A stretch of DNA of 46,817 nt from Nitrospirota bacterium (GTDB lineage: Bacteria > Nitrospirota > Thermodesulfovibrionia > UBA6902 > DSMQ01): contig JACQXF010000079.1 in NCBI GenBank assembly GCA_016208855.1, positions 1 to 46,817 on the forward strand, given 5' to 3'. The position numbers and the translations under genes were made by a program. This document shows, piece after piece, positions 1 to 46,817 of the stretch. Position 1 is the first letter of the stretch, and each line of letters starts with the position of its first letter. The notes beneath the pieces were generated by a model, which searched no databases, was not told the origin of the DNA, and saw only the letters and a program-made list of their open reading frames with translations.

Positions 1-1
1 A

Positions 2-121
2 GGCGCCCAAACCTTATGGCTTGGATTGCAGAGATTGGATGATATAACTGAAATGTGGAAAGTTTTCATGTCCAAATCTGATCCATCCTCACTACGTTCA
101 CCCCCTGTATCCAGACCCTAA
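2..121 (+). mobile_element. 3' end of an IS4-family (IS50/Tn5-like) transposase, 5'-truncated by the window edge
   Basis: Frame 2 reads GAQTLWLGLQRLDDITEMWKVF...SRP*, resembling the G-x-x-T-L-W-x-G-L-x-R-L C-terminal motif of IS50-group transposases. Not in the ORF track. Confidence 0.7.
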
Positions 122-138
122 ATGTGGGTAAGGATAAG
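122..138. mobile_element. Putative right terminal inverted repeat of the IS (ATGTGGGTAAGGATAAG)
   Basis: Immediately follows the transposase stop and abuts half of a REP-like palindrome. The partner IR lies outside the window. Confidence 0.45.
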
Positions 139-166
139 TTTACTAAAGGGGGGCAGGGGGGGATTT
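139..166. repeat. Right half of a REP-like GC-rich hairpin (TTTACTAAAGGGGGGCAGGGGGGGATTT)
   Basis: Resembles the loop and right arm of the intact palindrome at 19392-19440 (TTTGCTAAAGGGAGGTCAGGGGAGATTT). Confidence 0.55.
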
Positions 167-347
167 GATGTCAACTTATTTAATGCCTTTACTATAAAAA
201 TTGATATTGAGAGAATAAGACAGGCAGAGTCATCTGAGCCTTTTTTCTCAATGCTTTTTTTGCTTTTTTTTGGTAAACTTTTCCTCAATGGAGAATAAAT
301 AAAGGGTTCCTAATTATTTCACGTATTACTTAGAGTGAGGGACTTAT

Positions 348-701
348 ATGTTAATGCAGTTAAAGCAGTTGATTATTGTTTTGATAGGGCTGGGCTTGAT
401 TTTAAGATTCCTTACCAGACAACAGGCTCTAAGAAAATTAGGAATGGTTTTATTAACGACTGCCTTCTTTCCTTTTATAGTCAGCTTCGGTCAAAACTTC
501 TATTATCAGTTGACTCCTATTCAAAAGGTTGGACTAATTGCATTTCTACTGCCTTTAACTGTTTTCATAATTTTAAGAATCTTATTAGGTAAGGATTTGT
601 TTAATAATATTGCTGGCAATTTTATTTATGATGGGCTGAAGGCTGTAATGATTTTTCCATTTAGGATTATTACAAGATTAATTCGCAGGTTAAATCATTA
701 G
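348..701 (+). CDS. Small multi-pass membrane protein, hypothetical
   Basis: 117 aa, about three hydrophobic segments. GAGGG upstream of the ATG. First gene of a co-directional cluster. Confidence 0.7.
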   Translation: MLMQLKQLIIVLIGLGLILRFLTRQQALRKLGMVLLTTAFFPFIVSFGQNFYYQLTPIQKVGLIAFLLPLTVFIILRILLGKDLFNNIAGNFIYDGLKAVMIFPFRIITRLIRRLNH

Positions 702-714
702 ATGTGGAGGGTTT

Positions 715-810
715 ATGGGCTTATTAAACTGGGTTTCTAACAAAGTGCTTCAAACGTCATATGATGCATATTTACAAAATCTTAAGCTCTATTATAGTTA
801 TCCATTATGA
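715..810 (+). CDS. Possible 31-aa small ORF (MGLLNWVSNKVLQTSYDAYLQNLKLYYSYPL), or the frameshifted N-terminus of the next gene
   Basis: GGAGG at 706-710 before ATG 715. Its TGA overlaps the ATG at 807 (ATGA). Confidence 0.4.
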   Translation: MGLLNWVSNKVLQTSYDAYLQNLKLYYSYPL

Positions 811-1886
811 GAAACGTAGTCAGACGGCTAATTAACCATTTGTTTTATCTTTCCTTCTGGCTTTTCCTCGGAGGTGCACTTTTAATCGGAGTGATATACC
901 TCTTATTCTCAAACGTTATAAACTTTTCAGATTCATGGAATGCCGTACATCCTTCATTGCCTGTTGTAAATGACGTTTTTTTTAAGGAAATAATTTCTAT
1001 TATTAGAAGTATTGAGATCAATTTGGGTTTGGGACGGCATATAAGCAATCTTTTAGGTAACTTTGATTACGGACATGGATATGCTATTGCCCAGTCAATC
1101 GGGACATTAATTATAGAAACAATAATGACATGGAGTCTCTGGTTATTTATACAAGCAAGGCATCGTGAGCAGGCAGCGACTGAACAAATATCTGCAATGA
1201 GGCAGAGCAGGCAATATGATGATGCAGACCTATTGAATATGGAAATGCAGAATCGTTTAAATAGCAGCGCGGAGAAGAGAAGGTTCCTGTCAATTTTCAT
1301 AATTTTTGGAAGCTTAACCGTATTAATCTGGTTCTTTGATTTTTACCTTACATACGCTAAGCAAGTTATTGTGAGTAAGGACGCTGAACGTTTTGCTTTA
1401 CTCGGCCCTTTTGGAACAGTTTTGCTTATGACCATAATAAGCGTAGGCTTTGCCTTTATAACAGAGGAATTGAGACGTGAGATATTACAGGTGGTTGGAG
1501 ACCTTTCCGAACTTATACTTGGTCCATCGCAAGAACAGCGAGCATTGCCGACAGAACAGACTAAGAAGATAGAGCCAGGGAATGTCCCCACAGAAGGCCC
1601 TCCTCCCCCTCCTCTGGATGACGAAATGGTTACAATTCATAGCATAGAAGGTATATTGTACACGCTGCTTATAGAAATCAATGCTCAATGGCAAAGGGGA
1701 GAGATAAGTATTGATGGGCAGGTTTATGCTGGTGATGGACGGTTATTGACAGTAACAGAATTATTTCAGGTAATGAACCCACCAGAGGGGATGCCTGTTC
1801 AATGCTACTATACTGAAGACGGAATTAATAGTCTTGATAACACCACATATTATATGGATGAAAACAGGGTTGTCATTTTCAATTAG
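807..1886 (+). CDS. Multi-pass membrane protein with Pro-rich linker and acidic C-terminal soluble domain, hypothetical
   Basis: 359 aa, about four hydrophobic segments, helical QARHREQAATEQ region, PPPPP linker. Confidence 0.75.
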   Translation: MRNVVRRLINHLFYLSFWLFLGGALLIGVIYLLFSNVINFSDSWNAVHPSLPVVNDVFFKEIISIIRSIEINLGLGRHISNLLGNFDYGHGYAIAQSIGTLIIETIMTWSLWLFIQARHREQAATEQISAMRQSRQYDDADLLNMEMQNRLNSSAEKRRFLSIFIIFGSLTVLIWFFDFYLTYAKQVIVSKDAERFALLGPFGTVLLMTIISVGFAFITEELRREILQVVGDLSELILGPSQEQRALPTEQTKKIEPGNVPTEGPPPPPLDDEMVTIHSIEGILYTLLIEINAQWQRGEISIDGQVYAGDGRLLTVTELFQVMNPPEGMPVQCYYTEDGINSLDNTTYYMDENRVVIFN

Positions 1887-1900
1887 GGAGATATTTAGAT

Positions 1901-3025
1901 ATGACAATAAAGCTGAATAAGTTTAAGTTAACGAACTTAGTATGTTGCCTGCTGTTTATCATATCATTGTTTTCTGTAAGAGCGGCTATCGCTGCAAGCC
2001 CTGTAATCTCAGAACGTTATATTATAATATTTGATTTATCAGGCACATTTATTAAAGATAACACAAATATCAGAATGTCTCTGGATAAACTGCAGCGATT
2101 CAGCGAGGCATTGGAACAGGCAAAAAAAGATGAAATTGCACAGATTGAAAAAGAGGCAAAAGGGCGAAGACAGCCGTTATTTGAAAATACTAAGCGCGTT
2201 TCAGAATTGACAATTATAGGCATGGGATTACGATCACGCCCTATATGGAGTGGAAGCGCTGCTAATTTTATGGATTTAAATAACAATGGAGAAATAAGAC
2301 GTCTTATCCAGAATACCGTTGATGAGTCTGCAAGGACAGGCAATAATAAATGTACTGATATACGAGGGGCATTGGATCTGGGGTTTAGAAGATTAAAAGC
2401 TACAAATACTGACAGAGAATTAATTGTACGCGCTGGGATTATTGTATTTTCTGATTTACTTGATGACCCGCCGGACCAGTCAGGAAATTGTAAAAATACT
2501 GGCAGCCCTGTTCCGCCTGAGGGCGCAATATGGGATGATTTAACCTCTTTTATAGAAGAAAATCAGGACAGGTTTAACACAACGCCTGCATTTCTACCAA
2601 AATTTACATTTATCGCACTTGGCGTAAACGAACAGCCTGACAGGACGGTTGATCCTGTAAGTCTTTGGACGGAACGCCTCCGCTCCATTGAGGATAAGCA
2701 TGAGCCGTTCTTGTTAGAATTTAGGTCATTTGCAGATGCCATAAATTTCTCTATACTTCCGCCCGAAAGAAGCTCCTTGTCAGACATACAAAACTATCTC
2801 AATAATTTCGATCCACTTGAGGGGAAACGAATAGCTAATGATTCTTCAAGAGGTAATCAAAATAACTCCGGCATGCTAAAGACAGGACTGGTCCTAATCC
2901 TTGGAATAGCTGGGCTTATCTTCCTGATTATTTTGCTAATAGTAGTTGTAATCATAGTCATAATAGTAATGAAAAAAAGGCGCGCCTCAAGGGCAGGCGC
3001 TAATCCAAACAGAGGAGACACATAA
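1901..3025 (+). CDS. Exported, membrane-anchored vWA-like domain protein
   Basis: N-terminal signal-like segment. MIDAS-like elements IIIFDLSGT, TDIRGAL, IIVFSD. Long C-terminal TM followed by KKRR. Confidence 0.7.
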   Translation: MTIKLNKFKLTNLVCCLLFIISLFSVRAAIAASPVISERYIIIFDLSGTFIKDNTNIRMSLDKLQRFSEALEQAKKDEIAQIEKEAKGRRQPLFENTKRVSELTIIGMGLRSRPIWSGSAANFMDLNNNGEIRRLIQNTVDESARTGNNKCTDIRGALDLGFRRLKATNTDRELIVRAGIIVFSDLLDDPPDQSGNCKNTGSPVPPEGAIWDDLTSFIEENQDRFNTTPAFLPKFTFIALGVNEQPDRTVDPVSLWTERLRSIEDKHEPFLLEFRSFADAINFSILPPERSSLSDIQNYLNNFDPLEGKRIANDSSRGNQNNSGMLKTGLVLILGIAGLIFLIILLIVVVIIVIIVMKKRRASRAGANPNRGDT

Positions 3026-3026
3026 G

Positions 3027-4646
3027 ATGGGAGATTTTCTTGAGAAGATAAAGCGGGCATGGACTACGTCAAGTCTTTATAAGAGAAGGGTGTCTATACT
3101 TCTTCTCAGTCATGACAGGAATTATACATTGGAGAGGATATGTCAGAATCCTAAGGAAGGGGTTCTGAAGGATGCGCCTTTTTACCATTTATCGGCTGAC
3201 GGCAAGAAAAAACTGAAGGATAAAGGGAGCTACCTTGCTCAAATTCCAGTAAATGTTAATGAAGAGGTGTTTGCTGAAAACGAGTCTATACTGAAGAAGC
3301 TCTGTGATGATACAAAAGAAGCCGGAATCTATATTATTGATGATTTCCTGAAACAACTTGATGACAGAGACGCAGCAGCTATAGGCCATCAGATTTGGAT
3401 AAATCGTCAGCTCTTTTTTGATCTCTTTGAGAAGACTCTTAGCACTGATTGTGATGCTCAGGTATTTATATTTCTTGAACACTCAGAAAAGAGGGAGCTA
3501 ATCCCTGATATTGTTGATGCAGAGATTCAGATTATTGAACATCCATATCCGATATATGATGAGGTCAAGGATATTGTAGCTAAGGAACTAATTAATTATA
3601 AGGCAAGGGCAACAGTTAAAATTGACAAGGAAGATGAATTTATTACCGCTTTGTCCAGACACTTCTCTGGATTTGCCTACTCAACCATATCATGGATGCT
3701 AAGAGACTCACTGATAACTCATGTAACGAACAATAAAATTGATACAAAGACTGCTAAAGGCATAATTAACGAAGTAGCAAATAGAAAAGAAGAGCTTATT
3801 AACAAGCAGCTTGGGATGAACATTCTTAAAAGTACAACTTATAAACCAATAGGCGTTGATACGTTCCTTTCATATATAGAAAAGAGGAAAGACAGGATAT
3901 GTATTCCCGGTCAGGAGCGACTTAAAGGGGTTCTTCTTATCGGACCGCCTGGCACGGGGAAGTCCATGCTTGCAAAATATCTCTCTGCTCATCTGGATAA
4001 GCCTGCTGTAGAGGTGCAGCTTTCAAGCCTGATGAGTAAATGGATGGGAGAGACCGAGCAGCTATTCCAGCGTCTTACTAATGTCTTGGACGCCATGGCG
4101 CCTGTGATAATTTATATGGACGAAATTGAGAAGATGTTCTCTGACGAAGGGGTTGGTTCAAGCGCCGGCGCCTCTATGGTTAGGGCAACAGGAAGTCTTT
4201 TGACATGGATGAATGACACAAACTCCCCAGTTTTTATAGTAGCGACAGCAAATAATATATCAAGAATGGGCGAAATAGGTCTCACCATGACAAGAAGGGG
4301 ACGTTTTGACGCCCTGTTTTATATCGGTTATCCTGATGAGAATGGACGAAAAGAGCTTTTTAAATTCTATGCGAAAAATAAAAAATTCAATTTAACGGAC
4401 GCGCAGTATATAACCCTTGCTAAAATGGCGCCGTTCTTTACAGGAGCTGATATCTCTGGTGTTGTACAGGAAGCGAGTACAGAATGCATTGGAGTTACTA
4501 ATCCAGATTGCTATCAAAACCTTGTAAATGCAATTAACCTGCAGAAAGCCCGTGTAGAAGCTATGCGCGCAATGTACAATGCAAATACCGGCGGGGTAAT
4601 GAAGAGGCTGGCAATTCCTGCGGGAAATTTTGAAAATGAGAGTTAG
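3027..4646 (+). CDS. AAA+ ATPase, Ycf46-like architecture (degenerate N-terminal domain plus active AAA domain)
   Basis: Walker A GPPGTGKS, pore loop SKWMGE, Walker B IIYMDEIEK, VATAN, arginine finger RRGRFD, lid FTGADI. Confidence 0.85.
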   Translation: MGDFLEKIKRAWTTSSLYKRRVSILLLSHDRNYTLERICQNPKEGVLKDAPFYHLSADGKKKLKDKGSYLAQIPVNVNEEVFAENESILKKLCDDTKEAGIYIIDDFLKQLDDRDAAAIGHQIWINRQLFFDLFEKTLSTDCDAQVFIFLEHSEKRELIPDIVDAEIQIIEHPYPIYDEVKDIVAKELINYKARATVKIDKEDEFITALSRHFSGFAYSTISWMLRDSLITHVTNNKIDTKTAKGIINEVANRKEELINKQLGMNILKSTTYKPIGVDTFLSYIEKRKDRICIPGQERLKGVLLIGPPGTGKSMLAKYLSAHLDKPAVEVQLSSLMSKWMGETEQLFQRLTNVLDAMAPVIIYMDEIEKMFSDEGVGSSAGASMVRATGSLLTWMNDTNSPVFIVATANNISRMGEIGLTMTRRGRFDALFYIGYPDENGRKELFKFYAKNKKFNLTDAQYITLAKMAPFFTGADISGVVQEASTECIGVTNPDCYQNLVNAINLQKARVEAMRAMYNANTGGVMKRLAIPAGNFENES

Positions 4647-4677
4647 CGCCAAATAGATTAGGACAACTTTATAGATT

Positions 4678-5040
4678 ATGAATACATGGTATATTCTTCC
4701 AGAATATGTAAACTTAAGACAATTAGGGCATATAATTCCCAGAGATATTGGAATAGTCTCCAGATATAAATACAACAACGTAAACATAATAAGCATAAAT
4801 CTGCTGCATCTTCATTTATTTTTTACAATTATAGAGAGAAACAAAGAGAAACTAATCAATGGATTATATAAGTTAAAACCGATAGGGGAATTTACATCGC
4901 CGCACTTTATGGAAATTTACTGGAGATGCTTTTTTAAGTATTTTCTTGGCAAAAACGGCTATCATTTGGTAAAAAGCAGGGCATGTAATAAACATGGAGG
5001 GGGATTTCTTATGGTATTTGAAAGGAGGACTCAAATATGA
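4678..5040 (+). CDS. Hypothetical protein
   Basis: 120-aa ORF whose stop overlaps the next start (ATGA). No motif recognised. Confidence 0.5.
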   Translation: MNTWYILPEYVNLRQLGHIIPRDIGIVSRYKYNNVNIISINLLHLHLFFTIIERNKEKLINGLYKLKPIGEFTSPHFMEIYWRCFFKYFLGKNGYHLVKSRACNKHGGGFLMVFERRTQI

Positions 5041-5852
5041 GCGGAAGTAAATGCAGTCCACCTGTAGAAGTAGGAGGGGGAGCAGGCGGATCCATTGTTG
5101 CAATACCGTTGGTGTTGGCAGGACTTGCTGCTGTTGGTATTGCGAAGGGGATACAAAAGGGTTATAAGACTGTAAAAAAAATTAGGGCTGAAACATCAAA
5201 GAGTGAGATGAATGCTTGGCTTGCTGATATGAAAATGCCAATGTCATTGGGCGAAAAATTAAAACTCCCTCCAAAGATGAGCGTAGAGGGAATAAATAAA
5301 GATGCTGAAATATTTAGCACAGAGATTAACGGTGTAAGGCTTGATAATGTATTCATACAGTTACAAAAAATGGCTAATACGAGTAAAAAAAGCGGTATAT
5401 GGGTTAATGACTATACAATGGAGAATATCAATAGGGTTGTTGTTATGGGGATGGATAATTCAGACAACAGGATTGCCTTTACAAAAGACCAAGATGGTAA
5501 ATACCAAGCATTTGGTGCCGTTAACTCTAAGGAAGCCCTCTCAAAAAATATAAACAATATTATGTGCACGTTCTATAAGAACTCGCTCTATTATCAGCTT
5601 CATGAGTGGGGGTTGAAAAATGTGCAAATGAAAGCTAATGCTAATTCATATAACTTAATGGCAGATAACAGCGGCATGAGTGTAAAAATTAACAAACAGA
5701 ATGGCCAGATTCATTTTGAGAACATTCCTGAAAATCTTCAGGCTAAGGTTGAAAAATGGCTTAAGACTTTTACCGGAGAATGCAGGGTTACCCAATCTCC
5801 GTTGAAGAGTGCAAAGACAGGAAGAAAACAACGAGGCGCTGTATCTGCATGA
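5037..5852 (+). CDS. Hypothetical protein with Gly-rich/hydrophobic N-terminus
   Basis: 271 aa, AGGAGG RBS, GGGAGG then IVAIPLVLAGLAAVGIA. Confidence 0.75.
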   Translation: MSGSKCSPPVEVGGGAGGSIVAIPLVLAGLAAVGIAKGIQKGYKTVKKIRAETSKSEMNAWLADMKMPMSLGEKLKLPPKMSVEGINKDAEIFSTEINGVRLDNVFIQLQKMANTSKKSGIWVNDYTMENINRVVVMGMDNSDNRIAFTKDQDGKYQAFGAVNSKEALSKNINNIMCTFYKNSLYYQLHEWGLKNVQMKANANSYNLMADNSGMSVKINKQNGQIHFENIPENLQAKVEKWLKTFTGECRVTQSPLKSAKTGRKQRGAVSA

Positions 5853-6766
5853 GGCGTATTAAGGTTTTATTATCTGATGACGGCAGATTCTATTTAGATG
5901 ATATTGATGCGGAGCTATATAAAAGACTGCTAAAGGCAGGGGCGTCTTTTGAGGAGGATATAAATATACCAACACTAAATTGTTTTTCAGGGAAAAACTT
6001 AAAAAGAAGGCTAAAAGATGCTGCATGGTGGAATGAATATCTTGACTATGCGATCAAGTGGGCAGAGGATTCTTATAATAACTGCTCCCTTTGTCATCTT
6101 AAGTGCGGCAAAAATCGTTTCTTACAGACAGGACAATGTAATGCATCGCTTGAAGGGGAATTTTTTGACCTTTTTGTGCATCCAGAAATGAACGGATTAA
6201 AGGATGTGCTTCACATTATGATGAAGGGGTGCTCTTTAGATTGTTTTTTCTGCCATAAGGATCAGGAGAGGGATAGAGAATCCGGACTTCATATGCCCAC
6301 TGTAAGACATAAAGAGGTTGTAGCAATAATTAAAAAAGGTAATTTCAACTCAGCGGCATTTTCAGGGGGGAATCCTGACGAAAACATACTCTCTATATTG
6401 AGGCTGCTAAAAGAGGTCGGGCCATTTAAATGGCCTATCATTTGGGAGACACATGGCTGTATAGATACAAGTGTGTTTTCAATGCTTTTGCCGATAGTAG
6501 ATCTTTTTCTTGTCACTGTAAAGTTCGGAAGTGATGAATGCGCCTGTAAATATGGCGGAGTGGCTCACTATAGGGATTGTGTTTCCAAGACGTTGCTCTT
6601 TCTAAAGAGTAAGAAGGCAGACTTCTTTCTTCGTATTTCAAGAATTCCAGAGCATGAGGAGTGCTGCTACTTGAAGGCAAAAGAAATGATTGATAAACTT
6701 GGTATCAGAGATTACAGTATTATTAATATTTATCCTGAGTTTAATTTGTCTTATCGAGAAGTATAA
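5849..6766 (+). CDS. Radical SAM protein, PflX-like
   Basis: CxxxCxxC (GCSLDCFFC), N-terminal CSLCHLKC...GQC cluster, FSGGNP, WETHG. Start placed at ATG 5849, which overlaps the upstream TGA (ORF track uses 5780). Confidence 0.8.
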   Translation: MRRIKVLLSDDGRFYLDDIDAELYKRLLKAGASFEEDINIPTLNCFSGKNLKRRLKDAAWWNEYLDYAIKWAEDSYNNCSLCHLKCGKNRFLQTGQCNASLEGEFFDLFVHPEMNGLKDVLHIMMKGCSLDCFFCHKDQERDRESGLHMPTVRHKEVVAIIKKGNFNSAAFSGGNPDENILSILRLLKEVGPFKWPIIWETHGCIDTSVFSMLLPIVDLFLVTVKFGSDECACKYGGVAHYRDCVSKTLLFLKSKKADFFLRISRIPEHEECCYLKAKEMIDKLGIRDYSIINIYPEFNLSYREV

Positions 6767-6913
6767 GAATTATTTAAAGGGTATATGTTGTCGCAGCCAG
6801 CAAAAAAGGAAGTAAAACATTTTTTTCTATACAGAATTTCTGGCTAAGATATTTTAAGGAATGTGGAGCAAGTTTTGAGAAAGAAAATTATGGAAGCGCT
6901 TTAATACGGTTCG

Positions 6914-7336
6914 ATGAATAATGGAAATGAGACAATTGTTTATCAAGAACGGCCTTCGTGGTTATATTATTATTTGTTGTATATCCTGGGGATTATTTTA
7001 TTCGCTGTTTCAGCAAATATAGGAAGACTTGACGGAGGTTTTTTTGTTTTACTTATTGTTGTAGGCTTGGCGGCTGTATTCAGGTTCAGATATTTGTTTA
7101 CTATTACAAATGACAGAATTATCATGAGAGAAGGATTGATTGCAAGAAATACAAATGAAATGAAGGTAAGGCATATAAGAAGTATGCACGTTAAACAAAA
7201 TCCTATTGAAAGAATACTTGGAATTGGGACACTGACTGTTATATCAGCAGCAGATGGTGAAGCAGCAGTGGTTTTCAAAGGGATAAACGATCCTCAAATG
7301 GTGAAAGAAACCATTTACAAAATGATAGACCGATAA
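6914..7336 (+). CDS. Membrane-flanked bacterial PH domain protein (bPH_2/DUF304-like)
   Basis: RPSW start, two TMs, then FTITNDRIIMREGLI...VKQNPIERILGIGTL. Confidence 0.8.
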   Translation: MNNGNETIVYQERPSWLYYYLLYILGIILFAVSANIGRLDGGFFVLLIVVGLAAVFRFRYLFTITNDRIIMREGLIARNTNEMKVRHIRSMHVKQNPIERILGIGTLTVISAADGEAAVVFKGINDPQMVKETIYKMIDR

Positions 7337-7338
7337 TA

Positions 7339-7710
7339 ATGGGAAAAATTGCAGAATATAGAAAATACTGGCAGATAAAGGAGGCTGAGGAAGCAGCAGC
7401 CGGAGAAGTCCTCCGTACAAAAGCCTTTAACACAGCAAAACTATTAACAGATATTCTTGTAAAAGAATTCGGGGTAAAACGAGTGATACTGTTTGGTTCT
7501 GCCCTTCAAAAGCACGGATTTGATCGTGACTCGGATATAGACCTGGCTGTAGAAGGACTTGAAAAAAGATTTTATTTCAGGGCCCTCGCACGGCTTATGA
7601 TGGAGAGTCCCTTTGAAGTGGATCTGAAACCTATAGAAAGTGTAAAAACATTACTTAAAGACAGGATAAAGAAGGGAGTTGTTTTGTATGAGAAAAGAAA
7701 TGCTTCCTGA
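7339..7710 (+). CDS. Minimal nucleotidyltransferase (MNT) antitoxin
   Basis: LFGS...DSDIDLAVEG motif. Confidence 0.85.
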   Translation: MGKIAEYRKYWQIKEAEEAAAGEVLRTKAFNTAKLLTDILVKEFGVKRVILFGSALQKHGFDRDSDIDLAVEGLEKRFYFRALARLMMESPFEVDLKPIESVKTLLKDRIKKGVVLYEKRNAS

Positions 7711-8173
7711 TCTTATTGCAGAACTACAAGATGAGCTTGAGCTTTTAGGGCATCTTGCAGCAGATATTGAAGATGTGAACAAATGCAAACCTAAATCTCA
7801 GAGGGCTAAAGCTGTTTATGAAGAAAGCCTTGCGCTTAAATTACACAATTTTTATACAGGATGTGAACGGATATTCCAGAAGATTGCCGACGACATTAAT
7901 GGCGGGGTACCAAGCTCTTTTGATTGGCATAAAAGGCTCCTGAAGAGCATGTCGCTCGAAATAGAAAATATAAGACCTGCTGTAATCTCGAAATCCACCC
8001 TCCGAATGCTTGAAGATTTTCTGGCATTCAGACACGTTATACGAAACATTTATGGGTTTGAGATAGATACTGAACGCCTGCAAGCGCTCATCAATAATAT
8101 GCAAGGGGCGTATCTGATGTTTAAAAAAGACATTGATAAATTTATTGTTTTCTTAAGAAAGATGATGGGGTGA
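7688..8173 (+). CDS. HEPN toxin (HepT/DUF86-like RNase)
   Basis: LHNFYTGCERIF, WHKRLL, FRHVIRNIY. Overlaps the MNT gene. Start moved to ATG 7688 after AAGGGAG. Confidence 0.8.
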   Translation: MRKEMLPDLIAELQDELELLGHLAADIEDVNKCKPKSQRAKAVYEESLALKLHNFYTGCERIFQKIADDINGGVPSSFDWHKRLLKSMSLEIENIRPAVISKSTLRMLEDFLAFRHVIRNIYGFEIDTERLQALINNMQGAYLMFKKDIDKFIVFLRKMMG

Positions 8174-8211
8174 AGTGGATATTGAATTAATTGGATGTAT
8201 GGAGAAATGGG

Positions 8212-10704
8212 ATGTCGCATAACAATTACATCTTTTCCCTCGGCGGATATGACGTTGAGATGGTTGAAATCAAGAATATCCTTGAATCAAAAGGGCTGAG
8301 ATTTTACGACAAAAATCTCTCATGGAGTAATGCTTCTTTATCTGCATACAAAGATGAGATTGGCAAAATCCCCTCTGATGCGATTCCGATTTTTATTGAA
8401 CTCAAGCTTGATTGTCCTTATCCTGAGAGGTCGATAATTATTGACCACCATGATGAAAAAGCGGGTAAGCGCCAAAAAACATCCATTGAACAGGTAGCCG
8501 AGTTACTCAAAATAGAATTAAACAGGAAGCAGCAGCTAATCAGTGCCAATGACAGAGGACACATCAGAGCAATGAAAAAAATGTGCGCTACTGATGTGGA
8601 AATAGCTGAAATCAGGGCATTGGACAGAAAGGCTCAAGGCGTTACAGATCAAGATGAGAAGTTTGCAGAGGAGTCAATTAAAAAGTGTCTTGAAGAGGTA
8701 GCCGATAACGCTGTAATAGTGAACAGTTCAACCAACAAAACATCTGCTGTTTTCGACCGCCTGTACGATAAATACAAACACATCTTTATTTTTACCCTTG
8801 ATGGTGAGATGAATTATTCGGGAACTGGAGAGGTTGTTAATCGGTTAGCTGATGAGTATAAAAAAAAGCAGGAGAAAGACACCTCAATAGAATTCTGGTT
8901 CGGCGGGAATCTGCCTGATTACGGTTTTTTTGGAACAAAGACGCATCTTGGTAAAGAGGAGATAAAAGAGATGGTCAAAATTAATGACAAAAAGATCATC
9001 TCCCAGCATATCTTCATGTTCCCGTTCAGGATAACCCCTAAAACCATAAATGGGAACTCATCTCCCGTCATTCCAGCTTGTCTGGAATCTTTCTCTAAAA
9101 ATAAAAAGAAGAAATCGTCTGCTGATGTAAATATGTGCGAGGTTATTCAATCAGTTGAAGCTGGAGGATGGCATTATAAGCCATACACAGTAGACACCGC
9201 TGCACATTACAGCGAGTATTACTATTTCTATGAATATGTTCAAAAGGCGATATTTGACCAAAGAGATATTGATGAAATTAAAGATTTTTTTAAGCAAGAT
9301 AAAAATCCAGACGTCATCTCGTATTACTTTGAACGCCCTGTAGCTAATGATTCTATAATGAGGATTCACATTAAAAGAGATGATAATGGGAAGCAGATAT
9401 GCTTTCATTATGATTTAACAATCCAACATATTTCATTAAGGCTTTTCTCTACAGACATCGGTATACTTACAATTGAACTCTATAATCACGAACATCCATC
9501 ATTTCAAGACGTTCTCTATATTAATGAATACGGCAGGAGGATTTATCCTCAATTCCTTCCTGATGATCGTGATATAAATATAGTTAAGGATAGCTTTCTT
9601 GCTGACGAAATAGTGTTTAAACTTGGTGAGATTGATTCTGTTGAGGATTTTTGCCCACCTAAAAAATACTTAGAAGGGAAATCTGAAAGGAAATTGGTTG
9701 TAGCAGACTATATCACAAAACTACTGGGTGATAACTTCACAACAAGATATAACTTTATCCCTATTATTGATGATAGGATGTTTAATGTATGCTGGTATGC
9801 TAATGCTGAACTTATTAAGGAATTGCAAAGGGAAGAATGCTTTACTGGCAAATATAAATATGAAACCTCTGATGAATGGTATAGCCTTGTCTTTATAGAT
9901 AACTCTGTCAAGAGTGTTTCAGCAGGCGGCAGGATGAAGCAGGACTTGATAAAACAGTTTACATATTCCAGATGGATTCACAAAGGAACTCTTTTCGGCA
10001 TCACACGCTACAGCTTGATGTGTTTAACCAACTCTACATTTGATTTTTTACGACATCACATGGAAAGGATATATTACCAGATGGCGATAATCCTCCTTGC
10101 TCAGAGGGCATCAATACTGAAATTTTCTGATGATGTCTCAGAAATCAGCGGCAAAATAGAGGGCATGAAAGGCAAGGATAAACAAAAAGAGGTTGAAAAG
10201 ATTGCAGATGATGTCAGAAAACTCCACTCTTCTTTTATCCGCTTTGTAAACAGACTATGGTTTACTGAGGTAACCCCGCAAGAGCAGGGGATTGAGATGT
10301 ATAATATGGCTGTTAAGAATATGGGGTTAAAAGAGCAATTGGATGAACTCCGGCATGAGATAAAGGAGTTGTATGAATTTGTAGATATGCAGTATGAGAA
10401 GATAAAGGCAGAGGATGACAGAAGAATAAACAAGACACTTTCAAGATTGAATTGGCTCGTTGTTATCTTTCTGCCAATAACGATTGTTTCGGGTTTACTT
10501 GGGATGAATATTTACACAACAAATGAAATCCCGGATATTATAAGCGTTCTTAATGAATTTTTTAATGTAGATATACATTATCAGAGGCTTTTTATTTTGA
10601 TTGCCCCCACACTACTTATCTATTTGCTCATTTTTGCTTGGTTCTTATGTCAAAAAATATATATTAAAATCAAAGAAAGGGTAACTGCTGTAAAATTAAA
10701 CTAA
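8212..10704 (+). CDS. CRISPR-associated NrN (DHH-family phosphodiesterase)-CorA-family membrane effector fusion
   Basis: N-terminal LGGYDVEM...IIIDHHD...SIEQVA...ISANDRGHI (NrN-like). Then HIFMFPF, EVTPQEQGIEMY and C-terminal TM-GMN-TM (FLPITIVSGLLGMN), as in CRISPR-linked CorA. Start placed at ATG 8212 after GGAG. Confidence 0.8.
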   Translation: MSHNNYIFSLGGYDVEMVEIKNILESKGLRFYDKNLSWSNASLSAYKDEIGKIPSDAIPIFIELKLDCPYPERSIIIDHHDEKAGKRQKTSIEQVAELLKIELNRKQQLISANDRGHIRAMKKMCATDVEIAEIRALDRKAQGVTDQDEKFAEESIKKCLEEVADNAVIVNSSTNKTSAVFDRLYDKYKHIFIFTLDGEMNYSGTGEVVNRLADEYKKKQEKDTSIEFWFGGNLPDYGFFGTKTHLGKEEIKEMVKINDKKIISQHIFMFPFRITPKTINGNSSPVIPACLESFSKNKKKKSSADVNMCEVIQSVEAGGWHYKPYTVDTAAHYSEYYYFYEYVQKAIFDQRDIDEIKDFFKQDKNPDVISYYFERPVANDSIMRIHIKRDDNGKQICFHYDLTIQHISLRLFSTDIGILTIELYNHEHPSFQDVLYINEYGRRIYPQFLPDDRDINIVKDSFLADEIVFKLGEIDSVEDFCPPKKYLEGKSERKLVVADYITKLLGDNFTTRYNFIPIIDDRMFNVCWYANAELIKELQREECFTGKYKYETSDEWYSLVFIDNSVKSVSAGGRMKQDLIKQFTYSRWIHKGTLFGITRYSLMCLTNSTFDFLRHHMERIYYQMAIILLAQRASILKFSDDVSEISGKIEGMKGKDKQKEVEKIADDVRKLHSSFIRFVNRLWFTEVTPQEQGIEMYNMAVKNMGLKEQLDELRHEIKELYEFVDMQYEKIKAEDDRRINKTLSRLNWLVVIFLPITIVSGLLGMNIYTTNEIPDIISVLNEFFNVDIHYQRLFILIAPTLLIYLLIFAWFLCQKIYIKIKERVTAVKLN

Positions 10705-11093
10705 TGGATATTCAAAGAGTCAAAAATTACTGGGTAGTAGAGGCAGAAGATGCCCTGCGAGTGATGCATCATTTATACGAGAAGGATGACTACTCGTATG
10801 CCCTGTTTTTTGGTCATCTTGCGATAGAAAAAATCCTGAAAGCCCTTTATGTTATTCGGAACAAGGAACATGCTCCTTACAGCCATAATCTTGAACGCTT
10901 GGCTGCGCTTTCCGGCATTGAATTAACTGACGATATAAGCAGCCAGCTTGAGAAAATTTCCCGTTATAATATTGAATCCAGATATCCTGATGATAAGCGA
11001 GAATTCAGAAAGCTATGTACAGAGGAGTTTACCAAAAATGAACTATCACAAATAGAGGAGATTTTTAAATGGCTAAGGTCAATGCTGATGTAA
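10704..11093 (+). CDS. HEPN domain protein
   Basis: AEDALR...YALFFGHLAIEKILKAL...HNL...SRYP. Start overlaps the corA stop. Confidence 0.85.
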   Translation: MDIQRVKNYWVVEAEDALRVMHHLYEKDDYSYALFFGHLAIEKILKALYVIRNKEHAPYSHNLERLAALSGIELTDDISSQLEKISRYNIESRYPDDKREFRKLCTEEFTKNELSQIEEIFKWLRSMLM

Positions 11094-11407
11094 TGGATAA
11101 GGCGCGTCAATTTCTTCTTGTGCTGAAAGAGCAGGGCATTAATATTATAGCAGCCTATCTTTTTGGCTCTTATGCGAAAGGAAATCCCCATAAATGGAGC
11201 GATATTGATATAGCTGTAGTGTCGCCTGATTTTTCATTAAGCAGATTTGAGAACAGCCTGTTTCTTATGAAGATTGCATCAAAAATTGATGTGTCTATTG
11301 AGCCGGTTGCATATAATCCTGAATCTTTCATTGACGAAGACCCGCTTGTATGGGAGATAAAAAAATCAGGCATACCATTGGAGATTAAACATGGAATTAA
11401 TCGTTAA
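11069..11407 (+). CDS. Minimal nucleotidyltransferase (MNT)
   Basis: YLFGSYAKG...WSDIDIAVVS. Confidence 0.85.
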   Translation: MAKVNADVMDKARQFLLVLKEQGINIIAAYLFGSYAKGNPHKWSDIDIAVVSPDFSLSRFENSLFLMKIASKIDVSIEPVAYNPESFIDEDPLVWEIKKSGIPLEIKHGINR

Positions 11408-11516
11408 ACTCAAACAACACACGCCGATAATCCACTTTCAGTGGGACCAGAAAGGCGCGACCCTGCGAGCTACGGAACTGAAGCCGAATCCTATTTGGAA
11501 AGAAGTTAACAAATAA
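11391..11516 (+). pseudogene. cmr1: Truncated cmr1 (type III-B RAMP) N-terminal fragment, 41 codons
   Basis: Reads MELIVKLKQHTPIIHFQWDQKGATLRATELKP-NPIWKEVNK*. LKQHTPxIHFQ...GATLRAxExKP is a Cmr1 N-terminal signature as I recall it. GGAG RBS at 11380. Confidence 0.65.
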
Positions 11517-11517
11517 T

Positions 11518-12978
11518 ATGAAAGGTGAGGATATGGAGAACTATTATCTACGTGTTGAAGCCGTAAATTTTACTTATTTTATCTACGATACTGATAAGAT
11601 TCAGCCAATGCGCGGCGGGAGCTACCTGCTGCTTGAAAGTGTTGCCAGTCTCGCTGGACAGAAGATTAACGGAATTGAGTTGAAGAAAATAATGGCGGGG
11701 GCGAGCATTGGCTTATTTTCTTTTAAGATTGCAGATGGTAACAAGGCTGGAGATATTGTCGCAGGAGTGAGAAAAATATTAAGTGACAAGACTGGGGGGC
11801 ACGCCACATTTGTAGTTGATGTGCTTAAGTCAATTAACAATTTTGAACGTGACAATGAGACCATTACGGCTATGAATAGATGGCAGCAGTTTCAGCAGCC
11901 AACCCTTGTGCTTCCCCAAAAAGAAGCTGAAAATAAGTGTTCTTATGACGGGGTAAGGCCGGGGGAGACATCCGTTCCTACTGCTGAAGGGGTTAAAGAG
12001 GTTTCATCCTCTGTTAAATTTAGGATGGATGAGGGAAAAAAAGAATTAAAAAAAAGGATATATCAACGAATACTTAAAGACGGTGAATTCAAAGAAGAAT
12101 TTACTGACGACCTTGGAGCGCTTTCGTGCATCTCTGACAAAGGGAATCTAAACAACAAGATGGCTTTTATTTATTTTGACGGAAATAAATTCTCAAAGAT
12201 TAGAGCCAATAAATGCACAAAGGAGGAAACACTCGCAGCCTTTAGCGAACGTGTGGAGGAGCGCCGAAAAGAGTTTCTCTGCGAGCTTATCAAAAAGGCA
12301 CAGGCAGAGCCTGATTTTAAAAACAACGACGCTATACGACTTGAAACGCTCCTATGGGGCGGGGATGAGTTTGAGATTGTGGTGCCTGCATGGAAGGGTT
12401 GGGATGTTTTGCGGTTGTTTTACAAGTGCATGAGCAATGCAGAATTTGACGGTGTTAATTTGACCCATGCGGGAGGCGTTATCTTCAGTAATCACAAGGC
12501 GCCGATCCGTCAGATCAGGAATATGGCTCGTAAGCTTGCGGATATGGCAAAGGATAAACTTCCCCCGGATTTTAAAAGCCTTAATCATAATAAACACGAT
12601 ATTGCTCTCTACATTATCATGGAGTCTTTCGATACGGTTGGACCGGATGTCAAGGATTTTGTAAGGCGATATTATGGGGACGGCTGTTATGACGATTTTT
12701 ATTTGACCTCTGACCGAATGGATAATATAAATGAAGCATTATCCCTTATGAAGAAAAACGGCTTCCCCCGCAATAAGATATTTGAGATTATACGCATTAT
12801 AAAGGGCAATCTACCTCAACAGAACGACAAGATTGATACTGTGCTTATAAAGGCTCTTTCTGAAGTTGAGGAGCAAGATAAGGTTTGTGCTGCAATTGAA
12901 AAAGTAATAGAAGGTAATTATCATCGCTGGCTTATGATTGCCGATCTATGGGACTATGCAGGGAGGGAACATGCTTAA
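11518..12978 (+). CDS. cas10: Short Cas10 (no HD domain, GGDE palm motif), type III-D-like
   Basis: FIYDT...MRGGSYLL, YFDGNKF, LLWGGDE, LTHAGGV...HKAPI. 486 aa. Alternative start at 11533. Confidence 0.8.
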   Translation: MKGEDMENYYLRVEAVNFTYFIYDTDKIQPMRGGSYLLLESVASLAGQKINGIELKKIMAGASIGLFSFKIADGNKAGDIVAGVRKILSDKTGGHATFVVDVLKSINNFERDNETITAMNRWQQFQQPTLVLPQKEAENKCSYDGVRPGETSVPTAEGVKEVSSSVKFRMDEGKKELKKRIYQRILKDGEFKEEFTDDLGALSCISDKGNLNNKMAFIYFDGNKFSKIRANKCTKEETLAAFSERVEERRKEFLCELIKKAQAEPDFKNNDAIRLETLLWGGDEFEIVVPAWKGWDVLRLFYKCMSNAEFDGVNLTHAGGVIFSNHKAPIRQIRNMARKLADMAKDKLPPDFKSLNHNKHDIALYIIMESFDTVGPDVKDFVRRYYGDGCYDDFYLTSDRMDNINEALSLMKKNGFPRNKIFEIIRIIKGNLPQQNDKIDTVLIKALSEVEEQDKVCAAIEKVIEGNYHRWLMIADLWDYAGREHA

Positions 12979-14740
12979 AAAGGCGACTATTAATATAACT
13001 CTGGGTATTCAGGGACCGATTCTCTGCAAGGCAACAGCTCCTTCTTCATGGGGAATAGACGCAACTTTTGATCGCGACTACAAGGGCATTCCATATATAG
13101 ACCGCAGTCATATCAAGGGCAAACTTAAAGAAGCCCTCAAGGAGCTTGGAACTGATGAAGCTAACCTTTATAGATGGCTTGGTGAAGAGCACAGTGACGG
13201 CGGTATGCTTATAATCTCTGATTTTTATTGTGTAGATAGCCCTACTGCTGTCCGCTATGACAATAGGCTCACGCGTACAAAGAGAGACAGGGTGCGTGGC
13301 GTTGTTGATGACACAGCGCTTCTTTCAATGGAAAATGCGTTCCCATTGAAAAATATGCCTTACAACTGGAATGGCTGCATAGAGTTTATCGCTGATGATA
13401 ATAGCATACAAGGTATTTACACGGAGATTGTAGCTGGTCTTAAATGGATTACTGCCGTTGGCGCTGAAAAAACAGTGGGTTTTGGGAAAATAGTGAGTGT
13501 AGAATCAGAAGAACCGAAGATAGAAGACTTGAGCTTTCCTGATCCTTTGCCGACAGCAAATCCGCCTGAGGAATGGTTTACTGTAACTATAGAGGCTGAA
13601 GATCCTCTCTTGATTGGCGGGGTTCAAAGGGCTGCAAATTACCGTGAGTCGGAAAGCATCATTCCAGGCGGCATGATAAAAGGTGCCCTTGCTGCAACAC
13701 TCAATAGGCTCTGTGGCGTTGATAAAGTATCAACCTCTATAAATAAAGAAAATACTAAGGTGTCAGAGCACTACAAGGCTCTGTCAGAACACTTTTCCAA
13801 AATACGATTTACCCATGCGTTTCCGACAACAGGCGACACAAGGCCGGTTGTTATCCCGTATTCGGCGGTTGCTGAGGGCAATAACTTTTATGATGTGGCT
13901 CTTAATGAAGGTGTTAAGCTTGTCAACGACAAGGCTCCAGTCTTTCAAACAGACTGGAAGAATTATCCCGACAATTTTGGATGGGCAATCCCGCGTTGTA
14001 TAGCAAAAACACGGACCGGCATTGACGGAAACCTTCGCAGGGCGGAAGACAACATGATGTTTACCTATCAATATGTCTGTCCTGTTGACAGCAAAAACAA
14101 CAAGATAATATGGTATGGGCTTGTCCATCTGCCAAATGATGACAGAGGCGCACTTCACACTGAACTTATAGATGCAGTGCAAAGGATTACCCGAATGGGC
14201 AAGAGAAGAAGCAAGGTCAAGGTGTCCATAACGCCGGGCAAATGTGGACATGCACAGATAGAAAATGGCGCTATTGCCAAAGATAGTGTCGTTATTGTCT
14301 CATTACAATCAGATGCTCTTATGGTAAATCCTTATGATATGCTGAAAAAGCAACAGACCGCAAAAGAACTGCATAAGCTGTATTGGGGAATTGCATCCGG
14401 TAATTCTATGGAGATGGTTAGATTCTTTGCACATCAAAAACTTCTTGGAGGTTATATAGTGCGGAAGCATGGCGGCAAATACTATCCATTTTCTCTTACC
14501 GGAGCCGGAAGCGTGTTTGTGCTGAAAGTTTCTAATGAAAATACTGCAAAGGGAAAAATAGATGAATGGAAAACCAATGGGCTTCTATTGCCTGAGTGGG
14601 CAAAAACAACATATAAAAAACACGGCAAAGAGTTATGGGAAACTTGCCCCTTTGTCCAAGAAAACGGTTATGGTGAGGTTATGGTAAATCTCAAATGGCA
14701 TTTTGCCAATCGCATTGACAATGCAGGAGGTGCAAAATGA
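12971..14740 (+). CDS. csx10: Csx10-like Cas7-Cas5 RAMP fusion
   Basis: Two RAMP modules: PYIDRSHIKGKLKE...GAEKTVGFG and IPGGMIKGALA...ENGYGEV. Start placed at ATG 12971 after GGAGG. Confidence 0.75.
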   Translation: MLKKATINITLGIQGPILCKATAPSSWGIDATFDRDYKGIPYIDRSHIKGKLKEALKELGTDEANLYRWLGEEHSDGGMLIISDFYCVDSPTAVRYDNRLTRTKRDRVRGVVDDTALLSMENAFPLKNMPYNWNGCIEFIADDNSIQGIYTEIVAGLKWITAVGAEKTVGFGKIVSVESEEPKIEDLSFPDPLPTANPPEEWFTVTIEAEDPLLIGGVQRAANYRESESIIPGGMIKGALAATLNRLCGVDKVSTSINKENTKVSEHYKALSEHFSKIRFTHAFPTTGDTRPVVIPYSAVAEGNNFYDVALNEGVKLVNDKAPVFQTDWKNYPDNFGWAIPRCIAKTRTGIDGNLRRAEDNMMFTYQYVCPVDSKNNKIIWYGLVHLPNDDRGALHTELIDAVQRITRMGKRRSKVKVSITPGKCGHAQIENGAIAKDSVVIVSLQSDALMVNPYDMLKKQQTAKELHKLYWGIASGNSMEMVRFFAHQKLLGGYIVRKHGGKYYPFSLTGAGSVFVLKVSNENTAKGKIDEWKTNGLLLPEWAKTTYKKHGKELWETCPFVQENGYGEVMVNLKWHFANRIDNAGGAK

Positions 14741-16473
14741 GCGGGATGCTTAAGGGCGGAACTTTTACAAACCGCTATGTGTTCAAGGCTCAGATAACTG
14801 CCTTATCTCCTTTACATATAGGTTCTGGAGAGATGATAGAAAGGACGGGATTGGAGGATGATAAAAATAAACTGCTCCAAATTTCTGGTGTTATTGTTGA
14901 CGGAGGAAATCAGCCTAAGCCATACATCCCCGGCAGCAGTCTGCGAGGGGTAATGCGCGATTGGCTGAGGGATGTATGGGGAGAGACAGATAGGGAACAT
15001 GATGAATTAAAAGAAAAGATTAATCCGCTAATTGAGAATGCTAAAAAGAAGAATGCCAAGCCTGAAGAAATTTCAAAAGAGATTGCCGGTATTATCACAA
15101 CAAACGAGCAGCGTTTGGAACTCCTCTTCGGCTCTGCCTTTGCCGAAGGCAAAATAGAGGTCTGGGACGCTCCCTGCGCATCTCATGTTAATACGCCAAC
15201 TAACAATACGTGGAGCGGCTGGAAGAAAGACTGCCTGACTTATGTTGCAAAATCAGTAGCGATTAACCCTAAGACAGGGACCGCCGAGGATAAGAAGCTT
15301 TATAATTTTGAGCTTGTCCCGGAAGGGGCATGTTTTGGTATCACATTGACCGGACAAAACCTGAGCGATAAAGATGTGGCTCTCATTTTACACGCATTAG
15401 ACGGCTTTGAACATTTTACATCACCGCTTGCCCTCGGCTCAATGACGAAACGCGGCTTTGGGAGATTCTCTCTTTGTAACCTTACGGTGTACCGTCTGGT
15501 AAAAAATGAAAAGAGGGATGACATTAAAACATGGAAGGAATTCTGTGCAAAGGATAATCTTGCCGGATACGATAGTATTTGCAGGGAAACATTTAAAATA
15601 AAAGACAAGTCTGAAATTGAACGGCTCAAAAACCTTATTATATGCCCGGCATCAACCTCTGTGCATTTAAGAACAGACTGGACATTGAATCTTGAAACAC
15701 CTCTTGTAGTGAGAAGCGGGAGCAGTTTTGCATGGGAAAATGCAGCCGAGAAGAAGACAAGAAATTACAAGATGAAATACATGTGGGGCCATAAAGCAAA
15801 TAAGCAGAATGACGAGCATGACATAGGAGATATCTATTTCAGTATCAGAATTGAAGGCGACAAGGCGGTGCCATACTACCACATCCCGTCAAGCAGTATT
15901 CGCGGCTCTTTGAGGGAATGGACGATTAAACATCTCCTGCCAGAGGATTGGTGGGATATTGAAAAGGGACTCAAAAAACATGCTGAAAAGAATGACGATT
16001 CCTACAAGTCCTTGCCGCGATACCTTGATGATATACTTTTACTTTTTGGCTTTGTAGTAAAAACCTGCGATAAAAAATTAGATGAGAAATATACCTGCGC
16101 CGGTCGGCTCATCATAGAAGTGTCACCGCTTGTAGGAAACTATCCACAACCTGATGTGGATGGGACATGGAATAATAATATTAACAATCCGAATAATTAC
16201 GGACCCACAAATGCTAAACGGCATATCAAAACCCGCAATCCCCTTGACCGCATTACCAATGCGGCTAAAGAAAAAGGGTTGCACAGCGGTCTTGAATTTT
16301 CAAAAGGTCAGTCCTTCACGGTTAGGCTTACTGTTGAAAATCCAACTGATTTTGATAGAGAACTTATTGACTGGTGGTGCAACGAGATAAATACGGGCAT
16401 GATCCGCTTCGGTGGTCTTTCAAGTATTGGACGGGGCAGAGTAACTGCTCAGGAGGTACAAGATGTCAAGTAA
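14737..16473 (+). CDS. Double Cas7 (Csm3-like x2) RAMP protein
   Basis: SPLHIGSG...PYIPGSSLRG...LGSMTKRGFG and TPLVVRSG...IPSSSIRGSLR...FGGLSSIGRG. Confidence 0.8.
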   Translation: MSGMLKGGTFTNRYVFKAQITALSPLHIGSGEMIERTGLEDDKNKLLQISGVIVDGGNQPKPYIPGSSLRGVMRDWLRDVWGETDREHDELKEKINPLIENAKKKNAKPEEISKEIAGIITTNEQRLELLFGSAFAEGKIEVWDAPCASHVNTPTNNTWSGWKKDCLTYVAKSVAINPKTGTAEDKKLYNFELVPEGACFGITLTGQNLSDKDVALILHALDGFEHFTSPLALGSMTKRGFGRFSLCNLTVYRLVKNEKRDDIKTWKEFCAKDNLAGYDSICRETFKIKDKSEIERLKNLIICPASTSVHLRTDWTLNLETPLVVRSGSSFAWENAAEKKTRNYKMKYMWGHKANKQNDEHDIGDIYFSIRIEGDKAVPYYHIPSSSIRGSLREWTIKHLLPEDWWDIEKGLKKHAEKNDDSYKSLPRYLDDILLLFGFVVKTCDKKLDEKYTCAGRLIIEVSPLVGNYPQPDVDGTWNNNINNPNNYGPTNAKRHIKTRNPLDRITNAAKEKGLHSGLEFSKGQSFTVRLTVENPTDFDRELIDWWCNEINTGMIRFGGLSSIGRGRVTAQEVQDVK

Positions 16474-18406
16474 AAGAAAAACCATTTCAAGCTTAGCTGA
16501 TTTGGAAAAGATTGTGGATAAGACAAAACTCAAACCTGCTGCAACGGTGCAGGAACCTTCAGCAACACAGAGTACACAAAAAAAAATGACGCAGGCAGAA
16601 TATGATACCTTGCTTGCTAATGAAACTGAAGTAAATCCTCCTCATAACCCGAATCCCTTTGACTTTGTATTTTTTACAGAGGCGGGGCCAAAGACTTATT
16701 CGTTGGATGACCTTAATAAAAAATATGGCGGCTTGCAGAGCGGCTATATAGAGGTTAAGCTGACGGCGAAAACGCCAGTGCATATTGTAGGCAGACAGGA
16801 TCCTGTAAATAATAGGGCAGGCAAAAAAATACTCAAAAGCCACTTTTACATGCAGGACGATCAACCTTGTATCCCCGGATCAAGCATAAGGGGAATGCTC
16901 AGGTCTTTTATAGAGGCAGTAACCAACGGCTGGGTCTCGCAGGCAAAAGACACTATATATGGGAAGGAACCTGTTAGAGATAAAAACACTCGGCATATAG
17001 AGTTTTCCTCGTGGGATAAGGAACCTCATAACCATAAATGTCTAAATAGCCCCACAGGAGTGAATCATACAGCATCACCTGCAATTCCTATTGCATTCGA
17101 ACCATTACTGACTGGTGATAGGATGGATATTGCAACTTATCTTTTTGGGTATCTAGATAGCTCTAAAGATAAAGAAAAGACTTCAGCACGGGCAGGAAAG
17201 GTAATTATAGAAGATGCCTATTTTGAGAGTAGTTATTTAAATGATTATAAAATGGTCGATATTGAAGGAGATGCCATCATGGGCGGTCCAAGGCCGAGGG
17301 CAAACTGGTGGTATATGAGACCTCAAGAGGTGTGGGACAGGTCAATAAGGAGACCTAATGGAACGCATCTTACAAATGTTGCTCATATTGTTGGAGATAA
17401 ATTCTGGGGCAGAAAATTCTATTATCATCAGGAACCGCAAAAATGTATTGAATTTTATATGGATTATCAAAAATGGTGGCCTGAACTTGATCTTTCCAGA
17501 TTTTCAGAAGACCAGTTTCAACATCCAGTTACCGTAGAGGCTTTATATTTAGCTATCAGATCCAATAAGGTCAAGTTAATCAACGGCAATTATTTGAATG
17601 CACTTAATTCTTTATTGAATCGGGAATCATTATATACCGAGATGGCAAACGATATTATAAATCTGCCACATCGAGGCAGGCTGAATAAATTAAAAAAAAG
17701 CTATGATAAATCTATCCACGATAATAGGACTTCTAGTACAATAATGGCCAATTTAATTAAACTTAACAGGTGCTTGCTCGAATTAGCTTTCCCTGCCCAA
17801 TGCCCGAAAGCTACATATTGGTATTATATATCTTGTCTTAAAGCAGAACAACCGGTCTCTTTCCGTATCTATTTCGACCGAGTTCCGGCACAGCTTATTC
17901 AACTCATCTGCACTTGCCTATGTATGCCGACTGAAAGCAAAATGAGACACAAATTGGGTTACGGCAAGGCATTCGGCTATGGCTCTGTAGAGTTCTCTAT
18001 AAATTCAGCGATGCTCCGCGCTGAAAAAACTGGAGAATGGCCTGACTCGCTTAGTATTACAGGCAAGGATGCCTTAATAAACGCATGGTCAGATAATGAG
18101 ATTAAGCCATTTATTGATAATCCGTCATTAGAAAAATTTGCAAGAATACTCACATGGGATGTCAATGATAATAGCAGCATCATCTTCACCTATCCGCCGT
18201 ATAGCAGGCAAAATTTTCAACAAGTGATACAAAAAAATGAGTTTTGCACTGCAACATTGCCTCTTGCAAGTCCCAAAAATACTGTGGACGACACTAAGGC
18301 GATCGATGTTGCAAAGGCATTATGGGATAAGAAAAAGCCAATCCACTTTCTACTGTATCAAGCAAGGGCAAAGGGATACGATAAAATTAAAATAAGGAAG
18401 CCATAA
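16463..18406 (+). CDS. Cas7-group RAMP with large insertion (terminal type III-D Cas7)
   Basis: NPFDFV, SGYIEVKLTAKTPVHI, IPGSSIRGMLRS, GRKFYYH, HKLGYGKAFGYGS. Confidence 0.8.
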   Translation: MSSKRKTISSLADLEKIVDKTKLKPAATVQEPSATQSTQKKMTQAEYDTLLANETEVNPPHNPNPFDFVFFTEAGPKTYSLDDLNKKYGGLQSGYIEVKLTAKTPVHIVGRQDPVNNRAGKKILKSHFYMQDDQPCIPGSSIRGMLRSFIEAVTNGWVSQAKDTIYGKEPVRDKNTRHIEFSSWDKEPHNHKCLNSPTGVNHTASPAIPIAFEPLLTGDRMDIATYLFGYLDSSKDKEKTSARAGKVIIEDAYFESSYLNDYKMVDIEGDAIMGGPRPRANWWYMRPQEVWDRSIRRPNGTHLTNVAHIVGDKFWGRKFYYHQEPQKCIEFYMDYQKWWPELDLSRFSEDQFQHPVTVEALYLAIRSNKVKLINGNYLNALNSLLNRESLYTEMANDIINLPHRGRLNKLKKSYDKSIHDNRTSSTIMANLIKLNRCLLELAFPAQCPKATYWYYISCLKAEQPVSFRIYFDRVPAQLIQLICTCLCMPTESKMRHKLGYGKAFGYGSVEFSINSAMLRAEKTGEWPDSLSITGKDALINAWSDNEIKPFIDNPSLEKFARILTWDVNDNSSIIFTYPPYSRQNFQQVIQKNEFCTATLPLASPKNTVDDTKAIDVAKALWDKKKPIHFLLYQARAKGYDKIKIRKP

Positions 18407-18437
18407 TAACAGGAAATGCTGCATTGGAAATATCGGG

Positions 18438-18542
18438 CTTTATCTCAAAATCGCCCATGCATTGCATGGCAAGGCAAAAAACTTGATTTATCGTTCACCC
18501 ATAACGGGAGATGTGGTTATCTTTGACCACAGCCCGGATTAG
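18438..18542 (+). pseudogene. C-terminal remnant of a small Csx3-like CRISPR-associated gene
   Basis: Startless frame LYLKIAHALHGKAKNLIYRSPITGDVVIFDHSPD*, resembling the (W)LY..AH..H...Y..P..G.VV..H end of Csx3-like proteins (recalled, not searched). Confidence 0.5.
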
Positions 18543-18550
18543 GCTATAAT
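18523..18550 (+). promoter_or_regulatory. Putative sigma70 promoter for the MNT-HEPN pair
   Basis: TTGACC-N16-TATAAT, 60 bp upstream of ATG 18611. Confidence 0.55.
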
Positions 18551-18610
18551 AAATTATGAGTTAGAGGAACAGGAAATATTGTAGTGTAATAATACAATGG
18601 ACAGCAGGAT

Positions 18611-18958
18611 ATGGATATAAAGGTGACAGATAAGATAATAGAGGACTTTCTGAGGATAATTGCGCCATTGCAGGAAGATATTGAGCAGATGTATCTCTTC
18701 GGCTCACGATGCCGTGAGAACTGGCGTCCGGATTCGGATTATGATATTTTAGTTGTCCTCAAGGACAAAAACAGAACCCTTGTGAATAAGCTCTATGACG
18801 CAGTGATGGATATATTGCTTAGCGAGGGCAGACTTATATCGCTTAAGATATTTACAAATTCGGAATTCAATCGTCTGAAGTCAATCCAGACGCCGTTCAT
18901 GAAAAATATTTTAAAGGAGGGGATAAAGATTGGACCCTGTAACGAAGTCTCTCATTGA
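18611..18958 (+). CDS. Minimal nucleotidyltransferase (MNT)
   Basis: YLFGSRCR...DSDYDILVV. Confidence 0.85.
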   Translation: MDIKVTDKIIEDFLRIIAPLQEDIEQMYLFGSRCRENWRPDSDYDILVVLKDKNRTLVNKLYDAVMDILLSEGRLISLKIFTNSEFNRLKSIQTPFMKNILKEGIKIGPCNEVSH

Positions 18959-19328
18959 TGGATATATGCAGAAGGCTCAAAATAAATTGGAAGTGGCTGA
19001 ACGGCTTTTCAAATCAGGAGATTATGAGGATGCGGTTTCAAGGGCTTATTATGCAGTCTTCCATGCAACTCAGGCTCTGCTTTTAACTGAAGGACAACAT
19101 GCAGAAACCCATAAAGGCATTGTTTCGCTCTTCGGACTCCTCTTTGTGAAGACAGGAAAATTTGACAGAAACCTTGGGAAATATCTTGCAAATCTAAAGG
19201 ATGACAGAGAAAGCGGTGATTATGAAGTCTTTTCGTATATTGATAAAGAAACTGCTGAGACAGCCTTACATGAGGCAAAGGAATTTTTAAAAGAAGCAAA
19301 AATCTATCTGGACAAGTTAGGGGGATAA
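18930..19328 (+). CDS. HEPN domain protein
   Basis: AVSRAYYAVFHA...TH.G...RESGDY. Overlaps the MNT gene. Confidence 0.85.
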   Translation: MDPVTKSLIDGYMQKAQNKLEVAERLFKSGDYEDAVSRAYYAVFHATQALLLTEGQHAETHKGIVSLFGLLFVKTGKFDRNLGKYLANLKDDRESGDYEVFSYIDKETAETALHEAKEFLKEAKIYLDKLGG

Positions 19329-19391
19329 GTAGCGATCTTTGACCACATCCCTTATTATTAAGGATCTCATAATTATGACAACATTGATTAT

Positions 19392-19440
19392 AAAATCCCT
19401 CCTGACCTCCCTTTGCTAAAGGGAGGTCAGGGGAGATTTT
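19392..19440. repeat. REP-like palindrome (23-bp arms, 2 mismatches, 3-nt loop)
   Basis: AAAATCCCTCCTGACCTCCCTTT-GCT-AAAGGGAGGTCAGGGGAGATTTT. Confidence 0.75.
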
Positions 19441-19483
19441 CTGATTATAAAGGTAAATTCAGTTGTGAGACCCTTTTAAAACT

Positions 19484-20419
19484 ATGCACTATCAATCTGA
19501 TATTAATTCAAAAGAAGATTACCTAAAGCAATTCCTTACAGGGTTCAGTATCCTGAATATTGAATTTATTTTGACTCCGCGCAGTAAAATAAATTTCGGC
19601 ATTGATGAGATGAAGGGGGACAGGTGGAGGGGCGCACTTGGAAGGGCATTGAAAAAGCAGGCATGTGAGAAGAGTATTAATGATAACTGCATCCATTGCG
19701 GGCTGAACAAAGGCTGTTTCTTCTTTCAATGCTTTGAGGCAGACATAACTCACCCGTATGTTATACGCCCTGAGCTTGATTCAAAAAAGGTTTACGAAGT
19801 AGATGACGAAATACGCCTGAGTTTAATCCTCATAGGTGAAACTATACAGCACACATATAACGTATATAGGTTTGTTAACGCCATAGAGTACATCGGTAGA
19901 GGCGGAATAGGGCAAGGAAGGGGAAAATTCAATATTAAGGATTTGGTTGCAAAGCCATCCTTTGACTTTACAGAAATATTAAACAGCAAAGTGAATCATG
20001 CAGAAGGTTTAATAATAGAATTACTTACCCCTCTGAAAATAAAAGAGACTGGAAAGGGAATCCACTATTCAAATCTTTCCTTTGAGACGTTTTTCAAACT
20101 CCTGTTAAAAAGGATTATTAATCTGAATAATATTTACTGCGGGGGATTGGAACTTGATAGAAAGACAATAAAGATGGAAAGCAATCAACTTCAATTACTT
20201 GCTAAATCTATAAAGACCGAATCATATACCGGATGGAAAGACTATCAGCGGTTTTCCTCAAGGCAGAACATATCAATGAAGATCGGAGGATTAATAGGGC
20301 TTATTAAATTATCAGGGGACTTAAGTCCTTTTTATCCGTATCTCAAGATAGGTGAGGTTATAGGGGTCGGGCAAAATACAACAAGCGGGTTCGGAAGATA
20401 TAAAATAATGCCTATGTGA
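19484..20419 (+). CDS. cas6: Cas6 crRNA-processing endoribonuclease
   Basis: RGALG, CxxC cluster, YQRFSSRQ, C-terminal G-loop GVGQNTTSGFGRY. Confidence 0.9.
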   Translation: MHYQSDINSKEDYLKQFLTGFSILNIEFILTPRSKINFGIDEMKGDRWRGALGRALKKQACEKSINDNCIHCGLNKGCFFFQCFEADITHPYVIRPELDSKKVYEVDDEIRLSLILIGETIQHTYNVYRFVNAIEYIGRGGIGQGRGKFNIKDLVAKPSFDFTEILNSKVNHAEGLIIELLTPLKIKETGKGIHYSNLSFETFFKLLLKRIINLNNIYCGGLELDRKTIKMESNQLQLLAKSIKTESYTGWKDYQRFSSRQNISMKIGGLIGLIKLSGDLSPFYPYLKIGEVIGVGQNTTSGFGRYKIMPM

Positions 20420-22564
20420 GTGGATATGGGTCTCTTTGAAGAAATATGTTCTTTTAATACTCTCCTCTTGGCCTTTGACAGGGTTGAAGAAAACGGGGGC
20501 TCTCCCGGAATTGATAATGTAACCATTGAGGAATTCTCCATTGATCTTAAAACCCGACTTCTTGAATTAAGGAAACAACTGCTTGATGGAACATACTCTT
20601 CGTCTCCATTGCGCAAAGTGGGCATTCAAAAACCTGATGGTAAAATCAGATGGCTTTCTATCCCAACGGTTAAAGACAGAACCATACAGACATCAGCCGC
20701 AATGATCCTTTCCCCGATTCTTGATGCCGAGTTTGAAGAATGCAGTTTTGCTTACAGAAAAAACAAGTCTGTACAGAAGGCGGTGCACAAGGTTATTGAC
20801 CTCAGAGATAAAGGCTATACATGGGTAGTTGACGCCGATATTCGTTCATTCTTTGATGAAATCAATCACGCCCTCCTCATAGAAGAAATCAGGAAATATA
20901 TAAAAGAAGACAGGGTTATAGAGTTGATAAAAAAGTGGCTTGATGCAGATGTTGTTTATAAAGGCGAAAAAACAAGGTTAACAAAAGGCCTACCGCAGGG
21001 TTCTCCGATATCCCCTCTGCTTTCCAACCTTTACCTCGACTCTTTTGATGAGGCATTGATGGAGGAAAAATTCAGGCATGTCCGTTTTGCCGATGATTTT
21101 GTAATACTCTGCAAGGACAAACCTGATGCAGAGGATGCGCTCGAACTTACAGAGGATGTGCTCAAAAAGCTAAAACTGCAACTGAACGCGGAAGAGACGC
21201 GTATTGTTCATTTCAATCAGGGCTTCAGATACCTCGGCATGGACTTTTTAAGGTCTATGGTATATCGTCCTATTTATGAAGATAAATCAGATTCAGAACA
21301 GGAAACAGCCCTCAATGACGTCTCAAATGACAAGGAAAGATTGCGCAGAACAAAGCCTGAAATAACCTCTAAACCTGCTGATACCGTCCGGAAGAAAAAG
21401 CGCCATATGAATAATGCTGAACAAACAACATCCGAATTGCCTGATACCGTTATGGCAATGGCATTAAAAAAAGCGATGGAAGGAGCCGAAAGAGAGGATT
21501 TTGATTTTCTCCTTGAAGAAAAGATTGAGATAGAACCTACGGCGTATAGTGATCCCTTTTTACGAACACTTTATCTCCTTGAGCAGGGTGCGGTTTTGAG
21601 GAAAGAAGATGAAAGATTTGTAATCACGAAGGATGACAGAGCAATAAAAGAAATCCCGCTTATAAAGGTTGACCAGATACTCATATTCGGCAATATTCAG
21701 ATTACAACCCAGGCAATGAAATTTTGCCTGGAAGAAGACGTCCCGATTATTCTCCTGTCAAGCAGCGGGAAATATTTCGGCACAGTAGAGTCTTTTAAGA
21801 GCGTAACAATTGCCCTGCATAAAAAACAGTTTGAAAGGAATGACGACAGAAAATTTGCCTTGAATATTGGCAGGACTATAGTAAGAGCAAAAATCAATAA
21901 CTCAAAGGTCCTGATCCAGCGATATGCAAGGAAGAGAAAAAGTCTCAATCTTGAATCAGAGATCCATGCTATCAATCTCTTGGTTGACAGGCTGCCTTCT
22001 ATAAGCAACCACGAAGAATTAATGGGGATTGAAGGCGCTGCCTCTTCAAGATATTTTTCAGCGTTCAGGGCTTTAATTGGCGAGGAATGGGATTTTACGA
22101 AGAGGAAGAAAAACCCGCCTCCCGATCCGGTTAACAGCCTGCTGAGTTATGGATATACACTCCTTTTTTACAACGTCTATGCGATGATAAGAATGCACGG
22201 ACTTCATCCTTATGTAGGCTTGCTGCATAGCATAAGGGAAGGACATCCAGCCCTCGTTTCCGACATGATGGAAGAGTTCAGGGCGCCTATTGTGGATGCG
22301 GTCGTTATAAATCTGATTACAAGGCGGAGTCTTAAAAAAGAGGATTTTATAATTCCGGAGGATGAACGTTCCTTATGCCTTTTAAGAGATAACACGAGAA
22401 AGATATTTATAAAGGCCTTTGAAGGGAAGATGAACAGTTCTATAGCTCATGAAGCAACAGGGTATCAAGTGGATTACAGAAGGTGCATAGACCTGCAGGT
22501 GCAGGCCATGAGAAAGGTAATTGATGGGAAACTGTCGGAATATAAGCCTATGATGATTAAATAA
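20420..22564 (+). CDS. cas1: Reverse transcriptase-Cas1 fusion
   Basis: RT motifs PGID, IPTVKDR, DIRSFFD, GLPQGSPISPLLSNLYL, RFADD. Charged linker. Cas1 motifs GIEG...YF, DPVNSLLSYGY, GLLH, SDMMEEFR. GTG start at 20420 or ATG at 20426. Confidence 0.92.
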   Translation: MDMGLFEEICSFNTLLLAFDRVEENGGSPGIDNVTIEEFSIDLKTRLLELRKQLLDGTYSSSPLRKVGIQKPDGKIRWLSIPTVKDRTIQTSAAMILSPILDAEFEECSFAYRKNKSVQKAVHKVIDLRDKGYTWVVDADIRSFFDEINHALLIEEIRKYIKEDRVIELIKKWLDADVVYKGEKTRLTKGLPQGSPISPLLSNLYLDSFDEALMEEKFRHVRFADDFVILCKDKPDAEDALELTEDVLKKLKLQLNAEETRIVHFNQGFRYLGMDFLRSMVYRPIYEDKSDSEQETALNDVSNDKERLRRTKPEITSKPADTVRKKKRHMNNAEQTTSELPDTVMAMALKKAMEGAEREDFDFLLEEKIEIEPTAYSDPFLRTLYLLEQGAVLRKEDERFVITKDDRAIKEIPLIKVDQILIFGNIQITTQAMKFCLEEDVPIILLSSSGKYFGTVESFKSVTIALHKKQFERNDDRKFALNIGRTIVRAKINNSKVLIQRYARKRKSLNLESEIHAINLLVDRLPSISNHEELMGIEGAASSRYFSAFRALIGEEWDFTKRKKNPPPDPVNSLLSYGYTLLFYNVYAMIRMHGLHPYVGLLHSIREGHPALVSDMMEEFRAPIVDAVVINLITRRSLKKEDFIIPEDERSLCLLRDNTRKIFIKAFEGKMNSSIAHEATGYQVDYRRCIDLQVQAMRKVIDGKLSEYKPMMIK

Positions 22565-22566
22565 GA

Positions 22567-22842
22567 ATGTTCTATATGGTAAGTTATGACATAACAGATA
22601 ACAAATCCCGCCGCAGGGTTCAGAAAATCCTTGAGGGGTTTGGTGAAAGGGTTCAGTATAGTGTATTTGAATGCACTATTTCTGAGTCACAGTATAGAAG
22701 TCTTACAGAAAAGATTGCATCAACAATTGATAAGGAATCCGATAGCGTAAGATACTACAGGATGTGCAACGGTTGCCGTAAGAATATTGAATTCTTTGGA
22801 GAAGGACAGATAATGGAAGACGATTATTTCTTTATGGTATAA
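22567..22842 (+). CDS. cas2: Cas2 (copy 1)
   Basis: VSYDITD...RVQYSVFEC...DSVRYY. Confidence 0.92.
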   Translation: MFYMVSYDITDNKSRRRVQKILEGFGERVQYSVFECTISESQYRSLTEKIASTIDKESDSVRYYRMCNGCRKNIEFFGEGQIMEDDYFFMV

Positions 22843-22844
22843 GT

Positions 22845-23120
22845 ATGCTTGTTGTTGTAAGTTACGATATAACAGATAATAAAAGAAGGAGCAGTGTTTC
22901 TAATGAACTGAAGAATTTCGGAACGAGGGTCCAGAAAAGCATTTTTGAATGTCACTTAAATGAGAGACAGTTAAAAGAGTTAAAAAGCAGGCTTGACACA
23001 TTGATTGATCTCTTAGAAGATCATGTGCGGTTTTACTATCTCTGCAAGAAAGATATAGATAATATTGAGGTTGAAGGCAGAAAAATGGCATACAAGGATG
23101 ATGACTATTTCATGATATGA
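22845..23120 (+). CDS. cas2: Cas2 (copy 2)
   Basis: VSYDITD...RVQKSIFEC...DHVRFY. Confidence 0.92.
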   Translation: MLVVVSYDITDNKRRSSVSNELKNFGTRVQKSIFECHLNERQLKELKSRLDTLIDLLEDHVRFYYLCKKDIDNIEVEGRKMAYKDDDYFMI

Positions 23121-23199
23121 CTTAAAATCACCGTCTGAGGCATTCCCATTGAATAACTAACTTATGATATACTGATAAAAAAGATTGAAGGAGGATCTT

Positions 23200-23442
23200 A
23201 TGGTAAAAGCCATAGCAGCGATTTATGAAAATGGGGTCTTGAAGCCTGAGAAAAAACTCTCCATTCCAGAGCACAGCAGGTTAAAATTAAAAATTGAATG
23301 GCAGCCGCCTGTTCTTTCTGATACAGAAAAACTTGCCGGCTGTTTTAAAAAGTATGCTTTAAAGAAAGCAATGTCTCTGAATAAGTCTATTGATACAGCG
23401 GTAAAAATAGTTGCCCATGAAATTGCCCAAAAAAATAATTGA
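23200..23442 (+). CDS. AF2212/DUF104-like antitoxin
   Basis: AIYENGVLKP motif, GGAGG RBS, upstream of a PIN gene. Confidence 0.75.
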   Translation: MVKAIAAIYENGVLKPEKKLSIPEHSRLKLKIEWQPPVLSDTEKLAGCFKKYALKKAMSLNKSIDTAVKIVAHEIAQKNN

Positions 23443-23830
23443 TGCCAATGTCATTCTGAGGTTTTTCCTTGCTGATGTCGAGAGTCAGTTTCTACAAGCA
23501 AAGTCTTTTTTGCAGTTGATTGAACTCGGCGAAGAAGATGTGCTAATGACAGAGGTAATATTTGCAGAAGTTGTTTGGGTATTAAGCAAAGTTTACAATA
23601 TCCCGCGTACAGAAATAACAGAAAAGTTTAGCAGTCTTATAAATTACGAGGGGATAAAGACGATTCTAAATAAGGACATATTCTTAGAAAGCTTACGACT
23701 GTATGCTATGCATTCTATGGATATTCAAGATATTTTTCTGGCAGTTCTTTCAAAGTCTAAAGACCTCTCTATTGTGACATTTGACAAAAAAGACTTTAAA
23801 AAGCTCGGTTGTAGTTTCAATGAACCCTGA
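23417..23830 (+). CDS. PIN-domain (VapC-like) toxin
   Basis: IIDANVILRF, E-VVWVL, D-x-x-D, TFDK. Confidence 0.85.
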   Translation: MKLPKKIIDANVILRFFLADVESQFLQAKSFLQLIELGEEDVLMTEVIFAEVVWVLSKVYNIPRTEITEKFSSLINYEGIKTILNKDIFLESLRLYAMHSMDIQDIFLAVLSKSKDLSIVTFDKKDFKKLGCSFNEP

Positions 23831-23834
23831 GCAT

Positions 23835-23895
23835 GGAAAAGGACAGATTATGTATGATGACTATTTTATAATATGACTTAAAATTACCGTCTGAG
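23835..23895 (+). repeat. Duplicated cas2 3' end plus downstream sequence
   Basis: 23854-23895 matches 23098-23139 at 39/42. 23835-23852 matches 22798-22815 at 16/18. Confidence 0.8.
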
Positions 23896-24121
23896 ATGGA
23901 AGGACTTAAAGGGAACATTTAGCAACCAACTATAACTAATGGTAAATTAAACAGATTTCTGCTAAATTTATATTAAGCCTCAGGCGGCGCTTGAAAATAT
24001 TGAATAATACTTGCTCTTTGACAACTATTTGTGGTAAAAACGGTTATATATTTATACAAAAATGCTTTCAGGCTGGAAATGGCGAATCCAGCCTTGATAG
24101 TAATAGGTTCCCGGAGGTGAG
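23896..24121 (+). promoter_or_regulatory. Putative CRISPR leader
   Basis: AT-rich non-coding stretch before repeat 1, with an 8-bp inverted repeat AGGCTGGA/TCCAGCCT at 24070-24094. Confidence 0.6.
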
Positions 24122-25105
24122 ATGAGATAGAGCCGATAATAAGAGGCAACTGAAACACCGCGTGCGTCACTGCAATTAACTGAAATTCATGAGATAGAGC
24201 CGATAATAAGAGGCAACTGAAACATCTGAGCAATCAATTGATATCGCACCGCTAGTGTATGAGATAGAGCCGATAATAAGAGGCAACTGAAACCAACCGC
24301 GTGCGTCACTGCAATCAACTGAAATTCCATGAGATAGAGCCGATAAAAAGAGGCAACTGAAACCTCCCGGCTCAGTTATAACTAATGAGGTGCTATAAAA
24401 TGAGATAGAGCCGATAATAAGAGGCAACTGAAACCTGCCATTGTACTTATTAGCCCCCCTGCGGAGATAAAATGAGATAGAGCCGATAATAAGAGGCAAC
24501 TGAAACTAACAACTACAACTGTAATTACTACAAGCAATCCTGTATGAGATAGAGCCGATAATAAGAGGCAACTGAAACAAACAAACGCTCTGCGTCTCCT
24601 CTACCAGTATCATAAAATGAGATAGAGCCGATAATAAGAGGCAACTGAAACTCCTTTCTTTGTGTACCTCCCATTCGGGATCCTTTATGAGATAGAGCCG
24701 ATAATAAGAGGCAACTGAAACGTCTGAAGACTCCGCAAATATCGCACTTTTCTAATGAGATAGAGCCGATAATAAGAGGCAACTGAAACCTTCGGATCGA
24801 GCGGAACGGAAGGATCGAGCGTAAACATGAGATAGAGCCGATAATAAGAGGCAACTGAAACGCAAAATGTCGCAGGTGGTAAAGTAGATGGCAAAAATGA
24901 AATGAGATAGAGCCGATAATAAGAGGCAACTGAAACGTCCTTGGGACTGTACGAATTCCACACTTTCGCGTATATATGAGATAGAGCCGATAATAAGAGG
25001 CAACTGAAACTTTTAATAAGAGGCAACTGAAACCAAACAACCGCGGTTGTAAAATTACGATTGTTTCAAAATGAGATAGAGCCGATAATAAGAGGCAACT
25101 GAAAC
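24122..25105 (+). CRISPR. CRISPR array: 14 full 35-nt repeats (ATGAGATAGAGCCGATAATAAGAGGCAACTGAAAC), one 20-nt partial repeat, 13 spacers of 32-40 nt
   Basis: Repeats start at 24122, 24189, 24259, 24329 (one substitution), 24400, 24472, 24544, 24617, 24687, 24755, 24827, 24902, 24976 and 25071. Partial repeat at 25014-25033. The ACTGAAAC 3' end and leader position suggest + strand transcription. Confidence 0.97.
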
Positions 25106-25127
25106 TTTTGGCAGCAAGCATCTGCTT

Positions 25128-25382
25128 AATGTAGCTGATGACGGTCGCAGAGGGGAAATAGCCTCTGAACTAAAGAACTATGGTCAAAGAGTTCAAAAAA
25201 GCATTTTTGAATGTTATTTGGACAATGAGCAAATTGTTGAACTTAAGACCTTAATAGAAAAATATATGGATTTTGGAGAAGACAGTGTGCGATATTATTA
25301 TCTATGCAGAAAGGATGAAAATAATACGGAATATTTAGGCAAAAATATACTCTATAAAGATGATGACTATCTTATGATTTAA
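25128..25382 (+). pseudogene. cas2: Third cas2, 5'-truncated
   Basis: Startless frame NVADDGRRGEIASELKNYGQRVQKSIFECYLD...DSVRYYYLC...KDDDYLMI*. Lacks the MxxxVSYD start. Not in the ORF track. Confidence 0.85.
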
Positions 25383-25401
25383 AACTCAACAAGGGGGTAA
25401 T

Positions 25402-27870
25402 ATGGCAGAGCAGTTGCCTTATATTTTTTCGAGACAAAGAGAAGGGAAGTGGTACACCTTTTTTGCAATAAAATTGAATTCAATATTAACTTTCGATCCG
25501 GAGCATGGAGAGCATAAAAATTTTGCATTTGAGCTGCTTAACAGACAGATTGATTTTATCAATACTCTTGACTGCCCGGAAGATGAACGGGTTATTAATC
25601 TCAGATTTATATGCAGACCTGATCCATCTTTTTACAGGCGGGGGAAAATAGATGTAGTGTTAATAATCCGAATACCTTCAGAAGATAAAGACATTTCTAT
25701 CATTAAAGCCAAGAAGGTATTCAATGACATATGGCCGATTATAACTTCGATATCTGAGAATTATGAATTTGAACCTGTATTCAATCAGGATGAATTTCAT
25801 TCTTTTTATAAACCCTTCCCAATTAATTCCGTTGCAGAAATTGCCCGCAGAGACGATATTATTGAGATTAACACAGCAAAGAGAATAAGAGTAAAAGGGT
25901 TCAGCAGCGAAGGGAATACCGAACTCTCGGGAGTAATTGATAATGATAAAATATATTATACATATCCGTTCATTTGGGGGGCTAATTCTGTCTCAAGGAT
26001 ATTTAAGACAATGCAATATCAGAAATTCCCTTCAATGGTCAGCATCATACTTAAGCCTGTGGCGTTTAACGATGATATAGAAAAACTATTTCTTGAAAAA
26101 CTTGAAAAAATAGAGGCTACAGTTGCCCTGCATAGAAACACTTCCCGTATTCAATCAATTGCAAAGAATCTTAACAGTCAACTGTTGAGGATAGAGGACT
26201 CTCCCTTTTATCTGAAAATTTTGGTAGCATCTGAAGGCGAAGTTGCAAAAGGTCTTATTGATTCAGTTGGTGTTGAAATAACGGAACATGCCGGGTCGCC
26301 TGATATTGTAAAAGACACTAATGATGATTATGTATTCTCAGGGGGATACGAATGGTATTATCTGGAAAAAGAAAAAGCAGAGAATGAAATAGAATGGCTG
26401 GATATTAATTTCAGCGTACCATCAGTTGCCCCAGGGGACGATAAAAAAATGCGTTATATTTTTGATTCAACTCAGGCGAACTGCGCCTTCAGATTTCCTG
26501 TCCCTGATATGAATGAAACACCGGGCATCACGACAAAATTTTATAAAAGTGTTATGCCTCCTTCCAATATCCCGGAAACTGGAGTACTGCTTGGACACAG
26601 CACAAGAGAAGGAATATCCCAAATGATCAGGATTGACAGGGATGACAGAAGACGGCATATGTATATTGCAGGGCAGACAGGTACAGGCAAGTCAACTCTG
26701 CTTCTAAATATGATTCAACAGGATATTGAAAATAATGAGGGATTGGCTGTCCTTGATCCTCATGGTGAATTGATAGACGAGATTATGTTAAGGATACCCG
26801 AACGAAGAATAAATGATGTAGTTTATATAAATTTTGAGGACACTGAAAGCCCTGTCGCAATTAATATGCTTGAGTGCAAAACAGAACTTGAGAAGGATAT
26901 GGCTGTCAACCATATGATGGAGATATTTGGCAGACTATATGATCTGGAGCAGGCAGGCGGGCCAATGTTTGAGATGTATATGAAAAATGCTCTTTATCTA
27001 ATACTTGAGGATTCAGATTCCGGAGCTACACTATTGGATGTGCAGAAAGTATTTGGCGACCGTAATTACAGAAACTATAAACTCTCAAAAGCCGGCAATA
27101 GTGTAGTTGTAGAATTTTGGAAAAAGATAGCTGAGGAGGCAGGTGGTGAGAGCAGACTGGAAAACATGGTTCCCTATGTAATAAGCAAGCTTTCAATGTT
27201 TATTTACAACAATACGGTTAGGAATATTATTGCTTCACAAAAGTCCTCAATTAATTTCAGAGAAATTATGGATAGCGGGGAAATTTTATTAGTAGATCTT
27301 TGCAAAGGAAAGCTTGGAAAGACAAATAGCGATTTTCTCGGCATGGTCATAGTAAGTAAGATTTTAACTGCTGCACTTGGCAGGAGTGAAATTGAAGATA
27401 AGAAATCTTTGAAGGATTTTTATCTTTATGTTGACGAATTTCAGAATCTTGCAACAGACAGTTTCGTATCCCTGCTCTCTGAGGCAAGGAAATACAGATT
27501 AAACGCCATACTCGCAAATCAGTATTTAACTCAAGTCAATGAAGATGTTCTGCATGCCATATTCGGAAATGTAGGATCAATGATAACATTTCGTCTTGGG
27601 ATAAATGATGCTGCTTTAATGGAAAGAGAGTTTTATCCGGTCTTCACCGGCAATGAAATTATAAAATTGCCAAACTGGACTGTATGCTCAAAAATTCTAT
27701 CAAAGGGTGAAATCTTAAGACCTTTTGTGATGAATACGCTTTCTGGATCTGAAGGGAAAGATCCGAATGTAGTACGAAAGATCAAAGAGCATTCAAGGGC
27801 AATTTATGGAAGGGATGCACGAGATATAGAGAAGGAAATACTTGTTCGATACAAGAAGATCTATAACTGA
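25402..27870 (+). CDS. HerA/VirB4/TraG-superfamily P-loop ATPase with uncharacterised N-terminal half
   Basis: RRRHMYIAGQTGTGKS, LAVLDPHGE, YLYVDEFQN, SEARKY, ANQYLTQ, FGNVGS. No obvious TM. Confidence 0.85.
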   Translation: MAEQLPYIFSRQREGKWYTFFAIKLNSILTFDPEHGEHKNFAFELLNRQIDFINTLDCPEDERVINLRFICRPDPSFYRRGKIDVVLIIRIPSEDKDISIIKAKKVFNDIWPIITSISENYEFEPVFNQDEFHSFYKPFPINSVAEIARRDDIIEINTAKRIRVKGFSSEGNTELSGVIDNDKIYYTYPFIWGANSVSRIFKTMQYQKFPSMVSIILKPVAFNDDIEKLFLEKLEKIEATVALHRNTSRIQSIAKNLNSQLLRIEDSPFYLKILVASEGEVAKGLIDSVGVEITEHAGSPDIVKDTNDDYVFSGGYEWYYLEKEKAENEIEWLDINFSVPSVAPGDDKKMRYIFDSTQANCAFRFPVPDMNETPGITTKFYKSVMPPSNIPETGVLLGHSTREGISQMIRIDRDDRRRHMYIAGQTGTGKSTLLLNMIQQDIENNEGLAVLDPHGELIDEIMLRIPERRINDVVYINFEDTESPVAINMLECKTELEKDMAVNHMMEIFGRLYDLEQAGGPMFEMYMKNALYLILEDSDSGATLLDVQKVFGDRNYRNYKLSKAGNSVVVEFWKKIAEEAGGESRLENMVPYVISKLSMFIYNNTVRNIIASQKSSINFREIMDSGEILLVDLCKGKLGKTNSDFLGMVIVSKILTAALGRSEIEDKKSLKDFYLYVDEFQNLATDSFVSLLSEARKYRLNAILANQYLTQVNEDVLHAIFGNVGSMITFRLGINDAALMEREFYPVFTGNEIIKLPNWTVCSKILSKGEILRPFVMNTLSGSEGKDPNVVRKIKEHSRAIYGRDARDIEKEILVRYKKIYN

Positions 27871-28030
27871 AAGTTGAAGAGGAGCTTTTTTATACCGTGG
27901 AAGGGAAATGAAATTGCCACTACCCTTTTTTTAATGTGAATAGATATGAATGATAAATTGCATACACAAAGCATATTGAGTCTCTTGCTAAAAATATAAG
28001 GGTGAACTTTATTTATGAAAGGGGGAGATA

Positions 28031-28432
28031 GTGGGGATTGACATTTACGTAAAAAAAGACGGGAAGAGTATTTATTATGAGGGCATTGGCAGCGGAACAA
28101 ATTTCTACGAGATGCGACTTGCAATCGCATACAGCCTTGAAAATGGAGAAAAGGGCTCACGCTTCCCTGTCCTCCAGAGAACGCCCAGCCATGAAGCAGT
28201 GTTTACTATGGAACAGACGAAGGAGCTAAAACGAGAAATAGAAGCGATAATAAGCGAGCAGGATAATATAAAAGAGGAATATAAGAATATTCCTTATCTT
28301 TCTCTTCCCGGGGAACCTCCGATGAGAGACTTCAGCTTCCCTCGCAAAGCTATTATTGAAAGACTGAAGATAATACTTGAAGGCTGCGTGACAGCAATAG
28401 CGAACAATGGAACACTGCAGTGGGATTATTAA
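28031..28432 (+). CDS. Hypothetical protein
   Basis: 133 aa, GGGAG RBS, GTG start, MGIDIY N-terminus. Confidence 0.65.
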   Translation: MGIDIYVKKDGKSIYYEGIGSGTNFYEMRLAIAYSLENGEKGSRFPVLQRTPSHEAVFTMEQTKELKREIEAIISEQDNIKEEYKNIPYLSLPGEPPMRDFSFPRKAIIERLKIILEGCVTAIANNGTLQWDY

Positions 28433-28454
28433 GTTTCAAGTTCCGCCATTTAAA

Positions 28455-29012
28455 ATGAGAAAAAATATCATGATATTTTTCAATGTCGAAATAAAATTTA
28501 AATGTCCAGATATAGATAAGGTTAAAACGATATTGAAATCACGAAATGCAGATTTTATAGGAACTGACCATCAGATAGATACATATTTTAAAGTATATCA
28601 GGGAAGATTGAAATTAAGAGAGGGCAATATTGAAAACCATCTGATTTATTATGAGCGGGAAGATATTGAAGGACCTAAAAAATCAAATGTTATTTTATAC
28701 AAAACAACCCCTGATTCTCCATTAAAAGGCATATTGTCAAATTCATTAGGTATCCTTGTTGTTGTCGATAAGAAAAGAGAGATATATTTTATAGAAAATG
28801 TAAAATTTCATATTGACACGATTAAAGATTTAGGCACCTTTGTAGAGATTGAGGCCATTGACACAGATGGGAACATAGGCGAAGAAATGCTAAGAGATCA
28901 ATGCAGCTTTTACTGCAATCTATTCAATATTTCACAGGAAGAGCTGCTTGCCTTTTCTTATAGTGATATGTTGTTGAATAAGCGAGGGGTATCCCTTAAA
29001 CATAGTAAATGA
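28455..29012 (+). CDS. CYTH domain protein (class IV adenylate cyclase/triphosphatase-like)
   Basis: NVEIK, HQIDTYF, RLKLRE, FVEIEA, YSD. Start uncertain. Confidence 0.85.
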   Translation: MRKNIMIFFNVEIKFKCPDIDKVKTILKSRNADFIGTDHQIDTYFKVYQGRLKLREGNIENHLIYYEREDIEGPKKSNVILYKTTPDSPLKGILSNSLGILVVVDKKREIYFIENVKFHIDTIKDLGTFVEIEAIDTDGNIGEEMLRDQCSFYCNLFNISQEELLAFSYSDMLLNKRGVSLKHSK

Positions 29013-29103
29013 TTACTGCTTGAGGCAGCCTAAATCGGCCCAAAGACCGAGCGAGATGTTTTCTCGTAAATTAGAATAATTCCTGCCTGCAGTTAGAAGA
29101 GAA

Positions 29104-29188
29104 TGGTGCCGAAGGCGGGACTCGAACCCGCATGGATTTCTCCACACGCCCCTCAAACGTGCGTGTCTACCAGTTCCACCACTTCGGC
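29104..29188 (-). tRNA. tRNA-Leu(GAG)
   Basis: GCCGAAGTGGTGGAACTGGTAGACACGCACGTTTGAGGGGCGTGTGGAGAAATCCATGCGGGTTCGAGTCCCGCCTTCGGCACCA: cloverleaf, long variable arm, GAG anticodon, encoded CCA. Confidence 0.95.
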
Positions 29189-29270
29189 TCGTAATAGATT
29201 ATACTATCTGCAGTTGTATTATCAAGACTTGCTGCTTAACACGGGGCATGGTATTTAAGACCTTTGTTTA

Positions 29271-29588
29271 TTACGCAAGGATGGACTGAACATAGTCTGT
29301 ATAGTTAGGAGGAGGATTAACTAACTCAATCCCCATACCGCTTTTTGTCTCGCCGATAAGCCCTGACATTGTCCTCATACTTCTTATAACTTTGCCGGAG
29401 AGGAAAATTTCTTGTGAATTTGACAGACATAGTTTAATGCTTATTATACTTCCGGGGGCTACCCCTTGGTTTGTCCTGATGAACATTCCTGCCTCAGACA
29501 GATCGCTCGTTATGGCTGTCTTCTCAATACCAGTGTGAAATTTAACTTCCAGCCTTTTTATTATTCTATTTGTTTTTCGTCTTTCCAT
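29271..29588 (-). CDS. PilZ domain protein
   Basis: ERRKTNR (RxxxR) and DLSEAG (DxSxxG), GMGIE. Confidence 0.85.
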   Translation of the reverse strand: MERRKTNRIIKRLEVKFHTGIEKTAITSDLSEAGMFIRTNQGVAPGSIISIKLCLSNSQEIFLSGKVIRSMRTMSGLIGETKSGMGIELVNPPPNYTDYVQSILA

Positions 29589-29765
29589 AAGAAGAGTATA
29601 TGTATAATTTATAATTTTATATAAGAAATTTTATAATTAGTCAAGCTTTTTTCTTTCCTCTTATAATTCCTGATGCTAAAAGATGTTAGACAAAAGACCT
29701 TGAACTTATCGTATAATATGTAAATTTTTACTATAGAGGCTCTATAGTTAGAAAAATTAAAGAAT

Positions 29766-30545
29766 ATGTTTATTATTAAGGCAATAGAATTTCTGGGCTC
29801 TCTTTTTAGGCGTCCTGTTGAAGAGGTAGGACAGCTTATAATTCTTTTTTTCTCAACCCTGAAATGGCTCTTAAGGCCGCCTTTAGATATAAGAAATACC
29901 TTTAGACAGATGCTTGAGATAGGCGTGAACTCCCTGCCGGTTGTATTAATTACAGCCATATTTACAGGGATGGTGCTGGCGCTGCAGAGCTATACGGGTT
30001 TTAAACGTTTCGGCGCTGAAAGCCTTGTAGGCTCTGTTGTAGCCCTGTCAATGACAAGGGAGCTCGGACCTGTACTTACAGCCCTTATAGTAACAGGCCG
30101 CGCCGGAGCAGCTATGGCTGCAGAGCTCGGTACAATGAGGGTTACAGAGCAGATAGATGCGCTTGAAACACTGGCGACAAACCCTGTCAAATACCTTGTT
30201 GTTCCAAGGGTTACCTCAGGGTTTATCATGCTGCCAAGCCTTGCCGTGGTAGCGGATATAATCGGGATAATAGGCGGATATTTTGTTACTGTTATGATAT
30301 TTGGCGCAAGCCCGACCCAATATATGAAGATGACATGGGATTTTCTTGAAATGCAGGATATATACAACGGACTAATAAAGTCAGGTTTTTTTGGCGGCAT
30401 ACTTTCTCTAATAAGCTGTTATAAAGGATTTTACACAAAAGGCGGAGCAGAGGGCGTGGGGAGGGCAACTACAGGCGCAGTCGTGTTGTCATCTATGGCA
30501 ATACTAATCTCAGATTACTTTTTATCAGCATGGTTGTTTAAATGA
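29766..30545 (+). CDS. mlaE: MlaE-family ABC permease
   Basis: RELGPVLTALIVTGRAGAAMAAELGTMRVTEQIDAL. Confidence 0.92.
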   Translation: MFIIKAIEFLGSLFRRPVEEVGQLIILFFSTLKWLLRPPLDIRNTFRQMLEIGVNSLPVVLITAIFTGMVLALQSYTGFKRFGAESLVGSVVALSMTRELGPVLTALIVTGRAGAAMAAELGTMRVTEQIDALETLATNPVKYLVVPRVTSGFIMLPSLAVVADIIGIIGGYFVTVMIFGASPTQYMKMTWDFLEMQDIYNGLIKSGFFGGILSLISCYKGFYTKGGAEGVGRATTGAVVLSSMAILISDYFLSAWLFK

Positions 30546-31317
30546 TAGAAATCATAGGCGTGCATAAATCTTTTGGCGAGAAGCATGTATTAAAGGGAGT
30601 TAACTTATATATCGATAAGGGAGAAAGCGTTGTTGTCATAGGCGGAAGCGGTTCAGGCAAAACAGTACTTTTAAGGCATATAATCGGGCTGCTAAAGCCT
30701 GATAAAGGCACGGTGATAATTGACGGCGTAGATTTATCAATGCTTGATGAAGACGGATTAAATGAATTGAGGAAAAAATTTGGCATGCTCTTTCAGGCTG
30801 CTGCATTATTTGACTCAATGTCTGTGTGGGAGAATGTAGGGTTTGCGTTGAAACGGCATAAGAAGCTGAGCGATAAAGCAGTAAAGGAGATTGCCATAGA
30901 GAAACTCAGGCTTGTCGGGCTTGTCGGCTCTGAGAACCTTATGCCGTCTGAGCTTTCAGGCGGCATGCGTAAGAGGGTAGGTCTTGCGAGGGCAATTGCC
31001 ATGGAGCCTGAGATATTGCTCTATGATGAGCCGACAACAGGGCTTGACCCTATAACTGCAGATGCCATTAATGACCTCATCATAGAGATGAGGGAGAAGC
31101 TAAGGGTTACGTCTGTTGCAATTACGCATGATATGAAAAGCGCCTATAAGATTGAAGCGCCTATAAGATTGCAGACAAAGTTGCCATGCTTTATAATGGA
31201 GAGGTTATAGAAACAGGGTCTCCTGTTGAAATAAAGAACACTTCAAATCCTGTTGTAAGGCAGTTTATTGAGGGCAGCGCAACAGGGCCTATAGTACTGG
31301 AGGGGATAAGGAGATGA
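30542..31317 (+). pseudogene. mlaF: MlaF-family ABC ATPase, frameshifted by a 17-bp tandem duplication
   Basis: GGSGSGKT, LSGGM, YDEPT, ITHD. AAGCGCCTATAAGATTG occurs twice (31138-31154, 31155-31171). Removing one copy restores SAYKIADKVAMLYNG...NPVVRQFIEG...*, ending at 31317. Confidence 0.85.
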
Positions 31318-32759
31318 AAAGCCTGTCAGCAGAACTTAAGGTTGGACTCTTTGCGATACTTGTATTGCTTATCCTTTCTTATATGACATTTAAGGTAGGT
31401 GGTTTGGGCGTTGCATGGAAGAAAGGCTACAGGCTCCATGTGATATTTGATAATATAAGCGGCCTTGAGGAGAAATCAAAGGTTAAGGTAGCAGGCGTTG
31501 ATTCAGGAATAATAGAAAAGATTCAGCTCAGGGAAGGCAAAGCGCGGCTTACAATCTTAATGAATCCGGAGGTAGAGATTCATAGAGACGCAAAGGCGTC
31601 TATCAGGGCAGCAGGGCTTCTCGGCGATAAATATCTTGCGCTCTGGGCAGGCTCTACGGCTGAGCCGCTTTTAAGAAATGGGGATATAATAGAGAAGACA
31701 GAGCCTGCTGCTGATTTTGATGAGCTCGCTAATGAACTTTCGGATACGGCAGCTAATATAAGTGATCTTACTGAAACGCTTAAAGGCATGCTTGGCTCAT
31801 CAGAGAAGGAGTCAATAAAGGCTACAATACATAACCTTGAGAGCATAACAAAGACAGTCAGTGCAATACTTGAAGAGGACAGAAGGCCGCTTCGCAATAC
31901 CCTTGCACAGCTTGATGAATTTTCAAAGACCCTTGCTGACAGGGGGCCTGCTGTGATAGATGATACAAGGGCTGCTGCAAAGAATATAAAAGACGTGTCA
32001 AAGGATCTGCAGGAGGTTGTCAGTGAAAACAGGACGGCTTTTAAAGACAGCATGCAGAACATAAGGTCATTCTCTGCATCAGCAGACAAGATTGCGCAGA
32101 AGATAGACAAAGGAAAGAGCACACTCGGGAAACTCCTTAAAGACGATAAACTTTATGAGTCCATAAAGAAGGTTGCAGATGATGCCGGCAAGGGCATGGA
32201 TGTTGTTGACAGGCTTAAGACGCTTATGGAATTCCGCTCTGAATATCTTTCCAAGGAGAGTGAATGGAAAGGCTACTTCTACCTTACATTACAGCCGCGG
32301 AAGGATAAGTATTATATCTTAGGAGTCGTGGGAGACCCGCTCGGATCGAGCGAGATTACAGAGACAACTACCGGCGGGGTAACTACAATTGAAGAAAAGA
32401 TAGAAAAGAAGATTGAGTTTACAGCTCAATTTGCGAAGCGTTTTGAAGATATTGCATTGAGGATTGGCTTAGTGGAGAACTCCTTTGGTGTTGGCGCTGA
32501 TTATTTCTTTAAGGATGATAAAGCCAAAATAAGTGTGGATGTATGGGATATGAATGCTGATGAGGCAAGGGCAAAGAAGGCACATGCCAAGGTAGGGATT
32601 GATTACATGTTATTTAAGCACATCTATGTGAGCGGCGGTGTTGACAACATACTTAACAGCAGCCGCAGGGGAGTCTATGTGGGCGGAGGAATAAAGTTTG
32701 AAGATGAGGACTTTAAATATATCTTTGGCGGCGGCGCTCCGAGGATACCGGGGAAGTAG
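31314..32759 (+). CDS. mlaD: MlaD/MCE-family protein with long helical region and C-terminal domain
   Basis: ELKVGLF TM, FDNISGL...VKVAGV, GLLGDKY, coiled-coil region. Confidence 0.85.
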   Translation: MKSLSAELKVGLFAILVLLILSYMTFKVGGLGVAWKKGYRLHVIFDNISGLEEKSKVKVAGVDSGIIEKIQLREGKARLTILMNPEVEIHRDAKASIRAAGLLGDKYLALWAGSTAEPLLRNGDIIEKTEPAADFDELANELSDTAANISDLTETLKGMLGSSEKESIKATIHNLESITKTVSAILEEDRRPLRNTLAQLDEFSKTLADRGPAVIDDTRAAAKNIKDVSKDLQEVVSENRTAFKDSMQNIRSFSASADKIAQKIDKGKSTLGKLLKDDKLYESIKKVADDAGKGMDVVDRLKTLMEFRSEYLSKESEWKGYFYLTLQPRKDKYYILGVVGDPLGSSEITETTTGGVTTIEEKIEKKIEFTAQFAKRFEDIALRIGLVENSFGVGADYFFKDDKAKISVDVWDMNADEARAKKAHAKVGIDYMLFKHIYVSGGVDNILNSSRRGVYVGGGIKFEDEDFKYIFGGGAPRIPGK

Positions 32760-32760
32760 C

Positions 32761-34482
32761 ATGATGAGACATATAGCAAAAATATTTTTAACAATTATAT
32801 TTTTATCTGTTACAACTATCCCTGTAAGCGGCAACAGCGAGAAAGCGATTAGTAGAGATATTAACTCTGTACATAAGATCAGGGATACGGTTCTTTCATA
32901 TTTTTATCCTGTAAGCGGGACTGTCATAAGTGTTGAGAAAGGAATTATAAAGGTAAAGTTTCAGACAGACAGGAGGCTTATTGAAGGCATGAGGCTTTCG
33001 GTCTTGAGGGAAGGGAAGCCTTTTTATCATCCTGTAACAAAAGAACTTGTAAGTAAATCCGAGTTGTTTGCAGGAAAGGTAGAGATACAGGGATATGACA
33101 AGGGGGTATATCTTTGCAAAACCGTAAAAGGAGCGCCTGCGGCAGGGGATATTGTAAGGATTACATCTTCAAAGGTGAAGCTTGCCTTTTTTCAGCATAA
33201 GCAAACAGACTGGACAGTGTCTGAGGTTTTCTACAATTCCTTGAGGGAATCAGGCCGTTTCGCCCTTATTGATGCATATTCAAAGACCTTTGACCCAAAA
33301 GAGATTTCTGAGACAGCAAAGGGGCTTGGCGCAGATGCAGCGCTTATGCTTTCAAGCTCTTCAAAAGAGGGAAGCGTATTTTTGGATGTGAAGCTTATAT
33401 GGACAGAAGACGCAAATGTATTTGCTCAGTTAAAAGAGCCAATAGGAGCAGACCTGCTTAAGGCCCTTAAGGCAGAAGAAGAGCTTCTTTCTGTTACCAC
33501 GCCAAAAGGCGAGCCATGGGGAAGGCATGAACTTCCATCAGGACGGCTTATTGCAATGGGGGATGTTGACGGCAATGGCAAAAGGGAGCTTGTTGTCAGC
33601 GACGGGACTACTATAAGGGTCTATGAATATCAGGATGAGCCAAAGGAGATATGGTCTATAAAAGGCAGCCCTCAGGAAGACCATGTATCTCTGGATGTTT
33701 TGGATGTTAATAATAATGGAAAGGCTGAAATTTTTGTTACATCCATGAGAGGAGAAGACACAGTAAGCTCCTATGTGCTTGAGTACAGTCCTGAAGAAGG
33801 ATATAGAAAGATAGCAGACAAATTGCCATATTTCTTCAGGGTCATGGGGAAGACCCTTTTAATGCAGGAATTCAGCCGCAATGAACAATACAGCGGTGAT
33901 GTATATGAGGCAGTATGGCAGTCTGGAAATTATCAGAAGGCCAAGGCATTAAAGCTTCTTCCTGACGGAGTAAACATATACGGATTTACCTTTATTGACT
34001 GGAATGATAAAGGACAGCCTCAGGTCTTAGCCTTTGATGATAAAGGCTACCTGAATCTTTATAAAGACAGGTTTTTAATATGGAGCAGCAGGGAGTCTTA
34101 CGGGGAGTCAGATATATCCTTTAAAAGAGAGACTCACTCCCTCATTAACCCGCAAGAGAAATGGTTTGTAAAAGGAAGGCTCATAACAATTAAGACACAG
34201 AGGGGGCAGGAGGCTTTAATAGTTAAGAAGAGTCCTTTCTTAGCAAAGGTGCCGGGGCTTGGGTATAAGTCAGCGGATATTTATTCCCTCTGGTGGGATG
34301 GCGGCATGATGGATGGCAATTTGATCCTTCAAGATGTCCGCGGCACAGTAACAGATTACTGGATAGAGGGGAAGACATTATTGCTTATTGTAAGGCCAGG
34401 ATTAATGGGATTGCTTTCAAATACACTAACCGGGGAATTCTCAAGGAAGAGTATCCTTTACTACTACCAATTTGAAAAATGA
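32761..34482 (+). CDS. Exported VCBS/FG-GAP repeat protein
   Basis: Signal-like N-terminus, GDVDGNGKRELV and DVNNNGKAEIFV repeats. Confidence 0.75.
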   Translation: MMRHIAKIFLTIIFLSVTTIPVSGNSEKAISRDINSVHKIRDTVLSYFYPVSGTVISVEKGIIKVKFQTDRRLIEGMRLSVLREGKPFYHPVTKELVSKSELFAGKVEIQGYDKGVYLCKTVKGAPAAGDIVRITSSKVKLAFFQHKQTDWTVSEVFYNSLRESGRFALIDAYSKTFDPKEISETAKGLGADAALMLSSSSKEGSVFLDVKLIWTEDANVFAQLKEPIGADLLKALKAEEELLSVTTPKGEPWGRHELPSGRLIAMGDVDGNGKRELVVSDGTTIRVYEYQDEPKEIWSIKGSPQEDHVSLDVLDVNNNGKAEIFVTSMRGEDTVSSYVLEYSPEEGYRKIADKLPYFFRVMGKTLLMQEFSRNEQYSGDVYEAVWQSGNYQKAKALKLLPDGVNIYGFTFIDWNDKGQPQVLAFDDKGYLNLYKDRFLIWSSRESYGESDISFKRETHSLINPQEKWFVKGRLITIKTQRGQEALIVKKSPFLAKVPGLGYKSADIYSLWWDGGMMDGNLILQDVRGTVTDYWIEGKTLLLIVRPGLMGLLSNTLTGEFSRKSILYYYQFEK

Positions 34483-35177
34483 ATAACATTGAACATGTAG
34501 CAATAATTATGGACGGAAACGGCCGCTGGGCAAAACAGAGGGGCCTTCCGCGCATTGAGGGGCACAGGGAAGGCATTAAAAGGGTGCATGAGATAATAGA
34601 TGCGTCAATAGCATTAAACCTTAAGGCAATAACTCTCTATATCTTCTCTCTTGAGAATTGGCAGAGGCCTAAAAATGAAGTAAGCGCCCTTATGAAGCTC
34701 TTAGAGCTTTACCTCAGAAATGAAATGAAAAAGCTTGCAAAAAAGAATATCGTATTTAAGGCTATTGGAAATACTGAGAAGTTCTCCCCAACCATACAGA
34801 AGCTTATAAGAGAGTTTGAAGCAACGACTGCTAAGAACACAGGGCTTATCCTTGCAGGCGCCTTGAGCTATAGCAGCAGGGAGGAGATTCTAAGGGCTGT
34901 AAAGCGCATGATGCAAAACAATGTCAGCACGGATATGGTAAATGAATCGGTGTTTGAAAGTTTTTTAGATACAGCCGGGATACCTCAGCCTGACTTGATA
35001 ATACGCACAAGCGGAGAACAGAGATTAAGCAACTTTCTGCTTTGGCAGGCAGCGTACTCAGAGTTTTATTTTACAAATACGCTTTGGCCTGACTTTAGAG
35101 AGAAAGAATTCATGTCTGCCATAAAAGACTACCAGCAAAGAGAAAGAAGATTCGGCACTGTCACAACTATAGACTAA
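34479..35177 (+). CDS. uppS: Undecaprenyl diphosphate synthase
   Basis: HVAIIMDGNGRWA, ENWQRP, DLIIRTSGEQRLSNFLLWQ. Confidence 0.95.
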   Translation: MNNIEHVAIIMDGNGRWAKQRGLPRIEGHREGIKRVHEIIDASIALNLKAITLYIFSLENWQRPKNEVSALMKLLELYLRNEMKKLAKKNIVFKAIGNTEKFSPTIQKLIREFEATTAKNTGLILAGALSYSSREEILRAVKRMMQNNVSTDMVNESVFESFLDTAGIPQPDLIIRTSGEQRLSNFLLWQAAYSEFYFTNTLWPDFREKEFMSAIKDYQQRERRFGTVTTID

Positions 35178-35190
35178 CACGGAGAGTGAT

Positions 35191-35985
35191 TTGAAAAAGA
35201 GACTTATTGTGGCAGGAATTGTCCTGCCTGCCTTGCTAAGTTACATTTATTTTCTTCCGCCTTTTCCTTATTTTTTAATCTTGCTTTTATGCGTATGCGT
35301 GATTGCACTGCATGAGCTTTACACTATGTATAAAATACAAGCGAAGCTCTATATTCCAGCCATAGCGTTTGGCGGAGTTTTGTTTTATGTGTCGTCTGTC
35401 TATCCCCATAGCCTTATAGATGCTGTATTTTTCAGCGTAACGGCTGTGCTTTTAATCCGGCTTTTTATGGTCGGCAATCCTTCAGGAAGCATGAAGGACA
35501 TAGGCCATTTATGCGCAGGCTTTTTTTATATATCGGTGTTTTTAAGCTTTCAGTGGTTTTTGATAAATTATAATGACGAAGGCAAAAAATATATTTTTCT
35601 TCTTTATGGCATTGTATGGCTTGCAGACAGCGCAGCCTACTACGTCGGGACTTATCTTGGAAGCCATAAGCTCTACACCGCCATAAGCCCTAATAAGACA
35701 ATAGAGGGCGCTGTTGGAAGCATAATAGGAGGCGCCTTAGGCGGATTATTGATAAGGTCTATATTTAACATAGAAAGCTTAACAATCCAGAACACCTTTA
35801 TCATAGGGACAGTATTAGGGGTGGTTGCAATACTGGGCGATTTAACAGAGTCAATGGTTAAGCGCGACGCAGGGGTGAAAGATTCAGGCAGCATAATACC
35901 AGGACACGGCGGCATCCTTGACAAGATTGATGGATTCCTGATTGCAGGGCCTGTATTTTATTTCTTATTGAGGTGGATTAATTGA
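35191..35985 (+). CDS. cdsA: Phosphatidate cytidylyltransferase
   Basis: ISPNKTIEG, GDLTESMVKRDAGVKDSGSIIPGHGGILD. Confidence 0.95.
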   Translation: MKKRLIVAGIVLPALLSYIYFLPPFPYFLILLLCVCVIALHELYTMYKIQAKLYIPAIAFGGVLFYVSSVYPHSLIDAVFFSVTAVLLIRLFMVGNPSGSMKDIGHLCAGFFYISVFLSFQWFLINYNDEGKKYIFLLYGIVWLADSAAYYVGTYLGSHKLYTAISPNKTIEGAVGSIIGGALGGLLIRSIFNIESLTIQNTFIIGTVLGVVAILGDLTESMVKRDAGVKDSGSIIPGHGGILDKIDGFLIAGPVFYFLLRWIN

Positions 35986-37145
35986 AAGCAAAACATCCAA
36001 AAAGAATAGCAGTCCTTGGCTCTACAGGCTCTATAGGCAAAAACACATTAAAGATAGCAGCGATGTATCCTGATAAGTTTAAGGTTCTGAGCATTGCTGC
36101 CAGAAGCAGCATCAATTTATTAGAAGCGCAGATACGCGCATTTAAGCCCAAAGTGGCCGCTGTCTTTGATGAGGAGGCCGCAAAAAAACTAAGGAAGAAA
36201 AATCTTTGCGTAGAAATTCTTTCAGGCAATGAAGGCGTCATAAGAGCAGCAACGCTTAAAGATGCAGATATGGTTGTCTCTGCCATAGTAGGCTCTGCCG
36301 GGCTTATGCCGACATTTGAGGCTATACGGGCAGGCAAAGATATTGCGCTTGCTACAAAAGAGGCGCTTGTAATGGCAGGAGAGATAGTAATGGCCGAGGC
36401 TCGTAAAAAAGGGGTGAAGATAATCCCTGTAGACAGCGAGCACAGCGCAATATTTCAATGCATAAATGGAAGAGATACAGAAGAGATACAGAAGATTATC
36501 TTGACTGCATCAGGCGGTGCGTTTCTTAGAAAGGATGTGTCTGAACTTAAAAAAGTGACGCCGGAGGATGCCCTCAAGCATCCGAACTGGTCTATGGGAA
36601 GAAAGATTACAATAGATTCGGCAACTCTTATGAATAAAGGGCTTGAGGTGATTGAGGCTCATTATCTTTTTAACCTTCCGCTTAAGAAGATAGATGTGGT
36701 TATACATCCTCAAAGCATAGTCCATTCAATGGTTGAGTTTGTTGACGGCAGCATTCTTGCGCAGATGTCTGAGCCTGATATGCGCGGGCCTATATGCTAT
36801 GCGCTTTCTTACCCTGCGAGGCTTAAGAAAGTGCTTAAGCCGTTAAGGATGCCAGAGATAAAAGAGCTCACGTTTGAGAAGCCTGACATAAAAAAATTTC
36901 CCTGCCTTGGGCTTGCATATGATGCGCTCAGGGAAGGCGGCACAATGCCGGCTGTGCTCAATGCCGCCAACGAGGTGGCAGTGGAGGCATTCTTAAACAA
37001 GAGGATCCCTTTTACAAAAGTCTACTATGTAGTTGCACGGTTAATGGAGAAACACAGGCCGTTGAAATATGGTAGTATAAACGAAGTTATTGAGATATCA
37101 AACTTGGCAAAGGTTAAAGCAGAGGAGATTGTCAGGTCCTGTTAA
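35982..37145 (+). CDS. dxr: 1-deoxy-D-xylulose-5-phosphate reductoisomerase
   Basis: LGSTGSIG, PVDSEH, LTASGG, HPNWSMGRKITIDSATLMNKGLE. Confidence 0.95.
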   Translation: MKAKHPKRIAVLGSTGSIGKNTLKIAAMYPDKFKVLSIAARSSINLLEAQIRAFKPKVAAVFDEEAAKKLRKKNLCVEILSGNEGVIRAATLKDADMVVSAIVGSAGLMPTFEAIRAGKDIALATKEALVMAGEIVMAEARKKGVKIIPVDSEHSAIFQCINGRDTEEIQKIILTASGGAFLRKDVSELKKVTPEDALKHPNWSMGRKITIDSATLMNKGLEVIEAHYLFNLPLKKIDVVIHPQSIVHSMVEFVDGSILAQMSEPDMRGPICYALSYPARLKKVLKPLRMPEIKELTFEKPDIKKFPCLGLAYDALREGGTMPAVLNAANEVAVEAFLNKRIPFTKVYYVVARLMEKHRPLKYGSINEVIEISNLAKVKAEEIVRSC

Positions 37146-37207
37146 TCCCCGAAGCAGCCTGTATTTTCAAGTGATGTTATAAAAAAATCGCATATGGAGG
37201 AGAAAAA

Positions 37208-38275
37208 ATGTCATTTATCGGAGCTATAGTCCTGCTTGGCGTCCTGATTTTTGTGCACGAGCTTGGGCATTTCATATTTGCAAAGCTTAGCGGTGTAAGG
37301 GTTTTGAAGTTTTCTCTTGGGTTTGGGCCAAAGATTATTGGCAAAAAAGTCGGAGACACAGAGTACCTGCTTTCAGCAGTGCCGCTTGGCGGCTACGTAA
37401 AGATGCTCGGGGAAGAAGCCGGAGAAGAACTAAAAGAAGAAGATAAAAAATGGGCATATAATTATCAGCCTGTAGGCAAGAGGCTTGGCATAGTCTTTGC
37501 CGGCCCTGCCTTTAATCTAATCTTTGCTGTGGTGCTTTTTGCCTTTATATTTTCTGTCGGTATGCCTGTGCTGGTTCCTCATATTGGGGAGGTTCTTAAG
37601 GACTCCCCTGCACAAAAGGCCGGGCTGCTTAAAGGCGATGAAATTATAGGTATAAATAGCGCTGATATAAAGCGGTGGGATGAATTAACCGACGTGATTC
37701 ATAACAGCCCCGGAAAAGAAGTGACCCTGAAGATAAAGAGGGGAGAAAATGTCTTTACGCTTCAGATAGTGCCTGAAAGAAAAAAATCTCCAAATATATT
37801 TGGAGAGGAGAAAGAAGTCGGGCTCATAGGGATTGCTCCGTCAGGCAAAACATTTATTAAAAAGGAACCTGCCCATAATGCAATAGCAGACGCTTTTAAA
37901 AAGACATACGAGATAATAGTGCTTACTATTTTAGGCATTATAAAGCTTATCCAGAGGGTCATTCCAGCAAAGACAATAGGAGGCCCTATACTGATACTGC
38001 AGATGGCAGGGAAGCAGGCCTCGGCAGGATTTCTTGATTTCTTTGTATTTATGGCTCTTATAAGCATTAACCTCGGGATATTGAATCTCCTTCCTATACC
38101 TATCCTTGACGGAGGGCATATATTGTTTTTATCCATAGAGGCGCTGAGGGGGAAGCCCTTAAAGGAGAAGACAATGATGATAGCGCAAAGGGTAGGGATG
38201 GCTTTAATAATTCTCCTTATGACATTTGCTTTGTATAACGACATCCTGAGGCTTATAACAGGTGAGATGCCGTGA
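37208..38275 (+). CDS. rseP: RIP metalloprotease RseP
   Basis: HELGH, PDZ domain, NLLPIPILDGG. Confidence 0.95.
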   Translation: MSFIGAIVLLGVLIFVHELGHFIFAKLSGVRVLKFSLGFGPKIIGKKVGDTEYLLSAVPLGGYVKMLGEEAGEELKEEDKKWAYNYQPVGKRLGIVFAGPAFNLIFAVVLFAFIFSVGMPVLVPHIGEVLKDSPAQKAGLLKGDEIIGINSADIKRWDELTDVIHNSPGKEVTLKIKRGENVFTLQIVPERKKSPNIFGEEKEVGLIGIAPSGKTFIKKEPAHNAIADAFKKTYEIIVLTILGIIKLIQRVIPAKTIGGPILILQMAGKQASAGFLDFFVFMALISINLGILNLLPIPILDGGHILFLSIEALRGKPLKEKTMMIAQRVGMALIILLMTFALYNDILRLITGEMP

Positions 38276-38742
38276 AGCCTCATTCTTCCTCGAGAGCGCC
38301 TGCAAAAATAAAGAGACAGACATCATCAGGCGGGATTGTATTTAAGACCACAGAGAATGGCATTGAGGTAGCGCTTATAGCCATAAACGGAAAAACAAGA
38401 TGGTGTATTCCAAAGGGACTTATTGATGAGGGTGAAAATTCAGAAGAAGCTGCGCTTAGGGAGGTAAGGGAAGAGTCAGGGCTTATAGGCGAGATTATTG
38501 ATAAAATAGGGGAGACCTCTTACTGGTGTTTTCAAAGAAGTGAGAATACAAAATGTCATAAGACAGTTAGTTATTATCTTATGAAATGCATGGGCGGCGA
38601 CATGAATGACCATGACCATGAAGTAGATGAGGCAGGCTGGTTTCCCATAGACGAGGCGATAGAGAAGGTTACGTATAAGGACGAAAAGGAGCTAATCAGA
38701 AAGGCAAAGAATATGATAGAAACAGGGGGCTGTCTTAAATGA
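38272..38742 (+). CDS. NUDIX hydrolase
   Basis: PKGLIDEGENSEEAALREVREESG Nudix box. Confidence 0.9.
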   Translation: MKPHSSSRAPAKIKRQTSSGGIVFKTTENGIEVALIAINGKTRWCIPKGLIDEGENSEEAALREVREESGLIGEIIDKIGETSYWCFQRSENTKCHKTVSYYLMKCMGGDMNDHDHEVDEAGWFPIDEAIEKVTYKDEKELIRKAKNMIETGGCLK

Positions 38743-40661
38743 ATATCACTCAAAAACTTATTTCATCACATCTTGTCTCAGGCAGGATGGAGTCAGGGCA
38801 GGAGATTGCAATTTCTATAGACCAGACGCTTACTCAGGATGCAACAGGCACAATGGCATACCTTGAGTTTGAAGCAATGGGCATACCAAAGGTAAAGACA
38901 AAGCTCTCTGTAAGCTATGTAGACCATAACACTCTTCAGACAGGATTTGAAAATGCTGATGACCATAGATTTTTGCAGACAATAGCAGCCAAATACGGCA
39001 TTTATTTTTCACGCCCCGGAAATGGCATATGCCATCAGGTTCATCTTGAGAGATTTGCAAAGCCCGGGGAAACCCTCCTCGGTTCTGACAGCCACACTCC
39101 TAATGCAGGCGCAATGGGCATGCTTGCAATAGGGGCAGGGGGGTTGAGCGTTGCAATGGCAATGGCAGGGGAGCCTTTTTATCTTATTATGCCAAAGGTG
39201 GTGCGTGTTAATTTAAAGGGAAGGCTTCCAAAGTGGGCTGCGGCAAAAGACATAATCCTTGAGGTATTGAGAAAGCTGACTGTAAAAGGCGGGGTAGGAA
39301 GGGTAATTGAATACGCAGGCGACGGCCTGAAATATCTCACTGTGCCTGAAAGGGCTACAATTACAAATATGGGCGCGGAGCTTGGCGCAACCTCTTCTGT
39401 GTTTCCTTCAGATGAGCAGACAAAGATATTCTTAAGGGCGCAACAAAGGGAGCATGACTTGATGTTGCTTGAGGCAGACATTGATGCCTCATACGATGAA
39501 GAAATTACTATCAGGCTAAATAAGCTTGAGCCTCTGATTGCCGCACCCTCAAGCCCTGATAATATCAAGGCTGTAAGAGATGTTGCAGGCGTGCCTGTAA
39601 AACAGGTATGCATAGGAAGCTGTGTTAATTCATCATTTATGGATATAATGGTTGTGGCAAAGGCGCTAAAGGGCAAGAAGGTTCATCCGAATGTAAGCCT
39701 TACAATAAGCCCCGGGTCAAGACAGGTATTGTCAATGATCTCAGAAAACGGGGCGCTCACTGACCTTGTCTCTGCGGGAGCAAGGATACTTGAGTGTGCA
39801 TGCGGGCCTTGCATTGGAATGGGGCAGGCGCCTCCAACAGATGCAGTATCGCTTAGGACTTTTAACAGAAATTTTCATGGCAGAAGCGGCACGCCTAATG
39901 ACAAGGTCTATCTCTGCAGTCCATTGACTGCTGCTGTGTCGGCAATGACAGGCGTGATAACAGACCCAAAAGAGTATCTCAAGGGGCAGGGGATAAAGGT
40001 CAAGCTTCCCAAGGAATTCATCATTGATGACTCAATGATTGTTTCGCCTTCAGGAGAGCCTGAAAATGTTGTAATTGAAAGAGGCCCAAACATAAAGCCG
40101 CTTCCAATAAGGGGAGAGCTTGAAGGGTCTTTGAAGGCAAAGGTTGCATTAAAGGTGGCAGACAATATAACAACAGATGATATAATGCCAGCAGGCGCAA
40201 AGATACTTTCCTTGAGGTCAAATATACCTGCCATATCAGAGTATGTATTTTTAAGGATAGATTCTGCATTTGCAGGAAGGGCAAAGGCTGCAGGACAGAG
40301 CGTTATCCTTGGAGGAGTAAATTACGGACAGGGCTCAAGCAGGGAGCATGCAGCGCTTGCGCCAATGTATCTTGGAGTTAAGATTGTGCTTGCAAAGTCG
40401 TTTGCGCGCATTCACAGGGATAATCTCATAAATTTTGGAATTCTTCCTCTTACCATAGCCACGGATATTTATGATGCCATTGAGCAGGAAAGCGAGATAG
40501 AATTTCCAACGCTTGCAGCAGACATAAAAGGATCCCCTGATGTGACATTCATAGACACAAAGACCGGCAAAACCTATAAGGCTTCACACGGTTTGACAGA
40601 AAGACAGACAGAGATAATCCTCGCAGGCGGACTGCTGAATTATATTAAAGGGAAGAGTTAA
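38739..40661 (+). CDS. Aconitate hydratase (short, 640-aa type)
   Basis: TQDATG, GNGICHQ, GSDSHT, IGSCVN, CGPCIG, GSSREHAA. Confidence 0.9.
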   Translation: MNITQKLISSHLVSGRMESGQEIAISIDQTLTQDATGTMAYLEFEAMGIPKVKTKLSVSYVDHNTLQTGFENADDHRFLQTIAAKYGIYFSRPGNGICHQVHLERFAKPGETLLGSDSHTPNAGAMGMLAIGAGGLSVAMAMAGEPFYLIMPKVVRVNLKGRLPKWAAAKDIILEVLRKLTVKGGVGRVIEYAGDGLKYLTVPERATITNMGAELGATSSVFPSDEQTKIFLRAQQREHDLMLLEADIDASYDEEITIRLNKLEPLIAAPSSPDNIKAVRDVAGVPVKQVCIGSCVNSSFMDIMVVAKALKGKKVHPNVSLTISPGSRQVLSMISENGALTDLVSAGARILECACGPCIGMGQAPPTDAVSLRTFNRNFHGRSGTPNDKVYLCSPLTAAVSAMTGVITDPKEYLKGQGIKVKLPKEFIIDDSMIVSPSGEPENVVIERGPNIKPLPIRGELEGSLKAKVALKVADNITTDDIMPAGAKILSLRSNIPAISEYVFLRIDSAFAGRAKAAGQSVILGGVNYGQGSSREHAALAPMYLGVKIVLAKSFARIHRDNLINFGILPLTIATDIYDAIEQESEIEFPTLAADIKGSPDVTFIDTKTGKTYKASHGLTERQTEIILAGGLLNYIKGKS

Positions 40662-41856
40662 GCACCCACTTCTTTGCCTCTGCCTTTGTCTTTACAGCGC
40701 CTTTAAACTGCTCTTCCTGAAGCGAGGATAGGATTCTGCCTATCTTGGCAGAAGGGGGAATATTTAACAGCTTTTGGATTTCATTTCCATCTAAAAGGGT
40801 TTTATGTCTTACAGCTATAAACCTTTTTGCCTCTTTAAGCAAGGGCCCTATCTCATATCCAAACAGAAAAGATAAGGCTGCTGATGTCTCAAAGACGCTT
40901 TCGCCTGAGGTTTTAAATATCCTGAAAAGATTTTCTTTTGAGAGTTTTTCCTTTTGCCCTGATATCTCAGATGCTAATGCAGAGCTTTTATAAATAGAGG
41001 TTAATGCCTTTTTTATTTCTTCGCTTGCCCTAAAACGCGTATCTTTTATGGATGAATTTCTAAGGAGCAATGCAAGCCTTATAACGCCGACTCTGCTAAT
41101 GCCCTGACTTAATTCTTCCTTAAGTGTTTTATTAAGTATTCTGGGCATTGTCCTATAAAATAAATCAAATTCCTTAAGAAGTTTTAAGTTTTGCGCCAAT
41201 TCCTCAGCGCTAACTGGAAGGATATTTTTAAGGACGCTATCCTTGTGGCATTCAATAAGATACCTGGCGGCATCTTTATTTTTAAGAATCTTAAATGCCT
41301 CATCAGTTATTCTTTCTGATGCGACCCTTTTTAATCCTTCTGAATGCTTCCTTAGATTTCCCCTTGTAGAAGTATCAATACTAAAGCCAAGCTCTGCAGA
41401 AAATCTGTATGCCCTGATAATCCTCAAAGGGTCATCTATGAGATTTTTAGTTTGAACAGCTTTAATAGTTTTTCCCCTTATGTCGTCTGCTCCGCCTGAT
41501 ATATCTATGATGCCTGTCTTTGGAGACCATGCTATTGCGTTTATTGTAAAGTCTCTGCGTGTTAAGTCTTCATTGATTGAGCCTTCAATAGAGGAGAAAT
41601 CAAGTATTTCTTTGCTCTTAAGCGCAACGCGGTAGGTCATGCCTTTTTTCAGCGCAATAAATGTGCCGTTAAATTTTTTTGACGCCTCAAGGGCAAGGTA
41701 TTCAACATTATCCTTGACTGCATAGTCTTTGTCTTTTGATGATACGCCCCTCAGTATGTCGCGGACATAGCCTCCGACAAGGAAGATATCTTTGCCGGCA
41801 TTGGAGAAGACCCATTTATTTACCGGGTCAGAGAGGATTATTTTTTTTAGGTCCAT
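40645..41856 (-). CDS. Class II tRNA nucleotidyltransferase (probably CC-adding type)
   Basis: LVGGYVRD...KDKD, EDLTRRDFTINA, DDPLRIIR, ERI. Start placed at ATG 41856. Confidence 0.85.
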   Translation of the reverse strand: MDLKKIILSDPVNKWVFSNAGKDIFLVGGYVRDILRGVSSKDKDYAVKDNVEYLALEASKKFNGTFIALKKGMTYRVALKSKEILDFSSIEGSINEDLTRRDFTINAIAWSPKTGIIDISGGADDIRGKTIKAVQTKNLIDDPLRIIRAYRFSAELGFSIDTSTRGNLRKHSEGLKRVASERITDEAFKILKNKDAARYLIECHKDSVLKNILPVSAEELAQNLKLLKEFDLFYRTMPRILNKTLKEELSQGISRVGVIRLALLLRNSSIKDTRFRASEEIKKALTSIYKSSALASEISGQKEKLSKENLFRIFKTSGESVFETSAALSFLFGYEIGPLLKEAKRFIAVRHKTLLDGNEIQKLLNIPPSAKIGRILSSLQEEQFKGAVKTKAEAKKWVLNSSL

Positions 41857-41863
41857 TGAAGGA

Positions 41864-43918
41864 TTAAGAACGCAATTCAGCTTTGAATGAGCTTTCAAGC
41901 AGGCTTACCATCTTTGAGTGCAGTACATCTACTTCTGCATCTGTCAGCGTCCTGTCTTCTGCCCTGAAGCGTATGGAGAATGCAAGGCTCTTTTTGTCTT
42001 TAGGGATAGGGCTTCCTGTATAAATATCAAATAAAGTAATGCCCTCAATTAAATTAGAGTCTATCCTCGCAATTGCATTCTCTATATCTGCTGCATTGAT
42101 ATCTTTTGAGACAACAATAGATATATCCCTTTCAACATAAGGGTATTTAGGCAAAGACTTGTAAGTAATCTTTGGAAGTATATGCAAAAAAAGGCTGCTC
42201 AGGTTTAATTCAAAGAGCGCTATATCGCCTGTAAGCTCAAGCGCTTCTGCTGCGGCAGGATGCAAAACGCCTAATGAGCCAATCACTTCATTATTGACCT
42301 TTATTGTGCAGGACTTTCCGGGATGAAGGTACGGCTCACATGAGTCAGTATCAACAAAAGAATAATCCTTTACCTTTAATTCAGCCATGAGATTTTCAAG
42401 CGCGCCTTTCAGGTCATAAAAACATTCATGTTTCCCTTCCCAGATAGAAGACGGCATACGGCTGTCTTTCAGGCAAACTGCTCCAAGATGCAGGGGTTCT
42501 TCAGGAAGTTTTTCTTTGGAAGGCAAAAAGACCTTTGAGAGCTCAAAGAACCTTAAAGACTTCTCGCCGTGATTGATGTTTAACCCTATATTCCCAAGCA
42601 GGGCAGGGATAAGGGTAGTCCTTACAGAATTCTCCTCTTTTCTTAGTGGATTCTTTATTTTTATTGTGTTTCTCCTTTTATCATCAGGAGAGAGCCTCAA
42701 CTTATCAAAAACCGAAGGGTTTAGGAAACTGTAATTTATCACTTCAGAGTATCCTGACCTCCTGAGAAAATCCTTTGTAATCTTTATGAGGTTTCTGTGG
42801 GTATTTACTTTGACAGGGGTAAGCCTTACCTTTGGGAAAGTAACGGGGATTTTGTCATATCCGTAGAGCCTCGCTATCTCTTCTATTATATCTATGTCTT
42901 GTTGTATATCCTCTCTAAAACTTGGAGGGATAACTACAAAGGTGTCTCCGGTTTTTTTATTATCAAAGCCAAGCCTCGTTAGAATATCTTGAACCTCAGA
43001 ATCTTTTAAGCTAACGCCGATAATTTTATTTATCTTAGACAGCCCTACGCTTATTTGTCTTAGTGCAAGCGGCTTGGGATGTATGTCTGTGAGTTTGCCT
43101 GCCTTTCCGCCGGCGGTTTGAAGTATTAAATCTACCGCCCTCTCAAGCGCTGTAACTACAGCATTTATATCAACGCCTCTTTCAAATCTGTATGAGGACT
43201 CTGTGCTGAGATTCAGCGCCTTTGACGCCCTTCTTACTGAGGGGGGATTAAAATATGCGCTTTCAAGGAGTATGTCTGATGTTGACAAAGTGACCTCTGT
43301 GTTAAGCCCTCCCATCACGCCTGCCACCGCAACTGGTTTCTCCTTATCCCATATCATGAGGGTATCAGTTTCCAATGCCCTCTCCTCATTGTCAAGCGTG
43401 AAGAACTTATCTATGGAACCTGCCTTATCAACAACAATACCATGGCCTGTAAGATTATTAAGGTCAAAGGCATGAAGCGGCTGCCCCATTTCTAAAAGCA
43501 CATAGTTTGTTGCATCTACGACATTATTTATTGAGCGTATCGCATGGGCCTCAAGGCGTTTTGAAAGCCACTCCGGTGAAGGCGCAATCTTTACTCCTCG
43601 GATTATCCGTGATGCATAACGCCTGCAAAGCTCCGGCGCCTTTATCTCAATCTCAGGCGCTCCGAACTCCTCTTTTATAACAGGGATTTTGGATTTTTTA
43701 AAAGGGAGCGACAGCGAAGCAGCAATCTCCCGCGCAACGCCGATTATGCTAAGGCAGTCAGCCCTGTTAGGTGTGATGTTTACTTCCAGTATAGTATCAC
43801 CGTCAACCTCCTCCACGCCCTCAACCTCTAAGCCTGCCATTGTAAGGGCATTTGCTATCTCAATGGGCTTAGCAGAGAAATCAACAAATTCTTTTAGCCA
43901 GTTAATTGATGCCTTCAT
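41864..43918 (-). CDS. pheT: Phenylalanyl-tRNA synthetase beta subunit (short form)
   Basis: WLKEFV, TPNRADCLS, GQPLHAFD, RFERG, EEIARLYGY, C-terminal anticodon-binding domain (RTLTD). Confidence 0.95.
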   Translation of the reverse strand: MKASINWLKEFVDFSAKPIEIANALTMAGLEVEGVEEVDGDTILEVNITPNRADCLSIIGVAREIAASLSLPFKKSKIPVIKEEFGAPEIEIKAPELCRRYASRIIRGVKIAPSPEWLSKRLEAHAIRSINNVVDATNYVLLEMGQPLHAFDLNNLTGHGIVVDKAGSIDKFFTLDNEERALETDTLMIWDKEKPVAVAGVMGGLNTEVTLSTSDILLESAYFNPPSVRRASKALNLSTESSYRFERGVDINAVVTALERAVDLILQTAGGKAGKLTDIHPKPLALRQISVGLSKINKIIGVSLKDSEVQDILTRLGFDNKKTGDTFVVIPPSFREDIQQDIDIIEEIARLYGYDKIPVTFPKVRLTPVKVNTHRNLIKITKDFLRRSGYSEVINYSFLNPSVFDKLRLSPDDKRRNTIKIKNPLRKEENSVRTTLIPALLGNIGLNINHGEKSLRFFELSKVFLPSKEKLPEEPLHLGAVCLKDSRMPSSIWEGKHECFYDLKGALENLMAELKVKDYSFVDTDSCEPYLHPGKSCTIKVNNEVIGSLGVLHPAAAEALELTGDIALFELNLSSLFLHILPKITYKSLPKYPYVERDISIVVSKDINAADIENAIARIDSNLIEGITLFDIYTGSPIPKDKKSLAFSIRFRAEDRTLTDAEVDVLHSKMVSLLESSFKAELRS

Positions 43919-44934
43919 TAGAACTGCTCCAGAAATCTTTTATCATTTTCAAAGAATAGCCTTAAATCATCAATGCCGTATTTAAGCATGGTAATTCTTT
44001 CTATGCCCATGCCAAAGGCAAACCCAGTGTATTTCTCAGGGTCATATCCGACCATTTCAAACACCTTCGGGTTAATCATTCCGCACCCGAGTATCTCAAT
44101 CCATCCGCTTCCTTTGCATAGCCTGCACCCTGTGCCTCCGCACATAACACAGGCAATATCAACCTCTGCAGAAGGCTCTGTGAATGGGAAGAAGCTTGGC
44201 CTGAATCTTACCCCTGTGTCTTCTCCAAAGATTGCATGAAGGAATAATTCAAGGGCGCCCTTAAGGTCTCCCATTGAGATATGTTCATCAACCATAAAAC
44301 CTTCTATCTGATGAAACATCGGTGTATGGGTTACGTCTGCATCGCATCTGTATACCTTGCCTGGTGCAATAACCCTCAGGGGCGGCTTGTTTTTTTGCAT
44401 TACGCGCACCTGTACAGGAGACGTGTGGGTTCTTAGGACGACGTCGTCTGTAATATAGAATGTATCCTGCATGTCTCTGGCAGGATGGTCACGCGGGATA
44501 TTAAGGGCCTCAAAATTATAATAGTCAAGCTCTATCTCAGGGCCTTCCTCTATAACAAATCCCAGAGATGAAAAGACATCTACGATCTCGTCAAGCACCC
44601 TGCTTATTGGATGCTTGTGCCCTGCGGGGATAAAATTTCCCGGAACGGTTACGTCAATGCGGTTGGCTTTAAGCCCGGACTCAAGTTCAGAGGCCTTAAA
44701 GAACGACTCTTTTTGATTGAGGATGCTTTCTATATGATTCTTTGTTTCGTTAAGCGTCTTGCCGTATTCAGGCCTGATTTCTTTGGGAACGGAGCCGAGA
44801 GACTTTATCTTATCTGTGAGGACACCCTTTTTGCCTAAGTATTTTACTCTAAGCGACTGTATTGCTTTAAGGTCGTTTGCACCCTTTATCTCTTCTTCAG
44901 CAATAGCCTTTATAGAAAGGATGTCCTCTACCAC
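43918..44934 (-). CDS. pheS: Phenylalanyl-tRNA synthetase alpha subunit
   Basis: HPARDMQDTF, LRTHTS, FPFTEPS, GFAFGMGIER. Confidence 0.97.
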   Translation of the reverse strand: MVEDILSIKAIAEEEIKGANDLKAIQSLRVKYLGKKGVLTDKIKSLGSVPKEIRPEYGKTLNETKNHIESILNQKESFFKASELESGLKANRIDVTVPGNFIPAGHKHPISRVLDEIVDVFSSLGFVIEEGPEIELDYYNFEALNIPRDHPARDMQDTFYITDDVVLRTHTSPVQVRVMQKNKPPLRVIAPGKVYRCDADVTHTPMFHQIEGFMVDEHISMGDLKGALELFLHAIFGEDTGVRFRPSFFPFTEPSAEVDIACVMCGGTGCRLCKGSGWIEILGCGMINPKVFEMVGYDPEKYTGFAFGMGIERITMLKYGIDDLRLFFENDKRFLEQF

Positions 44935-44939
44935 TCACG

Positions 44940-45293
44940 CTAAACCTTGCTTTTTACTGTTTCACAGAGTTCGCTGAAGGCTTTTGGGTCTCTGACAGCT
45001 AAATCAGCAAGCGCTTTTCTGTTAAGCTTTATATCTGCCTTCGTAAGCCCGTTCATGAACTGGCTGTATGTCATGCCTAATGCCCTGACAGCAGCGTTAA
45101 TCCTTGTTATCCACAAAGCCCTGAACTCCCTTTTCTTATTTCTTCTGTCTCTGTATGAATAACCTAAAGCCTTATCAACTGCCTCAGTAGCAATTCTAAA
45201 GAGACGGCTTTTACCGGCATAAAAGCCCTTTGCCATATTCAGGAGCTTTTTTCTGCGCCTTCTTGTTTTAAATCCACCTTTAGCCCTTGGCAT
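44940..45293 (-). CDS. rplT: 50S ribosomal protein L20
   Basis: MPRAKGG...[22 protein letters not shown]. Confidence 0.97.
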
Positions 45294-45399
45294 CTTAAAC
45301 TACCTCCTCATTAAGTCTGTTTAATAGTCCGACAATTATACAATATTAAAAGAAAATTTGGAATACAAAATATTACGGCCTTGCTGTAAGATATAAACC

Positions 45400-46817
45400 A
45401 TGCCTGCGCTTTACCTTATAGACGGCAACTCATATTTCTACCGCGCATTCTATGCCATAAAGGGTTTAACCAATTCCAAAGGTTTCCCCACTAACGCAAT
45501 CTACGGCTTTACCAATATGCTCCTTAAGATTATAAAGGAAAAGAGCCCTGATTACATAGGCGTTGTCTTTGATACGCCTGCGCCAACAGCGAGGCATAAG
45601 GCCTATCAGGAGTATAAGGCGCACAGGCCTAAGATGCCGTATGAGCTTTCAGAGCAGATACCGCATATAAAAGAAATGGTCAGGGCATTCAACCTGCCGG
45701 TGCTTGAGATGGAAGGCTATGAGGCTGACGATATAATTGCGACACTTGCAAAAAGGGCGGAGAAGGAGGGCATGGATGTTTTTATCGTTACAGCGGATAA
45801 AGACATATGCCAGGTATTGAGCGAGAGAATCAGAGCTTATGACACGATGAAGGAGAAGATTACAGAGGAAAAAGATGTCATAGAAAGATTTGGCGTTGAG
45901 CCTGAGAGGCTTCCTGAGATTATGGCATTAACAGGCGATAAATCAGATAATATCCCGGGCGTGCAGGGCATCGGGGAGAAGACGGCAAAAGACCTTATAA
46001 AACAGTTTGGCAGCCTTGATAATCTTATTAAGAATTATTCACAGATAAAGAGTGCAGGGATAAAAGATGCAGTCTCTAAGAACATTGATAATATAAATCT
46101 GAGCCTGATGCTTGCAACGATAGACATAAATGTGCCTGTTGACATATCCATATCAGAGTTTAAGGCAAAGGAGCCTGACTGGCCGGCGCTTTTAAGGCTT
46201 TTTAAGGAATTTGAATTTGGAAGCCTCATTAAACTTGCGCCTGCGAAAAGAAGCCTTGAGAGCGAGTATATAACAGTCGTAAAGGAAGAAGACATGGATA
46301 AAGCTATTAATTCAATAAAAGGTGAACTTGCGCTTGATACAGAGACCACAAGCAAGTATCCGATGCAGGCAGGGCTTGTCGGCATATCTTTCTCCGCTGA
46401 GCCTGAGAAGGCATACTATATACCTCTTGCGCATTCATACGCCGGTGTGCCGGAGCAGCTTTCTAAAAAATATGTTATCAGAGGCATAAGGGAGATACTG
46501 GAGAGTGAGGATATCAAGAAAACAGGACATAATATTAAATACGATTTGCTTGTCCTGAGAGGCGAGGAGATAGAGTTGAGAGGGATTGCATTTGACACAA
46601 TGATTGCCTCTTATCTTTTAAATCCGTCTGTAAGAAACCCTGATCTGCGCGATATCGTATCCAAATATTTAGGTTTTGATTTTGAAACAAGAAGTGAAAA
46701 AGAGATGAATCTTCTCTGCAATACAGATGAAAAAATTATCTATTACTGCAAACTGGCCGATTTTTCTCATCAGATTGCAAAGGCTATTGAGGGTCTGCTT
46801 AAAAAAGAGTCTCTTTT
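45400..46817 (+). CDS. polA: DNA polymerase I, 5' part (runs off the window)
   Basis: MPALYLIDGNSYFYRAFYA...PTNAIYGF...YKAHR...EADD...GDKSDNIPGVQGIGEKTA, then 3'-5' exonuclease motifs DTET and GHNIKYD. Confidence 0.93.
   Translation, partial: MPALYLIDGNSYFYRAFYAIKGLTNSKGFPTNAIYGFTNMLLKIIKEKSPDYIGVVFDTPAPTARHKAYQEYKAHRPKMPYELSEQIPHIKEMVRAFNLPVLEMEGYEADDIIATLAKRAEKEGMDVFIVTADKDICQVLSERIRAYDTMKEKITEEKDVIERFGVEPERLPEIMALTGDKSDNIPGVQGIGEKTAKDLIKQFGSLDNLIKNYSQIKSAGIKDAVSKNIDNINLSLMLATIDINVPVDISISEFKAKEPDWPALLRLFKEFEFGSLIKLAPAKRSLESEYITVVKEEDMDKAINSIKGELALDTETTSKYPMQAGLVGISFSAEPEKAYYIPLAHSYAGVPEQLSKKYVIRGIREILESEDIKKTGHNIKYDLLVLRGEEIELRGIAFDTMIASYLLNPSVRNPDLRDIVSKYLGFDFETRSEKEMNLLCNTDEKIIYYCKLADFSHQIAKAIEGLLKKESL

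Follow-up and report, generated by a model that had tools for sequence, protein, structure and literature searches.

The window analysed here is a stretch of 46,817 nt from a Nitrospirota bacterium (GCA_016208855.1, JACQXF010000079.1), and its positions 348–7336 carry seven credible co-directional genes, all on the plus strand and all intact open reading frames with Shine-Dalgarno sites or translational coupling. The features referred to below are:

348–701, plus strand: o1, small protein of 117 aa with three transmembrane (TM) segments, from three hydrophobic segments
715–810, plus strand: possible micro-ORF of 31 aa and uncertain status, with GGAGG as its Shine-Dalgarno site and overlapping o2 at an ATGA
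807–1886, plus strand: o2, protein of 359 aa with four TM segments, a Pro-rich linker and a C-terminal soluble domain
1901–3025, plus strand: o3, exported vWA protein of 374 aa (leave-out HMM, MIDAS, TM segments)
3027–4646, plus strand: o4, tandem AAA+ ATPase of 539 aa (PF00004, E 4.6e-25)
4647–5036, no strand: AT-rich spacer with the doubtful ORF o5 (4678–5040, 120 aa), ending in the strong Shine-Dalgarno site of o6
5037–5852, plus strand: o6, single-TM protein of 271 aa in the slot held elsewhere by a DUF2997-family protein
5849–6766, plus strand: o7, PflX-like radical SAM (rSAM) enzyme (Fer4_12, Cys motifs, leave-out HMM)
6914–7336, plus strand: o8, bPH_2 membrane protein of 140 aa with two TM segments and a PH domain (PF03703, E 1.4e-17)
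25402–27870, plus strand: HerA/T4CP-like ATPase of 822 aa, a recurrent neighbour outside the module core

The gaps from o1 to o8 are 105, 14, 1, 390 (o4 to o6), −4 (the ATGA shared by the o6 stop and the o7 start) and 147 nt, and the MNT gene begins at 7339, two bases past the end of o8 at 7336, as the initial annotation had stated for the MNT-HEPN pair. The placement and strand given in that annotation also hold, with its eight or nine genes reduced to seven credible ones, as 4678–5040 looks non-coding. One of its two hypothetical proteins, o6, is a credible ORF with a Shine-Dalgarno site; the other, o5, is probably not a gene. The GC content of o5 is 0.317 with GC1 not raised, and it has neither a family match nor a counterpart in any related locus. 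The spacer itself, probably non-coding, is unique in the genome and matches no Rfam family; in four related loci the equivalent gap ranges from −11 to 21 nt, and in one other it reaches 190 nt.

The two membrane proteins announced at the start of the operon are borne out by three hydrophobic segments in o1 and four in o2. The small TM component of the module described below is o1, which comes first in the window and after the rSAM gene elsewhere; an HMM from five small-TM orthologues, with the window left out, matches it with E 1.4e-6 (next window ORF 0.2), and a C-terminal PFR..L.R motif is common to o1 and these orthologues. The second protein, o2, is the positional equivalent only of the module's TM protein of ~360 aa (TM360), judged by its place and length and by two short motifs at the C-terminal end (VYAGDG..., YYMDENR) common to both; the leave-out HMM gave no match to o2 and hhalign a probability of 0.4%, which amounts to no statistical homology. 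At the place of the 31-aa micro-ORF, genome G334 has an unrelated hydrophobic micro-ORF of 42 aa.

Despite the fact that a Pfam search of o3 itself does not detect a vWA domain, an HMM of six vWA orthologues, with the window left out, matches o3 with E 3.8e-10 among 241 window ORFs, the orthologues match VWA/VWA_2, and MIDAS positions D45, S47, T152 and D185 are invariant in o3 and its orthologues. Hydrophobic segments at residues 13–31 and 331–349 lead to a predicted topology with an N-terminal signal-like segment, an extracytoplasmic vWA domain whose MIDAS is intact, and a C-terminal TM anchor followed by a basic tail. This agrees with the earlier description of o3 as an exported, membrane-anchored vWA protein, predicted from topology signals to lie on the opposite side of the membrane from the AAA protein.

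According to its structural model, o4 is a classical-clade AAA protein with a second, degenerate AAA-like domain in front. The N-terminal domain (residues ~1–260) lacks a P-loop and is followed by a classical AAA domain (~296–490) predicted to be active, in which 34 family members show little or no variation at Walker A G306–K312, Walker B D365/E366, N409 and R423/R426. The AF2 model (pLDDT 81) aligns over residues 2–530 to D1-D2 of Drg1, p97 and Pex1/6, and its comparison with 7nku_A gives a Z score of 20.6 over 477 aligned residues at an rmsd of 8.2. The ATPase is classical rather than MoxR-like, as first proposed, and none of the eight loci considered here has a MoxR gene. The label Ycf46-like may apply; o4 resembles Ycf46-type single-AAA proteins in its ~500 aa, N-terminal extension and C-terminal classical AAA domain. 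The pore loop reads KWMG in o4, as against a non-aromatic NSLLG in the family consensus, and because the loop is non-aromatic in most AAA relatives, threading of a substrate is not assured.

The slot after the spacer is filled by o6, which is a divergent or replaced copy and the positional equivalent only of the DUF2997-family protein, on the grounds of position, an N-terminal MS..S/VP motif and a single TM segment like the forms in G334 and G892. A family HMM of 67 sequences does not detect o6 (E 2.4), hhalign gives a probability of 0.7%, and the alignment is gapped at the near-invariant Asp and Cys, so that o6 is without the D...C motif that is kept at these positions in 78 and 80, respectively, of 82 aligned family proteins. 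The AF2 model of o6 has a pLDDT of 59. The family has 188 representatives (E 0.001 or better) among 1.84 billion proteins, and DUF2997 was found in four o6 orthologues.

The true start of o7 is not 5780 but 5849, the point at which its homologues begin. Its identity as a radical SAM enzyme follows from Fer4_12 (30.6 bits, above cut-off), Radical_SAM (27.1 bits, just below the cut-off of 29.5) and the CxxxCxxC motif, and a leave-out rSAM HMM matches it with E 4.9e-38. Additional Cys sites, an extra N-terminal four-Cys motif (CxxCxxxC...C) and a C-terminal HxxCC, are invariant in the family. The PflX-like part of the earlier description fits what JGI calls many relatives, 'putative pyruvate formate lyase activating enzyme'. 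By sequence PflA (8fo0, E 4.6e-6) is the closest relative in the PDB, and o7 shares CxxxCxxC in a Fer4_12/Radical_SAM core with the glycyl-radical activases PflA and NrdG, from which the module family differs by its own N-terminal domain and the HxxCC. Membership in TIGR04337 was ruled out, as that model has no match, and o7 falls far under the cut-off of every curated glycyl-radical activase (TIGR02493, for example, at 26 bits versus 232); no glycyl-radical enzyme lies near o7.

The upstream genes make up a copy of a gene module that is rare, recurs between genomes and has not yet been described. With the AAA profile A1 and a threshold of E 1e-90 or better for full-length members, the AAA family was found in 6 of 390 genomes of the window's class (G000 included) and, in another phylum, in 2 of 401. 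In the seven other genomes the AAA, rSAM, vWA and membrane protein genes are adjacent, the usual order being TM protein, exported vWA, AAA, DUF2997-family protein, rSAM and a small protein with 3–4 TM segments, with gaps mostly between −74 and 21 nt. The rSAM and o6-family genes follow the AAA gene in all seven, the vWA gene precedes it in 6/6 loci having upstream DNA, the ~360-aa TM protein stands ahead of the vWA in 5/5, and the small TM protein follows the rSAM gene in 5/5 loci having downstream DNA. The reverse search with an rSAM profile returned a full-length module-type rSAM in 5 of 390 class genomes, exactly AAA-family genomes, and 12 of 36 metagenomic AAA-family entries equal an entry of the metagenomic rSAM family (133 proteins, E 1e-20 or better) in longest-contig bp. 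Names attached to relatives include Nitrospinota, Poribacteria, Desulfobacca and 'Proteobacteria'. Compared with the usual arrangement the window copy is divergent, o2 and o6 being only positional equivalents, the small TM gene standing first and bPH_2 having been added.

These departures raise the alternative that the window copy is a decaying, non-functional remnant in which o2 and o6 have been replaced or have degenerated, a spacer has opened and the small TM gene has moved. The undemonstrable homology of o2 and o6, the missing D...C motif and the 390-nt AT-rich gap inside the operon are in keeping with it, and decay does occur in the family, as G290 has no more than a truncated rSAM left, and in G513 the AAA gene is split and the rSAM gene has an in-frame TGA. 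Set against this are the seven intact ORFs with Shine-Dalgarno sites or coupling, the intact catalytic motifs of AAA, rSAM and MIDAS, and a second lineage that keeps the window subtype, with P0002 (AAA, 64% identity) and P0123 (rSAM, 49%) on one contig of 8224 bp. We therefore regard a remnant as very unlikely.

The flanks of the module vary by locus and are often island-like, with an IS-like repeat, toxin-antitoxin pairs, PDC-S01/DUF4143 ATPases (two of them interleaved with the module in G538) or a HerA/T4CP-like ATPase, although the context of three of the seven comparison loci is barely known because their contigs are shorter than 6 kb. The window contains an IS-like repeat (1–160), toxin-antitoxin and MNT/HEPN pairs, CRISPR-Cas and a tRNA gene (29107–29188). 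It had been suggested that the operon might be co-transcribed with the type III locus, and the module could then be an accessory or regulator of that NrN-CorA, SAM-AMP type system through common SAM chemistry. The last gene does end 2 nt before MNT with no plus-strand terminator-like site at the junction, the rSAM enzyme uses SAM, and the CorA effector is likewise a membrane protein. However, the flanks retrieved for the seven other loci contain no cas genes, so a functional tie is unsupported, and the abutting o8, correctly named a bPH_2 protein, has no counterpart in any of these loci (0/7) and is, from sequence comparison, a local cargo or add-on outside the conserved module. Orthologues of the HerA-like ATPase, which is separated from the module by the CRISPR-Cas block in the window, follow the module closely in G538 (46% identity, 440 aa) and G913 (30%, 779 aa); the gene is present in 22/390 class genomes, was not found in the five other module genomes, and in three loci shows weak mad8/HerA similarity. 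Its place on the far side points to a CRISPR cassette flanked by island genes that are unrelated or were there beforehand. A CRISPR accessory role is thus highly improbable. The module is independent of CRISPR elsewhere, and its neighbour here is therefore probably a genomic-island coincidence; our preferred reading, tentative when taken as a whole, holds that the module is not an accessory of the type III locus and that the two merely share one island with the IS-like repeat and the tRNA gene at its edges.

Among known systems, the closest published analogue is the group of ternary conflict systems (FtsH-containing MoxR-vWA systems) that have a radical SAM effector, the likeness being one of architecture. 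Kaur, Burroughs, Iyer and Aravind (2020, eLife, PMC7159879) describe ternary systems of MoxR, vWA and FtsH, in which the FtsH-type AAA+ protein belongs to the classical clade and has two AAA domains, the N-terminal one inactive and the C-terminal one active. A subset includes a 'distinctive' stand-alone radical SAM protein, whose proposed target is a protein or peptide encoded by a separate gene. A vWA protein and a tandem classical AAA protein with a dead N-terminal and a live C-terminal domain would be common to both, the tandem here being supported by the structural model. The module AAA is likened to the published 'FtsH-type' protein by description, not by sequence. Unlike the ternary systems, none of the eight module loci has a MoxR gene, and the vWA, with its signal peptide or lipobox, is exported and keeps an intact MIDAS, where theirs is cytoplasmic and bears an alpha-helical or beta-propeller extension. 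Polytopic membrane proteins also belong to the core here, as does a DUF2997-family protein, and NEFF1, Ubl or caspase components were not seen in module loci.

NorQ/NorD, CbbQ/CbbO and CoxD/CoxE are classic AAA+/vWA pairs serving metal-centre and complex assembly, and such known pairs consist of a MoxR-clade ATPase and a cytoplasmic vWA protein. The module resembles these and RavA-ViaA in having an AAA+ gene beside a MIDAS-vWA gene, and ATP-driven remodelling with a vWA adaptor is a likely common logic. It could on this basis be a non-conflict assembly or maturation machine, with a chaperone pair and an rSAM maturase providing a cofactor or modification for an envelope or redox protein. Consistent with this, the closest common paralogue of the rSAM, ~310 aa long and sharing the N-terminal Cys motif region, is widespread (250/390 class genomes), and in G334 and G913 the module is followed by LPP20 and CsgG-like lipoprotein genes. 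DUF2997, present in the o6 family, is reminiscent of the DUF1257 (Ycf35)/DUF2997 pair of cyanobacteria and plastids, and one AAA locus of the wider family (L111) lies next to a DUF1257 gene. According to PMC4284462, cyanobacterial DUF2997 genes occur in clusters with DUF1257/ycf35 and fed7, a ferredoxin gene, and AAA+/vWA assembly chaperone pairs are also discussed in PMC7159879. On the other hand, the module ATPase is classical and tandem, its vWA partner is exported and predicted on the opposite side of the membrane, rSAM, DUF2997-family and membrane components are extra, no candidate client enzyme is conserved beside the module, and a frequency of ~1% of genomes argues against a core metabolic role, which makes a maturation machine unlikely. 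The class's AAA proteins of ~500 aa align with no more than the last two-thirds of the family profile, on its C-terminal side, and their contexts are heterogeneous and for the most part housekeeping.

The patchy distribution, at ~1% of genomes and spread over phyla, would suit a dedicated anti-phage system of the abortive-infection type, in which the periplasmic vWA would sense a component of the incoming phage, the AAA+ protein would act as switch, and the membrane proteins or rSAM product would be the effector that halts either cell or phage. The island-like neighbours (CRISPR-Cas, MNT/HEPN, PDC-S01/DUF4143 ATPases, HerA/T4CP-like ATPase) and the thematic similarity to the conflict systems of Kaur et al. 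(2020) point in this direction. Beyond generic AAA similarity, on the other hand, PADLOC models gave no specific match to any core protein, in keeping with the earlier statement that the set is not a named system. No effector domain such as a nuclease or NADase is recognisable, no viral contig encodes an rSAM relative, no plasmid or phage record carries the AAA or rSAM family at 80% or more coverage, two loci adjoin lipoprotein genes, and the sample is eight loci only. We consider an anti-phage system a real possibility but a doubtful one. Membership of o4 in IetAS was rejected: its match to IetA models (78.5 bits in PADLOC and, for NCBIfam IteA with its cut-off of 510, 64 bits) is one of the generic AAA domain, weaker than its PAN and CDC48 matches, and the module encodes no IetS-like protease.

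We favour, at a likelihood that falls somewhat short of even once mechanism and role are included, the explanation that window positions 348–6766 are a divergent copy of a self-contained, horizontally scattered six-gene module. For its mechanism we infer the following binding steps, rSAM substrate and role. The membrane proteins and the membrane-anchored or lipidated vWA would form an envelope-spanning platform, whose periplasmic MIDAS site may bind an acidic peptide ligand, and the AAA+ ring, with a dead D1 and a live D2, would act at the cytoplasmic face as an ATP-driven remodeller or unfoldase of the platform or its client. The rSAM, translationally coupled to the DUF2997-family gene, would use SAM and its auxiliary Cys site to modify the DUF2997-family protein covalently, most plausibly at the near-invariant Asp/Cys motif, an alternative target being another module protein. 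Because o2 and o6 are not statistically homologous to their counterparts and D...C is missing, this last step may not hold for the window copy, which may alternatively be in decay. With flanks that are variable and often island-like, a role in conflict or stress is plausible rather than proven, and the module would most likely be an inducible accessory with which its hosts meet envelope stress or conflict between genomes.

The window is a complete contig (C33) of a 2.44 Mb genome (G000) assembled in 147 contigs. It begins with a repeat of about 150 nt (window 1-160), 97-100% identical copies of which end contigs C114, C62, C5 and C141 and which resembles an IS/MITE terminus that would have broken the assembly. 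The ORFs that follow it are all on the same strand.

Open reading frames at 348-7336 of the window
348-701, +: o1, 117 aa; three transmembrane (TM) segments by hydropathy
807-1886, +: o2, 359 aa; four TM segments by hydropathy
1901-3025, +: o3, 374 aa; signal-like segment and C-terminal anchor by hydropathy
3027-4646, +: o4, 539 aa; AAA (Pfam, E 4.6e-25)
4678-5040, +: o5, 120 aa; doubtful ORF
5037-5852, +: o6, 271 aa; one TM segment by hydropathy
5849-6766, +: o7, 305 aa counted from the start of its homologues; Fer4_12/Radical_SAM (Pfam)
6914-7336, +: o8, 140 aa; bPH_2 (Pfam), two TM segments

With o5 not counted as a gene, the intergenic distances are 105, 14, 1, 390, -4 and 147 nt, and an MNT gene begins 2 nt past the end of o8. 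The Pfam scan gave no match for o1, o2, o3, o5 or o6. The initial annotation had counted eight or nine co-directional genes here, and their strand and positions are as it described; the exception is o5, which we read as non-coding because its AT-rich stretch (GC 0.317, GC1 0.339) is without coding-type codon bias, no relatives of it were found, and the stretch terminates in the strong Shine-Dalgarno site of o6. A 31-aa micro-ORF at 715-810 has a GGAGG Shine-Dalgarno sequence and a stop codon overlapping the start of o2 (ATGA); an unrelated hydrophobic micro-ORF of 42 aa occupies the equivalent position in comparison genome G334.

The recurrence of this gene set was followed from the AAA protein, whose family of about 520 aa has 35 more rows, aligned over most of the length at 27-64% identity (alignment A1). 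The A1 profile found full-length members at E 1e-90 or better in six of 390 genomes of the window's class (G000, G587, G434, G334, G538 and G513), and members in two (G892 and G913) of 401 sampled genomes of the phylum to which a Syntrophaceae MAG belongs; a third, weaker match in the latter sample (G1050) is without module genes. The DNA around the seven members outside the window was compared ORF by ORF. The order is a TM protein of about 350-385 aa (TM360), the vWA protein, the AAA, an o6-family protein, the radical SAM enzyme and a small protein with three to four TM segments, with genes mostly overlapping or at most 21 nt apart. Counted over the loci whose DNA permits each test, the large and the small TM proteins are both present at 5/5. 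The initial annotation had taken the genes as one set, and their homologues do co-occur elsewhere: the radical SAM gene downstream of the AAA gene and the o6-family gene are each present at all seven loci (the G587 radical SAM copy being cut at the contig end), and the vWA gene lies upstream of the AAA gene at 6/6. The bPH_2 gene (o8; PF03703, 64.1 bits against a cut-off of 22, TM segments at residues 21-39 and 43-61) has no counterpart at the seven loci when all ORFs are compared.

The reverse search with the radical SAM profile gave full-length module-type matches (E 1e-113 or better) in only five of the 390 class genomes (G000, G334, G434, G513 and G538), each of which is also an AAA-family genome. 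The same profile finds a widespread paralogue of about 310 aa in 250/390 class genomes; the G000 copy (C142:7814-8710, about 308 aa) is related to the module enzyme and is matched weakly by TIGR04337. A further radical SAM subfamily of 365 aa, seen in one bacterial family, occurs alone. In the metagenome protein collection the radical SAM family numbers 133 members at E 1e-20 or better, and for 12 of the 36 AAA-family rows the longest contig is identical in size to that of a radical SAM row (8224, 51511, 23377, 23054, 17126, 9358, 83375, 6019, 28978, 21696, 33576 and 29774). The 8224-bp contig carries a sister lineage of the window copy, with AAA P0002 (64% identity) and radical SAM P0123 (49%). 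A search of 1.84 billion proteins gave 188 o6-family representatives at E 0.001 or better.

The widespread AAA proteins of about 500 aa, found under E 1e-45 in 25 other class genomes, match the profile in its C-terminal two-thirds only; kinship of the module with them was rejected, their neighbours being heterogeneous, unrelated and mostly housekeeping genes. At one of their loci (L107, G453:C156) the start of the AAA gene is overlapped by a 221-aa Fer4_12 radical SAM gene, with an integrase fragment near, and at another (L111, G316:C80) a DUF1257 gene is immediately upstream. A scan of genome contigs with the AAA alignment, using patterns that are generic AAA motifs, gave 79 loci, all matching only residues of about 254-513, and tblastn showed module genes at none of them. 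Six loci came from scanning metagenome contigs for the AAA protein; the P0002 contig of 8224 bp was not among them, and none matched the radical SAM enzyme or the AAA N-domain. No plasmid or phage record reached at least 80% coverage in tblastn with the window AAA, the G913 AAA or the G913 radical SAM enzyme, and viral contigs scanned with the radical SAM alignment encoded no relative. Decay of the module is seen in G290 (L138, C95), where a truncated, split radical SAM gene is left without partners, and in G513 (L131, C126), where the AAA is in two ORFs and the radical SAM gene has an in-frame TGA.

The window's own copy was assessed with leave-out HMMs, made from sequences of the other loci alone and searched against the 241 window ORFs. 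These recovered o7 (E 4.9e-38), o3 (E 3.8e-10) and o1 (E 1.4e-6), the last being the small TM gene, which is first in the window and last at the other loci. The HMM for the large TM protein did not recover o2 among the 241 ORFs; what o2 has in common with the TM360 proteins is limited to its size and topology, a linker rich in Pro and two short motifs at the C-terminus. Profile searches of the PDB with o6, the vWA protein and TM360 gave nothing at E 0.05 or better, and a search of the ESM Atlas gave no usable match for o6 or o2.

The o4 product is a classical AAA+ protein (PF00004, 89 bits against a cut-off of 21.2), as the initial annotation had assigned it. Walker A (G306-K312), Walker B (D365/E366), the sensor-1 residue N409 and the arginine fingers R423/R426 are invariant or nearly so across 34 family members in A1. 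The AlphaFold2 model (pLDDT 81, pTM 0.79) contains a second alpha/beta-plus-lid domain at residues of about 1-260; there is no GxxxxGK motif within residues 1-290, and a T-x-RD-R motif is kept in this N-domain across the family. The best Foldseek matches to the model are tandem AAA proteins, with about 580-600 columns aligned, and VIA-align places residues 2-530 onto D1-D2 of Drg1, p97 and Pex1/6 at Z of about 20 over 465-482 residues (Drg1, 7nku_A: Z 20.6, 477 aligned, rmsd 8.2; Pex1/6, 8u0v_A: Z 19.8, 482 aligned, rmsd 5.3), the high rmsd being due to domain placement. Single-domain matches (fidgetin-like 1, Vps4, spastin and PAN) tie with these at Z of about 20-21. The protein is accordingly modeled as a tandem, type II-like AAA+ with a predicted inactive D1. 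In the model libraries scanned it gave no match to Ycf46, and cyanobacterial matches cover only residues 286-484 at 32-33% identity and are no better than other AAA proteins.

The window's o3 has no direct Pfam match to vWA. Its sequence nonetheless places it as a vWA protein, with the MIDAS pattern DxSxS...T...D, of which D45, S47, T152 and D185 are invariant in a five-sequence alignment, and its orthologues match PF13519 (VWA_2) or PF00092 (VWA). The vWA proteins of the window, G434, G892 and G913 have a signal-like N-terminus and a C-terminal TM segment, and the G334 type has a lipobox-like LTAC, for which reason the vWA domain is predicted to lie outside the cytoplasm in all forms. Together with the recovery of o3 by the leave-out HMM, these features agree with the exported, membrane-anchored vWA protein of the initial annotation.

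PF11211 (DUF2997, conserved D...GxxC motif) matches the orthologous proteins of the o6 slot in G434, G587, G913 and G892 (E 5.4e-7 to 9.6e-4). The window's o6 was rejected as a DUF2997 protein, with no match at E up to 1 and an alignment gap at the Asp and Cys columns, which are kept by 78/82 and 80/82 family members, respectively. Against a 67-sequence HMM of the o6 family it scored E 2.4, with an hhalign probability of 0.7%; it shares with the G334-type proteins an N-terminal MS..S/VP motif, one TM segment and a C-terminal stretch. An N-terminal hydrophobic segment is present in 45/82 family members. The AlphaFold2 model of the window's o6, made with 82 sequences, has pLDDT 59, and its best VIA-align match over 48,161 chains (Z 6.7) is within noise.

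The o7 product is a radical SAM protein in which CxxxCxxC (C128, C132, C135) is invariant; it matches Fer4_12 at 30.6 bits (cut-off 22) and Radical_SAM at 27.1 bits, under the cut-off of 29.5. The family also keeps C79, C82, C86, R90 and C97, as well as H269, C272 and C273. Among solved structures, PflA is the closest in sequence (E 4.6e-6). Many relatives carry the JGI name 'putative pyruvate formate lyase activating enzyme', which we take to be the pflX label. Membership of the glycyl-radical enzyme activases (PflA, NrdG and relatives) was rejected, the best NCBIfam scores (36.8, 35.9 and 34.9 bits) falling far short of their cut-offs (425, 174 and 131, respectively), and no glycyl-radical enzyme gene occurs at any of the module loci. 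The AmmeMemoRadiSam model (TIGR04337, cut-off 220 bits) did not match C33:5849-6766 at E 0.001 or better; elsewhere in G000 it matches C30 at 348 bits, and C142 and C23 weakly. The description of o7 as PflX-like therefore stands in part: CxxxCxxC, Fer4_12 and the name of its relatives agree with it, whereas o7 falls below all curated activase cut-offs and is not matched by TIGR04337.

Beyond o8 the window continues with a type III CRISPR-Cas locus (7339-25300) and the remainder of an island.

Features of the window downstream of o8
7339-8173: MNT/HepT (MNT/HEPN) pair
8191-10704: NrN(DHH)-CorA fusion
10704-11407: HEPN/MNT pair
After the HEPN/MNT pair and before the third MNT/HEPN pair: cas10 and RAMP genes
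18611-19328: further MNT/HEPN pair
20420-22564 (RT-Cas1): cas6, RT-Cas1 fusion and two cas2 genes
Between the cas2 genes and the CRISPR array: PIN gene
24122-24506: short CRISPR array
25402-27870, +: HerA/T4CP-like ATPase, 822 aa, with weak mad8, HerA and TraD similarity
Region 28031-29188: Imm70-like gene, then CYTH gene (class IV adenylate cyclase-like)
29107-29188, -: tRNA, end of the island, with housekeeping genes beyond

The initial annotation had proposed a possible tie between the module and this locus. No cas genes were present in the fetched DNA of the seven other module loci, three of them on contigs under 6 kb, so that linkage is confined to the window (1/8 loci); the module was rejected as a type III CRISPR-Cas accessory and the proposed tie is not supported. 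The CRISPR adjacency is particular to the window's island. That neighbourhood is not conserved, a caution for annotation against taking genes that adjoin a CRISPR locus for its accessories.

In G538 and G913 the module is immediately followed by an orthologue of the HerA/T4CP-like ATPase; in the window the CRISPR-Cas block separates the ATPase from the module. It is present in 22/390 class genomes, and a search of five other module genomes did not find it; for this reason it is regarded as a frequent neighbour and not as a core component. The remaining flanks include a ClpP-like gene, response regulators and LPP20/CsgG-like lipoproteins in G334; two PDC-S01/DUF4143 ATPases, an HTH gene and a methyltransferase in G538; a weak PARP-like match, PP2C and LPP20 in G913; and sigma-factor and transposase-HTH genes in G892. 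A CYTH orthologue lies near the module in G334 as well (L091:1296-1856). The G434 flank contains an RtcR-like CARF-sigma54 activator (L128:4165-5706; CARF-like N-domain, sigma-54 AAA and HTH_8) upstream of the module, from which it is separated by a hairpin and by a small g113-like gene that is conserved in G334 and G913 as well. This activator prompted a search for a sigma-54 promoter, and no TGGCAC-N5-TTGCW-like site was present in window 1-8300 or upstream of the module at five loci.

The nearest description found for the module is that of the FtsH-type MoxR-vWA ternary systems (Kaur et al. 2020, PMC7159879). These have a tandem FtsH-type AAA with an inactive N-terminal domain and a divergent vWA, and in one subtype the effector is a distinctive radical SAM enzyme. 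Compared with the systems as described there, the module has no MoxR-type protein among the genes scanned at the eight loci, which led us to reject membership; its vWA protein is predicted to be exported, and membrane proteins and a DUF2997-family protein belong to its core. IetAS was also rejected, the NCBIfam IteA model scoring 64.3 bits against a cut-off of 510 and the window module having no protease gene. The initial annotation did not recognise the set as a named system, and indeed no description of the combination was found in the literature on its component families (DUF2997, Ycf46/DUF1257, and vWA with radical SAM and AAA); the supplements of PMC7159879 may list related neighbourhoods.

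The module is thus real, recurrent and not tied to CRISPR. The evidence shows a conserved operon, the products of which must act jointly. In it an exported MIDAS receptor forms part of a membrane platform, a tandem AAA+ is the cytoplasmic motor, and a DUF2997-family protein is accompanied by a radical SAM enzyme under translational coupling. The AAA would remodel the platform or a client of the platform, and a protein of the module, the DUF2997-family one or another, may be the substrate that the radical SAM enzyme modifies. A distribution that is patchy and crosses phyla, together with flanks of island-like character, favours an accessory role in stress or conflict; none of the defence models fits the module, which may alternatively serve in assembly or maturation.

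A more far-reaching reading of the stress or conflict role, to which we assign a rather low likelihood, is that the module represents a new class of trans-envelope system. The exported MIDAS-vWA receptor would detect a cue in the periplasm or outside the cell (a phage protein, for instance, or damage to the envelope), and through its dedicated membrane partners would control the cytoplasmic dead-D1/live-D2 AAA+ and the radical SAM enzyme, the latter covalently modifying the DUF2997-family protein to give an inducible defence or envelope-stress response. If true, such a response would use chemistry unseen in known immune systems.

Assembly and conflict systems repeatedly rely on AAA+/vWA pairs as their engine. 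To our knowledge, the described pairs act inside the cytoplasm and use MoxR ATPases; the present module would have the vWA on the outer side of the membrane and the ATPase on the inner side, each tied to membrane proteins, the DUF2997 family and a PflX-like radical SAM enzyme. Solving it would assign a function to two orphan families, DUF2997 and the large PflX-like kind of radical SAM enzyme, and would reveal how a MIDAS receptor signals across a membrane to an unfoldase.

Follow-up and report, generated by a model that had tools for sequence, protein, structure and literature searches.

Gene Content of the Locus

The window (the whole stretch of DNA that we analyzed, 46,817 nt) belongs to a Nitrospirota genome. 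It contains a run of genes which, according to the ORF list, Pfam, NCBIfam and PADLOC, are all on the + strand. The features are as follows:

7339–7710 and 7679–8173, +: MNT and HepT-like HEPN pair, just upstream of corA
8212–10704, +: NrN-CorA fusion (the ORF opens at TTG 8191)
10704–11093 and 11069–11407, +: HEPN and MNT pair, between corA and cas10
11518–12978, +: Cas10, 486 aa, HD-less, with two Palm domains and a Cas11-like C-terminal domain
12938–14740, +: Cas7-5 (Cas7 fused to Cas5/Csx10), 600 aa
14737–16473, +: Cas7-2x, 578 aa, made of two fused Cas7 domains and corresponding to the N-terminal region of Cas7x3
16463–18406, +: Cas7-insertion (TIGR03986-type RAMP), 647 aa, corresponding to Cas7.4 of Cas7x3
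18611–18958 and 18930–19328, +: MNT and HEPN pair, between the effector genes and cas6
19484–20419, +: Cas6
20420–22564, +: RT-Cas1 fusion, 714 aa
22567–22842 and 22845–23120, +: Cas2a and Cas2b, in tandem
23185–23442 and 23411–23830, +: AF2212-like antitoxin and PIN toxin, VapBC-like
23831–24121: array leader
24122–25105, +: CRISPR array, 14 repeats of 35 nt ending in ...ACTGAAAC, 13 spacers of 32–40 nt
about 25128–25382, +: third cas2, 5'-truncated, of the Cas2b type, which abuts the last repeat
25402–27870, +: soluble P-loop ATPase of the VirB4/HerA type, 822 aa; its N-terminal domain (aa 1 to about 385) is rare

All the parts listed in the initial annotation are present on this strand: NrN-CorA, HD-less Cas10, three RAMP genes, cas6, RT-cas1, multiple cas2, array and ATPase. 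It also claimed that CARF and SAVED effectors are absent, which holds for the window: Pfam, NCBIfam and PADLOC do not match any in its 46,817 nt. The same searches detect no separate cas11 or csx19 among the operon ORFs, and the only ORFs of the operon left unassigned are those of the toxin–antitoxin pairs. All the genes of the locus are open, and 13 of the 14 repeats are identical. The genome does contain CARF genes, which lie outside this contig, on C49, next to a III-A-like remnant distinct from the locus.

Effector Proteins

The best or only solved relative of all four effector proteins is the III-D2 complex in PDB 9wxh. Cas10 has a single PDB match, the III-D2 Cas10 (9wxh_B, 3.8e-59, aligned over aa 7–53 and 57–484). 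Its Palm1 begins at about residue 10, therefore there is no HD domain, and the GGDEF motif is found at aa 281–285. [quoted passage not shown] E8 and Q186 of the studied enzyme are reported to hold the amino acid part of SAM (PMC13294483). They correspond to E14 and Q124 in the window, and the counterparts of N11, S29 and D286 are also conserved. The same residues are found in most of 34 family members: E8 in 32, N11, Q186 and D286 in all of them; in the GGDE motif, D is present in 34/34 and E in 33/34. Two other positions are different. The equivalent of D307, whose alanine mutant is described as abolishing synthesis (PMC13294483), is Ser in the window; the 34 members have Asp (20), Ser (12) or Gly (2). 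The equivalent of W124 is Ile, and W124A is reported not to have abolished the activity of the studied Cas10 (PMC13294483).

The only PDB match of Cas7-5 is 9wxh_C (4.9e-64, aa 14–587 against residues 2–609 of 635). Neither Cas7-5 nor Cas10 matches the III-Dv chains of 8s9t at E ≤ 0.01. Asp at aa 41 of Cas7-5 is the equivalent of D29. According to PMC13294483, the tryptophan W351 of Cas7-5 is needed for SAM-AMP2. Judging from the loop alignment, the loop which carries it is absent in the window, and only 7 of 70 Cas7-5 family members have it.

Cas7-2x has the Pfam RAMPs domain in two stretches (2.1e-39), and its best PDB match is 9wxh_D (Cas7x3, 1235 aa; 1.4e-21, chain residues 19–79 and 108–287). 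Cas7-insertion matches NCBIfam TIGR03986 (1.2e-38), and its best PDB match is a later part of the same chain (residues 565–631, 1.6e-12). The two genes overlap by 11 nt, and this split is shared by 4/4 members of the Cas10 clade that contains the window (support 100). Judging from the sequences, the division of Cas7x3 in two genes is genuine.

In the first protein of the operon, an NrN (DHH) phosphodiesterase domain (about aa 11–263) precedes the soluble domain of CorA, and two transmembrane helices with the GMN motif lie at the C-terminal end. PADLOC detects DHH_CorA over aa 12–263 (7e-63) and CorA over aa 267–819 (4e-115). The NrN part matches the full length of PDB chain 9lq9_A (1.8e-36, aa 11–261), with the DHH motif at aa 85–87. 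LLGMNIY can be read in the translation of the CorA part, and windows of transmembrane type are found at aa ~749–776 and 797–827. Over 97% of its length, the whole protein shares 35% identity with the fused CorA proteins of Aliarcobacter. Chi et al. (2023, PMC10600005) assign the nrn-corA fusions of Aliarcobacter butzleri and its related species to the SAM-AMP CorA-1 cluster, and describe NrN as a SAM-AMP-specific phosphodiesterase in B. fragilis.

The initial annotation did not mention the HEPN/MNT pairs, two in the operon and one upstream, nor the AF2212-like/PIN pair. The upstream pair matches Pfam Polbeta (8.9e-10) and HepT-like_2 (2.6e-31), as well as NCBIfam MntA (1.5e-09). The pair after corA matches Pfam HEPN (1.2e-18) and NTP_transf_2 (9.5e-12), the pair before cas6 Polbeta (4e-13) and HEPN (1.1e-23), and the fourth pair AF2212-like (1.7e-12) and PIN (4e-12). 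With the window proteins as queries, no HEPN/MNT or PIN homologues are found in related loci, which says little because these proteins are short and evolve fast. A PIN protein is present in a single related locus (L057). The pairs embedded in the operon are likely to be functional accessories, like those of III-D2.

Comparison with Related Loci and Known Systems

We have compared the window with 80 loci of its Cas10 family in public genomes. The layout with separate Cas7-2x and Cas7-insertion genes is found in 31 of them, the NrN-CorA fusion in seven, and a homologue of NrN in 23. In a quick tree search with 80 rows, the window Cas10 falls in a clade of 22 rows, apart from a clade of 58 rows which holds the loci with fused Cas7x3. 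In most of the fused loci, only the C-terminal part of CorA is detectably similar to that of the window. All 16 three-gene loci are found in the 22-row clade. With the queries used here, 12 of these 16 show no CorA, therefore the use of messenger or effector may vary within the family.

The features of III-D2 in the strict sense that we find are an HD-less GGDE Cas10, the Cas7-5 fusion, the absence of cas11 and csx19 genes, and CorA with a toxin–antitoxin module. As described for HyVt-522 (PDB 9wxh, 9wxi and 9wxj; PMC13294483), both systems also share the Cas11-like C-terminal domain of Cas10, a terminal Cas7 with an insertion, Cas6, a PIN-type pair and the SAM-contacting residues. There are several differences. 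Cas7x3 is one chain in HyVt-522 and two genes in the window (unfused III-D2 relatives may be shown in the figures or supplementary files of the publications). The window also lacks the W351 loop, has NrN and CorA joined in one protein, and carries in addition an RT-Cas1/Cas2/Cas2 module and HEPN/MNT pairs.

Other type III systems are more distant. The III-Dv system of Synechocystis (PDB 8s9t–8s9x; bioRxiv 10.1101/2022.06.13.496011) is described with separate Cas7-2x and Cas7-insertion and an effector with one copy of each protein, as here. It also has a Cas7-Cas5-Cas11 fusion and Csx19, neither of them found in the window, and the similarity is far weaker (0.0034 for 8s9t_D and 7.5e-06 for 8s9t_E, the latter with Cas7-insertion). 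The III-B CorA-NrN systems of B. fragilis and Aliarcobacter (Chi et al. 2023, PMC10600005) share with the window a DHH NrN adjoining or fused to CorA, an HD-less Cas10 and the SAM-AMP logic, and some of these loci are reported to carry RT-Cas1. Their effector is Cmr, while the window has a III-D-type complex of fused RAMP proteins. In fact, fusions of NrN to CorA, as well as CorA loci with RT-Cas1, have already been described, in 2018 and in 2023 (2023: Chi et al., PMC10600005). We have also rejected a new subtype of the III-G, III-H or III-I kind: The 2025 classification paper characterizes these by inactivated Palm domains, and the GGDEF motif of the window Cas10 is intact.

The initial annotation proposed that this combination of genes might be undescribed, unless the locus fell in a known III-D clade with the same content. 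The latter is largely what we find: The effector belongs to the III-D2 family, for which Cas10, Cas7-5, Cas7x3, CorA and a toxin–antitoxin module are published as the usual set (PMC13294483), and a locus from a public metagenome-assembled genome (L002) has the same gene order. The locus is a variant of the known III-D2 system, not a new system.

Proposed Mechanism

With a probability of about 0.8, we consider the Nitrospirota locus to be a complete and probably active type III CRISPR-Cas system of the III-D2 family, located on a horizontally acquired island. Most likely, it is an RNA-targeting locus of the III-D2 kind, which would signal to a membrane channel by means of SAM-AMP. Signalling of this type, already suggested in the initial annotation, appears to be the best reading of the locus: The relevant Cas10 residues are conserved, and a CorA-family effector is fused to NrN, an enzyme predicted from its sequence to be of the SAM-AMP-degrading type. 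III-D2 is reported to make SAM-AMP and SAM-AMP2 and to cause a CorA-dependent growth arrest which depends on the GGDE motif of Cas10 (2026, PMC13294483).

The array would be transcribed on the + strand, and cleavage by Cas6 would leave an 8-nt ACUGAAAC tag. Judging from the homology to PDB 9wxh, the crRNA may assemble with one copy each of Cas10, Cas7-5, Cas7-2x and Cas7-insertion. A complementary foreign transcript would then be bound, with cleavage at the Cas7.1 site (Asp41) as a minimum. A non-matching 3' anti-tag would switch on the Palm pocket of Cas10, where SAM and ATP may be joined as SAM-AMP; the residues reported as needed in the studied enzyme are conserved. Only SAM-AMP is predicted, not SAM-AMP2, because the W351 loop of Cas7-5 is missing. 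SAM-AMP would open the CorA channel, leading to growth arrest, and the fused NrN, with its intact DHH motif and its 1.8e-36 homology to a solved NrN, may hydrolyse SAM-AMP and reset the system. RT-Cas1, with Cas2a and Cas2b, would add new spacers, including some derived from RNA. The initial annotation had pointed to this last capacity: The fusion is indeed present, and membership of its family suggests that it could take spacers from RNA.

Another messenger, either cOA or a different conjugate, might be made by the Cas10 of the unfused lineage, with NrN-CorA responding to it. Some CorA clades have been proposed to respond to cA6 (Hoikkala et al.), the Ser at the D307 position would be in line with a change, and the clade of the window is separate from the studied one. 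We consider this improbable: The SAM-contacting equivalents of E8 and Q186 are conserved, a phosphodiesterase reported as SAM-AMP-specific in B. fragilis (PMC10600005) is fused to the effector, and Pfam, NCBIfam and PADLOC find no CARF, SAVED or Csm6-2 gene in the locus. It is also hardly probable that the locus is a decaying composite which has lost immunity. Some signs of decay are present: The cas2 after the array is truncated, the last spacer (60 nt) holds a partial repeat, a remnant of a lipoprotein gene with 47 codons lies at 6778–6921, and toxin–antitoxin pairs are inserted in the operon. Against this, the core genes are all open and have full length when compared with their solved homologues, the catalytic motifs are intact, and the repeats are nearly all identical.

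As a III-D2 variant, the locus is a natural comparator for the only III-D2 system studied so far: The residues that determine the chemistry are kept, Cas7 is unfused at one joint, the W351 loop is missing and NrN is fused to CorA. It could show whether only the sub-clade that has the W351 loop (7 of 70 Cas7-5 sequences) makes SAM-AMP2, whether such loci are switched off by NrN rather than by a PIN toxin, and how step-wise fusions toward Cas7-11 affect assembly. CorA-bearing III-D loci are said in the 2025 classification paper to encode no known SAM-AMP-degrading enzymes. The homologues of NrN in 23 of the 80 loci qualify this statement.

Adaptation Genes and Spacers

Cas6 is detected by PADLOC (7.7e-60) and by Pfam CRISPR_Cas6 (6.4e-15). 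RT-Cas1 matches Pfam RVT_1 (3.2e-40) and Cas_Cas1 (5.3e-96). Its YxDD-type motif is FADD, at aa 223–226, and the adjoining cas2 genes complete an RT-Cas1 module. Cas2a and Cas2b both match Pfam CRISPR_Cas2 (9.2e-26 and 2.9e-24) and are 44% identical in a pairwise alignment. The type III adaptation modules of Silas et al. (2016) reportedly have Cas1 fused to a group II intron-like RT, next to Cas2. The window is like them in these features. It differs by having two tandem divergent cas2 genes and, as in a few other genomes, a VirB4/HerA-type ATPase directly after them. Our literature searches found no description of tandem divergent cas2 genes or of an ATPase trailing RT-Cas1/Cas2.

The array is the only one in the genome with its repeat. 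Just one of the 13 spacers has a match, which is partial: Spacer 8 matches 28 of 35 nt, in antisense, within a transposase gene on contig C38 (Pfam HTH_Tnp_1 5.8e-12), so that its crRNA would be antisense to the transposase mRNA. The other spacers show nothing beyond chance matches of 13–15 nt in their own genome, and the duplicated spacer 1/3 has no exact matches in viral contigs.

The Trailing ATPase

The ATPase gene starts 19 nt past the cas2 remnant. The family of its N-terminal domain comprises 17 cluster representatives, on contigs of up to 64 kb. The protein matches Pfam DUF87 and TrwB_AAD_bind, has a Walker A motif (GQTGTGKST, aa 424–432) and shows no window of transmembrane type. Its AF2 model (pLDDT 86) has the VirB4/TrwB P-loop fold: It aligns with the VirB4 C-domain 4ag5_A (Z 30.2, rmsd 2.8, 337 residues) and with 1e9s_F (Z 28.8). 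It thus shows no VirD4-type membrane anchor in its sequence, and no secretion or conjugation genes are found in the window. We have rejected its identification with the PADLOC family "HerA, type III coevolved", since only the P-loop matches (3.1e-4).

The initial annotation included the ATPase in the system. As a general partner of III-D2 it must be rejected: phmmer (E ≤ 1e-3) detects it in none of the 80 loci, 20 of which carry an RT. What stands of the claim is that, in a few genomes, it accompanies the RT-Cas1/Cas2 module. The ATPase does not belong to the effector pathway, and its link to RT-cas1–cas2 is, tentatively, the only element of the locus that may be new.

There is about an even chance that the ATPase is an independent gene, for defence or of a mobile element, which shares the island. 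As other defence ATPases of the HerA type do, it would then work with a partner of its own, variable and encoded downstream. Its absence from the III-D2 loci, including those with RT, points in this direction. It is found in one of 40 relatives, as partial matches only, and in only three of the eight sampled genomes whose RT-Cas1 is at least 60% identical. Its downstream neighbours vary: a 133 aa protein and CYTH in the window, an M48 peptidase in L095, a 331 aa protein and a HEAT-repeat protein in G339, G376, G473 and G477. The gene is truncated in G475, and in G477 it is split. Among the structural neighbours of the protein are the defence ATPases DndH-C (Z 28.0) and Sir2-HerA/DUF4297-HerA (Z ~20–22), and with the queries used here no array or cas match appears beside its distant homologues (0/14 genome loci, 0/10 metagenome loci). 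On the other hand, close orthologues lie directly after RT-cas1–cas2 in all four genomes with upstream DNA (the window, G339, G475 and G643), in the same orientation, at distances of 19, 52 or 18 nt or with an overlap. In a fifth informative context, L095, a Cmr1 gene is found 1.4 kb downstream.

There is another reading, which we consider unlikely: The ATPase, with Cas2a and Cas2b, would form a portable RT-Cas1 adaptation cassette, swapped among type III effectors, in which it would be an undescribed ATP-driven helper of spacer capture. It might, for example, translocate or unwind nucleic acid to feed RT-Cas1. The effector that accompanies the putative cassette is III-D2-like with NrN-CorA in the window, and III-D1-like with a CARF protein in G339. 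If true, the link would bring a new component into the acquisition of spacers from RNA.

Two other candidates have been discarded. The context in G650 hinted that the upstream AAA ATPase and radical SAM genes might be partners of the ATPase, and they were dropped: The similarity is weak and at the domain level (28% over 187 aa and 34% over 70 aa). The cas2 remnant and the ATPase might also be the leftover of an RT-cas1–cas2–ATPase block like that of G339, with the remnant orthologous to the first Cas2 of G339. We have rejected this because the remnant, whose translation has neither a start nor the first beta-strand, shares 52% identity with Cas2b of the window over 84 aa, and only 36% with the first Cas2 of G339. 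A Cas2b-type gene is also present in G339.

Organization of the locus

Between 8.2 and 27.9 kb, the ORFs of the window form a single co-directional run. Pfam, NCBIfam and PADLOC scans give the following gene order:

Genes of the run, in order
8212-10704, + strand: NrN-CorA, first gene in the run
between NrN-CorA and Cas10, + strand: HEPN/MNT pair
11518-12978, + strand: Cas10, 486 aa
after Cas10, + strand: three large RAMP proteins, 600, 578 and 647 aa
between the RAMP genes and Cas6, + strand: MNT/HEPN pair
before RT-Cas1, + strand: Cas6
after Cas6, + strand: RT-Cas1, 714 aa
22567-23120, + strand: two Cas2 genes
between the Cas2 genes and the array, + strand: AF2212-like/PIN pair
after the CRISPR array, + strand: P-loop ATPase, 822 aa

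The core genes are all open, a sign of activity. The array consists of 13 spacers and 14 copies of a 35 nt repeat, whose 3' end is ACTGAAAC. These results bear out the parts listed in the initial annotation, whose description did not include the toxin-antitoxin pairs. There is a clear local excess of such genes: two of the six HEPN matches in the genome and three of its twelve Polbeta-type MNT matches lie within 7.4-19.3 kb of the window. [quoted passage not shown]

The window is one entire contig of a 2.44 Mb genome, 99.65% complete, in which we have found no second array with this repeat. A search of 40 relatives at the level of family or order did not find this Cas10; the locus is therefore an acquired island, whose right edge is marked by a tRNA-Leu(GAG) gene on the minus strand. 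A further sign of activity is that spacer 8 matches (28/35 nt) the inside of a minus-strand transposase gene (HTH_Tnp_1, 5.8e-12) in another contig of this genome, C38, so its crRNA would pair with the transposase mRNA. Spacers 1 (24157-24188) and 3 (24294-24328), at the leader end, are near-identical, with one mismatch and different ends, as if one target had been sampled twice; a search for their targets found none.

Identity of the effector complex

When the effector proteins were searched against PDB chains, the solved III-D2 complex (9wxh) was the best or only solved relative of all four. It is the sole match for Cas10 (9wxh_B, 3.8e-59) and for the 600 aa protein, which matches Cas7-5 end to end (9wxh_C, 4.9e-64). 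The other two match the same 1235 aa Cas7x3 chain, 9wxh_D: the 578 aa protein at residues 19-79 and 108-287 (1.4e-21), the 647 aa protein at residues 565-631 (1.6e-12). What III-D2 encodes as one Cas7x3 chain is thus split over two genes in the window, which overlap by 11 nt. Separate Cas7-2x and Cas7-insertion genes are a feature of the Synechocystis III-Dv complex (PDB 8s9t), but similarity to its chains is far weaker (0.0034 and 7.5e-06), and neither Csx19 nor the Cas11 fusion of III-Dv was found in the locus. By sequence and composition the locus is III-D2, though III-Dv-like at one gene joint. We call it III-D2-like, not a strict member, because it lacks the defining Cas7x3 fusion.

Predicted signalling

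Cas10 residues were mapped by pairwise alignment to 9wxh_B and by a 34-member family alignment:

Cas10 residues of the studied enzyme, in the window and in the family
E8: E14 in the window; family 32/34
N11: conserved; family 34/34
S29: conserved
Q186: Q124 in the window; family 34/34
D286: conserved; family 34/34
GGDE: conserved; family D 34/34, E 33/34
D307: Ser in the window; family Ser 12, Asp 20, Gly 2
W124: Ile in the window; family Ile 18/34

An alanine mutant of D307 abolished synthesis in the studied Cas10 (PMC13294483). The Cas7-5 of the window retains the Cas7.1 catalytic Asp, found in 63 of 70 Cas7-5 sequences. The W351 loop is absent; only seven of the 70 have it, all within one fused-Cas7x3 sub-clade. 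According to Mitsuda et al. [quoted passage not shown] Since the loop is missing, the complex of the window is predicted to make SAM-AMP only.

The first gene fits such a pathway. Residues 11-261 match a solved NrN along its full length (9lq9_A, 1.8e-36) and contain the DHH motif, while the remainder matches the PADLOC CorA model (4e-115) and ends in two hydrophobic helices and a GMN motif. Fused homologues are common. Of 8000 proteins scored, 338 reach E ≤ 1e-10; 94 of the best 120 of these span 88% or more of the 837 residues, among them Aliarcobacter proteins with 35% identity. Chi et al. (2023, PMC10600005) describe NrN as a SAM-AMP-specific phosphodiesterase, adjoining or fused to CorA, and report RT-Cas1 in CorA loci; DHH-CorA fusions were already noted by Shmakov et al. 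(2018). Given these publications, SAM-AMP/CorA signalling, proposed in the initial annotation, stands as a prediction, but the combination can no longer be considered undescribed. The locus is a well-preserved III-D2-like CRISPR-Cas system, probably of the SAM-AMP/CorA type.

Related loci

The Cas10 family is large: of 8000 proteins scored, 419 match at E ≤ 1e-3, and most of these carry a hypothetical annotation. In a scan with one genome for each species, 183 relatives were confirmed, and the best 80 loci were retained. Window proteins were compared with their ORFs (phmmer, E ≤ 1e-3); the per-gene counts are lower bounds, as many contigs end early.

Matches and Cas7 architecture in 80 loci
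Cas7-5: 79
Cas7-2x: 68
CorA: 51
Cas7-insertion: 50
Cas6: 33
NrN: 23
Cas2: 22
RT: 20
Remaining Cas7 genes as two genes, as in the window: 31
Remaining Cas7 genes as three separate genes: 16
Fused Cas7x3: 11
Cas7-5 fused to Cas7x3, >1,000 aa (1,915-1,957 aa in three complete ORFs): 4
Architecture without a call: 18

NrN is fused to CorA in seven of the 80 loci and appears to be fused to the Cas7-insertion C-terminus in two. One locus, L002, has exactly the gene order of the window, which also speaks against an undescribed system. A quick maximum-likelihood tree of Cas10 (branch support by SH-aLRT, rooted at the midpoint for drawing only) places the window in one group with L001, L002 and L003 (support 100), which all have the two-gene layout. 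This group is nested in a clade of 22 rows (support 98) whose other loci are three-gene or uncalled, and the 11 fused Cas7x3 loci all fall in the other clade, of 58 rows. The departures of the window from the studied III-D2 system are real, yet they recur in public genomes; the locus is of moderate interest, chiefly as a comparator to that system.

The Cas7-5-Cas7x3 fusion ORFs belong to one Acidobacteriota clade (L050, L054, L062 and L026, the last cut by the contig end; support 99). They adjoin CorA and, where the locus is complete (three of the four), NrN as well. Such an effector comes close to a single protein, with Cas5 and a separate Cas10 retained. With window proteins as queries, no CorA or NrN was found in 12 of the 16 three-gene loci (L006, L007, L019, L023-L025, L035, L051, L053, L055, L072, L074); the SAM-contacting Cas10 residues of the family are nonetheless nearly invariant.

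Adaptation module and trailing ATPase

The RT-Cas1 of the window is 63% and 60% identical to those of two other genomes, G339 and G475, and shares only 35% identity, in the RT part alone, with that of its effector relative L002. The adaptation and effector modules thus differ in history, and the ATPase travels with the former. As a general III-D2 partner it is rejected: it has no match in any of the 80 related loci (phmmer, E ≤ 1e-3).

The ATPase carries Walker A and B motifs and lacks any membrane segment. In its AlphaFold2 model (pLDDT 86, pTM 0.73), the C-terminal domain (385-786) resembles those of VirB4 (4ag5_A, Z 30.2, rmsd 2.8, 337 aligned), TrwB (Z 28.8), DndH-C (Z 28.0) and HerA (Z 25.2); the full chain aligns loosely with TrwK/VirB4 (Z 20.0, rmsd 12.8, 585 aligned). 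The family defined by the N-terminal 400 residues is tiny, with 17 proteins at E ≤ 1e-5. Close orthologues are 48-59% identical:

Context of ATPase orthologues
G339: III-D1-like effector genes, CARF protein, Cas6, array (similar repeat), then RT-Cas1-Cas2a-Cas2b-ATPase
G475: RT-Cas1-Cas2a-Cas2b-ATPase
G643: array-RT-Cas1-Cas2-ATPase; RT-Cas1 distant (34% identity), repeat different
L095 (metagenome contig): ATPase-M48 peptidase-Cmr1
G376, G473, G477: each contig ends where the ATPase begins

A third cas2 in the window (25128-25382) is a Cas2b-type remnant, 52% identical to Cas2b over 84 aa, that lacks both its start and its first strand. It lies directly against the last CRISPR repeat, and the ATPase gene follows 19 nt downstream. 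In G339 and G475 this position is occupied by an intact Cas2b-type gene, which suggests that a rearrangement put the toxin-antitoxin pair and the array between cas2b and the ATPase.

The ATPase directly follows RT-cas1-cas2 in all four genomes with upstream sequence, the window included, at spacings of 19, 52 or 18 nt or with an overlap. We nevertheless consider a real role in adaptation unlikely, and the ATPase is more probably an independent gene of the island. Of eight sampled genomes whose RT-Cas1 reaches at least 60% identity, only three have the ATPase; the G475 copy is truncated and the G477 copy split. The genes downstream of the ATPase vary, and none of 24 loci with distant homologues shows a CRISPR context. 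In the available portions of the literature, no account of such an ATPase alongside RT-Cas1 was found; the link to adaptation is a lead.

The tandem cas2 genes of the window (22567-23120) are divergent, 44% identical. Similar pairs are found beside RT-Cas1 in L121 (11532-12073), L147 (3707-4281), L066, L068 and L069. They would fit a Cas2 heterodimer, and we have found no literature description of them.

Neighbouring genes and other CRISPR loci

After the ATPase (28031-29188), a 133 aa protein with a sub-threshold Imm70 match is followed by a CYTH (class IV adenylate cyclase-like) protein and then by the tRNA-Leu(GAG) gene. Just upstream of corA, a bacterial PH-domain (bPH_2) protein is found both in the window (6914-7336) and in its closest relative, L001 (2737-3198), 56% identical. 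A 47-codon remnant in the window (6778-6921) resembles the C-terminal end (57% identity) of a 266 aa lipoprotein-like gene, which, together with a 357/374 aa neighbour, adjoins type III loci in L095 (2384-4264) and L001 (850-2765); a family search gave no match for either gene.

Two other contigs of the same genome, C46 and C49 (loci L089 and L090), contain a type I-C locus and a III-A-like remnant with Csm3, Csm4, a Csx1-type CARF protein, a CARF-RelE protein, Cas6, Cas1 and Cas2; the Cas10 of the window, used as query, found no second Cas10 at the remnant. Upstream of the CRISPR locus (348-6766), an AAA ATPase (3027-4646), a radical SAM protein (5780-6766) and several proteins with no family match may make up another defence-island module.
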